Below the pieces are notes generated by a model. It worked only from the letters and a program-made list of their open reading frames with translations, was not told the DNA's origin and searched no databases. From a virus (taxonomy: Duplodnaviria; Caudoviricetes): DNA of 64,000 bases. The stretch lies in the IMG/VR virus record IMGVR_UViG_3300003962_000006, positions 48,181 through 112,180 of that record; one strand, written 5' to 3'. Positions within the stretch are counted from its first letter, which is position 1; each line of letters starts with the position of its first letter. This document shows, piece after piece, positions 1 to 64,000 of the stretch. The translations under genes were made by a program, and so were the position numbers.

Positions 1-870
1 ACAAGTGAAATTGAAGAACAAATAAAAAATGCGACCTCCATAACCGACCAATTTAAGACAACTCTTGAATCATTCGGGAACGGAATAAAAGATAAAGTTA
101 TTCCATTTTTACGAGATTTGGTTTCTTATGTTCGGGAGTTCATCGCGGAGCATCCAAATGTTATAAAGGCTGTTGCGCTTATCGCCGGAGGGTTTGCTGT
201 TCTTGGAAAATCTGCTGTTATGGCGCAGACGCTGTTGGCGGCTTTATCAACCACTTTGAAGGTTTTTGGAGGCTCTGCCGGCATAGGTGCCCTCGCAACT
301 CTTGGCTCGATGGCTCTTGCGATTGTTGGCGTCGGCGCCGCTGCTTATGAGGCTTATACAAATTGGGATTTATTAAAAGAAAGTTTTAGATGGCTTTTGG
401 AAGATAAATTTCCAATTTTGGGCGGGGTGCTGGAAGGATTTAAGGAATTGTATAGCATTATTTCCCGAGCCGGAACTCTTATTGATGATTTTTTGGAAAA
501 TAAGCTTGGAAAGTTTTATGAATACTCAAAAGCATTAACAAAAGCAGTAATAAATCCAGCATCTTTTGTTGCGGATAGTTTTAAGGAAAATTTTGATGAA
601 ATAGCCATTCCTGAAATCCTTGGCGGGTCTGGTTATAAAGGCTCTCCAATAAATAATGTTGCCTCAAAAGAAGTTAAAAATGATGTTTCTCGGGTGCGAA
701 CTTTAAGCAGCCCGGCACAACGCCGCGATGACGCGACAAACCAATCTCTTCCAGAACAAGCATCAAAAGAAGGAAGTAAAAACCTTATTTTGCAACTTGA
801 CGGGAGAGAGTTGGGCCGAGCGGTTCTTGATGTTATTGAAGAAAAAATGAATTTATCTATTCCAAGATAA
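1..870 (+). CDS. tail tape measure protein, C-terminal part (5' truncated by window)
   Basis: Frame open from base 1; A/G/L-rich hydrophobic helices, 'YTNWD' and terminal 'LQLDGRELGRAV' typical of tape measure C-termini; precedes baseplate-like genes. Confidence 0.7.
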   Translation, partial: TSEIEEQIKNATSITDQFKTTLESFGNGIKDKVIPFLRDLVSYVREFIAEHPNVIKAVALIAGGFAVLGKSAVMAQTLLAALSTTLKVFGGSAGIGALATLGSMALAIVGVGAAAYEAYTNWDLLKESFRWLLEDKFPILGGVLEGFKELYSIISRAGTLIDDFLENKLGKFYEYSKALTKAVINPASFVADSFKENFDEIAIPEILGGSGYKGSPINNVASKEVKNDVSRVRTLSSPAQRRDDATNQSLPEQASKEGSKNLILQLDGRELGRAVLDVIEEKMNLSIPR

Positions 871-885
871 AATGTATTTAAATTT

Positions 886-1656
886 ATGGCTAATGTTAGA
901 TTTAAAAATGGCGACATAACCGACCGACTGGCCAACGAACTTCAACACTATGTTGATTTTTATCACGTTCCAACAGGAATAAATGTTGAATTTAAGGCTT
1001 TTCTCAAAAACATAGACAACGATTTCGTTTCAAATTGGACGAGCGAAGAAGTCTACGGTAAAATGGACCCGGTTGAGACATTTAGAAATACTAAAAGAAC
1101 AATAAGTTTGTCTTGGGTTGTTCCTGCGGTGGATTTTGAGGAAGCCAAAGAAAACCTTGAAAGATGTTCTATTCTTTCTTCTATGCTCTATGGAACCTAT
1201 AACCAAATCAAAAGCGACCCAAATAATCCAGCGTCATCTCTTAATGCGACAGCCATTAACGCAAATCCTTTAATGAAAGTTAAGTTTATGAATTTAATTC
1301 AAGATGTTTCCGCCCCGGAAAGTGACAACGCACAAACTTCGGGCCTTTTATGTCGTCTCAACGGATTATCTTGGAAGCCCAACCTGGACATGGGATTTTT
1401 TGATGATTTTAAAGGAAACATCTATCCAAAAGAAATCGCTCTATCTTGCGTTTTAACAGCTCTTCATCAACACCCTATGGGTTGGTCCAACGGATTGCCG
1501 ATTGGCGATTTTAGCCGCTTTCCGTTCGGTATAGACGTTCTCAACGGTCAAGGAACCGACCAAGCGCTCATCGAACCCTCGCAAGAACAACAAGAAACTT
1601 CTCGAGCCGCCGAAAGACAACAAAATGTCGCCTCCAATTCTATCTTGAAATCTTAA
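886..1656 (+). CDS. putative tail tube-initiator/baseplate protein
   Basis: 'W...EVYGKMDPV..F.NTKRTISLSW' resembles tube-like baseplate proteins; directly after tape measure gene. Confidence 0.5.
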   Translation: MANVRFKNGDITDRLANELQHYVDFYHVPTGINVEFKAFLKNIDNDFVSNWTSEEVYGKMDPVETFRNTKRTISLSWVVPAVDFEEAKENLERCSILSSMLYGTYNQIKSDPNNPASSLNATAINANPLMKVKFMNLIQDVSAPESDNAQTSGLLCRLNGLSWKPNLDMGFFDDFKGNIYPKEIALSCVLTALHQHPMGWSNGLPIGDFSRFPFGIDVLNGQGTDQALIEPSQEQQETSRAAERQQNVASNSILKS

Positions 1657-1668
1657 TTAATTAAGGTT

Positions 1669-2007
1669 ATGGCCAGCCGATACGATAATGTTCCCGTTGG
1701 AATAAATGATTTGCCGCAGTACAAACAACTTTTCAAAGAAAGAAATGTTAAGTTTATTAAACAATTTTTTACTCCAACAATTTATCATCCAACCGAAGAT
1801 GAAATAAAGAATTTAAAGGTTCAAAACCACATTTGGGGAATAAATGATAGAATGTACAAATTGGCCAATAAACACTATGGAGATGCGAAACTTTGGTGGA
1901 TTATTGCTTGGTTTAATTTAAAGCCGACCGACGCGCACATCAAATTAGGAGATGTTATTTACATTCCTTCTCCTGTTGAAGATGTTTTGAAGATTTTCAA
2001 GGTTTAA
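1669..2007 (+). CDS. LysM-like baseplate wedge / tail X-type protein
   Basis: 'DRMYKLANKHYGDAKLWWIIAWFN...IKLGDVIYIP' LysM/gp53-like pattern. Confidence 0.75.
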   Translation: MASRYDNVPVGINDLPQYKQLFKERNVKFIKQFFTPTIYHPTEDEIKNLKVQNHIWGINDRMYKLANKHYGDAKLWWIIAWFNLKPTDAHIKLGDVIYIPSPVEDVLKIFKV

Positions 2008-2008
2008 A

Positions 2009-4303
2009 ATGGTTGATAAAGTCCAGAATTCATACCTTCCGGAAGATAAAAACTTTATCTTATCAAATCGTTTTCAAGAGCAGTGCTTCCTTGTTAGAAA
2101 TCTTGAAACATTTCAATCAAAACATAAAAATGCTGTTTTTAAAAATTTCGTTCAAATTGAAGATGAACCCGGAATTGTTTTAAATCTTCTTCTCGGGAAA
2201 GGGAACACTGCATTTATCAACATTCTTCCTCAACAATTATCTCTTTTAACTCCAAAGATAAGAATTTACAAGATTTTTCAAGATAAAAATGGAGATACGG
2301 AAGAAGAAGAAATTGTTTTTCCAACATTTACAAGCAAACAAGAATTAGAACAAATTTTACAAAACAAAGCATCAAGGGGGGATGGCGCCGGAATAAAAAG
2401 TTTTTCTTGGTTTGATAATGGAACAAATCCGGCGGATACAGGATTTTCTTTTACGGCAAAACTGGAAATGTATTTCCAGAGTGTAAAGGCGTTTTTTTCT
2501 CAACAAGAGAAAGCATCCGGAAGGGTTATTTCGTATGCTGACCTTATTTCGTATCCGCAAACAAGAAAAATTAGAGATGATTTATACAACGAAAATTATT
2601 TTACAATAAAAGCGGAAGTCGGTTGGGCTCTTCCACCCGATAATGAATTAACACTTTCGCCAGGGTTAAGGCAAGCAATTCAACAGACGACAACAACATT
2701 TATTTTAAATCTAATACAACACGACATAGATTTTGGCGAGAACGGGGAAATGAAAGTTTCCGCGCAATACATCGCGTCTATTGAAGGAAAAATGTTTTCT
2801 CCAGGTGCCGACATTTTTTATGTTAAAAATAGACCAAAACTAGACAACATAACGGAAATTGATGGAGAAATTAAACAAGCAACGGAATTCTTAAATGAAA
2901 CAAGAAAAAAAATAACAGATAAACCAGATGATAATGATTTAAAAAACACATTAACTCTTGGTGAAAAAGCACTTAATGAACTTGTTGAATTAAAAGAGAA
3001 AACTCTTCGGGAAGATAGAACAAAACTTTATAACAGGTTGTTGCAGAAACTCCAAGATAGGTCTCAAATCTATTTTGTTGATGTTGCTTGTGAAGAAATT
3101 GGAATTGGAGAAAATGGTCTTTTAACCGAAGAAGAATTAATAAAAAGGAATACAGAACAAAGCGCAAGCAAGACATACTCGCAAGGAGTTTCAACATCCA
3201 ATAACATTTTAAGCAACGAAGTTGTTGAGAAATTTCAGCAAGCTCAAAAAGAGAAAGGTGAAAATGAATTGCGAATTTTAACAGAAGAGCAAGAAAAAAT
3301 TACTAACTCAACCATTTCTCCGCTTGACCAGAACAAAATAAGAGTTAATTATTTCTATTTTGGTGATTTGATTGACGCTTCGCTTGACAGCATTTATGAT
3401 GAAACAGATGAGAATAGCATTTCTTCAATTCAATCAAGAAAAGAGCAATTTAGAATTCTATTAGGTTCTTTGGAGTTTCTCTCTCCACATTCCAATAAAA
3501 GAATAAGGGTTTCTCTTGCAGACATTCCAATTTCCTTAAATCTTTATAATAGTTGGTTTATTGATGTCGTTATAAGACCTTTAAGAAATAAGTTTTCAGT
3601 CAAAGAGTTTATTAATAACATTTGTTCCAAGTTAATTTTAAAATGCCTTAATCCTGTCTGTTTTGGTTCGAACTTTGTGAATGAAAATGTTTATACAGTA
3701 AACTCCGCTTTTACACTTTCGGGAGATTATCCCGAACTTGACCCAAAAAGTAATAGCCGAATAAACATAAAAAATGTTAAAGTAAAAAATAAAAATAAGA
3801 ACATTTCTTTAATAAAAAATTATCTTTTTATTGGTATTTCTGGATACGAAATGTCGCACGGCGGTCCAAATAAAATAGAGGATGAAAAAAAAGGAATTTA
3901 TCATTTTTATGTTGGTTCAAATAAAGGTTTATTGAAAAATGTTAAATTTTCCCGCGTTAATGTTCCATTTTTGCGAGAAATGGCTATTGCCGAGGCAGCC
4001 GCCGGAAGGTCTGGCGACGTCATTAAGAGCGAGCCTTACAACGCGAAAGTTTCTATGTTTGGAAACGCTTTCTTTAAACCTGGAATGAAAATTTTTATTG
4101 ACCCAGCCTCTCTTGGTTTTGGAACGCAAGTTCCATTTGACAGCCTGCGAATTGGCGGTTATTATGATGTTATTCGGGTTGAGAATTTTATAGCCCCCGG
4201 CAAATTTGAAACAATTTTGGATTGTACCGCACAAAACATTTTGCCTTCCAAGACATCTTCAAATTATGAAAATCAAGTCAAAAAGATTAATTCCAAGCCT
4301 TAA
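2009..4303 (+). CDS. putative baseplate hub protein
   Basis: C-terminal 'MFGNAFFKPGMKIFI...GGYYDVIRVEN.I..GKFET.L' typical of hub/late-control-D folds; synteny. Confidence 0.55.
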   Translation: MVDKVQNSYLPEDKNFILSNRFQEQCFLVRNLETFQSKHKNAVFKNFVQIEDEPGIVLNLLLGKGNTAFINILPQQLSLLTPKIRIYKIFQDKNGDTEEEEIVFPTFTSKQELEQILQNKASRGDGAGIKSFSWFDNGTNPADTGFSFTAKLEMYFQSVKAFFSQQEKASGRVISYADLISYPQTRKIRDDLYNENYFTIKAEVGWALPPDNELTLSPGLRQAIQQTTTTFILNLIQHDIDFGENGEMKVSAQYIASIEGKMFSPGADIFYVKNRPKLDNITEIDGEIKQATEFLNETRKKITDKPDDNDLKNTLTLGEKALNELVELKEKTLREDRTKLYNRLLQKLQDRSQIYFVDVACEEIGIGENGLLTEEELIKRNTEQSASKTYSQGVSTSNNILSNEVVEKFQQAQKEKGENELRILTEEQEKITNSTISPLDQNKIRVNYFYFGDLIDASLDSIYDETDENSISSIQSRKEQFRILLGSLEFLSPHSNKRIRVSLADIPISLNLYNSWFIDVVIRPLRNKFSVKEFINNICSKLILKCLNPVCFGSNFVNENVYTVNSAFTLSGDYPELDPKSNSRINIKNVKVKNKNKNISLIKNYLFIGISGYEMSHGGPNKIEDEKKGIYHFYVGSNKGLLKNVKFSRVNVPFLREMAIAEAAAGRSGDVIKSEPYNAKVSMFGNAFFKPGMKIFIDPASLGFGTQVPFDSLRIGGYYDVIRVENFIAPGKFETILDCTAQNILPSKTSSNYENQVKKINSKP

Positions 4304-4312
4304 TTAAATTGT

Positions 4313-5458
4313 ATGGAAATTACCAAAGGCAATAACTTTCTTAATTCAAGATCAATTTTTATTGAAAGAAAAAAATACGATGAGTTATTTCCTGAAAGCG
4401 TTATTCGCAAGATTGACCTTTGGGATGAAAAAACCCTCTTTGGAAAGGTGGATAGATTTAACAATCCAATCATTCTAAAAAATCAAATGGTTCGGCAAAT
4501 TTCGGTGGATAATAATGTTTATGCGGTCAATTTTCTTGCTGATGCCTTTTTTCAAATAAAAAGAGAATTTAAGGAAAAAGAAAGAAGAAGGCGAATAAAT
4601 CTTGATGGTTCTGTGTTCACTGATTTGGAACCCAAAAAAGGTTTCATAAGTGTTGAAGCGGAATACTCAAAATTTTTAAATCTCCTTTATTCTTCTTTTG
4701 GAACATTTCTTCAACAAAACCAAAATTACCAAAGGCTTGTTGATTTTTCTTCATTTTTTATTCTTTTTAAAGAATTTCTAACAAACCTGTCTAATGGTTT
4801 ATTTTTTACAAAATCTTCTTTTATCTTATCAAAGCACTGCTCTCCGTTATGTTCCGGGTTGATGTTGGAAATTTCAAACAATTCTCATTCGCAGGACGAA
4901 GAAAAAGTTAAAAAATTTATAAACGATAGAAATTTCAACTTTTATCAAAAGACGGCGAAAAAATACGGATTTTATCTTGATAAAAATGCTCCTTGGCGAT
5001 TGATTGCGAATGTTAATTCTCCGCAGATGAAGGAGTTTATGATAAAGTTCGGGTTCAAAGATAAAGACGACCTTTTTGATAGAGGTTACGAGAAAACATC
5101 TCAAAACGAATTTCAGCAAATAAAAGAAATTATGGTCCGTTTTTATAATTCTTATGTTTTCGCAAATCCAATTTTAGTTGTGCGAAAAAGAAAGTGTGCT
5201 GAAAAAATTTTAAGACAAACAATAAACCTTGATGATGTTGAAAAATTGATTAATAAAAATTCTTTGATTTCATTTTACGCTTGGCTTAAATCCAAGGAAA
5301 GTGTATCATTAGGCACGATAAACATTGAAAACCTTGATGGAGTTATTGAGAAATCAATTTCAATAGCAAGCGTCTTGGGCGAAGAAAAAGCAATTGCTTT
5401 TATTAACTCTCAATACAAAGTTTCAACGGAGCAAAGAGATGCTGGTTCAGGTTCTTGA
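4313..5458 (+). CDS. hypothetical protein
   Basis: 381-aa ORF, no recognised motif. Confidence 0.6.
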   Translation: MEITKGNNFLNSRSIFIERKKYDELFPESVIRKIDLWDEKTLFGKVDRFNNPIILKNQMVRQISVDNNVYAVNFLADAFFQIKREFKEKERRRRINLDGSVFTDLEPKKGFISVEAEYSKFLNLLYSSFGTFLQQNQNYQRLVDFSSFFILFKEFLTNLSNGLFFTKSSFILSKHCSPLCSGLMLEISNNSHSQDEEKVKKFINDRNFNFYQKTAKKYGFYLDKNAPWRLIANVNSPQMKEFMIKFGFKDKDDLFDRGYEKTSQNEFQQIKEIMVRFYNSYVFANPILVVRKRKCAEKILRQTINLDDVEKLINKNSLISFYAWLKSKESVSLGTINIENLDGVIEKSISIASVLGEEKAIAFINSQYKVSTEQRDAGSGS

Positions 5459-6590
5459 TAATGGAAATGGTAATAAGTTTTTTTATCAAGACGGAGAGAG
5501 AGTTAAAAACATTCCTGACAACTTTATCACACTTCGTGCTGATAAATCCTTTAAAAATAAGAATTTTATTGCCTGTTTTCTTTTAGGTGATGAAGATACG
5601 CTTTTGAAGTCTCTTGATAAGAATTTATTCGGGCGGTACAAGCAAAGTCTTGATAAAAAAAGATTTTTTCTTAATTCTTTTAGAAACTCAAATTTTAACC
5701 TTAAAGATAATGATTTTTGGACTTTTGTTCCTTTATGGTTTAAAGAAGATTATTTACAAACCGAACGGGATGTGATACAAAATTTGTCAAAACTTCCTGT
5801 TCCTAACAATTATGATTTTCTTAAAAAAAGTCATTTCTTATTGGATAAGATTTCTAAAAAAAATCTAAACATAGAAAGGGATTTTATCTCAAAAGAGAAA
5901 TTCAAGAACTCTAATAATTATGTTCGGTACAACCTCTTTGGAACAATAACTGGCCGCTTGACGACGCACAAAAACTCATTTCCAATTATGTCTTTTGATA
6001 AAACTGAACGACAAATCTTGAAACCTCAAAATGATTTTTTTGTTGAATTAGATTACAACGGAGCAGAGATAAGAACTCTTTTTAACTTGATTGGAAAGCA
6101 AATTGAAGAAGAAGATGTTTATGAGTTTTTCTTAAAGGCTTCCGGAGAAATAAAAGAAAGAGGGGAAATAAAAAAACAAGCGATTTCTTGGTTATACAAC
6201 CCCAACTCTTTCAATACCAACTTTGACAAATTGATTAATAAACAACAGATTGTTAATAATTTTTACAAAGATGGTAAAATAATAACGCCATTCAAAAGAG
6301 AAATCTTTTGCGACAAAGAGCACGCATTAAATTATTTATTACAAAGCACAACGAGCGATGTTTGCTTGGAGCAGTCATGCAAGATTGATGATTTTTTAAC
6401 ATCAAATAAATTAAAAACTTTTATTGCTTTTATGCTTCACGATTGTCTTGTTTTAGATGTTGCTTCAAGCGAGTTTAAATACTTAAAAAACATCAAACAA
6501 ATCTTTGAGAAAAATGATAAGATAGGTCTGTTTAAATCCAATGTAAAGATGGGAAAAAACTACGGGGAAATGAAAAAAATAAGTCTATGA
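5439..6590 (+). CDS. short family A DNA polymerase-like protein (polymerase core only)
   Basis: 'TITGRLTT', motif A 'ELDYNGAEIR', motif B-like 'RGEIKKQAISWLY', 'ALNYLLQST', motif C 'MLHDCLV'. Confidence 0.75.
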   Translation: MLVQVLDNGNGNKFFYQDGERVKNIPDNFITLRADKSFKNKNFIACFLLGDEDTLLKSLDKNLFGRYKQSLDKKRFFLNSFRNSNFNLKDNDFWTFVPLWFKEDYLQTERDVIQNLSKLPVPNNYDFLKKSHFLLDKISKKNLNIERDFISKEKFKNSNNYVRYNLFGTITGRLTTHKNSFPIMSFDKTERQILKPQNDFFVELDYNGAEIRTLFNLIGKQIEEEDVYEFFLKASGEIKERGEIKKQAISWLYNPNSFNTNFDKLINKQQIVNNFYKDGKIITPFKREIFCDKEHALNYLLQSTTSDVCLEQSCKIDDFLTSNKLKTFIAFMLHDCLVLDVASSEFKYLKNIKQIFEKNDKIGLFKSNVKMGKNYGEMKKISL

Positions 6591-7423
6591 TTTCTGTTAT
6601 TGGAATAGGAGAAACCGCGGATAGTATTTTATCTTTTTTGGATAAAAACGAGTATGATTGTTTTTCAATAACAGATGGAAAAACTAAAATTCAAAAATCT
6701 TTTAAAGTGGATAAAAAGAAAACTCACGAGGAATACGAAAGCGAAATAAATTGTTCTTTTGTTGAAAACATCAACTTGCACGATGATAGATTAATTGTTT
6801 TTGTTTCTGGAAAAGATAAATGTTCCTCTTTAACTTTAAAAATTCTTGATTATTTTAAAAACAAGAAGATAGAAATTTTTTACATAAAACCCATAACTTC
6901 TTTTTTGTCTCAAGATGATTTAAAATTTGAGAAAGTCATAAGATTTGTTCTTCAAGAGTATGCTCGTTCTGGCCTATTTGAAAAGGTTTCTTTGATAGAT
7001 TTGGAAATCTTAAAACAATTTTCTCAAAACAAAACTTTTGATAAGTTTTATGATACTATGTATCAAACAATCGCTCAAATTTTTCATTTTTGCGAAAAGA
7101 CAGAAAAGACTATGCCGATTTTTGATAATGAAATAGAAAAACCTTCTTGGTATAGAATAAGCACATTTGGTTTTTGCGATTTTGATGATGAAAAAGAAAA
7201 CAATTTTTACAAATTAAAAAACAACAATTTTTGTTCTTATTCTTTCATTTTAAACGATGAAAGGTATAGAACCGATAATAAATTAACAGAAAAGGTCTTC
7301 AGCCTTTTTCAAGAAAAGCAGCAACAAGAAAAAGATTGTGCTGTTTCCTTTAAAATTATGTTGACGGACCAAAAAAAGAACAGTATTCTTGTGCAGAAAT
7401 GGACAGGAGAAACACAAAATTAA
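6587..7423 (+). CDS. degenerate FtsZ/tubulin-like protein
   Basis: N-terminal 'ISVIGIG' and FtsZ-like order of elements; GGGTG(S/T)G signature absent. Confidence 0.4.
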   Translation: MISVIGIGETADSILSFLDKNEYDCFSITDGKTKIQKSFKVDKKKTHEEYESEINCSFVENINLHDDRLIVFVSGKDKCSSLTLKILDYFKNKKIEIFYIKPITSFLSQDDLKFEKVIRFVLQEYARSGLFEKVSLIDLEILKQFSQNKTFDKFYDTMYQTIAQIFHFCEKTEKTMPIFDNEIEKPSWYRISTFGFCDFDDEKENNFYKLKNNNFCSYSFILNDERYRTDNKLTEKVFSLFQEKQQQEKDCAVSFKIMLTDQKKNSILVQKWTGETQN

Positions 7424-7475
7424 AAACACTAGAGCATTTCAATAAAATGAAAATAAGTCTCATAAAGGAAAAAGT

Positions 7476-8324
7476 ATGAATACAAAATTAAATTTAGACG
7501 ACATGGACATCGACTTAGAGAAACTAAACTCCAAATTAGAAAAAATGGAAAACAAAGGAAAGGGCGGAAACGAAAATTCAAATTGGTTCACTCCAAAAGA
7601 AGGAACACAAACCATAAGATTTCTTCCAGACCCTGGGAAGGACCCTTTCAAGGAGGTTTGGCTCCATTACGGCGTTCCAAATCACCGGAAAGGAATTGTC
7701 TGTCTCAAACGGCAATTTGGGAAAGATTGCCCCATTTGTTCTCTCGCAACAGCTCTCTGGAAGAAAAAGTTAGACCCGGAAGTTAAAGATGAAAAAGGAA
7801 AGCCAAAACAAAGCACCGAACAGATGATTGCGAAAAAACTCTTCGCAAAAGAGCGGTATTATTCAGCAATCATTGAAAGAAAAGAAGGCGAAGCCTTGCC
7901 GAAAGGCAAGTGGTTTGCTTATGGTGGAAAAAATTATAAAACTTTGGTTGAATTAAGTAAAAATCCTGATTATAGAAACATAACTCATTATAAGACCGGC
8001 CGGGATTTTACTGTTAAAATGATTCCATCAGGAAAAGAAGGCAATAAGACAAATTATAATGAAATAACTTTGACGGTTGGAGGAAAAGAAAAACCTTTGA
8101 CCGATTCAAAAGAAAACGCAATCAAAATTCTTGAAAGCGTTAAAGACCTTATGGAGTTGATGAAGGAGCAGGTTAAGACCAAAGAGGAAATTAACCAAAT
8201 TCTTCAAGAACAATTCAATTTTGACGAAGAAGGTCATGTTTCCCTCGGCGGCGAATCTGATTCTCAACAAGAAGAAAAAGAAGACCAAAGCGCGGAAGAT
8301 GTCTTTAAATCATTAGAAGATTAA
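7476..8324 (+). CDS. single-stranded DNA-binding protein (T4 gp32-like)
   Basis: 'IRFLP', 'HY...C......CPIC' Zn site, 'GRDF', acidic C-terminal tail. Confidence 0.8.
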   Translation: MNTKLNLDDMDIDLEKLNSKLEKMENKGKGGNENSNWFTPKEGTQTIRFLPDPGKDPFKEVWLHYGVPNHRKGIVCLKRQFGKDCPICSLATALWKKKLDPEVKDEKGKPKQSTEQMIAKKLFAKERYYSAIIERKEGEALPKGKWFAYGGKNYKTLVELSKNPDYRNITHYKTGRDFTVKMIPSGKEGNKTNYNEITLTVGGKEKPLTDSKENAIKILESVKDLMELMKEQVKTKEEINQILQEQFNFDEEGHVSLGGESDSQQEEKEDQSAEDVFKSLED

Positions 8325-8335
8325 AGTTTAATTTT

Positions 8336-8370
8336 AGGCGGTATAAAGAGAAATTTTTATACCGCTTTTT
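8336..8370 (+). terminator. intrinsic terminator
   Basis: gcggtataaa/tttataccgc hairpin followed by T run. Confidence 0.7.
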
Positions 8371-8400
8371 GCTTTCATTATTAAATCACGGGAGAAAAAA

Positions 8401-8688
8401 ATGGTTAAAAAAGAAGAAAAAGAAGGGAAAAAGAATTTAGGCAAACTTTCTATTGCGGAAATACAAAAACTTATCAACAAACAGGCCGCCGGGACCGTTT
8501 CATTTAATTTGAAGGATGATGACCCCGCAAGCGTTGTCGATTGGATTCCAACAGGAGCGGATTGGCTTGATTGTATCATCTGCAAAGGAAAGCGAGCAGG
8601 AATTCCTGTCGGCCGGGTTTCCGAGTTGGCGGGTGAGAGTGCCTGTGTTACAGAGGATACTGAAATTGAGGTTGAGATTAGCGATTGA
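8401..8688 (+). CDS. recA: RecA/UvsX N-fragment fused to a 14-aa split-intein N-part (8644-8685)
   Basis: 'WIPTG..LD...GIPVGRVSELAGESA' followed by CVTEDTEIEVEISD-stop; Walker A is completed by SGKS in the 9829 ORF. Confidence 0.9.
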   Translation: MVKKEEKEGKKNLGKLSIAEIQKLINKQAAGTVSFNLKDDDPASVVDWIPTGADWLDCIICKGKRAGIPVGRVSELAGESACVTEDTEIEVEISD

Positions 8689-8710
8689 CTTTCCCCGCTA
8701 TTTAGGTATT

Positions 8711-9832
8711 ATGACCGATTTAAATAAATTAACAAATGAAGTTGGAGATGCTCTCTCTATCGATAAATTTAAAAAAAATGAAAATGTGATAAAAATGATT
8801 GAAAGTGGGTGTAATTGGCGAGAAATAGAAAAGACATACGGATTATCGTATAGTTCTATTGGTAAAATTGCTAAAAAATTTAATTTATTGGATAAATTCA
8901 AACAAAACAACAATAAAACAAATCCCCGCTTGTCTGGCGATGAACACCCTCGCCGCAAATCTTCTATTTTACGCTACGAAGCGTTTAATTTGGAATGGGG
9001 TAAGATTATTGAAAGCGAGATAGAAAATGGTGCTAATTTGAGTTTATTAATAAAAAAAACAGGAGCAAAACTCACATTCTTAAGAAGATTTATTCAGTGG
9101 AAGGGCGATAAGTGGAAGCAAAAATTAAGCGTTAATAGTGAAATCATCATAAAGAAAAATGCTTTTGATAATTTAAAAAAAATAGAAAAATTATCAAATC
9201 ATTCTGTAAAGAAAATAGAAGATAAACACATAAAACTTTACAAAAAAATGTTAGAGCAAAATAAAACAAAATCACAAATCGTAAAAACATTTGTAAAAAA
9301 ATACAATTTCGGTCATAAAAAAGTTGAAGATTTAGCGGGACTTTATGGAAAACCAAACAAACAAAAACAATCAGGTAAAAATAACCCTATGTATGGTAAA
9401 AGTCCATCAATAAAGGCGGGAATAGGAACGAAAGGTTGGGTTATTAACAAAAAAGGTGAAAAAATCTTTTTTAGAAGTTCTTTGGAAATGAAGGTTTTTT
9501 TGTTTCTAATAGAAAATAATGTAGAATTTTTATTATCAAAACATAGGATAAATTATAAATTAAATAAAAAAGAAAGAACCTATTGTCCCGACATCGTAAT
9601 TGGTAATGTGATTTACGAAATTAAACCTAAACAGATGGTTTCTTTAAAAGAAAACCAAATAAAATTCAAAGCTTTGGAAAATTATTGTAAAAGATTTAAT
9701 TTAAAATGTGGTTTTTACACGGAAGAAGATTTTGACTACGTCTTGGACGCTGAAAAAATAGAAAAATTAATTTTAGAAGACAAAATTATTTTAGATAAAA
9801 AAAATAAAGAGAAAATATTGAGGAACTTATGA
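8711..9832 (+). mobile_element. free-standing homing endonuclease (NUMOD3 + TnsA-like PD-(D/E)XK) between recA halves
   Basis: 'GKNNPMYGK' NUMOD3 motif; 'FRSSLE...YCPD...YEIKP'; lies inside a fractured gene. Confidence 0.75.
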
Positions 9833-11121
9833 AAATAAAAATTAGTGAAATTAAAGGGTTGTTAAAGTCCGGGAAGAAAGTTAAAGTTAAATCTATTAAC
9901 GGAGAGTTTGTTGATGTTGTTAATTATTTCGAAAAAGGGATGCTCCCGACGTTTTTAATAAAATTAGAAAATGGGAATGAAATAAAAACCTCTTTGGAAC
10001 ATCGTTGTTTTTCTAAATCGGGCTGGATGAAAACTCGTGATTTAATTCCAGAAGAAACATCACTTCTTTGTGAAAATGGTGAATTTTCTTTGGTTAAATC
10101 TATCGTTGGACTAGGACAGCACAAAATAGTAGACATTGAAGTTAATCATCTCGAGCACGCTTATTTCGGTAACGGAATTCTAAACCACAATTCAGGTAAA
10201 TCCTATTTTGCTGCCCAAATTGCCGCGAACGCCCAAAAAAAGGGAATTAAGGTCATCTATTTTGATAGTGAAGCGTCAATTGATCGAGAATTTTGGGTTA
10301 ATTCAGGAGTAGACCTTGACGAAATTCTGTATCTTCAAGCAACAAGCGTCGAATTTGTTCTTGAGACCATAGAGACGCTCCTCACGACCGATGACCAGTA
10401 TCTTTTCATTTTGGACAGTCTTGCGATGACACCGACAAGAAAAGAGGAAGAGTCTTCTCAAGACTTCAACCCTCTTTCCTCTATGGCTGAAAAAGCAAGA
10501 ATTCTCTCTAAAGGTGTTCCAAAAATTATAACTCCTCTTATCAATAAGAAGGGAACATTTTTGGTTCTTAACCAATTGAAGACAAACATTGCTCGAACTC
10601 CCGCGGAGCAATTAACAACACCTTGGACAACACCAGGAGGAAAGACGCTAAACTATGCTTATTCTCTTCGCATCTGGCTCACCAAGCGAAAAGCGAAGGA
10701 TAGTTTCATTCTTGATGAGCACGAATACAAAATTGGGTCGGAGGTTAAAGCGAAACTTGAAAAATCCCGCTTTGGAACCGAAGGCCGCGAGTGCACCTTT
10801 AAAATCATCTGGGGCGATCAAAAGAACATAGGCGTGCAGAATGCGGAAAGCATTTTTCAAGCGATTAAAGGTTCTCCTAGGCTCTCTGGTGGGGCTGCTG
10901 GACGATGGACGGTTGTTGATGATAAAGGCAACGAGGTCAAATTCATGACGAGTGAATGGAATGATTTGTATAAAAACGATAAAAAGTTTAAAGCAATCAT
11001 CAATTCCATTCTTGAAGAAGAAGTCATCCAGAAATTCGAAACAAGAAGCGCAAAAGCCTCAACATTTTATGATGTTGACGGAGAAGGTGAAAAGAAGCTG
11101 GAAGAAGATTTTCTTGAATAA
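9829..11121 (+). CDS. recA: split-intein C-part (9829-10191, 121 aa) fused to RecA/UvsX C-fragment
   Basis: Block B 'TSLEH', block F 'IVDIEV', block G 'GILNHN|S'; then SGKS, 'YFDSE', 'ILDSLA', 'NQL', 'TPGG'. Confidence 0.9.
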   Translation: MKIKISEIKGLLKSGKKVKVKSINGEFVDVVNYFEKGMLPTFLIKLENGNEIKTSLEHRCFSKSGWMKTRDLIPEETSLLCENGEFSLVKSIVGLGQHKIVDIEVNHLEHAYFGNGILNHNSGKSYFAAQIAANAQKKGIKVIYFDSEASIDREFWVNSGVDLDEILYLQATSVEFVLETIETLLTTDDQYLFILDSLAMTPTRKEEESSQDFNPLSSMAEKARILSKGVPKIITPLINKKGTFLVLNQLKTNIARTPAEQLTTPWTTPGGKTLNYAYSLRIWLTKRKAKDSFILDEHEYKIGSEVKAKLEKSRFGTEGRECTFKIIWGDQKNIGVQNAESIFQAIKGSPRLSGGAAGRWTVVDDKGNEVKFMTSEWNDLYKNDKKFKAIINSILEEEVIQKFETRSAKASTFYDVDGEGEKKLEEDFLE

Positions 11122-11154
11122 TTTTGGTTGCTCTTTCCGCCATTCGGCGATAAA

Positions 11155-12003
11155 ATGTCTCAAATGAAGGCAAAACTTGGGAGATACTACGATGATTTTA
11201 TAATCATGAAGTATTCTAGCGAAACTTTTATTTGTTATAATAAGGGCGGAGGTAAGAGTTTATTTATTTTTATACCTCCAAAATCATTTATAGCTTATCT
11301 TTCCTTTTCAGGAAAAGCTTTTGACTTCATTAAAGTTGCTCAAATTTTTAAAGTTTGCTTATGAAATTTTATAGATATAAAACTTTCGGCAATTGGTATT
11401 GCTTTGATTTTATAACATTTTCTCCCAAATACCGAGAATTGTTTAAATTTTGTGAAGGTTATAGAGAATTAGTATTTATTTCAACTCCAAATTATCATGC
11501 GAAAGCAACTTTTTTTAACGGCAGGGTTAAAAGAATTTGTGATTTCCATAAAGCTGTTTCTTTATTTAAGGTTTCAAAATGAAATGTGTAATTTACCGGT
11601 GTATGGCTAAATGTTTTGTGGTTAGATTTTTATCTCTTATTGATTTAGACGGAACGTTTGAAATTTATTATGCTAGTCCGGAACATTTTTATAGCTTTGC
11701 GAAAAAATATAATTTTAATTGTTATGACTTTAAAAAAATTGTTTCTTTATTTAAGGTTTCAAAATGAAATGTTTTATGACTTCGTACAAACCAAGAAATA
11801 GAATAAGAAGATGCTATTTCCGTTTTTTAGTTTTTTTGAAAAAAAATTCAATTTTTCATTTCGGGTATAATTCTATCTATTTGTATAATAACGGAGCATT
11901 CCAAGCAAATAAATCATTTCAAAAATCAAGAAATAGAAAATTGAGAAGTTATGATCTCCATAAAATTGTTTCCTTATTTAAGACTTGCGAGAGGAGAAAA
12001 TGA
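11155..12003 (+). other. cluster of 4 small ORFs of the C-terminal IKLFKxL family
   Basis: Ends AQIFKVCL, VSLFKVSK (x2), VSLFKTCERRK; ATGA overlaps. Confidence 0.7.
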
Positions 12004-12962
12004 AAAGAATTTTAATTATTGATGCTTTAAATTGTTTCTCCAGAGCCTACGCAATTTCTCCTGCGGTTTCGCCAGGTGGCGAGTTCATCGGGGGAATTAT
12101 CGGATTTTTAAAAATTCTTCAAAAAAGCATAAAACATACAAATCCAGACATGATAATTGTCTGTTGGGATAGCCAATCCAAAAGAAAAAAGAATTATGAT
12201 AAAAATTACAAAGAAAATCGTTCAAAAAGGTTTTCTAAACTTAACCGAAACATAGACTTTTTGAGCGAAGACCAAAGAAGAGAAAATTACAATTATCAAC
12301 GAAGCCGCCTGGTCGAGTATTTCAACAACCTCCCAATTATTCAATTTTGGTTTCAAGACATTGAGGCAGATGAAATTATTGGGTTCTTATGTCGTTCTCC
12401 TTATCTTGCTGGAGACCAAAAAATTATCGTTTCTGGTGATAAAGACTTCTTCCAACTCTGCGATAAAGAAACGATAATTTACAACTCCGGAGAAAGCAAG
12501 TTTAGAACAATAAAAACAATTATTCAAGATTATGAAATTCATCCAAAGAATTTTGCTCTCGCTAAATCAATTTGTGGCGACCCGAGCGATAATCTTAAAG
12601 GTGTTGGAGGAGTTGGATTTAAGACACTCATAAAACACTTTCCGTTTCTTAAAGAAGATTACGATTATACCATTCAAGACATTTTGGAAGAAGCCTCCAA
12701 GAAAATGTTGGAGAGCAACCTTAAGGTTTTTAAATCCATTGTTGAAAATGAAAAAGCAATCCATTCGAATTATAGAATAATTCAACTGTATTCCGTCATT
12801 CTTCCTTCGGAAAATGCGGAAACCATAAAAGAAACTCTTTCAGGTTTTAATCCAATCTTTCTAAAAACAGACTTTCTCAAAATGCTTATGCATGACGGAC
12901 TTGATGGAACAAATTGGGACGAATTATTTTCTTCTTGTCGCCGCATCTGTTCTGGGTTATAG
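12000..12962 (+). CDS. 5'-3' exonuclease / flap endonuclease (T4 RNase H-like)
   Basis: 'LIIDALN', 'YKENR', 'EADE', 'SGDKDFFQL', 'GDPSDNLKGVGGVG.KT'. Confidence 0.9.
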   Translation: MKRILIIDALNCFSRAYAISPAVSPGGEFIGGIIGFLKILQKSIKHTNPDMIIVCWDSQSKRKKNYDKNYKENRSKRFSKLNRNIDFLSEDQRRENYNYQRSRLVEYFNNLPIIQFWFQDIEADEIIGFLCRSPYLAGDQKIIVSGDKDFFQLCDKETIIYNSGESKFRTIKTIIQDYEIHPKNFALAKSICGDPSDNLKGVGGVGFKTLIKHFPFLKEDYDYTIQDILEEASKKMLESNLKVFKSIVENEKAIHSNYRIIQLYSVILPSENAETIKETLSGFNPIFLKTDFLKMLMHDGLDGTNWDELFSSCRRICSGL

Positions 12963-13022
12963 TCATAATTACAAAAACATCTTCGGTGTTGAAAGGAGCA
13001 CCTCAAACAACTTTAAAAAATT

Positions 13023-15497
13023 ATGGAACAAAACAACAAAATAACATTTGAACAATTCGGACATTCTTTTCAAGAAAAATTGGTCGCATCTCTTATCAAA
13101 GAGAAAGAATTTGCTGACCGAATGATGGAAGTTCTCAATCCACAATACCTCGCAAGAGATTATCTTAAAGAGATTGTTTCCATCGTTTTTGATTATCACG
13201 GGAAGTATAAATCCTATCCATCTCTTGAAACGCTCTCGACCATCTTAAAAACAACCGAGGGCGGTGGCGAAGAGCGTCTTTTTTCAATAACTTTTGTTGA
13301 TAATGTTCGACAAGGCAAAGTTTCTCTTGAAGACATTGACTTTGTCAAGACCCAATCGCTTGATTTTTGCCGAAAACAAAAACTAAACGAGGCAATGCTT
13401 CGCTCCATTAAATTATTAAAAAATTGCTCTTTTGAAGAAATCAAAAAAGTTATTGATGATGCCGTTAAACTTGGCGCCGAAAGAGACTTTGGAACAGACT
13501 ATCATGACGATTTCGAAATGCGTTATACCTCTGGAGAAGCCCGTAAAACAATTCCGACAGGTTGGGAACACATCGACAGAATAACTCAAGGTGGCCTTGG
13601 AAGAAAAGAGATAGGTGTCGTTATGGCTCCGACAGGTTGTCATGCGAAGGGAACATCAATTCTCATGTTTGATGGGAAATTGAAAAATGTTGAAAATGTT
13701 AAGGTTGGTGATAGGCTGATGGGCCCAGATTCTCAACCTAGAGAAGTTCTGCGATTAATTCAAGGAAGAGAGCAAATGTATAAAATTACACCGCATCGAG
13801 GTGGAGAACCATTCATTGTTAATGAAAATCACATTTTGTCTCTTAAAAGAACTAATGATGGCGTCAAAAGCAAACAATTTATAGAAATTTCCGTAAAAGA
13901 TTATCTATTAAAAAGTAAAACATTTAAACATGTTTATAAACTTCACAGAGCCGGTGTTGAGTTCGCCGAGACCGATAAGAAATTGCCTATTGCCCCATAC
14001 ATGCTTGGTCTTATCTTAGGAGACGGTCATCTTGCGACTTCGAGACATGTAGGTATAACTTCTTGTGACAAAGAAATTAAAGATTATGTTGTCAACTATG
14101 TTCAACAAAGGGAAAACAAACTAACATTAAAAAGTTATTCTAAAAAAACAAATGAAAACATTTTTGACATGAGAATTTGTAGAAACCAGAAGAAGCAAAA
14201 ATGGAAACGAGAACCAAGTTTCTTATTTAAAAGAATAATGACATTAGGACTCGAAAGAACGAGGTCGGGAAACAAGTTTGTTCCTGATGTTTATAAAACA
14301 TCTTCGAGAAAAAATAGGCTGGAAATGCTTGCTGGTTTGATTGACACCGATAGTCATCTTAGTAAAGGAGGTTGTTTTGAGTTTTGCTCTAAATCTAAGC
14401 AACTTGCTGATGATTTTGATTTTCTGGCGCGCAGTCTTGGTTTTACTTCTTCGCAAAGGTCCAAAATTGTTAATAAAACAACTTACTATGTTTGTGTTTT
14501 GAGCGGGGATTTATCTTTGATTCCAACAAAAATTGCTCGCAAGAAAGGCGACATTAGGAGACAAAAGAAAAATCATTTAGTTTCTGGATTTACAGTAGAA
14601 GAAGTAGGAGTTGATGATTTTTATGGCTTCACTATCGATAAAGATCACCTGTATCTTACCGGTGATTTTACAGTTCATCACAATTGTGGCAAATCGTTTA
14701 CGCTGACAAACATGGCTTCTCACGCGATCAAGCAAGGCTTTAATGTTATGTTCTTTTCTCTTGAATTGAGCGAAAACATTATTCACAAGCGCGTTGATTC
14801 ACGATTAACTGAAATTGAAATTGACGAACTTGATAATAATAAAGACAAGGTTCGGGAAGTTGAAAAAGCAATTCCCGGGACACTTAAGGTTAAGTGGTTT
14901 CCAAAGAAATCCGCTTCGGTTGATAGATTGCGAATGTTCCTTGATAAAATGAAGGAAACATCAGGGTTTGTTCCTGATGTCATCATGGTTGATTATGCGG
15001 ACATTATGAAGCCCGCTTTCAACAATCCGGAGAAACGGCATGGAATTGAAGGGATTTATGAAGACTTGGAAGCAATGGCGCAAGAACTTGATTGTGCTCT
15101 TTGGACGTGCTCTCAAACAAATCGTGGAGGAACCCAAAAAGAATTCGTGGAACTCGACTCAACCTCCGAGGCCTTTGCAAAATGTTTCGGAGCCTATCTT
15201 ATCCTGACGCTTCAACGGTCTCCCGAAGACAAGGTCGCGAATACAGGAAAGATGTTTGTCGCCAAGAACCGAAATGGTCCGGACGGGTTGTTATTCTCGT
15301 GCTTTATCGATACAGGAAAAGGAAGAATTGATGTCCTCCGACAAATCATCAAAAATGATGGAGGCATAACCAACCCGAGCGGCTCCGGAACGCCTTTTAA
15401 TGGAGATGAAAAATCTTTGGAGGTCTTGTTGGGGCAGAACAAAATAAATCTTGGCAGTTTCTTGGGCGGAAATAAAATGAAAAAGGTTGCGGAATAG
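13023..15497 (+). CDS. dnaB: replicative DNA helicase (DnaB/gp41-like) containing an intein
   Basis: Walker A APTG|CGKS split by intein; 'FSLEL', 'VDYAD', 'SQTNR', 'KNRNG'. Confidence 0.9.
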   Translation: MEQNNKITFEQFGHSFQEKLVASLIKEKEFADRMMEVLNPQYLARDYLKEIVSIVFDYHGKYKSYPSLETLSTILKTTEGGGEERLFSITFVDNVRQGKVSLEDIDFVKTQSLDFCRKQKLNEAMLRSIKLLKNCSFEEIKKVIDDAVKLGAERDFGTDYHDDFEMRYTSGEARKTIPTGWEHIDRITQGGLGRKEIGVVMAPTGCHAKGTSILMFDGKLKNVENVKVGDRLMGPDSQPREVLRLIQGREQMYKITPHRGGEPFIVNENHILSLKRTNDGVKSKQFIEISVKDYLLKSKTFKHVYKLHRAGVEFAETDKKLPIAPYMLGLILGDGHLATSRHVGITSCDKEIKDYVVNYVQQRENKLTLKSYSKKTNENIFDMRICRNQKKQKWKREPSFLFKRIMTLGLERTRSGNKFVPDVYKTSSRKNRLEMLAGLIDTDSHLSKGGCFEFCSKSKQLADDFDFLARSLGFTSSQRSKIVNKTTYYVCVLSGDLSLIPTKIARKKGDIRRQKKNHLVSGFTVEEVGVDDFYGFTIDKDHLYLTGDFTVHHNCGKSFTLTNMASHAIKQGFNVMFFSLELSENIIHKRVDSRLTEIEIDELDNNKDKVREVEKAIPGTLKVKWFPKKSASVDRLRMFLDKMKETSGFVPDVIMVDYADIMKPAFNNPEKRHGIEGIYEDLEAMAQELDCALWTCSQTNRGGTQKEFVELDSTSEAFAKCFGAYLILTLQRSPEDKVANTGKMFVAKNRNGPDGLLFSCFIDTGKGRIDVLRQIIKNDGGITNPSGSGTPFNGDEKSLEVLLGQNKINLGSFLGGNKMKKVAE
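13638..14684 (+). mobile_element. cis intein with LAGLIDADG endonuclease (349 aa)
   Basis: Starts CHAKGT, ends VHHN|C; 'LGLILGDG' and 'LAGLIDTDS'. Confidence 0.9.
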
Positions 15498-15498
15498 C

Positions 15499-15528
15499 TT
15501 GACAAGACTGGGCGAGTTTTGGTAGGGT
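15499..15528 (+). promoter_or_regulatory. sigma70-type promoter upstream of a small-ORF cluster
   Basis: TTGACA-18nt-TAGGGT. Confidence 0.45.
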
Positions 15529-15534
15529 TTGTGA

Positions 15535-16807
15535 ATGTTTATGAAACGCCGGTCGGGCTTTACGCATTACCCTTTTGATGGCGAGATAGTAATTCAACAT
15601 TTAGTCTGCGAGACTTATTATTGCACATGGGCACAAAGTGTAGAATACTTTATTTGTTCTTATGAAAGATTTTTGTTCTTTGATGAGAACATTAAAGATA
15701 AGTTTTATTCAAAAAACTTGATAAGTTTATTTAAAACATTATGAAATCTCGTTCAACAAGATTAATGGCGTTCGGTGCGGGCGTTATCGTTCAAGCGGAG
15801 TGGTTTTATCGTTATAGAATAAGCAATCCTTTATTATACATTATCTGTGGCACGGAGAGACATTATCAAAGTTATTATTATCTCTCCCAGTACCAAATTA
15901 TTTTATTTAAAGCATTATGAAAATTATAAATTATTGCGATGGAACTTTAAAGTTATCTTATTTATTTGAAAAATTTCCAAATGAAAAAGATTTTCAATTT
16001 GAGACTTTTGAAAAAGAGCATTTTATAGCTTATTTTCCTTATGCATTATCTTTTGAATTTGTTTCAAAGAAAAAAATTGAAATAAAAAACATTAAATTGT
16101 TTAAAACACTATGAAAAAAGTTATAGCATTCTTATGTTACCCTCATTCTTTCACTTCTCGAACCGTCGACGAATGCGAAATAAACATAAAAATGTTTGAT
16201 TGGTTTGTAGGTGGTATAGATGATAATTATTTTGATTTTGGAATAGATGACCTTGCCGTATTTGAGATTAAATCAAGAAAAAGAAACGGTTTTTTCTTTT
16301 TCTTGAATAAAGAAAGTGTAAAAATCTTTAAGCAATTATGAAAAAAGTTATAAAATTTTTATGTTTCCCGCGGACGGCGGAACCAAACGGCATATGTGAA
16401 ATAAACATAAAGACATTTAATTGGTTTATAGGTGGTTACCAAGAAAATTATCTTAATAGCGAATTACATTATCTCGATCTTTTTAGGATTAAATCAAAAA
16501 AAAGAAAGTGTTTCGGTGTTCTCTTGAATAAAAAAGATGTCAAAATCTTCAAACAATTATGAAAAATATTATAACATTTTTATGTTTTCGTTGGCAAGGA
16601 GAAATTAAAGTTAATTCTTGCGTTGTTGATTTAAAGATGTTCTGCCATAATAGAGCCATTAATCCTCGCTTTCACGATTGTATTTTTGATTGCCGGTCGG
16701 GTCCTATTGCTTTTTTTGGAATCAATGGACGTAATGCGAAAATGCAAGATTATTGTTATCTCGTTTCGCTCAAAGAAATCCAAATTTTCAAGCAACTTCA
16801 AACCTGA
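15535..16807 (+). other. cluster of 6 IKLFKxL-family small ORFs (includes untracked 15741-15920)
   Basis: Ends ISLFKTL, IILFKAL, IKLFKTL, VKIFKQL (x2), IQIFKQLQT; 16111 and 16338 are clear paralogs. Confidence 0.75.
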
Positions 16808-16917
16808 AATTCATTTCGGTTGAAAATTAATTCGTTCCGTTGTATCCTTGCGTCAAGTTTTGGGTTTGAGAGACTAAATAATCTTTACATAAAACTCAAC
16901 AAAACGGAGAAAGGAAC

Positions 16918-19845
16918 ATGACAAAAACTCTTGATGCTTCACAAAAAATTCTATCGGACATTATCATCTTTATGAAGTACGCCAAGCATCTTCCACATCT
17001 CAATCGAAGAGAAAATTGGGAAGAACTTATCGATAGAAACAAAGGTATGCACCTTAAGAAATTTCCGGAACACCAAAAAGAAATAGAAGATGCTTACAAA
17101 TTTGTTTATGATAAAAAAATTCTCCCCTCGATGAGAATGCTTCAATTTTCAGGAAAGCCAATCGAGATAAACAATACTCGCGGTTATAATTGTTGCTTCT
17201 TGCCTGTCGATGACTGGCGAGCGTTTTCGGAGATTATGTTTCTTCTTCTTGGTGGAACCGGCGTAGGTTTTTCGGTTCAATCTCACGACATTGAAAAGTT
17301 GCCTGAAATAAATAAACCAAACCCAAATCACAAAAGAAGATACCTCGTCGGGGATAGCATCGAAGGTTGGGCAGACGCTGTCAAAGTTCTTATGAAATCT
17401 TATTTTTTTGGTGGCTCAACCATTAATTTTGATTTTAACGACATTCGTCAAAAAGGCGCTCGTCTTCTAACCTCCGGAGGAAAGGCTCCCGGACCAGATC
17501 CGCTAAAAATGTGCCTTCTTCGAATAACATCTATTCTTGATGCTAAACAAAATGGAGATAAACTTTCTTCTTTGGAAGTCCACGACATTATTTGCTTCAT
17601 TGCTGATGCGGTTCTTGCTGGAGGCATTCGCCGAGCGGCGCTCATTTCGCTCTTTTCTGCGGATGACGAAAAGATGCTTTCCGCGAAGACGGGAAATTGG
17701 TGGGAATTAAATCCGCAACGTGGAAGAGCAAATAATTCCGCAGTTCTCTTAAGACATAAGATTACAAAAGATTTCTTTATGAATTTGTGGAAGACAATTG
17801 AGTTTTCTAACGCGGGCGAGCCGGGGTTCTTCTTTTTAAATGAAAAAGAACATGGGACAAACCCCTCTTTGAGAAAAGGGACAAAAGTTATGACCTCAAC
17901 AGGTATTTTTCCTATTGAAGATCTGGAAGGAAAAGAATTCATCGTTAAAAATTTAAATGGGGAAGAAAGCAAAGCAAAATGCTTCTTGTCAGGAAAAAAC
18001 AAGACTTTATACAAAATAACTCTTGCGAGTGGTTTTTCTTATTTCTCAACAGCAGAGCATAAGTGGCCCGTTTTGGATGAAAAAAGTGGAAACTTTGTTA
18101 AGGTTGAAACTACGGAATTGAAAGTTGGTGATAGATTTCCAATTCTCAAACAAAAGAAATTATTTGATGGAAAAATTGGAGATTATGAAGACGGATTTTT
18201 TGCTGGATGGCTCACTGGTGATGGTTGGATTACGATACGAGGGGATAATGGAGCAATTCAGCATGGGATGGTTGTTTCCGATAAAGATGCTCTTTCTGGA
18301 ATAGATAAAAAATTAGAAAATTACCTTACGTCTAAAGGAAGCAACGCGAAGTTTCAACAGAGAGATAATGGGACAAAAGAGGTTAATACCCAATCAAGAT
18401 CTTTGAATGAAAATACTGATAAACTTGGTATTAAAAATAAAAAAGAAGGCATCCCAACAATTATTTGGAATAAAGCCACCGAAGATTTTCGTAAAGGTTT
18501 TATTGATGGGTTGTATAGTTCTGACGGCTCTGTCGAGAAAAAGACAAAAAATTCAAACGGGAGAATTTGTCTTTCATCGGCTCATAAAAAACTGCTTGAA
18601 GATGTCGGAGAGATGTTAGGCTTCTATGGAATAAAAACAACTATTCATTCAAGAAAAACATTATTGAATGGAAAATACTTTGATTATCATCATTTAAGAA
18701 TAAGTGATAATGCGTCTAAAAAACATTTTAGAGATACTTTTAAATTAACACACAAAGATAAACAACAAAGAATTGATGAAATGGTTTTTAGAGAGAAATA
18801 CAAAAACTCCAATACCATCAAAATTAAAAGTATAGAAAAAACAGAAATTAAAGAAGATGTTTGGGACATTTCCGTTTTTGATAAAACACATTGTTTCCAG
18901 ATTTCACACTGCATAACTGGAAATTGTGGCGAAATTCTTTTAAAACCTTTCCAATTCTGCAACCTTGTCGAAATTAACGCAAGCGACCTTGAAAGTCAGC
19001 AAGACTTCGAAAACCGCGTCAGAGCTGCAACAATCCTCGGAACGCTTCAAGCAAGCTATACGGACTTTCACTACCTCCGTCCAATTTGGAGAAAGACAAC
19101 CGAGAAAGAGGCTCTTATTGGCATCGGCATGACCGGCATCGCATCTGGAAAAGTTCTCGAATTGGACATGACCAAAGCTTCCAAGATTGCTCTTCAAGAA
19201 AACGAAAGATTTGCGAAACTCTTGGGAATAAACAAGGCAGCGAGATTGACTTGTGTCAAGCCTGCTGGAACCACTTCTTGCGTTCTCGGAACCTCGTCCG
19301 GGATACACGCCTGGCATGCGAAGTTCTATCTTCGTCGAATGAGGGTTGGCAAGAACGAAGCAATTTATTCTTATCTCTTAAAGAACCATCCTGAAATCTT
19401 GGAAGATGATTATTTTCGCCCCCACGACACAGCCATCATAGCGTTGCCTCAAAGGGCCCCAGAAGGGGCTATAACGCGCGATGAGAGCGCCCTTGACCTT
19501 CTGGCTAGGGTCAAGAAAGTCTCGCTAGAATGGGTCATTCCGGGGTCGAGGCCAAGCAAAGGCAACCATAATGTCTCCGCAACCATAACGATTGACAAAG
19601 GTGAATGGGAAGAGGTTGGGGAATGGATGTGGAACAATAAAGAAACTTATTCGGGGCTATCGGTCCTTCCAAAGGATTACGGGAGTTACGTTCAGCCGCC
19701 TTTTGAAGACATAACCGAAGAGAAGTATCACGAACTTTTCGCAAGGTTGCATGAGGTTAATTTGGATAATGTGGTTGAAATTGAAGATGAAACCGATTTG
19801 AAGGGCGAGGTTGCTTGCGCAGGAGGCGCTTGTGAAATAAAGTAA
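16918..19845 (+). CDS. nrdJ: class II (B12-dependent) ribonucleotide reductase containing an intein
   Basis: 'YNC', 'GTGVGFSV', 'GGIRRAA', TNP|CGE, 'VKPAGT', C-terminal 'CAGGAC'. Confidence 0.9.
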   Translation: MTKTLDASQKILSDIIIFMKYAKHLPHLNRRENWEELIDRNKGMHLKKFPEHQKEIEDAYKFVYDKKILPSMRMLQFSGKPIEINNTRGYNCCFLPVDDWRAFSEIMFLLLGGTGVGFSVQSHDIEKLPEINKPNPNHKRRYLVGDSIEGWADAVKVLMKSYFFGGSTINFDFNDIRQKGARLLTSGGKAPGPDPLKMCLLRITSILDAKQNGDKLSSLEVHDIICFIADAVLAGGIRRAALISLFSADDEKMLSAKTGNWWELNPQRGRANNSAVLLRHKITKDFFMNLWKTIEFSNAGEPGFFFLNEKEHGTNPSLRKGTKVMTSTGIFPIEDLEGKEFIVKNLNGEESKAKCFLSGKNKTLYKITLASGFSYFSTAEHKWPVLDEKSGNFVKVETTELKVGDRFPILKQKKLFDGKIGDYEDGFFAGWLTGDGWITIRGDNGAIQHGMVVSDKDALSGIDKKLENYLTSKGSNAKFQQRDNGTKEVNTQSRSLNENTDKLGIKNKKEGIPTIIWNKATEDFRKGFIDGLYSSDGSVEKKTKNSNGRICLSSAHKKLLEDVGEMLGFYGIKTTIHSRKTLLNGKYFDYHHLRISDNASKKHFRDTFKLTHKDKQQRIDEMVFREKYKNSNTIKIKSIEKTEIKEDVWDISVFDKTHCFQISHCITGNCGEILLKPFQFCNLVEINASDLESQQDFENRVRAATILGTLQASYTDFHYLRPIWRKTTEKEALIGIGMTGIASGKVLELDMTKASKIALQENERFAKLLGINKAARLTCVKPAGTTSCVLGTSSGIHAWHAKFYLRRMRVGKNEAIYSYLLKNHPEILEDDYFRPHDTAIIALPQRAPEGAITRDESALDLLARVKKVSLEWVIPGSRPSKGNHNVSATITIDKGEWEEVGEWMWNNKETYSGLSVLPKDYGSYVQPPFEDITEEKYHELFARLHEVNLDNVVEIEDETDLKGEVACAGGACEIK
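17866..18924 (+). mobile_element. cis intein with LAGLIDADG endonuclease (353 aa, Ser1, ends TGN)
   Basis: Inserted between TNP and the catalytic CGE; 'STAEH', 'GWLTGDG', 'GFIDGLYSSDG'. Confidence 0.88.
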
Positions 19846-19964
19846 ATCTTGCTTGACTTCTGTTAAGGCTCCAGGCATCATCGAACCAAGATGATGTTTC
19901 CGCTTTATCTTCTTTTCTTTGAGGTCATGATTGTCTTGATTATGATTTCAATTTCTTACATAAA

Positions 19965-21077
19965 ATGATTTTTAATAAAATTTACATTCACGAGGTTAGA
20001 TTAGAAAATCAATTTTATTTTCTTAATGTTTTATTAATAGACAATTATTTTTTGGCCTTTAATCATTCCATTTTTAGTTTAAAACCAATTGATAATGCTT
20101 CGCTGGTTAAAGATTTTAAAAAAATCATAAAAATTTATGAATGCCTTTAAAAAAATTAACATTTATTTACAATACACCTGGTATAGCGTTGCTATAAATA
20201 ATGCTATTTTTATTGATAATGCATTTTTAACTGGAGATCAATCTGTTATTGACTTTAGAGAAAAAAGCAAAAATAATTTTTCATCAACTTTCTTCAAAAG
20301 AGTTGTTAAAATTTATGGAGTTCTTTAATGAATAAAAGAATTTATAACATTTATACAGGGAACAAAGTTAAAACAGAACCTTTCAGTATTTTTACAATTG
20401 ATTTTCTTTTCCTGGAACAGGATTATTCAGTATTTAACAAATTTCTATACATAAAATCTTCATCTATGGATAAGTCTATCTACCGCGACAGAGATTTTAA
20501 AAATCTCATAAAGAGTTTTAAATGCGTATTTTAAGGATAATTGTTTGGATTTATCAAATTGGTTCAAGACAAAATTGTTTATCTTTTGATATCTTATTTA
20601 TTTATGGTAAATTAGGTATTTTTTCACAATTTAACTTAAAAGAATTAGGTTCAATAAAGCGATTAAAAAAAGTTATTAGACTGCATAAAACCTTATGAGC
20701 AATTGTAATAAATTTAACTTGTATCCTTGCTATGCAGCTATTTGTCGTTATTTTGAATTTAATGCTTTTTTTATTGATAAAGAATTTTTGATGAGGTCGG
20801 GAGGCCCTTTTGGAAGCACCGGGGACAACATTCAGCGTTTTTCTTCAAATTTTTTAAAAAAAATGGTTAGATTATATAAAACATTATGAATACTTACGAA
20901 AAACTAAAAATCTATCCACTCTCTTGTTGTTTTTATTATAAGTTTAATTCTATTTTTATTGATGTGTATTTTTTATCTGGCTCAAAAAAATTTTTCGGTT
21001 GGGCCCGCCCGCCGACGACAGCTTCAAATTCCTTTAAAAAATTGATTAAATCCTATTTAATTAAAGATGTTTTTTGA
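19965..21077 (+). other. cluster of 6 IKLFKxL-family small ORFs (includes untracked 20522-20698)
   Basis: Shared 'FID..FL...FKK.IK.Y'; ends IKIYECL, VKIYGVL, IKSFKCVF, IRLHKTL, VRLYKTL, IKSYLIKDVF. Confidence 0.7.
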
Positions 21078-21594
21078 AAGAACCAAACAAAAACAAGAGC
21101 TTTCTCCTGAAGAAAAAGCAGATTTTATCTACTCCATTGTTGATGAATTTTCTCTTGCTCCGCAGGAAACAGACATCGATGTTGTCCCATCCATCAAGGA
21201 TGATTTAGGCATCGATGCAGCGGCCATCTTTGTCTCCTCGCCAAGAAGCGTTCATTATAAAAAAATCATTATTGATGCTCAAAGGTTTAATAATGATTTT
21301 TATAATGTTATTGAGGATGTCCTTCACGAGCTTGCGCATTTTAACCAAGTTTATCTCTGGGAAAACGGAATTCAAGAGAAACTCAAAATGATAATGCCGT
21401 TTCAACTTCCACAAGAATTGGAAGCCTTGAAAAATAATAGAAACGCTTTCATAAAAGCCTTGGAAGAGTATTCCATCTATGCTATACAGAGGTTCTGGTT
21501 GAAAGCTTATGGATACGAAAAAGCCCCTCATGAAGTTGAAGCAAGACAATTTGCCGCAAAGCATTTCTCTAGGGTTTTGGATGGGTTGGGATAG
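21067..21594 (+). CDS. putative zincin metallopeptidase-like protein
   Basis: HELAH (HExxH) plus 'APHEVEAR'. Confidence 0.6.
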   Translation: MFFERTKQKQELSPEEKADFIYSIVDEFSLAPQETDIDVVPSIKDDLGIDAAAIFVSSPRSVHYKKIIIDAQRFNNDFYNVIEDVLHELAHFNQVYLWENGIQEKLKMIMPFQLPQELEALKNNRNAFIKALEEYSIYAIQRFWLKAYGYEKAPHEVEARQFAAKHFSRVLDGLG

Positions 21595-22142
21595 TAAAAC
21601 TTTTTTCTCAATTTTAATTTATACTCATCCTTGTTCTCCGTCTTATATTTCGCGATACTTTTATTTAAAAAATAAAAATCCATCCCAACTAACTTCACTC
21701 CAAATTGCCTGCTTTCCTGTTTTATCTTTTACGAAAAAGTTTATAACACTTAAATGTATCAAATTATTCAGGATGCTATGAAAACTTTTTTTGGAATTGA
21801 TTATGATTTTGGAATTGATTATGAAGAAGAAATTTATTTCAAAATTTTTCATAATCTATCATTTTATGATAAAGAATTTCTCTGCAATAAATGCTGGTTT
21901 AATGTTTCTTTGAATTCAAGATATTTCAACAAGATTTCAATAGAAGACATCAAGGTTTTTAAATCATTATGAAAATAAGAATAAACGCTTTTCGGTTTTC
22001 TTGTTCTATTTATTTTTTTGTTTTTGATAGGTCTTTATTGTGTGATAAAAACATTGCCAGATTTTACATTGGCGATCTATTCCAAACACCTAAAAAATAC
22101 CTCTTGACAGGCGACATCAAAACCTATAAGATACTTTCATAA
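21581..22142 (+). other. cluster of 3 IKLFKxL-family small ORFs (includes untracked 21969-22142)
   Basis: Ends IKLFRML, IKVFKSL, IKTYKILS; ATGA overlaps. Confidence 0.65.
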
Positions 22143-22156
22143 CGGAGACACAAAAA

Positions 22157-22426
22157 ATGAGCGACATTAAAAATAGCCAAGCAAAGCAAGACAAAATTTT
22201 AGAATTTCTTAAAGCATTTGAGGAAATTGAGGAAAGTATCCGCCCTTTTGCTGAAAGCCGGAAAGACTTGCGAAAATCGTTTATTGAAAACGAATGGCTC
22301 ACCAAAGAAGAGATAAAATCAACAATTCAAGCCTATCGCATCGCTAAAAAGCGGGAGAACATAAATGAATTGAGCGACATTTATGACCTTATCAAAAAAG
22401 AGATTTTGCCTGATGAAGAAGAGTAA
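22157..22426 (+). CDS. small helical protein, possibly dsDNA-binding (T4 DsbA/GapR-like)
   Basis: Charged coiled-coil pattern with good SD; weak resemblance only. Confidence 0.35.
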   Translation: MSDIKNSQAKQDKILEFLKAFEEIEESIRPFAESRKDLRKSFIENEWLTKEEIKSTIQAYRIAKKRENINELSDIYDLIKKEILPDEEE

Positions 22427-22614
22427 AATTCATCTTTCTGGGTCTGGATTTAAATTTGCTATAATTCAATGTGGTTTTATTCTAAATTATTGTAACATTT
22501 ACGAATTCGACCCTCGAGGGATTATAATTTCTTTTATTGTAAAAAAGCCTTTTTATTATGCAACAATTACAAACAAGCGATTGATAGAGTTATTCAAAAT
22601 TTTGTGAGGCAAAA

Positions 22615-22908
22615 ATGAAATTCATTCCAAAAAATAAGTTTTTATTGATAGACTTCTTCGAAGAAGATGTCAAAAAAGAAGAAACCCGCCTTAAATGGGC
22701 TTCGCTCCAACCCGAAAAAAGAAGTGGAATTATGGTCGTCAAACTTCTCGCCGCCGCCGATGATTGCAAAGAGACGATAAGGCTTCTTCCAGAAGGTTCA
22801 AAGATTATGATTTTTTCTCATTTGATTGAGGAAAATGAATTTGAGGGAAACAAAATAATTCTTATTCCAGAAACAGCAATTATCGGCTCTTTTGAGGAGA
22901 CGTTATGA
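22615..22908 (+). CDS. groES: co-chaperonin GroES-like
   Basis: 'MKFIPKNKFLLI...ILIPETAIIG' GroES-type termini; GroEL also in window. Confidence 0.6.
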   Translation: MKFIPKNKFLLIDFFEEDVKKEETRLKWASLQPEKRSGIMVVKLLAAADDCKETIRLLPEGSKIMIFSHLIEENEFEGNKIILIPETAIIGSFEETL

Positions 22909-23166
22909 TAGACCCAAAACTTCTTGAAGATTTTGAGAAAAAAGCGAACATTTCAACAGAACTTCGGCAAGAGCTTGAAGAATACATAAATGATTTTATC
23001 AAAAACCCTCAATTTGATGAGTTGTTGGTGACCTTCTTTTACGCATCATTGGTAAATAAGAAAATTATGGCGCTTCAAGATGAAAAACCCCAAATGTTTT
23101 TAAACAACCTTTTTAAGAGCGTTGAAGAGATGCCTTTTGATTTTTTTGGTGTGCAAGAGGATTACG

Positions 23167-23841
23167 ATGAAAAAGAAGACTAAAAAAAATAAGAACAAAG
23201 TTGAATTAATTGGAATTTATGGCGGCGATAAAACACATGCTCTTTCGGCCTGGACAAGCACCTCTCGGGAATTGACCGAAGAGAAGAAAGGGCGTATGGG
23301 CGGCCTTCTTCAAATGCTCGCGGAAAACGGGCACGGAACGCCGTTTGAGAAGTCATCAATCCACTTCTTGTTAACAACCGACATCGCAAGCCACATTCAC
23401 ATTTTAAAGCATCGCGCTGGTGTTTCTACTAATGGCGAATCCGCTAGGTATAAAGAGTTAAAAGATGATAAGTTCTATGTTCCGCAAGATTGGCCGGAGG
23501 ATGAACAAGAGAGATACATAAATCACCTTGAAAGTTCCCTGAAACAATACCACGAAACCATGGAGCGACTTGTTAAAGCCGGAATGCCCCGAAAACGAGC
23601 CAAGGAGAGCGCCCGGTTTTATCTTCCATACGGAATTCAATTGACCGCCGACGTTATGTTTAATTTCAGGAGCTTTTATCACTTTCTAACGCTTCGCTAT
23701 TCCGAGCATGCGCAGGTTGAAATACGAGAAATCGCAAGGCAAATGCTTATTCTTGTTAATGATTGCGGAAAGTTTCCTTTGACGATGAAAGCATTTGGAT
23801 TGGTTGATGAAAACGGGAAAATAAGAGAACCCTTTGTATGA
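23167..23841 (+). CDS. thyX: flavin-dependent thymidylate synthase
   Basis: 'GHGTPFE', 'KHRAGVSTNGESARY', 'ESARFYLP', 'HAQVEIR'. Confidence 0.92.
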   Translation: MKKKTKKNKNKVELIGIYGGDKTHALSAWTSTSRELTEEKKGRMGGLLQMLAENGHGTPFEKSSIHFLLTTDIASHIHILKHRAGVSTNGESARYKELKDDKFYVPQDWPEDEQERYINHLESSLKQYHETMERLVKAGMPRKRAKESARFYLPYGIQLTADVMFNFRSFYHFLTLRYSEHAQVEIREIARQMLILVNDCGKFPLTMKAFGLVDENGKIREPFV

Positions 23842-24558
23842 TGACAATTAAATCTTTCTATGAAAGAGATTATTTTATAAACTCAAATGTTTCTTATTAT
23901 CCAATTTATTTAAATGTTTCTTATTATCCAATTTATTTTTTAGAAATTTTTATGTTTAAAACGCGCTCATTAGCGGATTGTATTCGTATTTTTTCAAATA
24001 GAAAAGAAAGATGCGGTTATGCCGCTCTGCCAATTCAGCATTATCATAAAAAACAAACATTTAAGGAGTTCGTATGTCTTCGGTGAAAAGTTATGATTTG
24101 TATTCGTTTGGCTTGGAAGAAATTCTTATTTCTATGATAAGGGAGTACCAACCAAAAATTGTTGATTTAAAGAGAATGCTTCCCTACATCAAAGAACAAA
24201 ACCTTAACGAAGGAATTTATGCTCTTTTGGAACAACAAAAAATCTCATTTAACGATAAAGATGAATTAATTTTAAAAAACTAATTATCTTGTTGATGGAG
24301 GGATTTTTTGATGTTTAAAGTCTTCTTGGAAAAAAACAAAAAAATTTTTGTTATTGCTTGTCTTTCTTTTTTAACGCTGATAGGGTTTACAAAAATAATT
24401 TCCGCATCCTCGCAAGCAAACGAAAAAGCAGAAGAAATAACACAACTATACAGAACCTGCCAAAATTTTTGTCAAAATCAAGGAAATACAAAGTATAAAA
24501 TTTCAAATAACGAATGTCTTTGCTATTCCGTCTCTATTTCCAATAAAAAGAAACTTTA

Positions 24559-25377
24559 ATGTTCTATAATCACTCTTTAAGATTTTTTAAACATAAAGAG
24601 GTCGTTATTGGAAACTCTTTAAATGCTTTAACTTTTGCTTTTCAAAACAAATTTCCTGTCTTTTTCATTAAAAATGATAAACCTTTAATAAAAAATGTAG
24701 AAAAATGGAATGAACTTGTCTTGAAATGTTCAACCGAAGGGTTAATGGTTTTCCAGGAGAATGAGATAAAACAAATTGACTTCTTTGATAAATCCTTCCA
24801 AGGTTTAATGAATGATGGTTCTTTTTTTGATGTTGTTTTTCAAAAATGCTATGTCTTTAACCCTGAATTAACAAACCTTTTTTACGATTTAAAACGCTCC
24901 TCCATCATCTTCATTGTTGATGACTTTAAAATAACCAAAGAGCATCATTTCTTTGAAAATGAAATTCCGGTGAAAAAAAGAAAATTATGTTCCTTGGTTT
25001 TGTTTTATAACGATTGTTTTAGAACAAACAAGATAAAACATAACAAGGTCATAGCCATTTCTTTAACAAAAATTAAAGACATCGGCAATTTTGATTACGC
25101 CGAGCGGTCCGTTGCTCACGCTCTTGGTGATGTTCTTCTTCAAAACGGCTATCCGGGCTCAAAAAATGGGTTCCTAAACGGGGAGAGGAGATACAAAAGA
25201 TACAACTTTCAGCATCTGGAAAGAACTTTTATTCAAAACCAAAAATACAACTTGCGAATAAAGCACAAAGGCGTCATTATTCCGGAGAAGGCGATTGTTG
25301 AAAGAATACTTAATAAAGAAGATTTAATTCTTCAAGGAGCATTTTTCAACTTTGACGAAGAAGATTTTGAGTTATAA
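24559..25377 (+). CDS. hypothetical protein
   Basis: 272-aa ORF; N-terminal 'VVIGNSLNAL' weakly Rossmann-like. Confidence 0.5.
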   Translation: MFYNHSLRFFKHKEVVIGNSLNALTFAFQNKFPVFFIKNDKPLIKNVEKWNELVLKCSTEGLMVFQENEIKQIDFFDKSFQGLMNDGSFFDVVFQKCYVFNPELTNLFYDLKRSSIIFIVDDFKITKEHHFFENEIPVKKRKLCSLVLFYNDCFRTNKIKHNKVIAISLTKIKDIGNFDYAERSVAHALGDVLLQNGYPGSKNGFLNGERRYKRYNFQHLERTFIQNQKYNLRIKHKGVIIPEKAIVERILNKEDLILQGAFFNFDEEDFEL

Positions 25378-25622
25378 AAACGACTTGGGCGAGGAGTTCT
25401 TCGTGGAAGAAAGAGTTAAAACATACGAAAAGGATTATTTTATGTCCATTAAAAAATCAAATGCTATTAATAAATTGTGCGACATCTTTGAAAGCCTTGA
25501 GAAAATTCAAGACAAGGTTCATAAAAAAGAAAAATTAAGCAATCTTGATTTTCCATCTTTGGAAGAAAAAATACAAGATTTAGAGATTGCTATTCGCGAT
25601 TACGAAGCGTATAATCGTGAGC

Positions 25623-26259
25623 ATGATTAAGTGTTTTTTCATCCCTGGGTTGGGAAAAAAGCCCGCGTTTTTCTATAAAATTTTTCGCTTTAATTTAAAT
25701 AAATTCTATGTAAACGAAATTACAAATGAGTTTTTTAACCAGATTTGTTTTTATAGCAATGTGAGGCAATTCAGGGGAATAAATTATTTTATTTATCAAG
25801 ATTTTGTTCCTGATGATGCGATTGATGTTGATGTTCCTTTTAAAACCATAAAGGTTTTTAAGTTATGCTGATTGAACATGATTTGTTTTTGTATTCCTAC
25901 ATCTCCACAAGACATTCTTTTTCTTCAAGAACATTTAGCATACCATACATCGACCTTGAAGAAACTTTTTTAAATTTTGTTAAGAATAGATTTTTTTGCA
26001 GCGCCGGTTTAATTTCGCAAAAAACAATTAGAATGTTTAAAACACTATGAAAACAAGATTGTCAATAATGAAGCCGGCGGAAACTTCTATTTTCAAAAAT
26101 TTCTATGTAAGGTTTAACACATTACATTTCCAGGTTAAAAATACGAGAATTAACTCGTCTATTATGATTGGAGAGCTTGAAAAATTTGCAGGCTGGAATA
26201 AGTATAAACTTTTCAATCTCAATCTTTACAAAATTTATTTAATACTGAAAGAAGAATAA
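25623..26259 (+). other. cluster of 3 IKLFKxL-family small ORFs
   Basis: Ends IKVFKLC, IRMFKTL, YKIYLILKEE. Confidence 0.65.
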
Positions 26260-26261
26260 AA

Positions 26262-27776
26262 ATGACAGACAGAAAAACAAGCAAACTTAACTTTATAGGA
26301 TTGCACGCACACTCGGGATTCAGTGTTTACGATGGACTTGGAATGCCCGCGGAGCACATGAATTTTGCGCATTATAACGGAATGGATGCGCTCGCTCTAA
26401 CCGACCACGGGCACATGAATGGGTTTGCTTACCAACTGCTTCATTCCAAAGAGATGAAGAAAAAAGGCAAATCCTTTAAGCCAATTTTCGGCAACGAGAT
26501 GTATTTTATCGAGTCTTTCAAGGACTGGACGAAAATTTATCAAGAAGATAAATTAAACGCAAAAAATAAAGTTGATGATGAAATCGGCCTTGTCGCAGAA
26601 AATGAACAAGAAACGAAGAGTTTAACAAAATCTCAAATCAATAAGCGAAGCCATTTGGTTGTTCTTGCGCAAAATCAAGAAGGTTTAACAAACCTTTTTC
26701 ATTTGACCTCCAAATCTTACAATAAAGAGAATTTCTATCGCTTTCCGCGAGTTGATTTCGAACTTCTTCGGGAGCACAACAAGGGGTTGATTATTTCAAA
26801 CGCTTGCCTTGGAGGAACCCTCGCAAAAGCCTATTGGGAGAACCGCGAAAAAGGCGAGTCATTTGTTCTCGACGAGATGAGAAGAATTATCCAGAGGTTT
26901 GGCGACATCTTTGATGACCGCTTCTATGGTGAAATTCAATTTAATTCCGCTCCGGAGCAGCACGATGTAAATCAATACATTCTTCAATTATCCCGTGAAA
27001 TGGGATTTAAGGTCATCGCCACGGCGGATAGTCACTATCCAAACCCAGACCTTTGGAAAAGCCGGGAATTATACAAAAGATTAAACCCTAAATTTGTGAA
27101 AAGTGAAGAAAAATTGCCTGGCTCTGTTGATGAAATCGGGTATGAATTATACCCCAAAAATGGCGATGAAATGTTTGAAGCCTTTAAGAAATACTCCCAA
27201 CTTTGCGGAGAAGAGTACAACTCAAAAGAGATAATTTCAGCTATAGAAGAGACACACCGAATTGCTTTTGAGAGAATTGAGGATTTCTCTCCTGATAGTT
27301 CAATTAAACTTCCGTCTTTCATTATTCCTCCTGGAGAAGACCCTGATGAAATCTTGCGGAAAAAAGCATTTGAGGGTTTAAAGAGGTTAGGATTGGATAA
27401 GAACCCGGATTATGTTTCCAGATTAGAAAACGAGATTGATGTCGTCTCCTCGCAGAAATTTTCAAAATACTTCTTAACGATGGAAAAGATTATTGAAATT
27501 GCGAAAGAAGACCAACTTATCGGGCCTGCGCGAGGATGTTTTGTTGGGGATACAAAAGTTAAGACATCATCCGGCCCGAAACCCATTCAGGACCTTTCCA
27601 AAGAGGATGTCGTTTTTGATAAAGAAGGAAAAGAACAAAAAGTTCTTGGGGTGATGAATTATGATGTTGAAGAAGAAATCATAAAACTTGACTTTCTTGA
27701 TGGAACCTCGGTAGAGTGTACCAAAGACCATAAGTTTCTCTCCGGAGATAAGATGGTAAAAGCGGAGGATTTGTGA
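26262..27776 (+). CDS. dnaE: DNA polymerase III alpha fragment 1 (PHP domain) + split-intein N-part 1 (27537-27773)
   Basis: 'LHAHS..S.YDG', 'ALTDHG', 'TADSHY'; GPARG|CFVGDT...CTKDH...KAEDL-stop. Confidence 0.92.
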   Translation: MTDRKTSKLNFIGLHAHSGFSVYDGLGMPAEHMNFAHYNGMDALALTDHGHMNGFAYQLLHSKEMKKKGKSFKPIFGNEMYFIESFKDWTKIYQEDKLNAKNKVDDEIGLVAENEQETKSLTKSQINKRSHLVVLAQNQEGLTNLFHLTSKSYNKENFYRFPRVDFELLREHNKGLIISNACLGGTLAKAYWENREKGESFVLDEMRRIIQRFGDIFDDRFYGEIQFNSAPEQHDVNQYILQLSREMGFKVIATADSHYPNPDLWKSRELYKRLNPKFVKSEEKLPGSVDEIGYELYPKNGDEMFEAFKKYSQLCGEEYNSKEIISAIEETHRIAFERIEDFSPDSSIKLPSFIIPPGEDPDEILRKKAFEGLKRLGLDKNPDYVSRLENEIDVVSSQKFSKYFLTMEKIIEIAKEDQLIGPARGCFVGDTKVKTSSGPKPIQDLSKEDVVFDKEGKEQKVLGVMNYDVEEEIIKLDFLDGTSVECTKDHKFLSGDKMVKAEDL

Positions 27777-28003
27777 AGATTTTAGACCAAATTATTGACC
27801 CAGCAACTTTTATTTATTCTTTAGGTTGTTTTCTTTTTGCAATTTTTCTTTTATTTTTTGGTGTTTGGAAAACAATAAACGAAAAACCTTTGTCAACCCA
27901 AATAGATTGTCTCGAGAGAACCGAACGTCTTATTCGTTATGATAAAGCCACCGCCGAAGACTTAAAATTTTGTTATAATTTAAAGGATAAAAACGATGAA
28001 TAA
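27773..28003 (+). CDS. small membrane protein
   Basis: N-terminal hydrophobic helix. Confidence 0.55.
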   Translation: MKILDQIIDPATFIYSLGCFLFAIFLLFFGVWKTINEKPLSTQIDCLERTERLIRYDKATAEDLKFCYNLKDKNDE

Positions 28004-28301
28004 AAATGTTTTAACCACGATTTTGCTTGTATCTCTTTCTGGTTGTTGGCTCAAATGCGACGACGGTGATTATTCGTGCTTTGACCAATGTTTTGAAGAA
28101 TTAAGAGACGGGGAGTACTGCACAACGCTTTGCGAAAAAGAAGAGGAAGATGCTTCGGTCGAAGATGTCTCTTCTTTGGATGTCGAGGAGTTCGACGCGG
28201 TTTCGCAAGATGCTTATCGGCCTTCGCAATGTGAATTATCTTGCTATTCAAGATGCGAAATGGATACGCTATGCCGCTCAAGATGCGTCGAGGAATGTTA
28301 A
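27996..28301 (+). CDS. Cys-rich putative lipoprotein
   Basis: Lipobox-like 'LSGC'; CxxxC repeats; acidic linker. Confidence 0.55.
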   Translation: MNKNVLTTILLVSLSGCWLKCDDGDYSCFDQCFEELRDGEYCTTLCEKEEEDASVEDVSSLDVEEFDAVSQDAYRPSQCELSCYSRCEMDTLCRSRCVEEC

Positions 28302-28733
28302 ATGATTTGGTTTAATCCTAATGGAGAAATTCTTTGTTTTATAAATTTTCCTTGGTTTATAAATGTTGAAACTCAAGAAAAAGGATTGATTTACAAAAAA
28401 TTTGGTTATGTTTATGATAAACATTTTAATTCTATTTTGAAACTTGAAAAAGATTTTAAAATAGCAAACCAAAGTCGCTTAAAAAAACAAGCCGTTAAAC
28501 AATTTTTAATTGGAACAAAATAAATGTTTGTTTTTTGTGAAAAAGATCGAGATTATTGTTTTATACAATTTCTTATGTTTTGGAATTCAATAAGAATTTA
28601 TCTATCTTATGTCCCCTCGACAATTAATTTTAATCAAATTAGCAATTTAGTATTGAAATCAATTATTAAAAGAAATCCAAAGTTTCTCGAATTAAACAAA
28701 GAAAGAATAAAATTTTATGTCGCAAATCGTTAA
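28302..28733 (+). other. 2 divergent IKLFKxL-family small ORFs between dnaE fragments
   Basis: Size and composition match the family; ends VKQFLIGTK, IKFYVANR. Confidence 0.5.
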
Positions 28734-30390
28734 AAAAACTCTTAAATCCTTTAAAGGAAAAGTTTATGACATTTCAACTCCTTCCGGAAATTTTCAACTA
28801 GAAAACGGGCAGGTTGTTTCCAATTCCGCCGGTGGAAGCCTTCTATCTTATTGCCTTGGAATAACTCAAATTGACCCCTTGAAGTATGATTTATTGTTTG
28901 AGAGATTTTTAACTCGTGGCGCAACATCCTATCCCGACATTGATGTTGATTTTACAGACAACTTCGCATTAAAGCAAAAACTTGCTCAACTTTGGGGCGA
29001 AGAGTCGGTCATCGCAATCTCAAACATAAACACATTAAAATTCAGGTCTCTTATTAAAGATGTTTCCAAGTTCTTTGGTGTTCCTTTTGATGAAGTCAAT
29101 GCTATAACCAAGATAATGCTTGACGAAGCAATTCCGAAAGCCAAAGCAAAGCACCAAATAACGGCCGGTGTTTATGACCCGACCTATGAAGAATTGATTG
29201 AGTTTTCACCAAGTCTTCAACAATTCCTCAAAAAGTATCCAGATGTTGCAGAAAACATAAAAACCCTTCAAGGGCAGATAAAAGCAATTTCAAGACACGC
29301 TTCAGGTGTCCTTGTTTCGGACAATCTCTTTTCCAAGATGCCAGTCATCTCCTCTTCGGGTGTCCGACAGACGCCCTGGGGCGAAGGACAGACCGTAAGG
29401 CATCTGGAGCCTCTTGGGTTCATTAAATTTGACATCCTTGGGCTCACAACCCTTCAAATCATTCGAGGCGCCATAACGCGCGTGCTGCGTTTGGAGATGG
29501 GTCGCGAACCGACGCTTCAAGAGGTTTCCAAATTCTACGATGAGCGATTGCATCCAGATAGAATTGATTTAAAGGACCAAAAGGTTTTTGAGAATGTTTT
29601 TCAGCAAGGAAATTGGGCAGCGACCTTTCAATTTGCTGAAAAAGGTGCGCAAGAATTTTGCATGAAGGTCAAGCCGAAGAGCATCGAAGAAATCACAGCA
29701 ATAACATCAATCTACCGGCCCGGAGCGATGAGTTCGGGGGTGCACCATGACTATGTCTCCGCAAAAGCCAATCCGGAAAACATAAAATACCTTCATCCAA
29801 TTTTGAAAGAGTTGCTTGAAAAAAATTATGGCTTTATTTTGTACCAAGAAGACCTTGCGAACATCGCGCACAAGCTTGGAAAAGACATCTCTCTGGAAGA
29901 GGGCAATTTGTTGAGAAAATTGCTTATCAAAAAGGGCCTCGGCGAGGTTGGCGGAAAGAAGCAGGTTATTCACGATAAGTTTCTTCAAGGTTGCCTGGAA
30001 AAAGGAATTGCCGAAGAGGATGCGGAAGACTTGTGGGAGAAGATGTCGGCATTTTCTACATACTCTTTTAATCGAACTGTTCATTTTGAAGAGATGGTAT
30101 CTACTTATACGAAAGAAGGTAATTTTCTTTGTGATAAAAAAATTATTGACGTAAAATCGGGAGATTTTGTTAGAAGTCGCAACGAAAAAAATAAAAAAGA
30201 TATTTTTACAAAAGTTGTAAAAAATCATTATCACGGAAAACTGCCTCTCGTAAAAATAACATTAAATGATGGAAAGACTATTAAATGCACGATGAATCAC
30301 AAATTTCGAACAACCTGCGGGCAGATGCTCCCATTAAAAACAATAATAGAGAGACAATTATCTATATTTGTGAGTGCGGGAAAGAAGTAA
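28717..30390 (+). CDS. dnaE: DnaE fragment 2: intein C-part 1 (28717-28824) + palm/fingers + intein N-part 2 (30076-30387)
   Basis: VYDIST...VVSN|SAGGS; catalytic 'PDIDVDF', 'KFDILGL'; YSFNR|TVHF...CTMNHKF. Confidence 0.92.
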   Translation: MSQIVKKTLKSFKGKVYDISTPSGNFQLENGQVVSNSAGGSLLSYCLGITQIDPLKYDLLFERFLTRGATSYPDIDVDFTDNFALKQKLAQLWGEESVIAISNINTLKFRSLIKDVSKFFGVPFDEVNAITKIMLDEAIPKAKAKHQITAGVYDPTYEELIEFSPSLQQFLKKYPDVAENIKTLQGQIKAISRHASGVLVSDNLFSKMPVISSSGVRQTPWGEGQTVRHLEPLGFIKFDILGLTTLQIIRGAITRVLRLEMGREPTLQEVSKFYDERLHPDRIDLKDQKVFENVFQQGNWAATFQFAEKGAQEFCMKVKPKSIEEITAITSIYRPGAMSSGVHHDYVSAKANPENIKYLHPILKELLEKNYGFILYQEDLANIAHKLGKDISLEEGNLLRKLLIKKGLGEVGGKKQVIHDKFLQGCLEKGIAEEDAEDLWEKMSAFSTYSFNRTVHFEEMVSTYTKEGNFLCDKKIIDVKSGDFVRSRNEKNKKDIFTKVVKNHYHGKLPLVKITLNDGKTIKCTMNHKFRTTCGQMLPLKTIIERQLSIFVSAGKK

Positions 30391-31532
30391 AATCTAATAC
30401 GTCTCTATACAGACACATATCGATTTGCGATAAAGGTAAATCATTATTATCGCAGTTGAATTTTGATAGGGAAAATAAAAAACTTCAAGAAAAAATTCTT
30501 ATTCATCTTTGCGGATGTGGGAAAAAAATTTTTAGTGAAGGAGAAGGTAGTCGACACAAAAGGCGGTGTTCTTTATTTTTTAAATTATCGAAAAATCTAG
30601 ATTTAGAAAAACAAATAGAAAATAAAAACATTTTGGATAAAAAAATAAAATGCGGTTTATGTAAATTTTATTCTTTTTCTCTTTTAAAGCATATAAAAGA
30701 AGAACACGCTTTATCTAAAGAACAGTATGAAGAGATACACGGACCCACCTTGAGCTAAATATCTTTTGATAAATATTCTTTTCAAAATAAAATAAATTTA
30801 GAAAATTGGGAAGAAAAATTTGAAAATAAAGGCGGAGATTTAAAGTTATTACGGCAAAAGATAGGAAAAAAAGTCAGCCAAACAATAATGAATGACCCGG
30901 CGGAGCGCCGCCGCCGGTCCAAACAACTTGGTATAATAAATGGCTCACCAAAATCGAGAGCGCTTTCGAGTGTGCGGGCTATAGATATTGCAAAAAGACC
31001 CGAAATCATAGAACAACGCTCTACTGTTTTAAAAAAATGGAGAGAAGATAATCCTGAAAAATTTCAAGAAATAGTTCAAAACCTTTCTCGCTCATTTCAT
31101 TCGAAAGGTGAAAAAAAATTGATTGAACTTTTGAAGATAAAGTTTCCATTGTTTTTTATAAAAAACAATTTCTTTTTGAAATCTAAAAATTTCACTCTCA
31201 ATAAAAGCCTTAGAAAGCAAATAGATGCTGTCATAGTTGACAAAAACATACTCATAGAGTATGATGGTGAAATACATTTTCGTCCGAGCCCACGAATCAA
31301 TTTAGATGAAATACGCGCAAAAGACAAAATGTTGAACGAATTTGTTGAAAACTCTAAAAAATATTCATTAATAAGAGTGTCGCACGACACGATTCAGTCT
31401 AAAAAAAATAGAGAAGAAAATGATTTTTTTGATTTTTTTAAGCAAGAAATTGAAAATGCTGTTTTAAACATAAAGCCGGGAGAAATTTATTTTATAGGAA
31501 AAAAATATGACAAGCAATATTTTGAAAATTGA
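30285..31532 (+). pseudogene. free-standing Vsr/DUF559-like homing endonuclease with Zn fingers, broken by one in-frame TAA (30756-30758)
   Basis: ORFs 30285 and 30888 are in the same frame with a single stop between them; 'SKGEKKL...IDAV...LIEYDGEIH'. Confidence 0.7.
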
Positions 31533-32496
31533 ATTTATTGAAGATGCGGACGCTTACGATTTGGAGGTTGAACACGAAGACCACCAGTATTATTTAGCGA
31601 ATGGTATTTTATCTTCCAATTCACACGCCGCCGCTTATAGCATACTTTCCTACATTTGCGCACACCTTTCAACATACCATCTTGATGCTTGGATTTGTTC
31701 TTATCTTGATGTTGAAGGCAACGCTGAGAAAGAAAGAGCGTTGAGCACCGCAAAAAGTCTCGGTTATTCCATTCTCAACCCTGACATAAACCATTCAGGC
31801 CTGACTTGGGAGGTTATTCCCGGAACCAAAAAATTAGCAACTCCTTTAAAAAACATTAAAGGTCTTGGCGATGTTGCGATTGAGCAAATAATCAACAATC
31901 GCCCATTTAAGACGATTGAAGAATTGCTCTTTAATGAAAAGATTTTGTATTCCAAACTTAATAAAAAAGGTTTTGATTGCCTCATCAAAACAGGTGCTCT
32001 ATCATCTCTTATGGATGCCCGTTTCAATCATTTAAGGCATTTCTGGCTTTCCTGTGTCGGCGAAGAGCGCCCGAAAACCTTGAAAAAGTTTCACGAGAAC
32101 ATTGAAAAGTTCAAGGAAGAAAAAGATTTCTCCCAAGAAGAGAAGTTCCAATTTTTTATTGAGCTTTCGGGGTATTACCCGATTGACCTTATCATAACTG
32201 AAAATCATAGAGCGAAACTTCAAAAGGTTGGCATCCCTCAAATAACAGAGCGAGGAGATAATAAGTTTTGTTGGTTTGTTATAAAAAATGTTGTTGAACG
32301 AACGACTGCGAAAGGAAAGCGATACATAGAGTTGAAAGTAACCGACGACAGCAACCAGGAGGTTGTGGTACGGTGTTGGAATACCGAAAACGAGCACATG
32401 CTTTATAAGCATCGTCTTTATGCTGCGTCGTTGGATTATGATGAAAAGTATGGCTACTCAACGAAAAACATTATCAAGAATTTCAAGATGTTATGA
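31507..32496 (+). CDS. dnaE: DnaE fragment 3: intein C-part 2 (31507-31620) + HhH/OB region
   Basis: AYDLEV...NGILSSN|SHAAAY; 'PDINHS', 'IKGLG', 'NRPF'. Confidence 0.92.
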   Translation: MTSNILKIEFIEDADAYDLEVEHEDHQYYLANGILSSNSHAAAYSILSYICAHLSTYHLDAWICSYLDVEGNAEKERALSTAKSLGYSILNPDINHSGLTWEVIPGTKKLATPLKNIKGLGDVAIEQIINNRPFKTIEELLFNEKILYSKLNKKGFDCLIKTGALSSLMDARFNHLRHFWLSCVGEERPKTLKKFHENIEKFKEEKDFSQEEKFQFFIELSGYYPIDLIITENHRAKLQKVGIPQITERGDNKFCWFVIKNVVERTTAKGKRYIELKVTDDSNQEVVVRCWNTENEHMLYKHRLYAASLDYDEKYGYSTKNIIKNFKML

Positions 32497-33239
32497 AAAC
32501 TAAATTTTTGTTGAGTCCATGTTTTTTTGAATTTAATTGTTACGAAAAAAATACAATTATTCCTGAAGGATTGAAGTTGTACGCTTGTTATTTTTTGGGA
32601 AATGAGTGGCTTTCCGATTTTTATGGTTATGTTTATCAATTTAATTCAAACACGACATTTGAATTTATCAAACTCTTTAAAGCATTATGAAAACTTATTT
32701 TTACCTCTATAAAGAAAGTGCGCCTTACATAAAAACTTATAATTCACGCTTCGTCGAAACCTTTTCTCGGTTTGAGGAAGCCTATTCAATTATGCTTGGA
32801 GATGGTGTAATCGCACAATCTTTCGGCGGAAAAATTTGTTATTTATGGGTGATAAAGCTTTTTAAAACATTATGAAAAAAATTTTTGCTTTTAACTTTCC
32901 ACTTGGGGAACTATTTTTCTTTTCTTATTCAATGAGATGGAATTATAACGCTTTTTATTTCTTAATAAGCAATAATAATGCATTTTTTAGAAGTCCGGGT
33001 TATTGTGATTATGGTTTTTATTATTCAAAAAATATCATCAAGCTATTCAAAACAGTATGAAAATAAAATTAAGAATTTATCCAAAGTGTTTTGAATTTAG
33101 AATTTATGATTTTTCTGGTTTTAATTGCTACTATGACGAAAGCAAACTTGCAAGATTTTATTATCTTGAACGGGACTATAAATTTCCAGAGAAATACGGT
33201 TTAAAATTAAATTTTATTAAAGTTTATAAAATGCTATGA
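32493..33239 (+). other. cluster of 4 IKLFKxL-family small ORFs
   Basis: Ends IKLFKAL, IKLFKTL, IKLFKTV, IKVYKML; ATGA overlaps. Confidence 0.75.
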
Positions 33240-33454
33240 AAAACCTTTCATTTTTCTTCGTCTTTCTTGTTGCTTGCTCTTCGCAAAAGCCTATCAATTC
33301 CTCATCAAATTTTCACAAACCTCAACAAGAAAAAAAGGCTCTTGTTAAATCATACGACCAAGATTGTTTAAAAATTTGCTTGCGAAATAAGACAAAGTAT
33401 AGTATAGATGAAGGGCTCTGTTCAATTTGCATAGAATACGAAGAAGGAGAATAA
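33236..33454 (+). CDS. small putative lipoprotein
   Basis: Lipobox-like 'LVAC'; Cys pairs. Confidence 0.5.
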   Translation: MKNLSFFFVFLVACSSQKPINSSSNFHKPQQEKKALVKSYDQDCLKICLRNKTKYSIDEGLCSICIEYEEGE

Positions 33455-33675
33455 AAAATGAATGAAAGTACTATTCTTATCATAACGGAAGAAGAAGTTA
33501 GGTCGGTTCTTGCCTCCAAGAGAGAGGAATTCATCGCCGAAACCATCGCAAAGAAAGCCAATAAGCTTGGTCGGGAAGGTCATAAGTTAATCTCATTAAG
33601 CCAAATTAACTCTTCGCAAGTTATTATGGCGAACGAAAACGATTATTGCTACGAATTTATTACCGAGGAGATTTT

Positions 33676-34104
33676 ATGAAAATTTATGTTAAGAAACTTG
33701 TTCCAAATGCGGTTATTCCAAAATTTGCAACATCTATGGCTCTCGGGGCGGATTTAACCTCTATTGAAAATTTTGAGTTGGAACCGGGAGAACGAAAGAA
33801 GATTGGAACAGGTCTTGTCTTTAACCCGGAAGGATTTATTGACATCCAGGTTCGTTCTCGCTCCGGGCTTGCTCTTAAAAATGGCGTTGTTGTTCTCAAT
33901 TCCCCTGGAACAATTGACCCAGACTTTTTAGGCGAAGTGTGCGTAATTCTTTACAATTCCTCAAAAGAGAAGTTCGTTGGAAAGGCTGGAGATAGAATTG
34001 CGCAGGTTGTTTGTAACCCTCCGAAGGTTGAGTATCAAGAAGTTGAAGAGATTTTGGAACAAACCGAGCGGGGCTCTGGCGGATTTGGTTCGACGGGAAA
34101 GTGA
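33676..34104 (+). CDS. dut: dUTPase (trimeric)
   Basis: 'GADL', 'RSGLA', 'GTIDPDF.G', 'RIAQ', 'RGSGGFGSTG'. Confidence 0.95.
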   Translation: MKIYVKKLVPNAVIPKFATSMALGADLTSIENFELEPGERKKIGTGLVFNPEGFIDIQVRSRSGLALKNGVVVLNSPGTIDPDFLGEVCVILYNSSKEKFVGKAGDRIAQVVCNPPKVEYQEVEEILEQTERGSGGFGSTGK

Positions 34105-34671
34105 TGAAAAAAACTTTTATAATCGGTTTTAATGAAAAATTGAGTTTTGCTACATTTCGCTATAAAGGCAAATTTAAAACTCTTTCTTCTTTCTTTAATT
34201 TTAGAATTGGAGACGAAGCGCTTTTCTTTGTTCCGGTTCTAACGATAGAAAAAACAAAATTATTTTTACTAACAAGGAGATAAAAAATGGAAAATCAAGA
34301 AGAAATGGAGAGCAATGTTGATGACGCAATCTCAAACATAAATTCTCTCGGGAAGTTAAAAAAGTTTATGAAAGCGGTCGGCTCCAAGTTTAAACTAAAC
34401 GAAAATCGTTTAACGGGTGAATACGGGTTCAAACAACAAATTGAAACATCAAAAACAGGAATAACAAAAGATAAAGATGAATTTCTTATGTTCTTTTTGG
34501 TTCCTGAATTTAAAATGAACCCGATTGACCTCTCAAACCCTCCGATGGAAAATGACCCGGGAGGAACCTTTGACTTTCACATAAAATCAATCTGGTTCTC
34601 AAAAAAGACCAAACGAAGCATTCAGGAACCCGATTGGTTTAAGGAATTAAAGGCAAAAAAGGAAAAAACAA

Positions 34672-35691
34672 ATGAAGTTTAAGCAAGAAGAACAAATAAC
34701 TTTTGACGATGTCTTATTGGAACCTCAATTTTCTCAAATTAGAAGCAGAAAAGAGGTTTCCATCGCAACTTATCTTCCAAGTTTGCCTCTTTCTATTCCC
34801 ATTATCGTTGCGCCTATGGATACAATTATGGGCCCTAAAATGGCGAACTTTATCGGCGATAAAGGAGGTTTAGGAATTGTTCATAGGTATTTATCAATCC
34901 AGGAACAACTAAATCAAATTAAACAAATCTCTTGTTCGGTTAAAGCGGCCGCCATTGGGGCAACCGACGATTTCTTTGAAAGAGCCCAAAATCTTGTTGA
35001 TAATGGTGTTTCTGTTCTTTGTGTTGATGTTGCACACGGGCATCAAATTGCCGTCGCAGAAGCGGTCTCAAAATTAAAAAAAGCATTTCCAAAAATTCAC
35101 ATAATTGCTGGAAACATCGCAACCCAAGATGCTTATAATTTTCTTCGCAACGCTGGAGCGGATAGCGTTCGGGTTGGAATTGGACCGTCAAGTGTTTGTA
35201 CAACTCGCGTTCAAACCGGCCATGGGGTTGCTCAATTATCGGCAATTTTGGATGTCTGCCGGGTCAAGCGTGCAGAAACAGCCGTCATCGCCGATGGAGG
35301 AATAAAGACATCAGGAGATGCCGTAAAAGCCTTGGCAGCTGGTGCGGATTGCCTTATGATGGGTTCGTTTTTCGCTGGAACCGATGAAACGCCTGGCGAG
35401 GTTATTGAGAATAACGGAATGTTTTATAAACAATTTCGGGGTATGGCTTCGAGAGAGGCTCAAGAAGATTGGAAAGGTTCTTCAAAGTCTTTGGAGGGTG
35501 TTGCGACAGAGGTTAGATTTAAAGGCCCAGCGGAGCCGATTTTGAATGAGTTTTTAACGAATTTAACATCTGGTTTCTCTTATTCGGGAGCAAAGAATTT
35601 ATTATTTCTCCAAAGAGATGCTGTTTTCGTCAAGGTTTCGCAATCTTCCTATAAAGAAGGAACGCCGTATGCTCTTGAGAAAAAGTTTTAA
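34672..35691 (+). CDS. IMP dehydrogenase/GMP reductase family, no CBS domain
   Basis: 'TFDDVLL.P', 'DVAHGH', '[11 protein letters not shown]', 'ADGGI', 'FRGMAS'. Confidence 0.9.
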
Positions 35692-36415
35692 TGTTTGGTT
35701 ATTTTCTAATCAAAATAACGGAGGACCCGTTTTTAGATGGAAAACATTTAAAATAAATAAAAGATTTTCTGTATCAAACGAGATGCCTAATAATTTTTGT
35801 TTCGGAGGTGATACATCATTTCCGACCGGAAGAGGATTTATATTTCCGTCTGAAGAAACCATACGCCTTTATTTTTTAAAGACAAACCAAATTGCGTTGT
35901 TTAAACTTCTATGAAAACATTATGAATGTGCGATTTAATAAACATTTTGTTGTGAGAGATGAATGTTGTAGAGTTTTCATTTACCGAATGGAAAATCAAG
36001 AATCACATTTTGACCCCACAAAAACTTTTAGCCCTGATAATTTTAGATTTTTATCTAACATTATGTATAAAAACCAGAAAGTTTTTGGTTTTTACAACAA
36101 CTTTGATTTGCAAAAATTTTTAAATTATGATTTTTCTTTAAAAACCATTAAAATATTTAAACTTGTATGAAAACATTAATAAATTGCTCTGGAAAAGAGT
36201 ATGATGGTGAATTTTTGAGAGTTTTTATTTTCATTCTTGCTGAAAAAAAACTTTGGGAAAAAGTCTCTTCTTATAGAGCCGTTTGTTTTAAGGTCGGGGA
36301 AGAAGAATTAAGAGAAGATTATTTAAAATTTGGATTTTTTAAAAATCAAATAAACAAAAGGTTAGATTGCGATTTTACCCCGAAAGCCATAAAAATGTTT
36401 AAAATAATCATTTGA
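35669..36415 (+). other. cluster of 3 IKLFKxL-family small ORFs (another at 36692-36919)
   Basis: Ends IALFKLL, IKIFKLV, IKMFKIII; last two share 'RVFI...FG.....DF..K.IK'. Confidence 0.7.
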
Positions 36416-36447
36416 CCTTTCCTGAGAACCGAGATACAATCAATCTT

Positions 36448-36708
36448 ATGAATGATTATACAGATTGTAGAAAGGAAGTCTTATTAAACAATAATCCGTG
36501 TGAAAATAAAGAATGCCGTTATTGGATAAATCATAAGAGCGGGTTTAATTGCACCATCATAACAGCCGATGAAGAAGGTCCAAAAACTCTTGATGAAATT
36601 GCTAAAATTCTTAATTTATCAACGCCAAGAGTTAAACAAATTGAAAACATTATTATTGATAAATTAAAGAAAAAGAAAATTTTGAAGGTTCTTGATGAAG
36701 ACGATTGA
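36448..36708 (+). CDS. sigma-70 region 4-like HTH protein with Cys-rich N-terminus
   Basis: 'TLDEIAKILNLSTPRVKQIE..II.KLK'. Confidence 0.75.
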   Translation: MNDYTDCRKEVLLNNNPCENKECRYWINHKSGFNCTIITADEEGPKTLDEIAKILNLSTPRVKQIENIIIDKLKKKKILKVLDEDD

Positions 36709-36999
36709 AATTAATAAATTGATGTTTGATGAAAATTCAAATTGTTTAGATTTTTTAATTTACCAATTTAAAACCAAACGAGAAGGAAAAAATAATCTTT
36801 TAGGAATTTATCTCCCGTATGGAGATTTTAGCCATTATTTAATAAACTCAAACGAAGGTTATTTTGCTTCTTATACGAAAAAATGCTTAAAGATTTGGAA
36901 AATGGTTAAATACAATTAAGGTTTTCAATTTGTTGAAACAATAAACTATTTATTAACAAGTTTTACAAGAAACTGGATTATTATTTATAGGAGAAAAAA

Positions 37000-37797
37000 A
37001 TGGCTGATAAGAAATTATTACTCGAAGATAAAGAAATTGTTAATTTTCGTAGATTAGCTGGCTTCAAGCCGAAATCTACTGAACAATTTCTTTCAACAAG
37101 AAAAACCCTCACCGAAGGCCTCGACGCTGGCGGAGTTCCTGGAGAGGATGAGAAAATGAAAGAAGAGGGCCTCCCCGGCGAAGAAGAAGAGACCCCCGAA
37201 ATGGCTCCCGAGGCTCCTGCTCCGGAAATGGACATGGCCCCTGCTGGCGATGTTGCTCCTGCTCCGGAAATGGGCGGAGAAGGTGGCTCGCTCTCACTTT
37301 CTCAAGAAGACGCGAAGACGCTTATTAGCAGAATTGCTGATGCCATCTCAAGTTTGACTGGATTGGACATCGATGTCGATACAGCCGGACAACCCGATGG
37401 TGATGGTGATGCGGATGACATGGGCGCCGCCCCGGAAATGCCTATGGCGGAGACCAAAGGCGACGGAATGAAATCCATCAAGGCCTCGACCAAGAATGTG
37501 GTCAAGGAAGATGAAGAGGAAGAGTGCGAAGATGGCGAAACCATGGATGAAACCAAAGGCGACGGAACAAAGCCAATTAAAGCCTCAACCAAAAACATGG
37601 TCAAAGAAGATGAACCATTAGAGGAAGATGGCGAAGTTCAAGAGGAAAAAATGGACGAGGTTAAAGGCGACGGAACAAAGCCAATTAAAGCCTCAACCAA
37701 AAATGTCGTGAAAGAGGATGTCCAAGTTCTCGCCAAACAGATTGCGAAAGAAGCCTTAAAGGAAGTTCTTGCAACCTTAAAGAAAGATAAAAAATAA
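37000..37797 (+). CDS. acidic low-complexity protein with three internal repeats (possible head scaffold/internal protein)
   Basis: E/D/P/M/G-rich; strong SD; followed by a terminator. Confidence 0.5.
   Translation: MADKKLLLEDKEIVNFRRLAGFKPKSTEQFLSTRKTLTEGLDAGGVPGEDEKMKEEGLPGEEEETPEMAPEAPAPEMDMAPAGDVAPAPEMGGEGGSLSLSQEDAKTLISRIADAISSLTGLDIDVDTAGQPDGDGDADDMGAAPEMPMAETKGDGMKSIKASTKNVVKEDEEEECEDGETMDETKGDGTKPIKASTKNMVKEDEPLEEDGEVQEEKMDEVKGDGTKPIKASTKNVVKEDVQVLAKQIAKEALKEVLATLKKDKK
37450..37719 (+). repeat. 3 dispersed ~63-bp coding repeats, E.KGDG.K.IKASTKN.VKED
   Basis: Copies near 37450, 37549 and 37657. Confidence 0.85.
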
Positions 37798-37824
37798 CCC
37801 CAAAAACTTTATAAATAATAATCT

Positions 37825-37860
37825 AGCCCCCTTATGGATTTTCTATAAGGGGGTTTTTTA
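37825..37860 (+). terminator. intrinsic terminator
   Basis: ccccttat/ataagggg hairpin followed by T run. Confidence 0.75.
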
Positions 37861-38192
37861 TTTTCAATTTTGCTTGATTTCTCAACCGAACGCGGGTACG
37901 CTGGCTTTATGAACGAAGAACTTTTAAGAAAGAAAATTCTAAAAATCATGAACGACAAAAATTATTACACCACCAAAGATAATGTCGTTATAGCAACTAA
38001 ACTTTTCGTTATAAATCAAATTCTTCGTTTTTATTCCAGAAAAATCATGATTGATGCTGAAGATAAAGACATGAAATTTGTTTATAAGACCATCGAACAA
38101 TTTCTCGCCGGAGACATCGAAATTTTCTGGGACAGCCAATCACAAAATTTTCAAATTATTTCAAATAAATTACTAAAAAATGAGGTTTCAAA

Positions 38193-38879
38193 ATGAAAGC
38201 AAAGACACGCAATAGCACAATTATTTCTCCCCCTAAATTCCAAGAAAGACTTGAAATGTACGAAGATGATGATGGTAATGATGAATGCGAACATGAAGGT
38301 CAAGCGCTTGTCTTTGCGGATTACGAAAGCAAAGATTATTTTATGCTTTATGGAATGATAAATGAGGCCAGCGTTGCGAACCTTATTTATTCTTTAACTT
38401 TAATGACCAAAGATGATGAAAAGATTTTGGCAAAACAAAAAGAAGAAAAAATTGAAGAAGGATTAAAACCAATAACCATCATGCTGAATAGCGAAGGTGG
38501 TTATGTCTCTGATTTCTTTGCTCTTTATGATGTCATCAAGCGAATTCAAAAAACAAGAGAGGTTCATACGATAGGAATTGGTAAAATAATGTCCGCTTGC
38601 GTCCCTCTTCTTGCTTGCGGAACAAAAGGCAAACGAAAAATAGGAAATAATACTCGCGTCATGTTGCATTCGGTCGGCGGCGGAAATTCAGGGTCAATTC
38701 ACTCCATTAAAGCACAATTTGAAGAACTCAAATTGATGCAGAAGAAGTATGCTCTTTTGCTGGAAGAAGAAACCAAGATGCCGAAGAAAATCATTAACAA
38801 AATCTTTGATAAAAAGGTTGATGTTTTTCTTGATGCAAAGCAAGCGATTGAATACGGAATTGCGGACGAGTTGATGTGA
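38193..38879 (+). CDS. clpP: ClpP-like protease
   Basis: 'LNSEGG', 'GKIMSA' (Ser), 'RVMLHS' (His), 'DVFLDAKQAIEYGIAD'. Confidence 0.88.
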   Translation: MKAKTRNSTIISPPKFQERLEMYEDDDGNDECEHEGQALVFADYESKDYFMLYGMINEASVANLIYSLTLMTKDDEKILAKQKEEKIEEGLKPITIMLNSEGGYVSDFFALYDVIKRIQKTREVHTIGIGKIMSACVPLLACGTKGKRKIGNNTRVMLHSVGGGNSGSIHSIKAQFEELKLMQKKYALLLEEETKMPKKIINKIFDKKVDVFLDAKQAIEYGIADELM

Positions 38880-39095
38880 AACCTTTAAATTTGAATAGAA
38901 TTCGTTTTGAGTTTTCGTTAAAAAACTTTCCGGGAAAGCAGAAATACAAACTGCCCACCAGCGCGATGTCGATCGGCATAGAAGATGAAAGCGCTACTTT
39001 TTTTTATTTAAAAAAACCTAAATTAGAACAAGAATTAACAATTTCATCAACAAATTTACAAAAAATAGTCAAATTAAACAAGGTCATAGAATAAA

Positions 39096-40052
39096 ATGTC
39101 TTTTTTATCCAAAATAACAAGTCTCTTTTCCAAGAAGCCAAAAAATCTCTTTGAAGAAGAAATTGAAGCCAATAGGATTTCCTCCAAACAAAATGGTTGG
39201 TCTCCTGGTTGGTTTGGTTGCGCAGATTTTGACGATAAACTTATAAGCCAAGTCAAACGCTTTCAAAAGCAATACTTTATTGAGGAAAATGGAATTGTTG
39301 GGCCTTTAACTTTTCGGCGCTTAATAACGGAGCGAGAAAGCCTTGGGCACACTCCGTTTAAGCAGGTTTCTTTTAAGGGTTCGGGTTTTAATCCAACAAT
39401 TATCAAATCCGGAAAGAGGCTTGTGATAAATTGGGATAAGGTCATCAATTTTGAGGACAACCCTTCGTGGGCTGCCTCGGCAAAATCGTATCGACCCTGG
39501 ACAGCCGGACAAAGAAAAAATGAACTTTTTGTTGTCCATTGGGATGCTGCGCTTTCATCCCGAAGTTGCCTTAACATTTTGGCGAAAAGAAATTTGTCGG
39601 TTCATTTTTTGATTGATAATGACGGAACCATTATTCAAACGATGGATTTGGACCACGAAGCTTATCACGCCGGGTCAAGGCCGATAAATCAGCGAAGCAT
39701 TGGTGTTGAAATCTCAAATGCGTTTTATACAAAATACCAAAAAACTTATGTTTCAAACAAGTTCGGTCAAAGGCCCCTCTTGAAAGGAACAAAAGTTCAC
39801 GGAGGAATAATTCAGGAGCATCTTGGTTTTTATCCGGTTCAAATTGAGGCCCTTAAAGCTCTTATCAAATTTCTAAACGGAAACCTTGGAATTCCTCTTG
39901 AAACTCCTTCAATAAACGGAAAAGAAGTCAATACGATTTATCAACCTATTTTGGACGGAAAATTCAAAGGCATCGTGCATCATTATCAAATTTCTACGGA
40001 AAAAATTGATTGCGCCGGGCTGGATTTGGTGGCATTGTTGAAATCATTATGA
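39096..40052 (+). CDS. endolysin: peptidoglycan-binding domain + N-acetylmuramoyl-L-alanine amidase
   Basis: 'VKRFQ...NGIVGPLT'; 'VVHW', 'SVHFLIDNDG', 'AYHAG', 'SIGVEI', 'K.DC'. Confidence 0.88.
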   Translation: MSFLSKITSLFSKKPKNLFEEEIEANRISSKQNGWSPGWFGCADFDDKLISQVKRFQKQYFIEENGIVGPLTFRRLITERESLGHTPFKQVSFKGSGFNPTIIKSGKRLVINWDKVINFEDNPSWAASAKSYRPWTAGQRKNELFVVHWDAALSSRSCLNILAKRNLSVHFLIDNDGTIIQTMDLDHEAYHAGSRPINQRSIGVEISNAFYTKYQKTYVSNKFGQRPLLKGTKVHGGIIQEHLGFYPVQIEALKALIKFLNGNLGIPLETPSINGKEVNTIYQPILDGKFKGIVHHYQISTEKIDCAGLDLVALLKSL

Positions 40053-40242
40053 GAACCAAATTTTATTATTGATTCTTTGATAATACATTTTTCATACAAA
40101 CCTTTTATACCAATGAAAATGTTTGTGATTTTAATTTTAAGTTGTACATTCTTGGCGATAGAAGTTATTATGATTTAAACAAAAAAACAATCAAAATGTT
40201 CTTGACTTTTCAATAAATCTGTTATAAACTCTTTTTTAATCT

Positions 40243-41820
40243 ATGAAAACAAAATTAATTTTCCACTCCGATCTCCAACAATCCCTTTCCAAAGGTGTCG
40301 ATAAACTTGCTGATGCTGTATCAATAACCCTCGGTCCTTCCGGGGCAAATGTAATCATCAAACAAAAAGATAAGACCATTCTAACCAAAGATGGTATTTC
40401 CGTAGCCCGCGCAATAACTCTTGAAGATGATGCGGAACAACTTGGGCTTTCCATTATTCGCGAAGCAAGCGAAAAAACCGCCAATTCTGCTGGCGATGGA
40501 ACAACAACTTCAATTGTTCTTGCGCGGGCAATTTTTAAAAGCGCATTAAAATACGCTCAAACCGGAATTAATCCTATTCTCCTCAAACGAGCGATTGACG
40601 ATGTTTGCGAAAAAGTTCTCGCGGAGATAAAAACAAAAAGAACATTCATCTCTTCAACCGAAGACATTAAAAAAGTTGCTTTTATTTCATCAAACGGGGA
40701 TGAATTCATTGCTTCTTTGGTTTCGCAGGCTGTTGATGCCGTTGGAAAGCACGGAAGCATCACCTTTAAGGAAACAAACCAAGAAAAAACAACCTTGGAA
40801 TTGATTGAGGGCTTCTCTTTTGACAGCGGACTTTTAAGCCCTCAATTCATAACCGATGAACGGCAAATGATTGCTCGTCATCAAAATCCTATCGTTTTTA
40901 TAACGGATTTTTCAATTTCCAATCTTGACTTTCTCATGCCGGTTCTTGAATTGGCGGCCCGAGAAGAAAAACCCCTTATTGTCATCGCGGAAGATGTCAA
41001 TTCTTCCGCTCTCGCAGGGCTTATTTCAGGGCATTTGCAAGGAAACATGCCGATTGCTTGCATTCGCGCTCCAAGGTTCGGTTCTCAACGAGAAAACATC
41101 CTAAATGACCTTGCTTTGGCGACCGGCGGCAAATTCATAACAAAAAACAAAGTCAAAGATTTGAAAGGCATTTCTATCGCGGATTTTGGCCGCGCGGAAA
41201 CGATTGACATTTCAAGGTGGAAAACCATTATCGCCGGTGGGCGAGGAAATCAAGATAAAATTAAACAAAGAATTGAAATCTTGGAAGGCCAACTTCAAAA
41301 GATTGAAAAAATTGAGGAGGCAACCGAAAATAAAGAGCGCATAAACCGCCTTGGAGCAGGCGTCGCCATCATTCATGTTGGCGGGCAGACGGCAACCGAG
41401 CGGGTTGAGGTTACTCATCGGGTTGAAGATGCCTTGGAAGCCGTTAAAAGCGCTCTGGATGAAGGCATTTTGCCGGGGGGTGGCTCGACCCTCGCCCACG
41501 CTTCGGCCAATCTTGCGCAATCCTGGAGCGGTTTAACGCAAGAGCAGATTTTTGCTGAAAAGATAATGAAAGAAGCTTTGGTGGAACCCTTCAAATCAAT
41601 TTTGAATAACGCTGGTCTTTCGCCCGACTTTGCGTTAGGGTCAATCTTGGATGAAACCAATAAAGGCAATTACGAAATTGGATTTGATGTTCGTTCGGGA
41701 AGCGTTTGTTCTTTGATTGAAAAAGGCGTTATTGACCCTTATAAGGTTGTTGAAAATGTTTTACGAAATGCCACCTCATCCGCAACGGCTCTTTTAACCG
41801 CTTATGGCGCAATCATTTAA
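40243..41820 (+). CDS. groEL: chaperonin GroEL
   Basis: 'TLGP.G.NV', 'TKDG.SVA', 'AGDGTTT', 'VEDAL', 'GGG', 'GVIDP.KV'. Confidence 0.95.
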   Translation: MKTKLIFHSDLQQSLSKGVDKLADAVSITLGPSGANVIIKQKDKTILTKDGISVARAITLEDDAEQLGLSIIREASEKTANSAGDGTTTSIVLARAIFKSALKYAQTGINPILLKRAIDDVCEKVLAEIKTKRTFISSTEDIKKVAFISSNGDEFIASLVSQAVDAVGKHGSITFKETNQEKTTLELIEGFSFDSGLLSPQFITDERQMIARHQNPIVFITDFSISNLDFLMPVLELAAREEKPLIVIAEDVNSSALAGLISGHLQGNMPIACIRAPRFGSQRENILNDLALATGGKFITKNKVKDLKGISIADFGRAETIDISRWKTIIAGGRGNQDKIKQRIEILEGQLQKIEKIEEATENKERINRLGAGVAIIHVGGQTATERVEVTHRVEDALEAVKSALDEGILPGGGSTLAHASANLAQSWSGLTQEQIFAEKIMKEALVEPFKSILNNAGLSPDFALGSILDETNKGNYEIGFDVRSGSVCSLIEKGVIDPYKVVENVLRNATSSATALLTAYGAII

Positions 41821-42816
41821 AAATAAACTTTATTCGTGGCCAACCTCAGACTGGTTTTGTATTCCATTTTATAATGCTTATGATGATTGTAGATTTCAAA
41901 GAAATGCTTTTATAATTTCATCTATTGATGCTTGTTTTTTTGTTTTTTTCCTTAATTCAGACCTAAGAAAAACCAGCATTAATTCAATCAAGGTTTTTAA
42001 AATTTTATGAAATACATAAATTTCTATAACGGCTCGTATTTTGGATTGGTTATTCATTTTTATAGATTTTTTAGCAGACAGGTGTGCTTCGGTTCTTTTA
42101 TTATTGATGTAAGTTTTAAAAATGAAATGTTGTGGATGTATGATGGCGCTCTCATTTGCGAGCCTTTTGAAAAAGATCTTATAAAGGTTTTTAAGATTTT
42201 ATGAAAACTTTCTATAATGGGTTTAAAATAACAAAGCCAATCTTTTACGATAATAAAAGAAAATGGCCGTGGATTTCAACAGGCCAATTTATCAATTTTG
42301 GTTTTTGGTTTAGAATTGATGGTTATTCTTCCTCTACCCAAAAGAGGGACAATCTCTATGCTCTAACTTCTCTTGTTGCAACACACTATCCGACTTTAAA
42401 CAAAGATAATGTTAAACTTTTTAAAATTTTATGAAAAAAATAGGTTATTACTACGACGTCCTTAAAATAACGGATACCCGGTTTTTTAGTAATCTTTCTA
42501 AAAGAAGATTTGGGATTTGTGTTTTTGAAGGCTTTCTCGTCGGGCGGCTCACCTACGAGGAAACTTCAGGTGTAGACCAAAATTCCCTTATGATAGATTG
42601 CAATAAAATCAAGGTTTTTAAATTTTTATGAAAATTTTATGGTATTATGAATGTTTTAAAGAAATTATAATTAGAAGATTTCAAATTTATGATTGGGGAG
42701 GTTGTTATAATAATTTTTCAGTATTTTTTGATTTTCAAATGTCCGAAAAGACTTATTTTCCATTACCTTGGAATGGAACAAAGCGATTTATAAAAATCTT
42801 TAAACTTCTTCCTTGA
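41804..42816 (+). other. cluster of 5 IKLFKxL-family small ORFs
   Basis: Ends IKVFKIL (x2), VKLFKIL, IKVFKFL, IKIFKLLP; ATGA overlaps. Confidence 0.78.
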
Positions 42817-43183
42817 CTAACCTCAACAAACCCGCTAGGATGGTTTTGACAATGACAAAAGACATACAATTCGCAAAAATAACAATTTCCATTCCCGTTG
42901 AAGAGGTTCCCTCCGAGATGGGAAGAATTTTATACTCACCATCAATCAACATTGACGAAATTTACGATGAGTTTAGCGCATTGAGAACGATGCTCTCAAA
43001 TAAAAACATTTCTGTTGATTTTCTCGACCGGCTGGAGCAACTTCGGCTTCGGCTTTATCGAATTGATGTCGCTTTGAGCGACATTGAGCAAGTTATTTCC
43101 GGGTACTTTCAACTTAAATCAGGAAAAACCGAAGAAAAAAAAGAAGAGATAGAAATTATTGATGATGAGGAAGTCGAAAGTGC

Positions 43184-43212
43184 TTGACACCTCTGAAAAG
43201 GTCTTGTAACAT
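43184..43212 (+). promoter_or_regulatory. sigma70-type promoter
   Basis: TTGACA-17nt-TAACAT. Confidence 0.6.
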
Positions 43213-43841
43213 AACGAACAGCATAGGCAAACAAAAAAGGAGCAATTAAACAAATTATGGCAACCAAAAAGAAAAACAATCCGGTTTGGGAAGCAGAATA
43301 CAATAAGACTCATAAAGAAAAAGTTATGATGCTTACCGATGCTTTTTCGGACGAACGAAACGGGCTAAACAACCATCTCAACCGAGATGAATGGAGCGCT
43401 TATTTCAAGGCTTTGATTGAGAATCCTGATTCACTTCCGGACGAGGCCACAACCAAAAAGCTTTTTGATAAAAGCAAGGAGAACAACTATCTCGGCGAAG
43501 TTATTGAAAGCTACCTGAAAAATCTGACCTTGGAGTGGAAGTTCTCCGTTGAAGAGGTTGTTAATTTCGAGGACACCCGAGGAATTATTGTCGCGAAAGC
43601 GCCATACCTTCCTTACGCTTCTCCGGAAGGTCTTGTTTATTCCGTTCAAAAATACGGCGCAACCTCGCCACAATTGGCGACCCAGCGCCAACTTCTTCTT
43701 CTCAACCCACGATAATTTTCACGAAATCTCCTCGTTTGTTGAAAATGATGAGCGAGGAGATTTCTTTTCATTATGAAAAATCGTAGAATGCGTGGCCTCT
43801 CTTGAGGAGGAAATCAAGACTTTTCTCTATTTACGATAAGA

Positions 43842-44075
43842 ATGTTTTTAAAAGTTTATAAAATAAATGAAAATAAAAATCTTGAAGAGGTGCTCGTCAA
43901 TTCTAGCGAGATTTCATCTTGCGAGCTTTTTGATTTATCTTTTTTGGGTGTAAAATTAACTCACAAAGTTGCTTCTAAAATTCACTTAAAGAATGGTGGA
44001 GAATTTATTGTTTTTGAAAGTCTTGACAGCCTTGAACGAACCTTATTCAAGACTAGAACAATTCTTTTCGGGTAA
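43842..44075 (+). CDS. FlbD/SwrD-like small protein
   Basis: 'LVNSSEI...SKIHLKNG.EFIVFESLDSL' resembles the FlbD family pattern. Confidence 0.45.
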   Translation: MFLKVYKINENKNLEEVLVNSSEISSCELFDLSFLGVKLTHKVASKIHLKNGGEFIVFESLDSLERTLFKTRTILFG

Positions 44076-44077
44076 AA

Positions 44078-44953
44078 ATGATAAATTATAGAAGGCTTCA
44101 AGAAAATTTTAACAAGTATCGTCAAAGTCTTGATGAAAAAGCCAATTTGGATGTTGAAAATTTGGCGATTTATTCTCAAAAATTTGGTTCATCCAACATT
44201 TTTTATCTTTATGATTATCGCGCATTTGCTGCGAATTATCTTGGTGGGGAGACTGGATGGGAAAAGATTGTCCTAGGAATGATTGATTTTGGCCCAAGTC
44301 GGGAAGTTACAGATGAAACTCCTTGTTTTTCCACATCTTCCAAAACAATTGTTTATGAAGTTCACCGAGTTGTCGCTCAAAACAAACTTGGACCTCTTCT
44401 TTATGACCTTGCGCTTGTCTTTGCAAGCCAGGTTGGCGGAGTCGGCTTGATGGCCGACCGAGCGATTGTTCGACCGGAAGCTCAAAGGATTTATAACGCT
44501 TGGTTTAAATCCAAAAAAGGAGCGACTGGAATTAATGTCTCTGCCATTAAAATGGATAAACCCCCGCCAGAAAACCGAACAACGCCGACTATTGATGATT
44601 GTGTTGTTCATGACGAAGAACAATTTGATCCTTCGGTCAATTACTTGTATCGAACAACTTCGCAGAGTTCTATTCTCGAAGGGCTTATCAAAAACCATCA
44701 AAAAGTTATTGATTTGGTTTCAAAGGAGACGCTCATAAAGAAAGGCGAGCTGGAACAACAAATTACCGATGAGGCCACCGAACTCTGGAAATCAAATTTC
44801 AACGAAGAAGAAGATTATCAAAGAAAGATAAAAAAAGGATACGAAAAAAAGAAGCGACAATTAATAGGGCTTGGCGGAAACCGCGATTCAGGGTACTATC
44901 AAGTCAAGAATGCCTTCTACAAAAGATCGAAAAATGCCCCAGAAGGGTTTTAA
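44078..44953 (+). CDS. hypothetical protein with GNAT-like segment
   Basis: 'V..V.A..KLGPLLYDLA......GLMADR..V..EA..IY' resembles GNAT motifs A/B. Confidence 0.4.
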   Translation: MINYRRLQENFNKYRQSLDEKANLDVENLAIYSQKFGSSNIFYLYDYRAFAANYLGGETGWEKIVLGMIDFGPSREVTDETPCFSTSSKTIVYEVHRVVAQNKLGPLLYDLALVFASQVGGVGLMADRAIVRPEAQRIYNAWFKSKKGATGINVSAIKMDKPPPENRTTPTIDDCVVHDEEQFDPSVNYLYRTTSQSSILEGLIKNHQKVIDLVSKETLIKKGELEQQITDEATELWKSNFNEEEDYQRKIKKGYEKKKRQLIGLGGNRDSGYYQVKNAFYKRSKNAPEGF

Positions 44954-45418
44954 GAATGGTGAAGGTGTTTTTGTCGCAAAATTATCGAAATTTTCCATAG
45001 GAAATTATCAATACAAATTGTTTTTTCGTTTTTATTCTTTTTCAAAAGAACTTGTCTTGTTTCATCAACGACGGGAGTCTATTTTTGATTTAAATTACGC
45101 AACTCTTGGAAACTCTCCGCAAAGTTTTATCAAGGTTTTCAAGCTTTTATGAAATTAAAGGAAAGATTAATTATCTTTAATACGGGTTTTACCGAAGTTT
45201 TGTATTTTTTTCGTTATGGATTTGAAACTCGCTATGTTTTTTGTAAAAGTATTGGAATTTATTTACAAGGTTTTAATCTAGATTATACTTCTTTAAGATT
45301 TCCCACGCCGGGTTCATTTAGCGAGGAAATTATTTGGGGAAAACAAGATAATCTTAAACATAAGCATCGATTTTCTGTTTTAAGTAAACAGATAATTTCA
45401 TTATTTAAGGTTGTATGA
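44934..45418 (+). other. 2 IKLFKxL-family small ORFs (others at 45739-45942 and 48700-48915)
   Basis: Ends IKVFKLL, ISLFKVV. Confidence 0.65.
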
Positions 45419-46025
45419 AAAAAGTAAAATACCATCTTCTTGAAAAACAGAAATTTTCTTATCACGCAAAACAATTTTCTTATTTTTGTCTTCTTGGGAT
45501 TTTATGGATTTTTCGTTATGTCTTTAACCCAAAATGTGATGTTAATTCGTCATTTTACAAATTCTATTTTAAGACAATTTCCAAGATTGCCATTCCAATC
45601 ACAGAATACGAAATGTTTTTAAATTCTTTAAATGAAGAAAGAGAAATTTTGGAAATAGATAGACAAGAAGCAAAAAAAATTGATAAAATCCTTGATAAAG
45701 TTGTAAAAAACAAAGAGCCAATCATCTGGAATTAAAAAATGAGATTTTTAAGAGGAAGAATTAATCAAACAACTTTAACGATAAACGTCTTTAAAAATAA
45801 GAGTTTTTATCTTGAGAGAATAAATAAATGTCATCTTGATTTTGACCGCGACCAAGTTTCATTTTATTATTTTTATCCTATTATTATTTTTGATCTCTTC
45901 TCAAAAAACGAAATAAAGGAATTTTTAATGCTTCGTCTGTGATTTTTCGCTTGACCAACGCTAAACAACCCCATTAAGGTTCTATTCAAGATGATGAAAA
46001 CATCATCAAAACAAAAGGAAAACAA

Positions 46026-47171
46026 ATGAGCACCAAACAAAAAAAGAAAACCTCCTCTCGTATTACCACCTCTTTCCGTGAAGTTTCAATTCTCGCCCCC
46101 CGCATTGCGGCAACTCACAAGCCAATTCTTTTGCGAGGGCCACACGGCGTGGGCAAGAGCGAAGTTGTCTATCAGCTCGCCAAACCTTTCGCAAAGGCTT
46201 TGGGACTTATCGATAAGTATCCTCAAGGCCTTCCTGTGGTCGAGCGGCGTTTAAGCCAGTGCCCGGACGCAGGCGACTTGACCGGTTTGCCCGAAATTCG
46301 AGATGGAGTGACCCATCTTAACCCGATGGATTGGTTTAACCGAATTTGTCTTGAGCCTTGCCTGTTCTTTGCCGACGAAATTGACCGGGCCATGCCGGAT
46401 GTTCGACAGGCGTTCTTCGAGATTACCGACTCTCGCAAGGTCGCTGGTCGGCTCCTGCACAAGGACACTATCATCGTCGGGGCCATTAACGGCGGAACGG
46501 AAAATGCGAACAACTATCAAGTTGGCGAAATGGACCCTGCCGAACTTGACCGCTGGGTTGTTTTTGATGTTTCTCCGACCGTTTCGGAGTGGCTAGAATA
46601 CGCCAACGCTCAACGAGTCAATCCAATGATTACGGAATTTATTCAGAGCGCCAATGAGCACCTGGAACACGACGGGGAAAACTTCATTCCTGGAAAGATT
46701 TACCCTTCTCGGCGTTCCTGGTTCCGGCTGAACGAAGTTTTGGAGGAAAAGGATTTGGAAGAGGCGAAATCGTATCTTCCAACTCTTTTGAACGCTTATG
46801 TCGGCCAAGAGGCGAGTCTTGCTTTTTACGAATTTGTTCGCCAGTATTCCAAGGAGGTTTCTATTGAGGATGTTATTACCAACGGAAAATTCTCTCCTTT
46901 GAAAAACTGGAAACAGGTTGAATTCACGAAATTCATGGACAAGATGTATAACCATGCTATAATGGATGAGAAATTGTCGAATACGCAAAAGCAGAATTTC
47001 GTAAGGCTTTTCAAAATGCTTTCGGCGGAAACCAAAATCACTGTATTCCAAAATCTTTCTGCAAAGAAGATTGGATTTTGGATGCAAGTTGAAGGTTTGT
47101 TGAGCAAAGAAATCGTTGAATTGACCAGGAATTCGCTTATTCATCCAAACGACATGACCGGGAAGGACTAA
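46026..47171 (+). CDS. MoxR-like AAA+ ATPase
   Basis: Walker A 'GPHGVGKS', Walker B 'FADEIDRA', 'MDPAELDRW', 'PSRRSW'. Confidence 0.88.
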   Translation: MSTKQKKKTSSRITTSFREVSILAPRIAATHKPILLRGPHGVGKSEVVYQLAKPFAKALGLIDKYPQGLPVVERRLSQCPDAGDLTGLPEIRDGVTHLNPMDWFNRICLEPCLFFADEIDRAMPDVRQAFFEITDSRKVAGRLLHKDTIIVGAINGGTENANNYQVGEMDPAELDRWVVFDVSPTVSEWLEYANAQRVNPMITEFIQSANEHLEHDGENFIPGKIYPSRRSWFRLNEVLEEKDLEEAKSYLPTLLNAYVGQEASLAFYEFVRQYSKEVSIEDVITNGKFSPLKNWKQVEFTKFMDKMYNHAIMDEKLSNTQKQNFVRLFKMLSAETKITVFQNLSAKKIGFWMQVEGLLSKEIVELTRNSLIHPNDMTGKD

Positions 47172-47172
47172 A

Positions 47173-48444
47173 ATGGAAAACAAAGAAGACGAGTTGGTTA
47201 TTCCAAAGAGCGAAAAAAATCGGCTTGTTGAGAGTTGGTTTTTTGAACTTCTCCAGGAAGAACCCTTTTATGGAAAAATTCTTCAATACATTAATAAAAT
47301 TGAAGACCCGAAAATTCCAACCATCTCAATAGGTCTTTCTCGTCAAGAGATGTGCTATCAAATTTTTTACAACTTTGATTTTCTTGCATCTTTGACCAAA
47401 AAAGCGAGAATTGGAATTTTGTTGCACGAACTGTTTCATGCGATTTTTAACCATGTTCCATTTCGTTTCTTCAACGGAATTCCTCACCACCTGCAAAACA
47501 TGGCGATGGATTTGTCCATCAATGGTTTGGAGGGACTAAAAGAGAGAATTTCCGGAATGCCTCACGTCTGTATCCCCGGCGAGGGAATGTTTAAAAGTAT
47601 GGCTTCCGGGCTTCTGTTCGAGCATTATTTAAATCTTCTTCTCGAAGAGCAGAAGAAGGAGCCAGATAAATTTAAAGGCTTTAAGACTCCGGATTCTCAC
47701 GAATACGTTATTGGAGATGGGAATGGTGATGGTGAAGGATTTGAAAATCTCCCTGATGATGTCAAAGAGCAAATTGAACAAATCGCTAAACAGCGACTAA
47801 AAGATGTTGTTGGGGAGGTCTATAAAAAGACCAAAGAGTTGGAGCAAATAACCGGCGATACGAAACTTTGGGGTTCCGGCTCCGCCATTATTTCCAGAAT
47901 TTTGGAATCCGTTTTCAAGCAAGCGGAAGCTTCTCCTGAACAAATCTTGAAGTATTTCCTAACTTCGGTTAGGGATAATAAAAAGAAGAAGTCGTGGACG
48001 AGAATTAATAGGAGAAATCCTATGAAAAAACCGTCTCACTTAAAAACCAAGAAACCGCAAGTCGCAATTGCGATTGATGAAAGCGGTTCGGTCAGCGATG
48101 AAATGTTTACCTGGTTTTACAGGTTCATGGAGCAATTTGCGAGCATTCTTGAATTTACTTTTATTCCTTTTGATGATGGGGTCTTTGAAGACCAGATTTA
48201 CAAATGGAAAAAAGGAACAAAGCACGCTTGCGAACGAGTTCTCCAAGGAGGAACAAATTTCGATGCTCCGACGGACTATGTTAATGAGCACAAATTTGAT
48301 GGTTTTATCATCATGACGGACATGTGTGCGCCAACTCCCGGACCGAGCAAATGCCCAAGGTTGTGGATTACCACTGAAAATTGTTTAGGTGACTCCGCTC
48401 TTAGCGTTGCAAATGGAGAAAAAATTGTCGCAATTAAAACATGA
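47173..48444 (+). CDS. metallopeptidase-vWA domain protein (DUF2201-type)
   Basis: HELFH; MIDAS 'IDESGS'; 'GGTNF', 'MTD'; partner of the AAA gene. Confidence 0.85.
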   Translation: MENKEDELVIPKSEKNRLVESWFFELLQEEPFYGKILQYINKIEDPKIPTISIGLSRQEMCYQIFYNFDFLASLTKKARIGILLHELFHAIFNHVPFRFFNGIPHHLQNMAMDLSINGLEGLKERISGMPHVCIPGEGMFKSMASGLLFEHYLNLLLEEQKKEPDKFKGFKTPDSHEYVIGDGNGDGEGFENLPDDVKEQIEQIAKQRLKDVVGEVYKKTKELEQITGDTKLWGSGSAIISRILESVFKQAEASPEQILKYFLTSVRDNKKKKSWTRINRRNPMKKPSHLKTKKPQVAIAIDESGSVSDEMFTWFYRFMEQFASILEFTFIPFDDGVFEDQIYKWKKGTKHACERVLQGGTNFDAPTDYVNEHKFDGFIIMTDMCAPTPGPSKCPRLWITTENCLGDSALSVANGEKIVAIKT

Positions 48445-49334
48445 TAAAACAAAGGAACTTTCTCATTTCCTTAAAGAAAACCTTAAAAAGCATTTTTCCA
48501 AAAATGATTTGGAGATGATTTCATCTTTTATTTCATTTGAAGAAAATGAGAAAGTTTCATCTTTCTTCTTTGCGAAAGAACAAAGCAAGATTTTTTATAA
48601 TCCTGAAATTCTAACTGTTGATGAAAATGGTTGGGATTATAAAAGCATCTTTGAGATTGATTTACAAAACGCCTTGCAGGATTTCGAGGATTTTATTGAA
48701 TGCGGAAATCAACTCAATTAAAGGGGATTTTTATAAATCCTGAATGTTTGATGATTTATTTTTTCATCAATAAAGATAAAGAAAATTCCTTTTCATTTTA
48801 CAAAGAGGAATTACGAAAAGCTAAATTTCCCTATTCTGGGTTTTTAAAGCCTGGAAAGTTGTTTTGCGAAAAACAAGAAATTAAAAATTTTCGTATGCTT
48901 AACAAAGCATCTTGACAAGAGACGGAAGCCATGAGAGACTAATTCAAAGGAGCAACGAATAAATGAGCCAAAATGTTATGAATACCACCAAAGAACAAAT
49001 CGAGGCAGCTCGAAAACTTCTGGAGCACGACCCTTACGCCTATCGAAAAAAGTGCACCCCCGCCAAGTTTGGCGAATTGGAGCACGGCGACATGTACGAG
49101 TATGGCGCCGAAGGTGATTGGTTTGTTAAAATCAATCCCACGGAGCACATTTTCACTAAAAGCAAAGTCAATTCTGTTGAGGTTTCACCTTGGGCAGAAC
49201 AACTTTGGTTTAAAGACGACATGCCGGTCTTGACCATCATTAAGAAGGATGAATGGAAAACCTTGTTCGAGTGGGTTAATGAAATGCAGAAGAAGGGTTA
49301 CATCAACCCCGAAGAAGATGATGAGTGATTTGGG

Positions 49335-49377
49335 AAAGTTAAGCAATCTGTAATGGGTTGCTTAACTTTCTATTTTT
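49335..49377 (+). terminator. hairpin / likely terminator upstream of the tRNA-like gene
   Basis: gaaagttaagcaa/ttgcttaactttc stem followed by tattttt. Confidence 0.6.
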
Positions 49378-49454
49378 AGGAGCATATCTCCTTGCGCTTC
49401 TAACGCATTGAAAGAGTAAATGGATACATGAGGGTTCGACTCCCTCTGCTCCTA
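49378..49454 (+). tRNA. atypical tRNA-Arg(UCU)-like RNA lacking a normal D arm
   Basis: Acceptor AGGAGCA/TGCTCCT+A; T arm GAGGG-TTCGACT-CCCTC; anticodon stem TGCG/CGCA with loop CT-TCT-AA. Confidence 0.65.
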
Positions 49455-49637
49455 CTTTATGAAAACCACATTATCAATCTGCAAGTACCTTTTAAGCGTT
49501 TTATTGATTTGCTCTTTCGTGCTCGCGCTATTCTTTTTAAGCATAAACGAAGGTTGGCGGGCTCTTTTCGAAATCGGTAAATGCTTTTTTGGTTTTGCAT
49601 TTCTATACTTGGTAGGCCAGGCTGAAAAGAAAATAAA

Positions 49638-50862
49638 ATGAAAAAGCGAGTTGGTTTTTCTTCTTATTATTTAAGAATTCCTATCTATTCTTGGCTTGGT
49701 GATGATAGTTTCGCGGTCTGGAATGACTTTGCGGAGGTGAACAGCTTATTTGAGATTATTGGAGAAAAGTACAGATTGTGCTTTTTTTCATCGAAAGGCT
49801 TGATCAAGGTGTTCAAAACACTATGAAAACATTTATTTTTTTAACAAGCCGAGCCATTCGAATTAATAGATATTTTTTATTTAATTTTGATTTTTCATCT
49901 CAGGGGGATTTCTTCTATTCAATAGAAAATTATTTCGAGTTAAACCATAATTATCTACCCAAATGTGATTGCGACATCACGAAAAAGATGGTAGCCTTGT
50001 TCAAGGTCCTATGAAAGACGACGAGTATCCATACATTCAGGTTTTTTTTGATGTCTATGAAAAGAATTTTTTAGGTTCTTATCAGCTTATCTGTTCATTC
50101 ATTCAAGAATGGGACGCTGTTGATTATTGCCGGAAAAAGAACGGAAAAAGTCTTTTAAGCTCTTATTCTTACCGACAAAGGATTGTTAAATGAAAAATCA
50201 ATTGGAGATTTTATACCATCAAGGTTCCAGTCGGGAAGATGGTGCCGAACCCTATTATGAGCTTATTGTTTTTGTGATGGCTTCTTTTGAAAAACTTGAT
50301 TATTATTGCGCTTCTTTATTTGGGTACTCACATAAAGTATTTGTGCCAGGAACTTCTTTATTTACCGAAAAAACAATTAAGCTCTTTAAAACCTTATGAA
50401 AACCATTTTTTATGCTTTGTGGGATGATGTTGATAATTTCTATCCAATAAAGCATTTTTTTTGTTATTATGAAGTTGTTAGAGCTAATCTTCCAAAATCT
50501 GTCGGAGGAACTTATCTTTTTAGAGACCAATTCGTTTCTTCTTTTGGAACTTGCCAAGACAATCCTCCCAAAGACTTTTCAAAAACCCTTATTAAACTCT
50601 TTAAAACATTATGAAAAAAATAATTGTAACTTATTGGGGCCGCTGCGGCGAAGAACACCAAGAAAATTTTTTTTATCTTAGAAAATACACGATTTTTACA
50701 AACGCTTCTCTGCGCATACAGTTTAAGCTTGGAACTGGTTGTTTATTCATCTTTATTTCCAAATTCTTTCACGGAGAACCTCTTCCGGATGTTTCGAAAA
50801 CCCCTATCAAACTTTTTTCGCTTCTCAAAGACGATTTGCTATTGACCGCGCCCGAAAAATGA
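49638..50862 (+). other. cluster of 5 IKLFKxL-family small ORFs (one unrelated ORF interleaved)
   Basis: Ends IKVFKTL, VALFKVL, IKLFKTL (x2), IKLFSLL... Confidence 0.72.
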
Positions 50863-50925
50863 TGAATGATGGATTTAACGATGCAATCAAGCATCGCAAT
50901 TAAAAAGAAAGAAAGAGAAAATTTT

Positions 50926-51405
50926 ATGAACACCACCGAAAATGAATTGATTGTTTCGACCGAAACCTTGGCGACCGACGTTGAGGTTCTTGCTGACCTT
51001 GCTGATGAGACCGTCGCGTCTTTGTCGGCCATCGAGCAGGCTGCCCTGGAAATGGGCGTCATCATGGCCAAGCCTTCGAGCGCCGATGAGGCCTCTAGCG
51101 AGGCTCCAAACGGTTCGGAGGCCGCCAAGGCCCCACGCAAGGGACGACAGCCCGGAATCGCTCACGAGCGATTTATGGCGGTTTGGGAGGCTTCGGCCAG
51201 CCTTGACGAGGTTTGCGCGACCTTGGGGATTAACAAAACCGTTGCCTCGGCTCGTGCGACCCAGCTTCGCGCCAAGGGGCAGACCTTGAAGAGCTTTCCT
51301 CGCGGCCGGCGGAAGGGGCAGACTCTTGCCCCGAGCCAGACCAAGGCGGCTCTCCGGGCCGAAGTTGCGAGCCTGCGAAGCCTGCTCGGCAAAGCGACCG
51401 CTTGA
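50926..51405 (+). CDS. GC-rich gene for a putative HTH DNA-binding protein
   Basis: 'FMAVWEASASLDEVCATLG...ASARATQLRAKG' followed by 'PRGRRK'. Confidence 0.55.
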   Translation: MNTTENELIVSTETLATDVEVLADLADETVASLSAIEQAALEMGVIMAKPSSADEASSEAPNGSEAAKAPRKGRQPGIAHERFMAVWEASASLDEVCATLGINKTVASARATQLRAKGQTLKSFPRGRRKGQTLAPSQTKAALRAEVASLRSLLGKATA

Positions 51406-51430
51406 CAGAGTTGCGCAAGGTTGTTATGGT
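51402..51430 (+). promoter_or_regulatory. sigma70-type promoter upstream of tRNA-Leu
   Basis: TTGACA-17nt-TATGGT. Confidence 0.65.
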
Positions 51431-51540
51431 TTGATTAACGAAATGGGCAACAACAAACGCCTTTCGAGATTTGTTGGGTTTTGCTTTTCTCCAAAAAAAA
51501 GCATTTGCCTCTGTGGTGAAATGGTAGACACAGGAGACTT

Positions 51541-52244
51541 AGAGAGAAATTGAGCGCTTATGGAGAAATCCATAAGATGTAAAGCGTCAAATTCGGGGAA
51601 ACCTAACGAGGTAAAATTCAAAGGCAATCCCGAGCTAAGCAAGAGGAGAAATTATCGTTTTTTACTTCGAAAAGTATCGGTTTGTGAATGGCAGTTAGGA
51701 CATAAAATTCTCAAGTTAGAGAGAGTATTATCTAAATGGTTTCCATTTATGTGGTCTAATTCTAAACTAATTTTTTTGCCGAGCCATTCTTCAATTCCAC
51801 AAATAGAGCATTTGTGCTCTAAAATACCTTCGCGGAAAAGGCGATGTTTCAATTTATAAGATTGAATTGGAAAACTATTATTTAGATACTCATTTATGTT
51901 TCGCTTTGGAGAAAATGTTTTATTTTTGCTCCATCCGCGGCCAGTAAAATGAGAGGCATCCAGGTTGAAAAATTTGATTGCTTTTTTTAAAGTATGATAA
52001 TTTCCGCCCGCTGGTTTAATCTTTAACAAGACTAAAACCTGCGCATAAGAAAAAGATTTTTCAACAGCGGATTGTAATTGTTCTAATGTGTATTTTTTTA
52101 ATTTCATTCTTTCCTCTTGAAAGTGTAGAGACTTGACGGCGCTTACCTAAATCTGCTATGATAGCAGAAATGGTAAAGAGAAAGTCCAGACCACAAACAC
52201 CTTTCCCTAAATAGGAAGGTGCCTAAGAAATTAGGAGTGGTAAG
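51541..52244 (+). ncRNA. group I intron (IC3, tRNA-Leu type)
   Basis: After U and ending in G; core elements 'AAATTCGGGGAA', 'AATCCCGAGC', 'GTGTAGAGACTTGA', 'GAGAAAGTCC' match cyanobacterial/plastid trnL introns. Confidence 0.9.
51652..52107 (-). CDS. HNH homing endonuclease, antisense inside the intron
   Basis: 'CSICG...LELDHINGNHLDN.LSNLRILCPNCH'; SD GAGGA on the - strand. Confidence 0.9.
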   Translation of the reverse strand: MKLKKYTLEQLQSAVEKSFSYAQVLVLLKIKPAGGNYHTLKKAIKFFNLDASHFTGRGWSKNKTFSPKRNINEYLNNSFPIQSYKLKHRLFREGILEHKCSICGIEEWLGKKISLELDHINGNHLDNTLSNLRILCPNCHSQTDTFRSKKR

Positions 52245-52329
52245 AAAATCTCCCGCCCGAAAAGGCGTGCTGGTTCGAATCCGGCCAGGGGCATTCCCAA
52301 AATTGGGAAAATCAAAAAGGAAATAATAA

Positions 52330-52785
52330 ATGACGACTTCAAAGAAAACCAAAGCACCAAAGAAATCCCTTAAAAAGATTTTGAAGGAAAAACAAGAACC
52401 AAAAACCAAAAGCGAACGAAAGCTTGAGCGGCGTTTTTCAAAGAGCCGAAAAGAAGATTTGCCGATGCAAACCGAAGGAGCATCTTATCATCACTTCATA
52501 AAGGCTGGCGTTTCAATCGCTTGCATTCCTCTTAATGAAAAAGAGGTTGCCGTCGGTCTTGCACTAAAGCATCGAAATGACCCGACCTTCAACCGACCAC
52601 TTTCTCGAAAGATTGCGGAAGGCCGGGCGCGTTTGCAGCGTCGAGGCTCTTTCCGGGCGATTGTTGGTTTGGATTTCTTGAAAGAAAACATTTCTCAAGC
52701 CCGAAAATACGAAGAGCACGGTCAAAACGCTCTTGCGCGAAAAGTTATTGCTGGCATCATCGGTCTCTCGGGGGAAAAAGTCTAA
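52330..52785 (+). CDS. hypothetical basic phage protein
   Basis: 151-aa ORF with SD. Confidence 0.55.
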   Translation: MTTSKKTKAPKKSLKKILKEKQEPKTKSERKLERRFSKSRKEDLPMQTEGASYHHFIKAGVSIACIPLNEKEVAVGLALKHRNDPTFNRPLSRKIAEGRARLQRRGSFRAIVGLDFLKENISQARKYEEHGQNALARKVIAGIIGLSGEKV

Positions 52786-53046
52786 GTCATGAGGAATTCT
52801 AAAAAGATTGATGTTATTGGCGTCGCTGGAACCAAAATCATCACTGATACGAATTGGAAAATAAGAAATGTTGGTTCTGGATTTTCGGTCTTTGAGCGAA
52901 CGATAGAATTTGATAGAGAACTCGAAGATAAAGAGGTTTGGGATGTTGTTGAGCAGTTGAGCGGAAAATCCCCGGGCCGAACGGAAATAACCTTTCAAGT
53001 TTTCAAGAAAACTCGCTACAAATTTTCAACCTATTGAGAAAATTGT

Positions 53047-53438
53047 ATGATGCTATTTCTATTATTGCCTACGTATTTTAATTGGCGCCGAAAAATTCGC
53101 AAACGCCATTATGAAGTTCCATTTGTGGATTTAGGGGAAGCAGCAATTAAGCAAATAATGTTTCAAAATCTTAACCCAAGACTTAAATCTCTTAAAAAAA
53201 TAAAGGTTTTCAAGTGCATCCTTTGAAGATAGAGTTTAACCTTAAGGATTTAGTTGTTTTAACTTACCCTTTAAAAAGGACAGATTTCAAAAAATACTGT
53301 TATTGGGCTTTTTATCTTAAACCTACCGCCTTCTTGTTTTACACAACTAAACCTACCGCCTTCTTGTTTTACACAATTAAACCGGAAGGTTATTCAAACC
53401 TGTCTTTCCTCACGATAAAGGTTTTCAAACTTCTATGA
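53047..53438 (+). other. 2 IKLFKxL-family small ORFs (53047-53226 untracked)
   Basis: Ends IKVFKCIL, IKVFKLL. Confidence 0.65.
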
Positions 53439-55578
53439 AAAATTTAATCATTCAAACTCAAATCTTTAATCTTCAAAGCATTCTCGGCCATGTTAATCAA
53501 GACATTATTCATTTTTCAACCAACGAAATAGACTTTGACCGCGCCGAAGACGCTGAATACGAAAAAAAGCTCATTTTGCAAGAGATTGAGGATTGCTATG
53601 ACGCCCTCTTCCTGCTAGATTCGGTCGCAAGGAGTTAGAAAATGCCTCTTTCTATTATCGGCATCCAAGAAACCATTTACCAAATTCGTGACAACCTTTT
53701 GAAGGTCCCAAATCTTCCTGTTGATGTTCTTAAGAAAAGCGACGATGATTTTTCAATTGTCTGTTGCATCTACCGCCCAAAAACTTTGGAATTTTCTTTC
53801 AATTTTTATGAACCAAAGTTGAAAATGCTTTTTAAACGAGATGATAAAGTAATTAAGGAAAGCATTATTCCCCTTGACAAAATGTTTGACGTTAAGCAAT
53901 TGGAACTTATCGGGAAAATGGCACAAGAATGGTGCCTCAAAGAAAGCAACATTCTTTTATGCAAAGAGGTTTAAAAAGTGGATAAACGAAGATTTTTTTT
54001 AGGAAATGTTCCCGAAGGGGAAGAGCCAATTTTATTGGACGACATTGATTATTTTGAGAATTGCGAACAATCTTGCAAGGATTTCATAAGATTAATTCGT
54101 AAGAAGTTAGGCAGGGAGCCGCCGGATTCAAAATTAAAACTTTTAAGAGATGCGGATGACGATTCCGGACAAGAAACAATTCAGGTTGTTTTTGTTTATA
54201 ATGAAGATGACGATGATTGCCTTGACTATCTCGAAAAGTTGGAGCAAGATTGCCCTAAGACTTGGGATGATGATTGCGGAGAGGAATAAGCACAATGGGC
54301 GGCTCAATTAACATAACGCTTCGGAAAAATGATGGCAAGACTAAAAGGAAAATAAAATGAACCCTTATTTTGAAAAAGAAGAAGACCAGAAAACGCTTAT
54401 TTATAACAACGCCGACTATCACCGCTTCTTTTTGGAGGCCCGCAAGCTTGACTTTCGTGTTGTGCAAAGGCAGGATGGAAGGCCAATGATTAAGACCGAT
54501 AAGTGGGCCGTCTGGTCTATGTTGAATTATTTTTCAATTCCTGTTCATTATTTCCGGGGAAAGAACAAGACAGATTTCTTTATTTATCCAAAGAAGTCAT
54601 GAAAAAGAAACCAACAAAAAGACGAAATCCCTTTGCGCTTCCCGCAAAGATGAGAAAAGTTAAGAAATTTAAATCTAAAAAGGATTATAAAAGAGTTAAA
54701 AAAGTTGAAGTTGAATAGACTTTTTATCTTTTAAAGAAAGAATTATTATGGACACCGTTTCTGCCGCAGAACTTCTCGCCTCCAAAACCCCCGCAATTGT
54801 TTTTGAATCTTTCTTGAAGAAAGCGAAAAATACAAAGCTGGAAATTGAAGAAGACATTAAAAAAGCAAGAATGAATTTTCATCCTCAAAATGAACTTAAA
54901 TTCAAGGAAGAGCTTAAAAACTTTCTCGCCAAAGAAGAAATGATTATCACGATGTTCATTAAAAGCGGGTACATTCCGCTTTTCGCGAGCGCGCAAGAAC
55001 TATCAAAATCTTTTATTGTTTATGCGTGAAAGAAATTTAAAATGAAAATTACAATTACAATGAAAAACCCAGACGCTCTCTTAGATGGCATTGATGATGC
55101 CATCAAAGAAGAGATTGAAGAACTTCAATTACCTCCTGATGAAGCCGAAGCTCTTTTTGAGGTCCGGCAAGAAAGAATTAAAAAGATTGCCTCCAAATGG
55201 TTTGAATACGGAGAATACCTCTCCGTCCAAATTGACACCGAGAGCGAGTCCATCGCGGTCCTTCCGGTCAATCCCTAATGGGGGCAAGATGCCCCCTTGA
55301 CACACAACATTCGGTCGTGCTATTGTTCATAGCGCGTGGAGGAGGAATAAGCTATGAACTTGTACAAGGTTGTTTGCACTGGCCATGTTCACCGGCTATC
55401 CTATTGCGTCATCGCGCAAACGGAGTTCAAGGCCAAGATGATGGCTCTCTCTGAGACCACCCAGAGGTTTCAGGTGGGCAAGTCCTCAGTCAAAGATGCC
55501 GAGGTGCTCAAAATGAACGTTCAGGCGAACGCACCCTGTTGTTTCTTGATTGAGCAGATTAAACCAAAGAGTTAAATT

Positions 55579-56902
55579 ATGTTGGTTGCGACCAGAAACT
55601 ATTTATTTAATGTCTATGTGTGGGTTAAAGCATTCCCTTTTGTGTACCCAAAAACTTATAACAACAGAGCAATTGGATTGTCTTTTTTAGGTAAAGGGTT
55701 AGAGCGGTGGAGTATTATCACCGCGCCGTATTTTTATTATGGGAGTAGCTCAATCAAAGTCTTCAAGTATTCAAAAAAGATTATCAAAGAGTTTAAATTA
55801 TGCTGAAAATTTCGGATTCAACTTCGACCACGCCTGAAAAATTGTTGGTGTGGATAGAAACTTTTGAAGTTTTTTTGATCTCATTTAATAATCCATTTTT
55901 CGGTTTATGTTTTTTAAATTACCTGAATTATGACCTTAATAATGTTTGTTTGGTTGCGAATGATAATTTTCGTTCTCCGAATGCATTTGTAAAAAACGCT
56001 TCGGTTCCTAACAATTTCATCAAAATTTATAAGGCCTTATAAAAATGTTTTTCAATAATCAAGGATGGCTTAATTTAAAGTCTTATGTTTTTTACCTTAA
56101 AAAAGGGATTTATGAACATTTAGGCTTTCACTTTTTTTATTCTAACTATGAAGTTTTTTCTGATGAATTTGGCCTTATTTTTGAGGAAGTTTTTTTTCAT
56201 AAACCAATCCCGCTTAAGTTTATTAAGCTCTTTAAAACATTATGAATTTCCTCGAAGCAGCGCTCAAAGCCAAACAAGAAAGTCGATGGTTCCGCTTGAC
56301 CACCTGGCGAGGTTTCTGCTATGCTTTTGGATGGGTTGGTGACGAGTTGGTCATAACGACCAATGACAATTGGAAGTTCATTTCAATAACCGGGAAGGAT
56401 TTGGAAGGGATTTGGGAGGTTATTGACCCATTTGATTGTGAAACATCTGGTGCCGCGATTTTGATGGAAGATTTATGATTTCTTTTAATAAAGAAAGTTA
56501 TGGTCTTTTCATTAATCTAAAAACCTTTTTTATTTATTATTGGAAGGAAGGCATCTATAAATATAAAGGATTTTGTCTTTTTGATTACGACCTCTCTGGA
56601 CAAAGATTTCAGCATCTTTATGAGATTTCAAGCGCCAAATGTTTCAAATTTCCGGTTCCTAATAAATTGATAAAAATTTTTAGGTTATTATGATTTATTT
56701 TAATAAAAGCGATTTTCATAAAGAAATTTATCTTAATTTAAAAACAATTCCATTTTTTTTTCATCATTGCTATAGTCTTGTAGGGTATTGTTTAATGGAT
56801 TACAGCATGAAAACGATCTACCCTCTCTCCTTCCAGGATGGCACAGCTTTTCGGTATCCCCTTGACAACAAAACCATCAAGCTCTATCTTATAGGCAAAT
56901 AA
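55579..56902 (+). other. cluster of 5 IKLFKxL-family small ORFs (one unrelated ORF at 56242)
   Basis: Shared 'NLK.F....Y...G.C/H..P...IK'; ends IKEFKLC, IKIYKAL, IKLFKTL, IKIFRLL, IKLYLIGK. Confidence 0.72.
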
Positions 56903-57015
56903 AATGTCTTTTGTCATCATTCTTTCAATTCCACTTCTATTCCCTAACAAGATGTTCGAAATTCGCTGGAACAAAATATCTGGACTTTCCATTCGACAGG
57001 TGCTATAACAATCTT

Positions 57016-57516
57016 ATGCTTAACCGCAAATCTCGCGTTGAAAGAATTAAAAAAAATGTTAATCTTTTTGATTATTCCGCCTGCGCTTTGTCTTTTAATG
57101 ATGATAAAAATGTAAATTTTGTTTATCGAAGCCTCTCCAACTTTGGGGGAAAAGAGTTTTTTGTGGTCGGCTCGCCAACTTGGGCAAAAGGAGCGACCAA
57201 CGGGTTGCAGGACTTTATCAAGGTTCATCATTTTCAGGATTTTTCTTCTTTTTTCAAGTTCATTAGAGAAGAGACGGATTATACGCCAATTGCGATTGAA
57301 CAGAGCGAACGCGCTGAAAACATTTATTCTTTTGAATACCCGCGAAAACCTTTGTTCATCTTCGGGAACGAGTCTTATGGGCTTAACGACGAGGTTCTGT
57401 TAAACTGTTCCAAGGTTGTCGAAATTCCGCTCTATGGAAATCACCCTTGCGCAAATGTCGGGGTTTGTTCTGGAATTGTTTTTTATGATTTTACGAAGAA
57501 ACTTGTTAGTTTTTAA
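57016..57516 (+). CDS. SpoU/TrmH-family RNA methyltransferase
   Basis: 'N...VYRS..NFG', 'FIFGNESYGL', 'VEIPLYG...C.NVGV..GI'. Confidence 0.85.
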   Translation: MLNRKSRVERIKKNVNLFDYSACALSFNDDKNVNFVYRSLSNFGGKEFFVVGSPTWAKGATNGLQDFIKVHHFQDFSSFFKFIREETDYTPIAIEQSERAENIYSFEYPRKPLFIFGNESYGLNDEVLLNCSKVVEIPLYGNHPCANVGVCSGIVFYDFTKKLVSF

Positions 57517-58394
57517 AAGTCTTTTTCAACATAAATTCGATTGAATTCAACATTTATTGAGTTTTGATTTGAGGCCGAAAAAGAGGATGCAATGTTCCCA
57601 TGAATGTGCATCATTTGGTCTGGCCGAGGCATGTAAGTTCCTGTATAAGAAACGTTGTCGTGAATGACTTCGCCGGTTGTTTGATTAACAATTCTAAAAG
57701 TTATTGTGCTCCCGTTTGGAGCCGAGAACATTGTTAAATCTATTAAAGAACCCGTCCAAGCTGTTGCTGTGACGCCCAAATCAACGATGTTTACGTTGGT
57801 TGCGTTTCCTCCACGGAAAATAAGTTCCCAGTTGTTGCTCACCGCGCGTTTTCCTAAACAAACCGTATCATTTTGCGTATCTGGTTCGACGGTCATAACG
57901 GTGCTTCTTGACGAAAGCCCAAAGCAAGATTTAAATGAAGCGGAAGGAACCGTTCCAGGAGAAAATCGCATAAAGAAGAACCAACCCCCTGCGCCGGTTA
58001 TGTTCCCACCGCGCCAGCATTCTGGCCCCGGTGAGACAACTCCAGCACATGCGGCGGAGGCAAAGCCGTTGGTCGTGGCGTATCTTATTCTTCGCGTCTG
58101 GTTGCGAAGGCTTGTATTTGTTATTGCTGGATTTGACACAGTGCCGGTTCCGGTCCATAATGTCCCAATGGCCGCCGGAACTGTGGTTGTATTTGTCGGA
58201 GAAAGTAAAATGATGCTATTTCCAAACAAGGCGGGCTGGAAGGCGCTTTCGACACCGGCCGGGCCAACAAATTCCGGAACCATTCTTCCTGCTCGGTTTC
58301 GAGAATACAAATGGAGAATATTAGACCCTGAAGCCGGAATTGTGTCTGGCGCCCGAGAAGTTCCGGAAATTTCAATGTAAGGAAAAAACGTCAT
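57513..58394 (-). CDS. putative virion structural/fiber-like beta-rich protein
   Basis: T/G/S/N-rich and beta-type; only long - strand gene; TAATTA upstream as for tail genes. Confidence 0.5.
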   Translation of the reverse strand: MTFFPYIEISGTSRAPDTIPASGSNILHLYSRNRAGRMVPEFVGPAGVESAFQPALFGNSIILLSPTNTTTVPAAIGTLWTGTGTVSNPAITNTSLRNQTRRIRYATTNGFASAACAGVVSPGPECWRGGNITGAGGWFFFMRFSPGTVPSASFKSCFGLSSRSTVMTVEPDTQNDTVCLGKRAVSNNWELIFRGGNATNVNIVDLGVTATAWTGSLIDLTMFSAPNGSTITFRIVNQTTGEVIHDNVSYTGTYMPRPDQMMHIHGNIASSFSASNQNSINVEFNRIYVEKDF

Positions 58395-58432
58395 AACTTT
58401 AATTAATTAAGAAAAAAGTTTTTGGTCAATGC

Positions 58433-58461
58433 TTGACAAAGCATCGACCAAGAGCTACCCT
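58433..58461 (+). promoter_or_regulatory. sigma70-type promoter
   Basis: TTGACA-17nt-TACCCT. Confidence 0.5.
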
Positions 58462-59955
58462 TCTCTAACAAAGGATTTCCCAAAATGTCTAAAAATTTCT
58501 ATGTCTTTCCAACCGATAAAGTTTTTCGAAATGAAACCGGGCAGATTTCCCGACCAGAAAGTGAAGGACCGGCCGTTATAAGGGAAAACGGAGACCAATT
58601 TTGGTTTCTCGATGGGGAATTGCACCGCGTTGGCGGCCCGGCTGCTGAAATGTTCTCTATCGGCAAATTTTCTTGGTATGTTCATGGCGAACGGAAAAAC
58701 CCTTCCAACAATGCCGATAAACCTATCGTTGAATACGCCAGCGGCCGGGCAGTCTCTCGGGAAGATGTCGAAAACATCGAGATGAAAATCGGCATTAAAC
58801 AAATGATTTTGGGAACAATACTTTTCCCATTTATGTTGGTCGGGATGTTTGTTCAGGTTATTCTCGCAAAGAACATCAGCGGAAAAAAGAAGATGAAAGT
58901 TATTTTTCTTGAAATGCCTTACATTTTCCTTCTTCAATTTGTTAATGTTTTCTTTCTTTTCCAAACCATTTTCAAGTTTTATTGTTCCAAAATCTCCAAA
59001 TCGTTGAGGAAATCCAAATGAATTGCCTTGACCTCTGGCACCAATTCGATTATACCAAGGAAGAGATGCCCGACCGTTCTAAACCATGTCCGAAATGCGG
59101 AATGACCGAAGTCTATCACGACCATTCAGGGTTTTCGGACACCATGCAAGGCTATGAAGCAACCTTGCGAGAGGTTTATCTCGAAGGCTATGAGGCAGGT
59201 TTGAAGGCATCCGGTAAAAAGTAATGAATTTGACAGAAGACCAAAAATTCGCTATTCAACGAACAACTTTTGAGGTTCTTTATTTTTTTAGAAATAAAAT
59301 AGATAATAAACCAAGCTTTTACGTTTCAAGAAGAGAAGTTGTTGGGGAAATTCACACAAGGCTACGAAGAAATAAAAATCATTTCTCTCTTTTGTGTAAA
59401 AGATTTCCGCCTTTTGAATTTATTTATGCGGTCGATAAACAAATTAAAAATTCTATGGAGGTTTTTATGAATGATAAAAAAACAGACGAACAAATCATAA
59501 CGGAGACGCTTTTTTTTATCGAAAGCCAATTCAAGAACATGAAAGAAAAGTCTAAAAACATTCTTGATGAAACAAACAAACTTATCGAAGAAATGAAATC
59601 AATTGACTCACTCTTGACTCAATAAGGAAATAAAAAATGTCTCAAAACAATAAACAAAATAATGTGGAAAAACTGGAAGAACTTCTCGAATTTAAGCCGG
59701 ATTCTCTTTCGCCTTTGACGAAGACCATTCTTCAAAAGATTAAAGATGATGTCCGTCAAAAGCGGGAGCAAGAAGCCGAGGCTCGTGCTCGAAAGCTCAT
59801 CGAAACCGCTCTGGAGTTGCACGCTCAAGCAAAGAAACTCGATAAAGAATACCGAGAAAACATGAACAAGATTAATGAAAATCTTGGAAAGATTTTGAAG
59901 TCTTTGTCGGTCAAGGAAGAGAGCCCGCTGGCTGAGCCAGAACCGCCGGCATCTC

Positions 59956-59984
59956 TTGACACTCTTCCTGAAGTCTGATAGTAT
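59956..59984 (+). promoter_or_regulatory. sigma70-type promoter
   Basis: TTGACA-17nt-TAGTAT. Confidence 0.55.
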
Positions 59985-60194
59985 CTCTTTTGAAGGAAAT
60001 AAAAATGACGATTTTGGAATTTGTTAAACTTGATGGTCTTTCTTTTTTGGTTCCCGGAGAGAAACTTCTCCGGGTTGTCGAAAACAAAGATGATAGAACC
60101 GATGAGGTTATTTGGGTTGTTTATGTTGCCGGCTCAAATCAACCCTATTTGGTGAAAAAAGATTCGATGTCTCACCGAACATTGTCATAAGGTC

Positions 60195-60223
60195 TTGACA
60201 GGTTGTTCGAGGTTTGGTAAGGT
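60195..60223 (+). promoter_or_regulatory. sigma70-type promoter
   Basis: TTGACA-17nt-TAAGGT. Confidence 0.55.
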
Positions 60224-60238
60224 TTTCGTAAAGGTTTC

Positions 60239-60270
60239 GGGGGCTGTTCCGTAAAAATGGCCCCTTTTTT
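60239..60270 (+). terminator. intrinsic terminator-like hairpin
   Basis: ggggc...gcccc followed by tttttt. Confidence 0.6.
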
Positions 60271-60309
60271 AGCTTAAAAAATAAAGCATAAACTTGTATA
60301 ATTAAGTTT

Positions 60310-60666
60310 ATGTCCCGTATTCGCGATAAAGAATTAAATAAAAAACATTTTAAAACTTGGTATGAAAAAAATAAAAAACTCCAAGCAAAACGATGCGCGG
60401 AAAATAGAAAAAGGATAAAGGAATGGCTTAGAGAGTTTAAAACAACTTTAAAGTGTATAAAATGTGGAGAAAATCATCCAGGTTGTTTGGATTTTCATCA
60501 TAGAGATTCCGAGGAAAAAGAAGGAGACATCTCTGGTATAGTCGGTAGAAAAGGTTGGGGTATTGAAAAAATACTGAAAGAAATAGAAAAATGCGATGTT
60601 TTATGTTCGAATTGTCATAGAAAATTGCATTATAGAGAAATACAACGCGATAGTGCTTCCAGTTGA
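60310..60666 (+). CDS. HNH endonuclease
   Basis: 'CIKCG...LDFHH...EIEKCDVLCSNCHRKLH'. Confidence 0.85.
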   Translation: MSRIRDKELNKKHFKTWYEKNKKLQAKRCAENRKRIKEWLREFKTTLKCIKCGENHPGCLDFHHRDSEEKEGDISGIVGRKGWGIEKILKEIEKCDVLCSNCHRKLHYREIQRDSASS

Positions 60667-60717
60667 GGCAGAGACTCTTATAAGGTTTCCAGCTTGGTGC
60701 GACTCCAAGCTATCGCA
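60647..60717 (+). tRNA. tRNA-Ile(UAU), atypical
   Basis: Acceptor GCGATAG/CTATCGC+A; short D arm; anticodon loop CT-TAT-AA; T arm CTTGG-TGCGACT-CCAAG. Confidence 0.7.
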
Positions 60718-61009
60718 TTTTAGAGGAGATTATGTCTTATAGAGCAAAAGCAATCGTTATAGACTATCGCCCAGAAACAAGAATGGCTATGGCCAAAGTT
60801 ATTGAAAACGGATTGTCGTTTTCTTTCTCTTCTACTTCTTTTTATGCTGGTCAATTTTCAAGGGTTCCTTCATTAAACGAAGAGGTTTTGTTGGTCATTG
60901 ATGATAAAACTTTTGAGGTCTTGGCCGCCTTTGCGGAAAAAAGAAATTGAAGAAGATAAAAAAATTCAAGAAATTTTAGATAAAAGAAAACTCGGAGAAT
61001 AAAACCACC

Positions 61010-61894
61010 ATGGGATACCTTCACATCGACAATCTTTACAAAAACCAGAAAATCTTTCTTTTTAAGGAATGCTATGCTCTTGAAAAGATTGAAGGAACCT
61101 CCGCGCACATTTCGTGGAACCTCGGCAATCTTCATTTCTATTCCGGAGGCGCCAGCCCCGAAGCCTTCCCAAAACTGTTCGACCACTCCGCCCTAACGGC
61201 GAAATTGACCGAACTTTTTGGGACGGAAACGCAAGTTTTCATTTATGGCGAGGCCTACGGTGGAAAAATCCAAAAGATGGCGGAAACTTACGGGAATGCT
61301 TTGAAGTTTGTCGCCTTTGATGTTAAAATTAAAGATAAATGGTTGGCGGTTCCGCAAGCTCACGAATTTGTTTCGCAGCTTGGATTGGAATTTGTTGCTT
61401 ACGAGAAAATTCCAGCAACCATCGAGGCTGTCGATGCAGAGCGCGATAAGCCTTCTCGGCAAGCGGAGCGAAACGGCATCTTGACCAAGCCTATCGCCGA
61501 GGGCGTTGTTCTTCGCCCACTTATTGAAATAACAATTAATAATGATGAGCGAATTATTTCTAAACATAAACGCCCAGAATTTAGCGAACGAAAATCAAAG
61601 AAGGATACAAATCTTTCACCAGACGCTATGGAATTGGAATTGAAGGTTGAGGAGCTTGCCGAAGAATGGGTCACGCCGGGCAGAATTGCGCACGTTCTTG
61701 ATAAAATCGAGGCAGAGCTTGGAAGGCCCGCTCAAATGACAGAAACCAAGAAAGTTATTGACAACACCATTCAGGACGTCTATCGTGAATCCAAGGGCGA
61801 AGTCAAAGAAGATAAGAAGTTCGAAAAGGTTGCTGGAAAGCTTGCTGGAAAGTTGTTCCGGCAGATTTTAGAAAATAGGCTGAAAGAAGTTTAA
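61010..61894 (+). CDS. RNA ligase (Rnl2-like)
   Basis: Nucleotidyltransferase motifs 'EKIEGT', 'YGE', 'AFDV', 'EGVV', 'SKHK'. Confidence 0.8.
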   Translation: MGYLHIDNLYKNQKIFLFKECYALEKIEGTSAHISWNLGNLHFYSGGASPEAFPKLFDHSALTAKLTELFGTETQVFIYGEAYGGKIQKMAETYGNALKFVAFDVKIKDKWLAVPQAHEFVSQLGLEFVAYEKIPATIEAVDAERDKPSRQAERNGILTKPIAEGVVLRPLIEITINNDERIISKHKRPEFSERKSKKDTNLSPDAMELELKVEELAEEWVTPGRIAHVLDKIEAELGRPAQMTETKKVIDNTIQDVYRESKGEVKEDKKFEKVAGKLAGKLFRQILENRLKEV

Positions 61895-61897
61895 CAA

Positions 61898-62245
61898 ATG
61901 TTAACGCGGATTAATGACTTTAAGGTTAAGCATTATAACACCATAAACAATAGATGTTCTTATTGTGATCGCTTTATTAATTTTAGTTCATCAAGAACCC
62001 GTCCAGGGAGAAATCTTAAGCATTCCATGAGAATTGCTAACAATTGTATCCCGAAAACTTTTTCGAACGGACAACTTGGTCCGGTGGCTCAGCGTGGGAC
62101 TTGGGATCATTTTTTTCCAAAATCGGAATTAAAAAAAGAAAAAACATTTAACTCCTTTGGTTCAAATTTGGTTGAGTGTTGTGAAAGGTGCAACGTTGAT
62201 AAGGGTTCTAAATTATTTTTGATTTGGCTTTTGGAAAAGAATTGA
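61898..62245 (+). CDS. HNH endonuclease
   Basis: 'CSYC...TWDHFFPKS...NLVECCERCNVDKG'. Confidence 0.8.
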   Translation: MLTRINDFKVKHYNTINNRCSYCDRFINFSSSRTRPGRNLKHSMRIANNCIPKTFSNGQLGPVAQRGTWDHFFPKSELKKEKTFNSFGSNLVECCERCNVDKGSKLFLIWLLEKN

Positions 62246-62255
62246 AATAGAAACA

Positions 62256-62311
62256 GGGGGCTAGCTGTTCTGTTCTGCGCGCAAAGTCAGGTTCGATTCC
62301 TGGCGCCTCCA
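62256..62311 (+). pseudogene. truncated tRNA-Ala-like element
   Basis: GGGGGC/GCCTCC+A acceptor with G3-U70; T arm TCAGG-TTCGATT-CCTGG; D arm largely missing. Confidence 0.45.
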
Positions 62312-62610
62312 TGGAGAAGAATTATGGATAAATGGTCTTTGTATCTTATCTTTTTTTGTTTTATGTTGATAGGATTTTTTGTTTATCCTGTACAAAACCC
62401 TTACCACCCCTCCGAGGAACATTCAAAACCAAAGCCAACCCCAGAGCAAAAAGCTCTTGATTTTGCGAAGAGTGTGGGATACTCTCCTAATAAAATTGTC
62501 TGTGGAAAAAGCAATTATTGTTGGGTTTTTGTGGATAAAAAAATCTTTTATCTTTATTGCAACCTTGATGATTATTCAGAAATGTGTTCTCTAAGAAAAG
62601 AAACAAACCT

Positions 62611-62796
62611 ATGAACTTTCAACAACGCAAACAAGAACGCAAAGATTATTACGAAAAATTTGTTAAAGGTTGGAAGAAGGTGAAATGCACCGCTTGCAAT
62701 GGGTCCGGGCGCTATGATAATGATGGGTCTCCACCTTGCGGAGCCTGTGAAGGAACCGGCAAGGTTAAAGAAAAACCGGAAACAAAGAAAGAATAA
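62611..62796 (+). CDS. small DnaJ-type zinc finger protein
   Basis: CTACNGSG and CGACEGTG. Confidence 0.7.
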   Translation: MNFQQRKQERKDYYEKFVKGWKKVKCTACNGSGRYDNDGSPPCGACEGTGKVKEKPETKKE

Positions 62797-63244
62797 AAAT
62801 GTTAGTTAATCCAAAATTTCAAAGCCGACCCTTTTTGGGAAGTCTGTTAGATTTAAGCCTTCCTAAAAAAATTGTTGATGGAGTTTATTCTGTCTTCAAC
62901 GGAACGCTGTATCTTCCTCGTAGCCAAAGTCGCCCTTTTGAGTATCAATACTCTGATTTAGGCCCAGGCGGTTCCTCATACGGAGTGTGCGACAATTGGG
63001 AGCAAATTATTGAACAAGCCCCAAATCTCTTGACTTGCCCTGAGAAACTTGCTATCTTCTTGGGCGAGGTTGTTCGAAAAGACCAACCGCCAGAAGGCGG
63101 ATGGCGATGGCACAAATGGGGGCTCTACATTGGAACGAAAAACCCTCAATGCGAGTATCTCTACGATGAAGAAGGAATTGAGAAAGTCTATTGTTATCAC
63201 ATCGTTCGTCTTTTTGATGATGAAATTGAATAAGGAATAAAATT

Positions 63245-63829
63245 ATGAAGAAAAAAGAAGTTCAACTTATCCCGGCTTTGAAGTCAATTTCAAAGAAAAT
63301 TGATACAGCTTCCCGACTTGATGTCTTGGATGTCCTCCTCCAAGAGGGTCGAGAAACCCTTGAGCAATCTCTAGCACCCGCTCAACGGCGTTTCGAAGCG
63401 GCTCACGAGGCTCTATTACAAACTGGAAAAAAAATTCAGGAGGAGGCCATTGCTCAATTTCGCTCCGACCATTTGCCGGTCTTGGAGAAGTTCTTTCAAG
63501 GAAAGATTGAGGTTAATCCGCTTGCTCCAATTAAAGAGAAAATTAATCTCCAGGTTATTGGAGATAATGGAGAATTGATTTATTCTTTTGATGTCTCCGC
63601 AAACCTTCCATTTCTTTGGGCAGATTATCAAAATGCCGATAAAGAATTGGAATCTGCTTCCGAACTGTTGGATTTCGCACGAAACCGGCTTAAGAATTAT
63701 GAAAAAGATTGCACCAAAGCCGAAACAAAGCTTCTCAAACAAATGCTCGAATCTTCCCAGGAAGGAAAAGACTTGCTTGATAAGCTCCGGCGTGACATCA
63801 TTTATCCAATGTTGGAGATGAAGGAATGA
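63245..63829 (+). CDS. hypothetical coiled-coil protein
   Basis: 194-aa ORF with SD. Confidence 0.55.
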   Translation: MKKKEVQLIPALKSISKKIDTASRLDVLDVLLQEGRETLEQSLAPAQRRFEAAHEALLQTGKKIQEEAIAQFRSDHLPVLEKFFQGKIEVNPLAPIKEKINLQVIGDNGELIYSFDVSANLPFLWADYQNADKELESASELLDFARNRLKNYEKDCTKAETKLLKQMLESSQEGKDLLDKLRRDIIYPMLEMKE

Positions 63830-64000
63830 AAATCACGAAGACCGAGAAGTTGTTGACGTTTGGCGAAAAGGGTTTTTCCGCGGCAAGGTCCAAGGCGGAA
63901 AGGCGATTATTAAGCTTCCCGAGATTGACTTAAAGAATTGGAAGTGATAGGGTCTCGTTATGACGTTCCATTACTCAACAACCTCCGAAGTTTATTTAAA

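Follow-up and report, generated by a model that had tools for sequence, protein, structure and literature searches.

A Putatively Lineage-Specific Family of Phage Micro-Proteins with Fast-Changing Bodies and a Constant C-Terminal Tail

An uncultured wastewater myovirus with a T4-like replication module carries a family of about 66 tiny genes in its 112-kb genome (about 12% of the genome), and most of their predicted products end, at the stop codon, in the consensus [IV]K[LIV][FY]KxL. This tail is under strong purifying selection at the peptide level, while the bodies that precede it change at the neutral rate or faster. The preferred reading, to which a rough probability of 0.45 is given as a whole, is that of a birth-and-death family under selection for the C-terminal tag and the open frame. 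No comparable system is known to have been described. The phage has been detected in sequencing runs of 10 studies. The window is the whole stretch of 64,000 nucleotides that was analysed, and coordinates are window positions unless marked as genome positions.

Family Census and Tail Enrichment

Curation of the window yielded 54 ORFs of 57–98 residues on the + strand, arranged in 18 clusters or singletons and occupying 11,477 nt, close to the 55–58 small ORFs and 12 kb counted in an earlier, sequence-only reading of this DNA. The tail is strong in about 41 of these members and degenerate or extended in about 13; predicted products throughout the family are 50–98 aa long, basic, and about 20% aromatic. 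The clusters were confirmed to follow the genes for RecA/UvsX, DnaB, ribonucleotide reductase, DnaE, an IMPDH-like dehydrogenase, and GroEL, and a scan with the tail PSSM finds no family tails at 1–11 kb or 57–64 kb of the window, in line with the absence noted earlier at 2–11 kb and 57–64 kb. The tailed ORFs of the window are thus as described, but the family is not confined to it: the genome holds 12 further members, eight at genome positions 10,954–12,309 and four on the minus strand within the structural module. The features of the window are as follows.

11128..12003, + strand: cluster of four after the RecA/UvsX C-fragment; last tail extended in its overlap with the SD and start of an exonuclease gene
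15535..16807, + strand: cluster of six after the intein-bearing DnaB
16111-16341 and 16338-16562: recent duplicates in the post-DnaB cluster, 53% identity
19965..21077, + strand: cluster of six after ribonucleotide reductase; tails partly degenerate, three members mutually similar
21509..22142, + strand: cluster of three
22383..22607, + strand: single cassette; its two flanking genes directly adjoin in relative L037
25587..26259, + strand: cluster of three upstream of DnaE fragment 1; last tail degenerate
32470..32496, + strand: tail-like C-terminus of DnaE fragment 3 (15.3 bits on the family PSSM), with ATGA to the next cassette
32493..33239, + strand: cluster of four coupled directly to DnaE fragment 3; near-consensus tails
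35618..36415, + strand: cluster of three after the IMPDH-like dehydrogenase
36692..36935, + strand: singleton whose tail is extended, followed by a stranded remnant
36906-36935, + strand: that stranded tail remnant (13.9 bits), with just 15 open codons before the tail
38876..39094, + strand: degenerate singleton after a ClpP-like head maturation protease
41804..42816, + strand: cluster of five overlapping the GroEL stop; cassette loss in strains
43773..43839, + strand: two-cassette remnant (10-codon stub and stranded tail remnant)
44871..45418, + strand: cluster of two
45739..45942, + strand: degenerate singleton
48700..48915, + strand: degenerate singleton with a 4-residue extension
49638..50862, + strand: cluster of six; cassette gain and body replacement between strains
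53047..53438, + strand: cluster of two; 53214-53438 has an in-frame 9-codon tandem duplication
55579..56245, + strand: cluster of three; first two fused in strains L026/L034
56475..56902, + strand: cluster of two, paralogues of 56045-56245; last tail degenerate

That the motif might be no more frequent than at the ends of shuffled ORFs, a possibility raised earlier, is contradicted by the counts. With a strict tail motif at most 1 aa from the stop and at least 40 open codons before it, 41 cases occur on the + strand of the genome and one on the minus strand, against a mean of 0.26 and a maximum of 3 in 200 shuffles; as a DNA pattern, the junction gives 10 matches in the window and 0 in shuffles. 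Across six frames, 50 of the 51 PSSM matches of at least 9 bits lie no more than 5 aa from a stop; the highest scores of spurious ORFs are about 6.5 bits. Eight of 50 tails lie 1–4 residues short of the C-terminal end. Among tailed ORFs shorter than 50 aa there is one decayed remnant and no other.

Constraint on Tails and Divergence of Bodies

The tail is conserved as a peptide, because synonymous sites vary freely while the residues are fixed. Tail codons mix TTT and TTC for Phe (28/9), AAG and AAA for Lys (18/16), and ATC, ATA, and ATT for Ile (13/11/13), which bears out the earlier claim of protein-level selection on the motif. Between strains (a comparison covering 39–60 kb, with selection statistics from contigs L026–L036), the last eight codons show one non-synonymous and eight synonymous changes, whereas the bodies show 49 and 7, respectively (Fisher p=1e-5); the family ORFs contain zero stops and every indel is in frame. 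Conservation is limited to the last 7–9 residues, adjoining the stop. The residues before the motif are mostly Lys or Asn, and the mean hydrophobic moment of the tail is 0.55 as a helix vs. 0.16 as a strand.

For the family, pN/pS is 0.65–0.78, vs. 0.04–0.08 in core genes, and the composition of the bodies follows the random expectation from their own base content (r=0.79). The non-synonymous excess in the bodies may partly stem from recombination with diverged alleles rather than from selection. The bodies had been called unalignable between clusters, and BLAST of the tail-trimmed bodies of 69 members indeed gave only 8 links vs. 1 among shuffled bodies; the majority of paralogue pairs cannot be aligned, and a held-out body profile performs no better than on shuffled bodies. 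Local duplication within clusters, also proposed earlier, agrees with the most similar pair (16111-16341/16338-16562, 53% identical), but the few similarities also join distant clusters.

Strain Differences and Translational Coupling

The strain comparison shows that unequal homologous recombination within tail-coding DNA makes the arrays grow, shrink, and fuse. Six of the eight structural differences at 39–60 kb involve cassettes, and the joints of gain, loss, and fusion fall in tails, with 6–26 nt of identity. The cluster adjoining GroEL lacks one cassette in some strains (joint 42012->42181) and three in some (joint 41985->42607), both joints lying in tails; strain L028 carries an additional 56-aa cassette inserted at the tail 49806–49830; and in strains L026 and L034 a 189-nt in-frame deletion fuses two cassettes into an 86-aa ORF that keeps its tail. 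Moreover, ORF 50611-50862 has its first 17 codons replaced in other strains, both cassettes of the remnant 43773..43839 are intact elsewhere among the strains (76 and 67 aa), and strain X9 has, at 38876..39094, three 1-nt deletions within 11 nt that are net in frame. Strain-specific new cassettes also end in the tail. The suggestion that a selfish cassette spreads at gene ends is partly borne out by the varying cassette number and the joints in tail-coding DNA.

The chaining by ATGA overlaps without SD holds up: the overlap occurs at 36 of 53 family starts, and an SD-like core precedes 4 of 53, vs. 27 of 55 other genes. The second codon AAA is part of the family start context, N-termini being common to members only as Met-Lys, and TGA is the stop of 34 of 37 exact-end tails. 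At least seven perfect tails occur without an ATGA overlap, tails are degenerate or extended in several cluster-end members without this coupling, and the cassette chains include core genes. Promoter-like and terminator-like sites show no excess over shuffles in a scan. Expression of the family may be low because its members lack SD sequences. In RNA run X20, the contigs cover non-family genes alone within 38–57 kb, but there are only nine, all short, too few to bear on expression of the family.

Homologues, Relatives, and the DnaE Ending

Sequence comparisons indicate that the family is lineage-specific. Cluster content across relatives, which the sequence-only reading had proposed to compare, points the same way: syntenic relatives (44–46% DnaB identity) lack the cassettes, and none of the 15 loci found through DnaB (33–45% identity) has the family. 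Likewise, no characterised family was recovered, with nothing in Pfam for the 10 members searched, no family match in PHROGs for 49 members (a single match at E=0.004), and no feature matches in the ESM Atlas. A search of a 5.8-billion-cluster collection returned no homologue, and an exhaustive profile search of 1.84 billion protein representatives, of limited sensitivity for 65-aa profiles, gave 5 matches, all of them the window's own proteins. The tail scan proposed for the genome and IMG/VR found the 12 extra members in the former; in the latter, the DNA pattern of the junction matched ten contigs once each, none of which has further tailed ORFs. The phage GroEL, compared with genome contigs as a pointer to the host, gave only a 37% match, to a contig of an archaeal-labelled MAG.

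The tail-like ending of the DnaE C-terminus may be a lead on the origin of the tail. An AF2 model of the DnaE C-terminal domain, of low certainty, is compatible with a tail that is free or part of a barrel. Two candidates were rejected: as diverged copies of the DnaE OB-fold, the bodies fail in hhalign, which aligns 9 tail columns only (probability 0.7%), and, as a beta-clamp binding motif (QL[SD]LF), the tail has no conserved Gln ahead of it, nor was a clamp gene recognised. Among the phage genes, no clamp or ClpX-type partner was recognised, and the ClpP-like gene matches head maturation proteases. The genome is also rich in inteins and homing endonucleases and has an intron.

Interpretation

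In the preferred reading, these genes, about 66 in number, would encode translationally coupled micro-proteins and make up one lineage-specific multigene family that evolves by birth and death, with selection acting on three features only. Firstly, the frame would have to stay uninterrupted for at least about 50 codons. Secondly, the ATGA overlap and the AAA second codon would provide an efficient restart context. Thirdly, the amphipathic heptapeptide [IV]K[LIV][FY]KxL would be kept at the C-terminus, while the bodies would drift at the neutral rate or above until paralogues became unrecognisable. A common role of the tail in docking, targeting, or degradation is probable: as a short linear signal, it would direct arbitrary polypeptides to one shared partner. 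Candidates for this partner are the membrane, the capsid interior, a protease or adaptor, and a hub protein of host or phage; the family might act via tag dose or via a pool of variable heads with one address. The earlier image of a variable head on a constant tag stands as regards the constant tail and the free bodies, but the latter are random-like rather than a binding scaffold, and neutral drift accounts for them no worse than a designed 'library' would. The role proposed along with it, in anti-defence or host takeover, is not supported. We regard as improbable the further idea that the roughly 66 quasi-random polypeptides would be a coupled nursery, tagged to one cellular or virion partner and serving as a recombination-renewed source of counter-defence or host-takeover functions. 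Several points count against the preferred reading: random-like bodies with omega of about 1 or above are also expected from neutral filler, a pure docking tag does not predict the degenerate tails of uncoupled cluster-end members, and the structure models show low-confidence hairpins with no clear free helix.

Tolerated filler, or a selfish accordion without function that would multiply and vanish by recombination from tail to tail, and whose tail would render the product harmless, e.g., as a C-terminal degron, is rather unlikely. The random-like body composition and the omega at or above 1 agree with it, as do the missing SD, the reliance on ATGA, and the core genes inside the chains. Cassettes would persist only while open, which keeps the coupling to downstream genes intact, and while their random-sequence products did no harm. 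Moreover, copy number differs among strains, decayed remnants are present, other selfish elements abound in the genome (inteins, homing endonucleases, intron), and relatives manage without cassettes. However, giving up about 12% of a packaged genome is a heavy load, some 50 tails are each individually conserved as peptides, and one member on the minus strand, not chained to core genes, retains a perfect tail. In T4, amplifications force compensating deletions (PMC9391042).

Instead of a tag, the tail could be the only recognisable structural element, a helix or strand that caps the C-terminus, in a small beta-rich fold evolving very fast; the members would then be ordinary diverged paralogues with their own head functions. 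An AF2 model of one member (49-member alignment; pLDDT 62) has a pair of beta-hairpins and, after them, a short helical turn at the C-terminus, and the nearest folds of one member's Atlas model are PH-like (beta-sandwich and C-terminal helix; TM 0.5–0.59), which is a lead only because the Atlas member models have pLDDT 0.39–0.41. Some pairwise similarities span the full length, and Foldseek of the AF2 model against BFVD gave no match at E<=0.001. Structure prediction, proposed earlier as a test for a shared fold, gave low-confidence beta-hairpin models only. With every model of low confidence (pLDDT 39–62), no body profile across the family, and none of the purifying selection in bodies that a folded core should show, this explanation is unlikely.

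A nascent peptide that modulates release or recycling for restart at the overlapping AUG, with the ORFs as translation relays, is quite improbable. Known regulatory leader peptides are conserved at the amino-acid level, and the same level of conservation is confined here to the last 7–9 residues by the stop; TGA ends 34 of the 37 exact-end tails, ATGA without SD is found at 36 of 53 starts, and degenerate tails occur in several uncoupled cluster-end members. Nevertheless, ATGA coupling is normally independent of peptide signals, nothing explains why 66 relays, missing from relatives, should be needed, the mechanism would not need a 50-aa minimum, and at least seven perfect tails lack ATGA, while 8 of 50 sit 1–4 residues from the end. 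Lastly, it is scarcely credible that the ORFs are untranslated, with incidental frames around a junction that recurs as a DNA or RNA element (promoter, terminator, recombination site): the repeat does recombine, but 66 frames are open although a 65-codon open run has p ~0.004 with this base composition, tail residues are fixed while synonymous sites vary, strain indels are in frame, and promoter and terminator sites are at chance level.

Significance

Should the tail act as an address signal, no larger tagged protein family would be known from a phage; the partner of the tail would be a hub, and the 7-residue portable tag might prove useful as a tool. The family is also an unusually clean illustration of a possible origin of viral ORFans, since junction duplication followed by neutral body drift would turn paralogues into 'orphans' that stay translated. 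Where phage orphan genes come from is an open question (PMC12315717), and random sequences readily gain phage-related functions in experiments (PMC12557735). Mere filler would be notable as well, for a packaged virus would then be able to carry about 12% of seemingly coding junk, held open by translational coupling.

Comparison with Known Systems

Bacterial C-terminal signals, which act independently of the protein body, include ClpX degrons (ssrA LAA, MuA-type basic-hydrophobic ends), the SspB tail, the membrane-targeting helices of MinD and FtsA, and encapsulin cargo-loading peptides. By analogy, the family tail resembles them in its length (7–12 residues), its place at the extreme C-terminus, and its basic and hydrophobic character, and may come near the basic-hydrophobic ClpX degron ends; however, it fits none of their consensus motifs and lacks the LAA-type end of the ssrA degron. 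The amphipathic, basic-hydrophobic C-terminus of the MinD/FtsA type is also found (moment 0.55 vs. 0.16), the helix being weakly predicted. Amino-acid conservation next to the stop is shared with arrest peptides, yet 8 of 50 tails end 1–4 residues from it.

The loci of T4 internal proteins are variable. The family resembles these proteins in being small, basic, and fast-evolving, with only a short address peptide (a putative one in the family) constant, and in occupying variable loci in a myovirus. T4-type internal proteins carry a capsid targeting sequence (PMC3012670, PMC7697877). That tag is N-terminal, cleaved by the prohead protease, and found in a handful of genes, whereas the family has a C-terminal tag and about 66 genes, mostly among replication genes; no T4-type N-terminal targeting peptide (~10 aa) was found, the family N-termini sharing Met-Lys only.

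T4-type hyperplastic regions undergo PeSL-mediated modular shuffling (PMC2839356, PMC4122927). The likeness lies in short repeats that flank small non-essential ORFs and in repeat recombination that yields insertions, deletions, and replacements between close strains (here with joints 41985/42607, 42012/42181, and 49806–49830). PeSLs, however, are intergenic promoter and stem-loop cassettes conserved as DNA, whereas the family repeat is the coding 3' end of a gene, conserved as a peptide, with promoters and terminators at chance level.

Genomic accordions, such as that of poxvirus K3L, resemble the family in that recombination alters the number of tandem copies of a small viral gene, visibly so between close lineages. 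The amplification of T4 tifA is another accordion (PMC9391042). Accordion copies are near-identical, transient, and confined to one locus, whereas the family copies have diverged past recognition over about 20 loci, the best pair sharing 53% identity.

The phage genome

The virus record is a single sequence of 112,180 bp with 36.6% GC (the window being bases 48,181-112,180), and nearly all of its genes lie on the + strand. The phage is a myovirus, since a large terminase, a portal, a major head protein and a tail sheath are encoded. It carries a T4-like replication set comprising gp32, UvsX/RecA (interrupted by an endonuclease insert), a 5'-3' exonuclease, an intein-bearing DnaB and ribonucleotide reductase, together with ThyX, a three-piece DnaE, an IMPDH-like dehydrogenase, a ClpP-like head maturation protease, an amidase, GroEL and an AAA_5 plus DUF2201 gene pair. 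Near-identical DNA was found in runs of 10 studies of wastewater, bioreactors and sludge, and no close relative was present in the phage collection. Selfish inserts are unusually numerous, including the DnaB intein, a LAGLIDADG-type match in the portal, the split RecA and the split DnaE. The genes concerned, and two chaperonin-related genes, are the following:

Window 13023-15497: DnaB, whose intein contains a LAGLIDADG endonuclease (Pfam PF05203, PF14528)
Genome 17939-21115: 1058-aa portal ORF, also matching LAGLIDADG-type
Window 22615-22908: possible GroES-like gene, a candidate by position and size only, adjoining family cassettes
Window 40243-41820: divergent GroEL, adjoining family cassettes

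A family of small proteins with a common tail

The chains of small ORFs sharing a C-terminal motif that the sequence-only reading had described are real: a greedy gene map of the + strand contains ORFs of 50-98 aa that end in an IKLFKTL-like heptapeptide ([IV]K[LIV][FY]KxL). A strict tail expression has 37 matches in the window at most 5 residues from the stop. Genome-wide, tails at most 1 residue from the stop and preceded by 40 or more open codons number 41 on the + strand and one on the - strand, against a mean of 0.26 in shuffled sequences. Moreover, a ten-column scoring matrix of the tail (PSSM) sets apart about 50 ORFs scoring at least 9.7 bits, while all other ORF ends reach at most about 6.5 bits, and 50 of the 51 matches in an unrestricted six-frame scan lie at most 5 residues from a stop.

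Members of the family (about 66 in total, about 12% of the genome)
Window: 54 curated members in 18 clusters or singletons, covering 11,477 nt
Genome 10,954-12,309: 8 further members
Minus strand, next to the genes for head and sheath: 4 further members

The MoxR-like AAA_5 gene at window 46026-47171 contains the sole internal match of family grade (window 46998-47021, 19.2 bits); it spans residues 325-332, 49 residues short of the protein end, and could be either chance or a real shared motif. A 112-aa protein of the structural module (window 1669-2007) has a near-tail ending, one residue shorter than the family motif and below the PSSM cut-off.

Chaining by ATGA stop/start overlaps in place of SD sequences, also proposed earlier, is found at 36 of 53 family starts. 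Since SD-like cores precede 27 of 55 other genes and only 4 of these 53 starts, SD sequences are in use in the host, and translation of the family is predicted to rely on ATGA coupling.

Conservation of the tail as a peptide

Tails whose last residue directly precedes the stop use codons freely at synonymous sites, in keeping with the synonymous variation pointed out from the sequence.

Codon use in the 37 exact-end tails
Ile: ATC/ATA/ATT = 13/11/13
First Lys: AAG/AAA = 18/16
Hydrophobic position: all four first bases used
Phe: TTT/TTC = 28/9
Second Lys: AAA/AAG = 25/12

The sole invariant base of the tail codons is the final one, which is fixed by the ATGA overlap. The residue two positions before the motif is usually Lys or Asn, and in helical geometry the tail is amphipathic (hydrophobic moment 0.55 versus 0.16 as a strand). 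On sequence grounds, the conserved entity is the peptide and not the DNA.

Natural strains were compared using Logan contigs with exact copies of two window proteins, which gave eleven loci across window 39-60 kb at 95-99.9% identity. In these loci, pN/pS over whole ORFs is 0.65-0.78 for the family and 0.04-0.08 for core genes (Fisher p=3e-11). Counting unique variant codons, and taking the last 8 codons as tail, tails hold 1 non-synonymous (Ile to Val) and 8 synonymous changes, whereas bodies, the remainder of each ORF, hold 49 and 7 (Fisher p=1e-5), the difference that the sequence-only reading had proposed to look for. The synonymous tail changes probably reflect tail swapping. Under neutrality, about 72% of changes would be non-synonymous, 23% would be synonymous and 5% would create a stop; set against this expectation, the body counts point to no purifying selection on body residues, with a nominal replacement excess (binomial p=0.02), some clustered changes being recombinational replacements, e.g., in the first 17 codons of 50611-50862. 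No stop-creating change was seen in bodies among the strain variants (P about 0.05). All variant ORFs are intact and their indels in frame: a 189-nt indel fuses two neighbouring members with the tail kept, and three 1-nt deletions inside 11 nt at 38948-38958 are net in frame. Peptide-level selection acts on the tail, the bodies are near-neutral, and there is selection for an open frame and for ORFs no shorter than 50 aa.

The bodies resemble random sequence. Once the last 12 residues are trimmed from the 69 members, BLAST joins no more than 8 pairs, versus a single pair when the bodies are shuffled, and a five-fold held-out body profile does not favour real bodies over shuffled ones (p=0.09). 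Base composition hardly differs among codon positions (position-1 G 0.19 versus 0.33 in core genes), and amino-acid composition correlates with random expectation from the family's own T-rich bases at r=0.79, versus r=0.58 with core proteins. Members are basic (median pI 9.4) and 20% aromatic, while the phage's other small proteins are acidic (median pI 5.1) and 10% aromatic; random translation of T-rich family DNA would yield the same character. An open run of 65 codons has a probability of about 0.004 at family base composition, which argues that openness is itself under selection. The member at 53214-53438 contains an in-frame tandem duplication of nine codons, in agreement with a separate earlier remark on micro-duplication.

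Cassette turnover at tails

Cassettes are born, lost and fused by recombination at tails, and they are involved in 6 of the 8 structural differences among strains in the 39-60 kb region.

Strain differences at tails (window coordinates)
X9: join 41985 to 42607; three cassettes lost; 16 nt identity, inside two tails
L026/L033 group: join 42012 to 42181; one cassette lost; 26 nt identity
L028: extra 56-aa cassette inserted at tail 49806-49830; 25 nt identity

The extra cassette of L028 has a perfect tail and an ATGA overlap on either side. At 43785/43812, other strains carry two more cassettes (76 and 67 aa), of which the window strain retains just a stub of 10 codons and one stranded remnant of a tail; another stranded tail lies at window 36906-36935. 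Further features of this region are:

Window 43723-43764: 12-bp perfect inverted repeat then a T run, terminator-like with a long loop, directly after gene 43257-43715; strain-variable cassettes sit just behind it
Window 49336-49456: stretch holding a previously noted tRNA-like sequence, with about 100 nt in its place in the majority of other strains; L031 has, next to it and on the opposite strand, an HNH_2 endonuclease gene
Window 54335: 696-nt insertion in L026 and L033, encoding a 233-aa acidic protein, which the window strain lacks

Lineage specificity and a possible link to DnaE

Among DnaB homologues, the closest reach no more than 46% identity. The contigs that carry them preserve the gene order RecA, exonuclease, DnaB, ribonucleotide reductase, two small conserved genes, ThyX and DnaE, with no cassettes between these replication genes, and in one of them (L037) the genes flanking cassette 22383-22607 directly abut. 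Four such relatives (L037, L038, L001 and L014; 42-46% DnaB identity), from marine and other metagenomes, all share the replication-module order and carry ordinary, acidic small genes. As anticipated, no characterised or other homologues of the family were found outside the phage by Pfam, PHROGs, a word-indexed search of 5.8 billion clusters, a DNA-pattern scan of IMG/VR or a profile search run exhaustively on 1.84 billion proteins, the last with sensitivity limited for a 65-residue low-information profile. The family is lineage-specific and, judging from gene order, inserted into a conserved backbone.

DnaE fragment 3, which is ATGA-coupled to a four-cassette array, is the sole protein of known function with a family-grade tail (NIIKNFKML, 15.3 bits). 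Because the unsplit DnaE of two family-less relatives ends in SIKYNWKLLG and SIYHNFRILG, and the alignment of a Cellulophaga phage DnaE runs to its very end, this ending is native to DnaE. The DnaE C-terminus may be the source of the tail's aromatic-basic-x-Leu core, or the model that it mimics; this is a lead only, since hhalign found no similarity between DnaE and the family beyond the tail.

Possible functions and comparison with known systems

On the favoured reading, the tail would act as a portable address or docking signal on proteins that are presumably made; no clamp, ClpX or other candidate partner was recognised among the phage genes, and structure prediction yielded nothing informative. 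Alternatively, the cassettes may be tolerated filler, with the tail keeping random products harmless, or the tail may cap the structure of a fast-evolving fold. A nascent-peptide role in termination and restart gains some weight from several uncoupled cluster-end members with degenerate tails; perfect tails without ATGA overlap and the 50-aa minimum length of members count against it.

In line with the impression that this is no recognised system, a literature search found no published description. The recombination behaviour of the proposed address-tag family is like that of PeSL shuffling in T4-type phages (PMC2839356, PMC4122927) and of genomic accordions (PMC9391042), although here the repeated element is a peptide tail, part of the coding sequence, and its copies are old and scattered. 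The T4 internal proteins (PMC3012670) share the logic of a constant address and variable cargo, whereas the tag of this family is C-terminal and borne by about 66 members.

Follow-up and report, generated by a model that had tools for sequence, protein, structure and literature searches.

A phage dnaE divided by two split inteins of opposite charge polarity: charge complementarity within each pair, and polarity probably inherited by lineage

Adjacent genes that each carry one half of a split intein were described in the fractured genes of environmental phages (Dassa, London, Stoddard, Schueler-Furman and Pietrokovski 2009; PMC2677866), where natural split inteins were found to bear complementary charges on their strands, in both polarities. 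The charge zipper of gp41-1 is opposite to that of Npu (Beyer, Iwai and co-workers; 10.1101/546465; PDB 6qaz); charge complementarity and the existence of both polarities are thus already published, in 2009 and 2019. Diverse natural inteins are also reported to be orthogonal without any charge design (PMC7090010). For three-piece ligation, charge-swapped or otherwise orthogonal split inteins have been engineered (cited in 10.1101/546465; library in PMC7090010). They resemble the case treated here in that opposite charges can cut cross-reaction where two split inteins serve a single product; unlike the natural locus, these constructs are designed and their specificity was measured, with mixed published results. 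A limited literature search for natural genes with at least two split inteins found no paper, and one may exist.

The window analyzed here is a 64,000-nucleotide stretch of DNA from a virus of the Caudoviricetes; all coordinates are window positions, relatives are coded L001 and so on, and the window itself is coded WIN. Comparison with the phrog_405 profile and with intein-free relatives indicates that the phage dnaE consists of three genes, with two split inteins between the exteins. Net charges are K+R-D-E, counted on the translations, and the features are as follows.

26262..27776, plus strand: DnaE fragment 1, in which extein residues 1-425 cover the PHP domain and the beginning of the pol III alpha domain and precede IntN1
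27537..27773, plus strand: IntN1, 79 aa, net charge -6
27773..28733, plus strand: gap of split 1, four small ORFs
28717..30390, plus strand: DnaE fragment 2, with IntC1 first, extein residues 37-453 (catalytic and finger domains) next and IntN2 last
28717..28824, plus strand: IntC1, 36 aa, net charge +3, first 15 residues +5
30076..30387, plus strand: IntN2, 104 aa, net charge +11
30187..30273, plus strand: long beta-hairpin of IntN2 (residues 38-66), net charge +5, covarying with IntC2 charge across the family
30285..30758, plus strand: orfZ, 157 aa, Cys/His-rich, inside the gap of split 2, with a weak ROS_MUCR match
30888..31532, plus strand: orfH, 214 aa, free-standing homing-endonuclease-like gene between IntN2 and IntC2
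31507..32496, plus strand: DnaE fragment 3, IntC2, then HhH/OB C-terminal extein
31507..31620, plus strand: IntC2, 38 aa, net charge -8

Pfam matches support this domain order: fragment 1 matches PHP (8e-32) and DNA_pol3_alpha, fragment 2 matches DNA_pol3_alpha (4e-37) and the finger domain (3e-34), and fragment 3 matches HHH_6 (2e-13). The insertion points in the phage-type DnaE, a slash marking the junction, are GPARG/SAGGS for intein 1 and FNR/SHAAAY for intein 2. These boundaries rest on two observations: the fragments match contiguous stretches of the phrog_405 profile (37-406, 407-793 and 793-1050), and the intein-free relatives L012-L014 are collinear and uninterrupted across both sites at 52-57% identity; removal of either intein leaves a continuous, conserved host protein.

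The biology of the locus is ordinary. As in the published fractured genes, the window has the gene of an essential replication enzyme divided into neighboring ORFs on one strand (dnaE being among the published cases), each ending or starting in a split-intein half; the interface strands carry complementary charges, and at split 2 the halves are separated by a free-standing homing-endonuclease gene. This gene, orfH, overlaps the start of fragment 3 with its 3' end, is syntenic in more than 20 relatives, and matches phrog_559 (HNH endonuclease, 1.7e-7) and phrog_9084 (homing endonuclease). No Pfam match was found for orfH, and a sequence search against solved structures in the PDB gave nothing usable; it therefore cannot be assigned to the Vsr-like / I-Bth0305I family. 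Partial homologs of the neighboring orfZ occupy the equivalent gap in L001, L009, L017 and L018. The window differs from the published loci in two respects: its gene holds two complete split inteins, where the DnaE-1 locus of that study has only a partial extra intein, and the gap of split 1 has no recognizable endonuclease, as its four small ORFs gave no family match to Pfam or phrog profiles.

An earlier sequence-only reading had counted the four charges by hand and proposed that the two inteins have opposite polarity. Translation and recount gave identical values, and the opposite polarity is real: intein 1 has an acidic IntN and a basic IntC (N-/C+), and intein 2 is the reverse (N+/C-). 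Ranked against same-length segments of the window's other proteins, IntN1 falls at the 10th percentile and IntC1 at the 22nd from the top, with IntN2 in the top 5% and IntC2 in the bottom 2%; the charges of intein 1 are hence unremarkable alone, and those of intein 2 moderately extreme. The charge of IntN2 is spread over its length (residues 1-37, -1; 38-66, +5; 67-100, +5; tail, +2), with the interface segment holding only about half of the total of +11. The two inteins are mutually just 25-28% identical.

Intein 1 has the features of a class 1 (HINT) intein. IntN1 begins CFVGD (C1) and its block B reads CTKDH (T62-K-D-H65); IntC1 contains VYD and ends VSN, with the terminal N36 followed by Ser+1. 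The block-F His and the penultimate His, both present in 16 relatives, are missing here, and IntN1 is some 11-13 aa shorter than in 17 relatives; judged from these sequence features, this atypical intein may splice poorly. Its polarity is that of its family: IntN is acidic and IntC basic in 16 of the 17 other distinct site-1 members having both halves, with IntN zones from -3 to -13 and IntC heads from +3 to +7, the sole exception, L075, being flipped in both halves.

Intein 2 belongs near the cyanobacterial Npu/Ssp DnaE split intein (PDB 4kl5, 2keq, 1zd7), its closest counterpart in sequence and in the fold of a cis relative. The closest solved relative of IntN2 by sequence is the Npu DnaE intein (4lx3, E = 1e-8). 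An AlphaFold model of a natural cis (fused) relative from L058 (pLDDT 91.6) shows long strands spanning 42-63 and 112-128, the linker at the split point being disordered, and in fold it matches Npu DnaE 4kl5 best (TM 0.83-0.85); a HINT fold of the reassembled halves is predicted for this family through the fused form. Host protein and surrounding motif, G-Y-G-F-N-K-S-H, are also shared with Npu/Ssp, as is a penultimate Ser (ASN there, SSN in intein 2). Unlike in the cyanobacterial intein, the insertion lies at FNK/SH, four residues downstream of Y/CFNK, the +1 residue is Ser rather than Cys, residue 1 is Thr, the two halves lie side by side in the genome rather than at distant loci, and the polarity is reversed. 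The window junction reads FNR/SH with Ser at +1, not Y/CFNK with Cys at +1, which makes intein 2 a homolog of the Npu/Ssp DnaE intein yet a different allele; a true cyanobacterial-type intein at the canonical Y/CFNK site is found in the phage contig L109. In detail, IntN2 begins with Thr (FNR/TVHF), its block B is CTMNH (T72-M-N-H75), and IntC2 contains YDLEV...DHQ and ends SSN before Ser+1. Class 1 inteins have Cys or Ser at position 1; in the intein 2 family this position is C, S or T, with T also in L004 and L034.

Intein 2 shares the N+/C- polarity of gp41-1, and its zipper likewise joins the strand that precedes block B to the first strand of IntC; the sequence relationship is weak (E = 3e-3). 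Origin from the gp41-1 lineage was considered and rejected, this match being far weaker than that to Npu DnaE. By these comparisons, intein 2 came to its N+/C- state inside the Npu-like family rather than inheriting it from gp41-1. Members of that family are still Npu-like N-/C+ in, for example, L002, L005 and L010, mixed with both halves net negative in L001, L009 and L017, and reversed or IntC-negative without split intein 1 in L006, L009, L046 and the cis forms L038 and L058. About a quarter of the site-2 inteins in relatives have a negative IntC, a state that arose about four times on the intein tree and is spread across at least five host lineages on the extein tree. No other family member is flipped as strongly as the window. 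On a weak tree, the intein closest to it is that of L049, a relative with conventional polarity and no intein 1 (L049/L050, -8/-1).

The charges of the two halves vary together. Across 27 distinct pairs of the intein 2 family, the charge of IntN residues 38-66 is inversely related to that of IntC (Spearman r = -0.90, p = 2e-10), and no correlation with IntC charge was seen in the same pairs for IntN residues 1-37 or 67-100. Phylogenetic contrasts give r = -0.77 (p = 3e-6), with the control IntN segments not significant; these contrasts are approximate because the intein tree is poorly resolved, with 1 of 24 branches strongly supported. A binary independent-pairs test on this tree was uninformative (one contrast on starred branches, four overall), and continuous contrasts were used instead. 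Individual column pairs swap sign, namely N60-C8 (r = -0.81), N55-C12 (-0.79) and N62-C5 (-0.76), and their position sums of 67-68 are as an antiparallel ladder predicts. Compositional bias would shift both halves alike, not oppositely. As the inverse covariation is confined to one hairpin and the sign swaps are in register, charge complementarity within each pair is well supported, and the complementary, covarying strands before block B and first in IntC are those that charge-zipper pairing would predict; the physical contacts of the zipper we infer from covariation and topology. The sequence-only reading had gone further, taking the opposite polarities as an electrostatic code against mispairing: its premise that charge matters within the cognate pair is borne out by the 27 relatives, but the anti-mispairing role is not.

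The reading we favor, at a probability of about 0.68, is that each intein has its own charge zipper, that polarity is inherited by lineage, and that the opposite signs in the window are a by-product of combining two lineages. The three DnaE polypeptides would most likely be ligated by two unrelated split inteins, and in each intein the first IntC strand would lie antiparallel to a long beta-hairpin in the last part of IntN, with side chains of opposite charge facing one another. This zipper would serve as an electrostatic capture step, as already proposed for Npu DnaE and gp41-1. The lineage of intein 1 would nearly always have been N-acidic and C-basic; that of intein 2, Npu-DnaE-like and inserted four residues downstream of the cyanobacterial site, would have drifted by compensatory swaps from Npu-like N-/C+ through mixed states to gp41-1-like N+/C-, the window being the flipped extreme. 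Partner choice would come mainly from overall divergence (25-28% identity), and repulsion of like charges between non-cognate halves would add a margin at most.

An alternative is that the signs are a selected code, with acidic tags on the outer fragments and two basic tags on the middle one, so that two damaging pairings are repelled: IntN1-IntC2, with loss of the catalytic fragment from the product (skipping), and IntN2-IntC1, with closure of fragment 2 into a ring (cyclization). The sign pattern of the window is exactly that required, IntC2 is negative in all three double-split relatives of these families (WIN -8, L001 -6, L017 -5) and also in L071 (-9), from a different site-2 intein, and the window is the family extreme beside a conventional nearest relative, L049. 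An engineered full charge swap of Npu is reported to have lowered cross-reactivity (cited in 10.1101/546465). The IntN2 zone is also less negative where split intein 1 is co-resident (raw Mann-Whitney p = 0.018); however, extein-tree sisters (L017 vs L009, L071/L067 vs L077, L063 vs L109) do not differ in polarity according to the presence of split intein 1, so the raw association is a lineage effect and was dropped as evidence for a code.

A code would require co-resident inteins to be of opposite polarity and polarity to shift when a second split intein arrives; the sisters lack the shift, and L063, L071, L066 and L061 lack the opposition. L063 has its gene divided at the same two positions as the window, by two N-/C+ inteins, and adjacent split inteins of the same polarity share one dnaE in L071, L066 and L061; in the first two, a basic IntC1 and an acidic IntN sit on one fragment of just 30 extein residues, and L061 is similar. 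L001 and L017, the other two relatives split doubly at both sites, have a net negative IntN2 beside a basic IntC1, so the cyclization-blocking half of the code is absent there. Reversed states without split intein 1 (L006, L009, L046, L038, L058) also run against it. Two polarities are too few to keep three or more split inteins apart, and the window has a third, in UvsX, with the polarity of intein 1; opposite polarity would moreover make N-N and C-C combinations attractive yet useless, and divergent split inteins such as these are usually orthogonal anyway. Published tests are mixed, since a beta3/beta6 charge swap failed to abolish the cross-activity of Npu (10.1101/546465) and orthogonality was the default for 15 of the 16 diverse split inteins of another study (PMC7090010). 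Single-split reversals, same-polarity co-residents and the sister comparisons together speak against the proposal that polarity guards against these two pairings, and a selected code is unlikely.

Repulsion of like charges may still add some specificity margin in the window phage, although an effect of charge on specificity is something we infer. It is improbable that, once intein 1 had arrived in this lineage, selection to avoid cyclization of the middle fragment and fragment skipping caused or strengthened the extreme flip seen in intein 2 (zone +5, IntC -8); the nearest relatives L049/L050, without intein 1 and conventional at -8/-1 on the weak tree, would suit such a history. If true, the flip would be a natural charge reversal evolved for split-intein orthogonality.

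Solubility is improbable as the main explanation. Charges would keep the disordered, unpaired halves soluble and unaggregated, with their sign irrelevant and sign pairing secondary, a role suggested in 10.1101/546465 after the charge swap left Npu cross-activity unchanged and one consistent with the mixed states in which both halves are negative (L001, L009, L017); alone, however, it gives no reason to expect a tight inverse covariation restricted to a single IntN segment, or sign swaps at particular positions of an antiparallel register. Chance is very improbable: Lys- and Glu-rich phage proteins would often yield segments of such net charge, and with intein 1 at the 10th and 22nd percentiles and a quarter of site-2 inteins IntC-negative an opposite pair is not rare, but the ranks of IntN2 (top 5%) and IntC2 (bottom 2%) speak against it and it cannot give covariation across the family (p = 2e-10; 3e-6 after contrasts).

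Split inteins are in wide use for protein ligation, and three-piece ligation requires pairs that do not cross-react. This locus, taken with its relatives, provides a natural series in which one Npu-like family passes from N-/C+ to N+/C- with identifiable swapped positions (IntN 55, 60 and 62 against IntC 12, 8 and 5), and natural three- and four-piece DnaE genes mix inteins of the same or opposite polarity. Together, the series and the multi-piece DnaE genes are ready-made test sets for the share that charge has in partner choice.

The phage-type DNA polymerase III alpha subunit (DnaE) of this window is the product of three ORFs on the same strand, with these coordinates and Pfam contents:

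26262-27776, same strand as the other two: DnaE ORF 1, PHP and the first part of the pol III alpha domain
28717-30390, same strand: DnaE ORF 2, remainder of the pol III alpha domain and finger domain
31507-32496, same strand: DnaE ORF 3, HhH

In a profile match the three exteins cover adjoining positions of PHROG 405 (37-406, 407-793 and 793-1050), and three relatives, L012-L014 (52-57% identity), run uninterrupted through both junctions; both interruptions are therefore insertions, at GPARG/SAGGS (site 1) and FNR/SHAAAY (site 2). Both insertions carry intein blocks: IntN1 starts with CFVGD and contains CTKDH, and IntC1 ends VSN/S, while IntN2 starts with TVHF and contains CTMNH, with IntC2 carrying YDLEV..DHQ and ending SSN/S. 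The gap between IntN2 and IntC2 holds two ORFs, one Cys/His-rich and the other homing-endonuclease-like (phrog_559, phrog_9084), which is the "fractured gene" layout of PMC2677866; the four small ORFs in the gap of intein 1 gave no match in family searches. Genes for GroEL, ribonucleotide reductase, a UvsX-like recombinase and a DnaB-like helicase mark the surrounding window as a replication module of a large phage.

By translation and counting of K+R-D-E, net charges are -6 for IntN1, +3 for IntC1, +11 for IntN2 and -8 for IntC2, so that the counts and coordinates of the sequence-only reading proved exact. Compared with same-length segments from the window's other proteins, intein 1 is unremarkable (10th and 22nd percentiles) and intein 2 moderately extreme (IntN2 in the top 5%, IntC2 in the bottom 2%).

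Among solved structures, the cyanobacterial Npu DnaE split intein is closest in sequence to intein 2 (E = 1e-8); gp41-1 is a much weaker match (E = 3e-3). A natural fused form of the family in contig L058 gave a model (pLDDT 91.6) with long strands at 42-63 and 112-128, in which the split point falls in a disordered linker and whose best fold match is Npu DnaE 4kl5 (TM 0.83-0.85). Intein 2 differs in being inserted 4 residues downstream of the cyanobacterial site Y/CFNK; on the phage contig L109 (2-3130 and 4436-5773) a true Npu-type split intein occupies that canonical site (KY/CLLYDTEILT ... IAKN/CFNKSH). Residue 1 of IntN2 (30076-30078) is Thr at a position held by Cys, Ser or Thr in the family; as Thr1 recurs (3 of 27 distinct members, the others in L004 and L034), it is not a sequencing oddity. 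In L008 (7159-7956; also L007 and L056) the IntN2 ORF continues about 160 residues beyond the usual end as an acidic domain, and then overlaps the IntC ORF.

Viral and metagenome contigs were searched and yielded 27 distinct intein-2 pairs, in which a higher IntC charge goes with a lower net charge of the long beta-hairpin at IntN residues 38-66 (Spearman r = -0.90, p = 2e-10); for residues 1-37 and 67-100 there is no such correlation. The 38-66 segment holds only about half of IntN2's +11. Phylogenetic contrasts on a weakly resolved intein tree, built without the charged segments, retained the relation (r = -0.77, p = 3e-6), with control segments not significant. The best sign-swapping column pairs, N60-C8, N55-C12 and N62-C5 (r from -0.76 to -0.81), sum to 67-68, matching an antiparallel ladder; the window has K55, K60 and T62 opposite D, E and L of IntC, where L002 has E, E and E opposite K, K and K. 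Base composition was rejected as the cause, as it would shift both halves alike and the halves move oppositely. Complementary charges within each intein pair are thus well supported, and the covariation, a sequence-level result, supports the charge-zipper or capture idea already published for split inteins (PMC2677866; 10.1101/546465). What is new is the quantitative covariation with its swapped positions, and the placing of the window's flip within the Npu-like family and not the gp41-1 lineage.

Of the 17 other distinct members of the site-1 family, 16 combine an acidic IntN with a basic IntC. The sole exception, L075, has the only non-acidic IntN zone (+1) and an IntC of -5; being flipped in both halves, it indicates that the halves covary in this family too. 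Intein 1 of the window is the odd one out in its family. IntN1, at 79 aa, falls short of the median of 92 aa in 18 distinct relatives because it lacks the acidic C-terminal strand. At the end of IntC1 stands VSN, against VHN in 16 of 16 relatives, and the block-F His is also missing; judged from these residues, intein 1 may splice poorly or rely on others. Fused mini-inteins, neither split nor carrying an endonuclease, are known in both families (L038, 3399-3767 and 4941-5375; L058, 5001-5435; L077); they are useful examples of an ancestral-like or re-fused state. Relatives also show a recurrent dnaE break near extein residues 640-659:

L063, 7186-8133: break at about 640-659
L065, 8063-8943: the same break
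L078 (same contig as L019), 9188-10942: the same break

The N-side tail (20-45 aa) and C-side head (10-16 aa) are below full-intein size, and their resemblance is limited to the first and last strands of an intein; these pieces may be intein remnants working as non-covalent docking pieces.

The opposite polarity of the two inteins had been proposed as an electrostatic code against mis-pairing of IntN1 with IntC2 and IntN2 with IntC1, and several lines of evidence speak against it. One is the nearly uniform polarity of the site-1 family, with L075 as the doubly flipped exception. In the raw data the IntN2 zone is less negative where a split intein 1 is co-resident (p = 0.018); the association is gone on the DnaE extein tree, where sister comparisons (L017 with L009, L071/L067 with L077, L063 with L109) show no difference. 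Reversed or negative-IntC states of intein 2 occur without a split intein 1 in L006, L009 and L046, and likewise in the cis forms L038 and L058, and in L001 and L017, the other relatives double-split by the same two intein families, IntN2 is net negative and IntC1 at its side is basic. L063, split at the same two sites, has an acidic IntN and basic IntC in both inteins (site-2 zone -5, IntC +5). The L071 DnaE comprises four ORFs (4150-11061) with three split inteins at 425, 455 and 842 (window extein numbering), the first two sharing this polarity on either side of an extein of about 30 residues, the second fragment, which runs from IntC to IntN; L066 and L061 similarly have adjacent same-polarity split inteins. 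The window itself holds a third split intein, counted against the code, whose acidic IntN (14 aa) and IntC (about 121 aa, Lys-rich start, end NHN/SGKS) share the polarity of intein 1:

8401-8688 and 9829-11121: UvsX/RecA-like recombinase split by the atypical intein
8516-9832: endonuclease-like ORF between the intein halves

The DnaB-like helicase (13023-15497, 824 aa) and ribonucleotide reductase (16918-19845, 975 aa) are oversized, with internal endonuclease or terminase PHROG matches, which suggests that other replication genes, too, contain cis inteins.

Also against the code, identity between the two DnaE inteins is only 25% for the N halves and 28% for the C halves, and a published study found 15 of 16 diverse split inteins to be orthogonal with no charge design (PMC7090010). 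A beta3/beta6 charge swap by itself left Npu cross-activity unabolished; in contrast, an engineered NpuDnaB pair turned orthogonal (10.1101/546465). Opposite polarity may make non-cognate halves repel each other somewhat, but double-split genes do not require it and it is not confined to them. Negative IntC was gained about 4 times on the weakly resolved intein-2 tree, and these relatives show that polarity is labile inside one family; most plausibly, its opposition between the two DnaE inteins is a trait inherited with each lineage.
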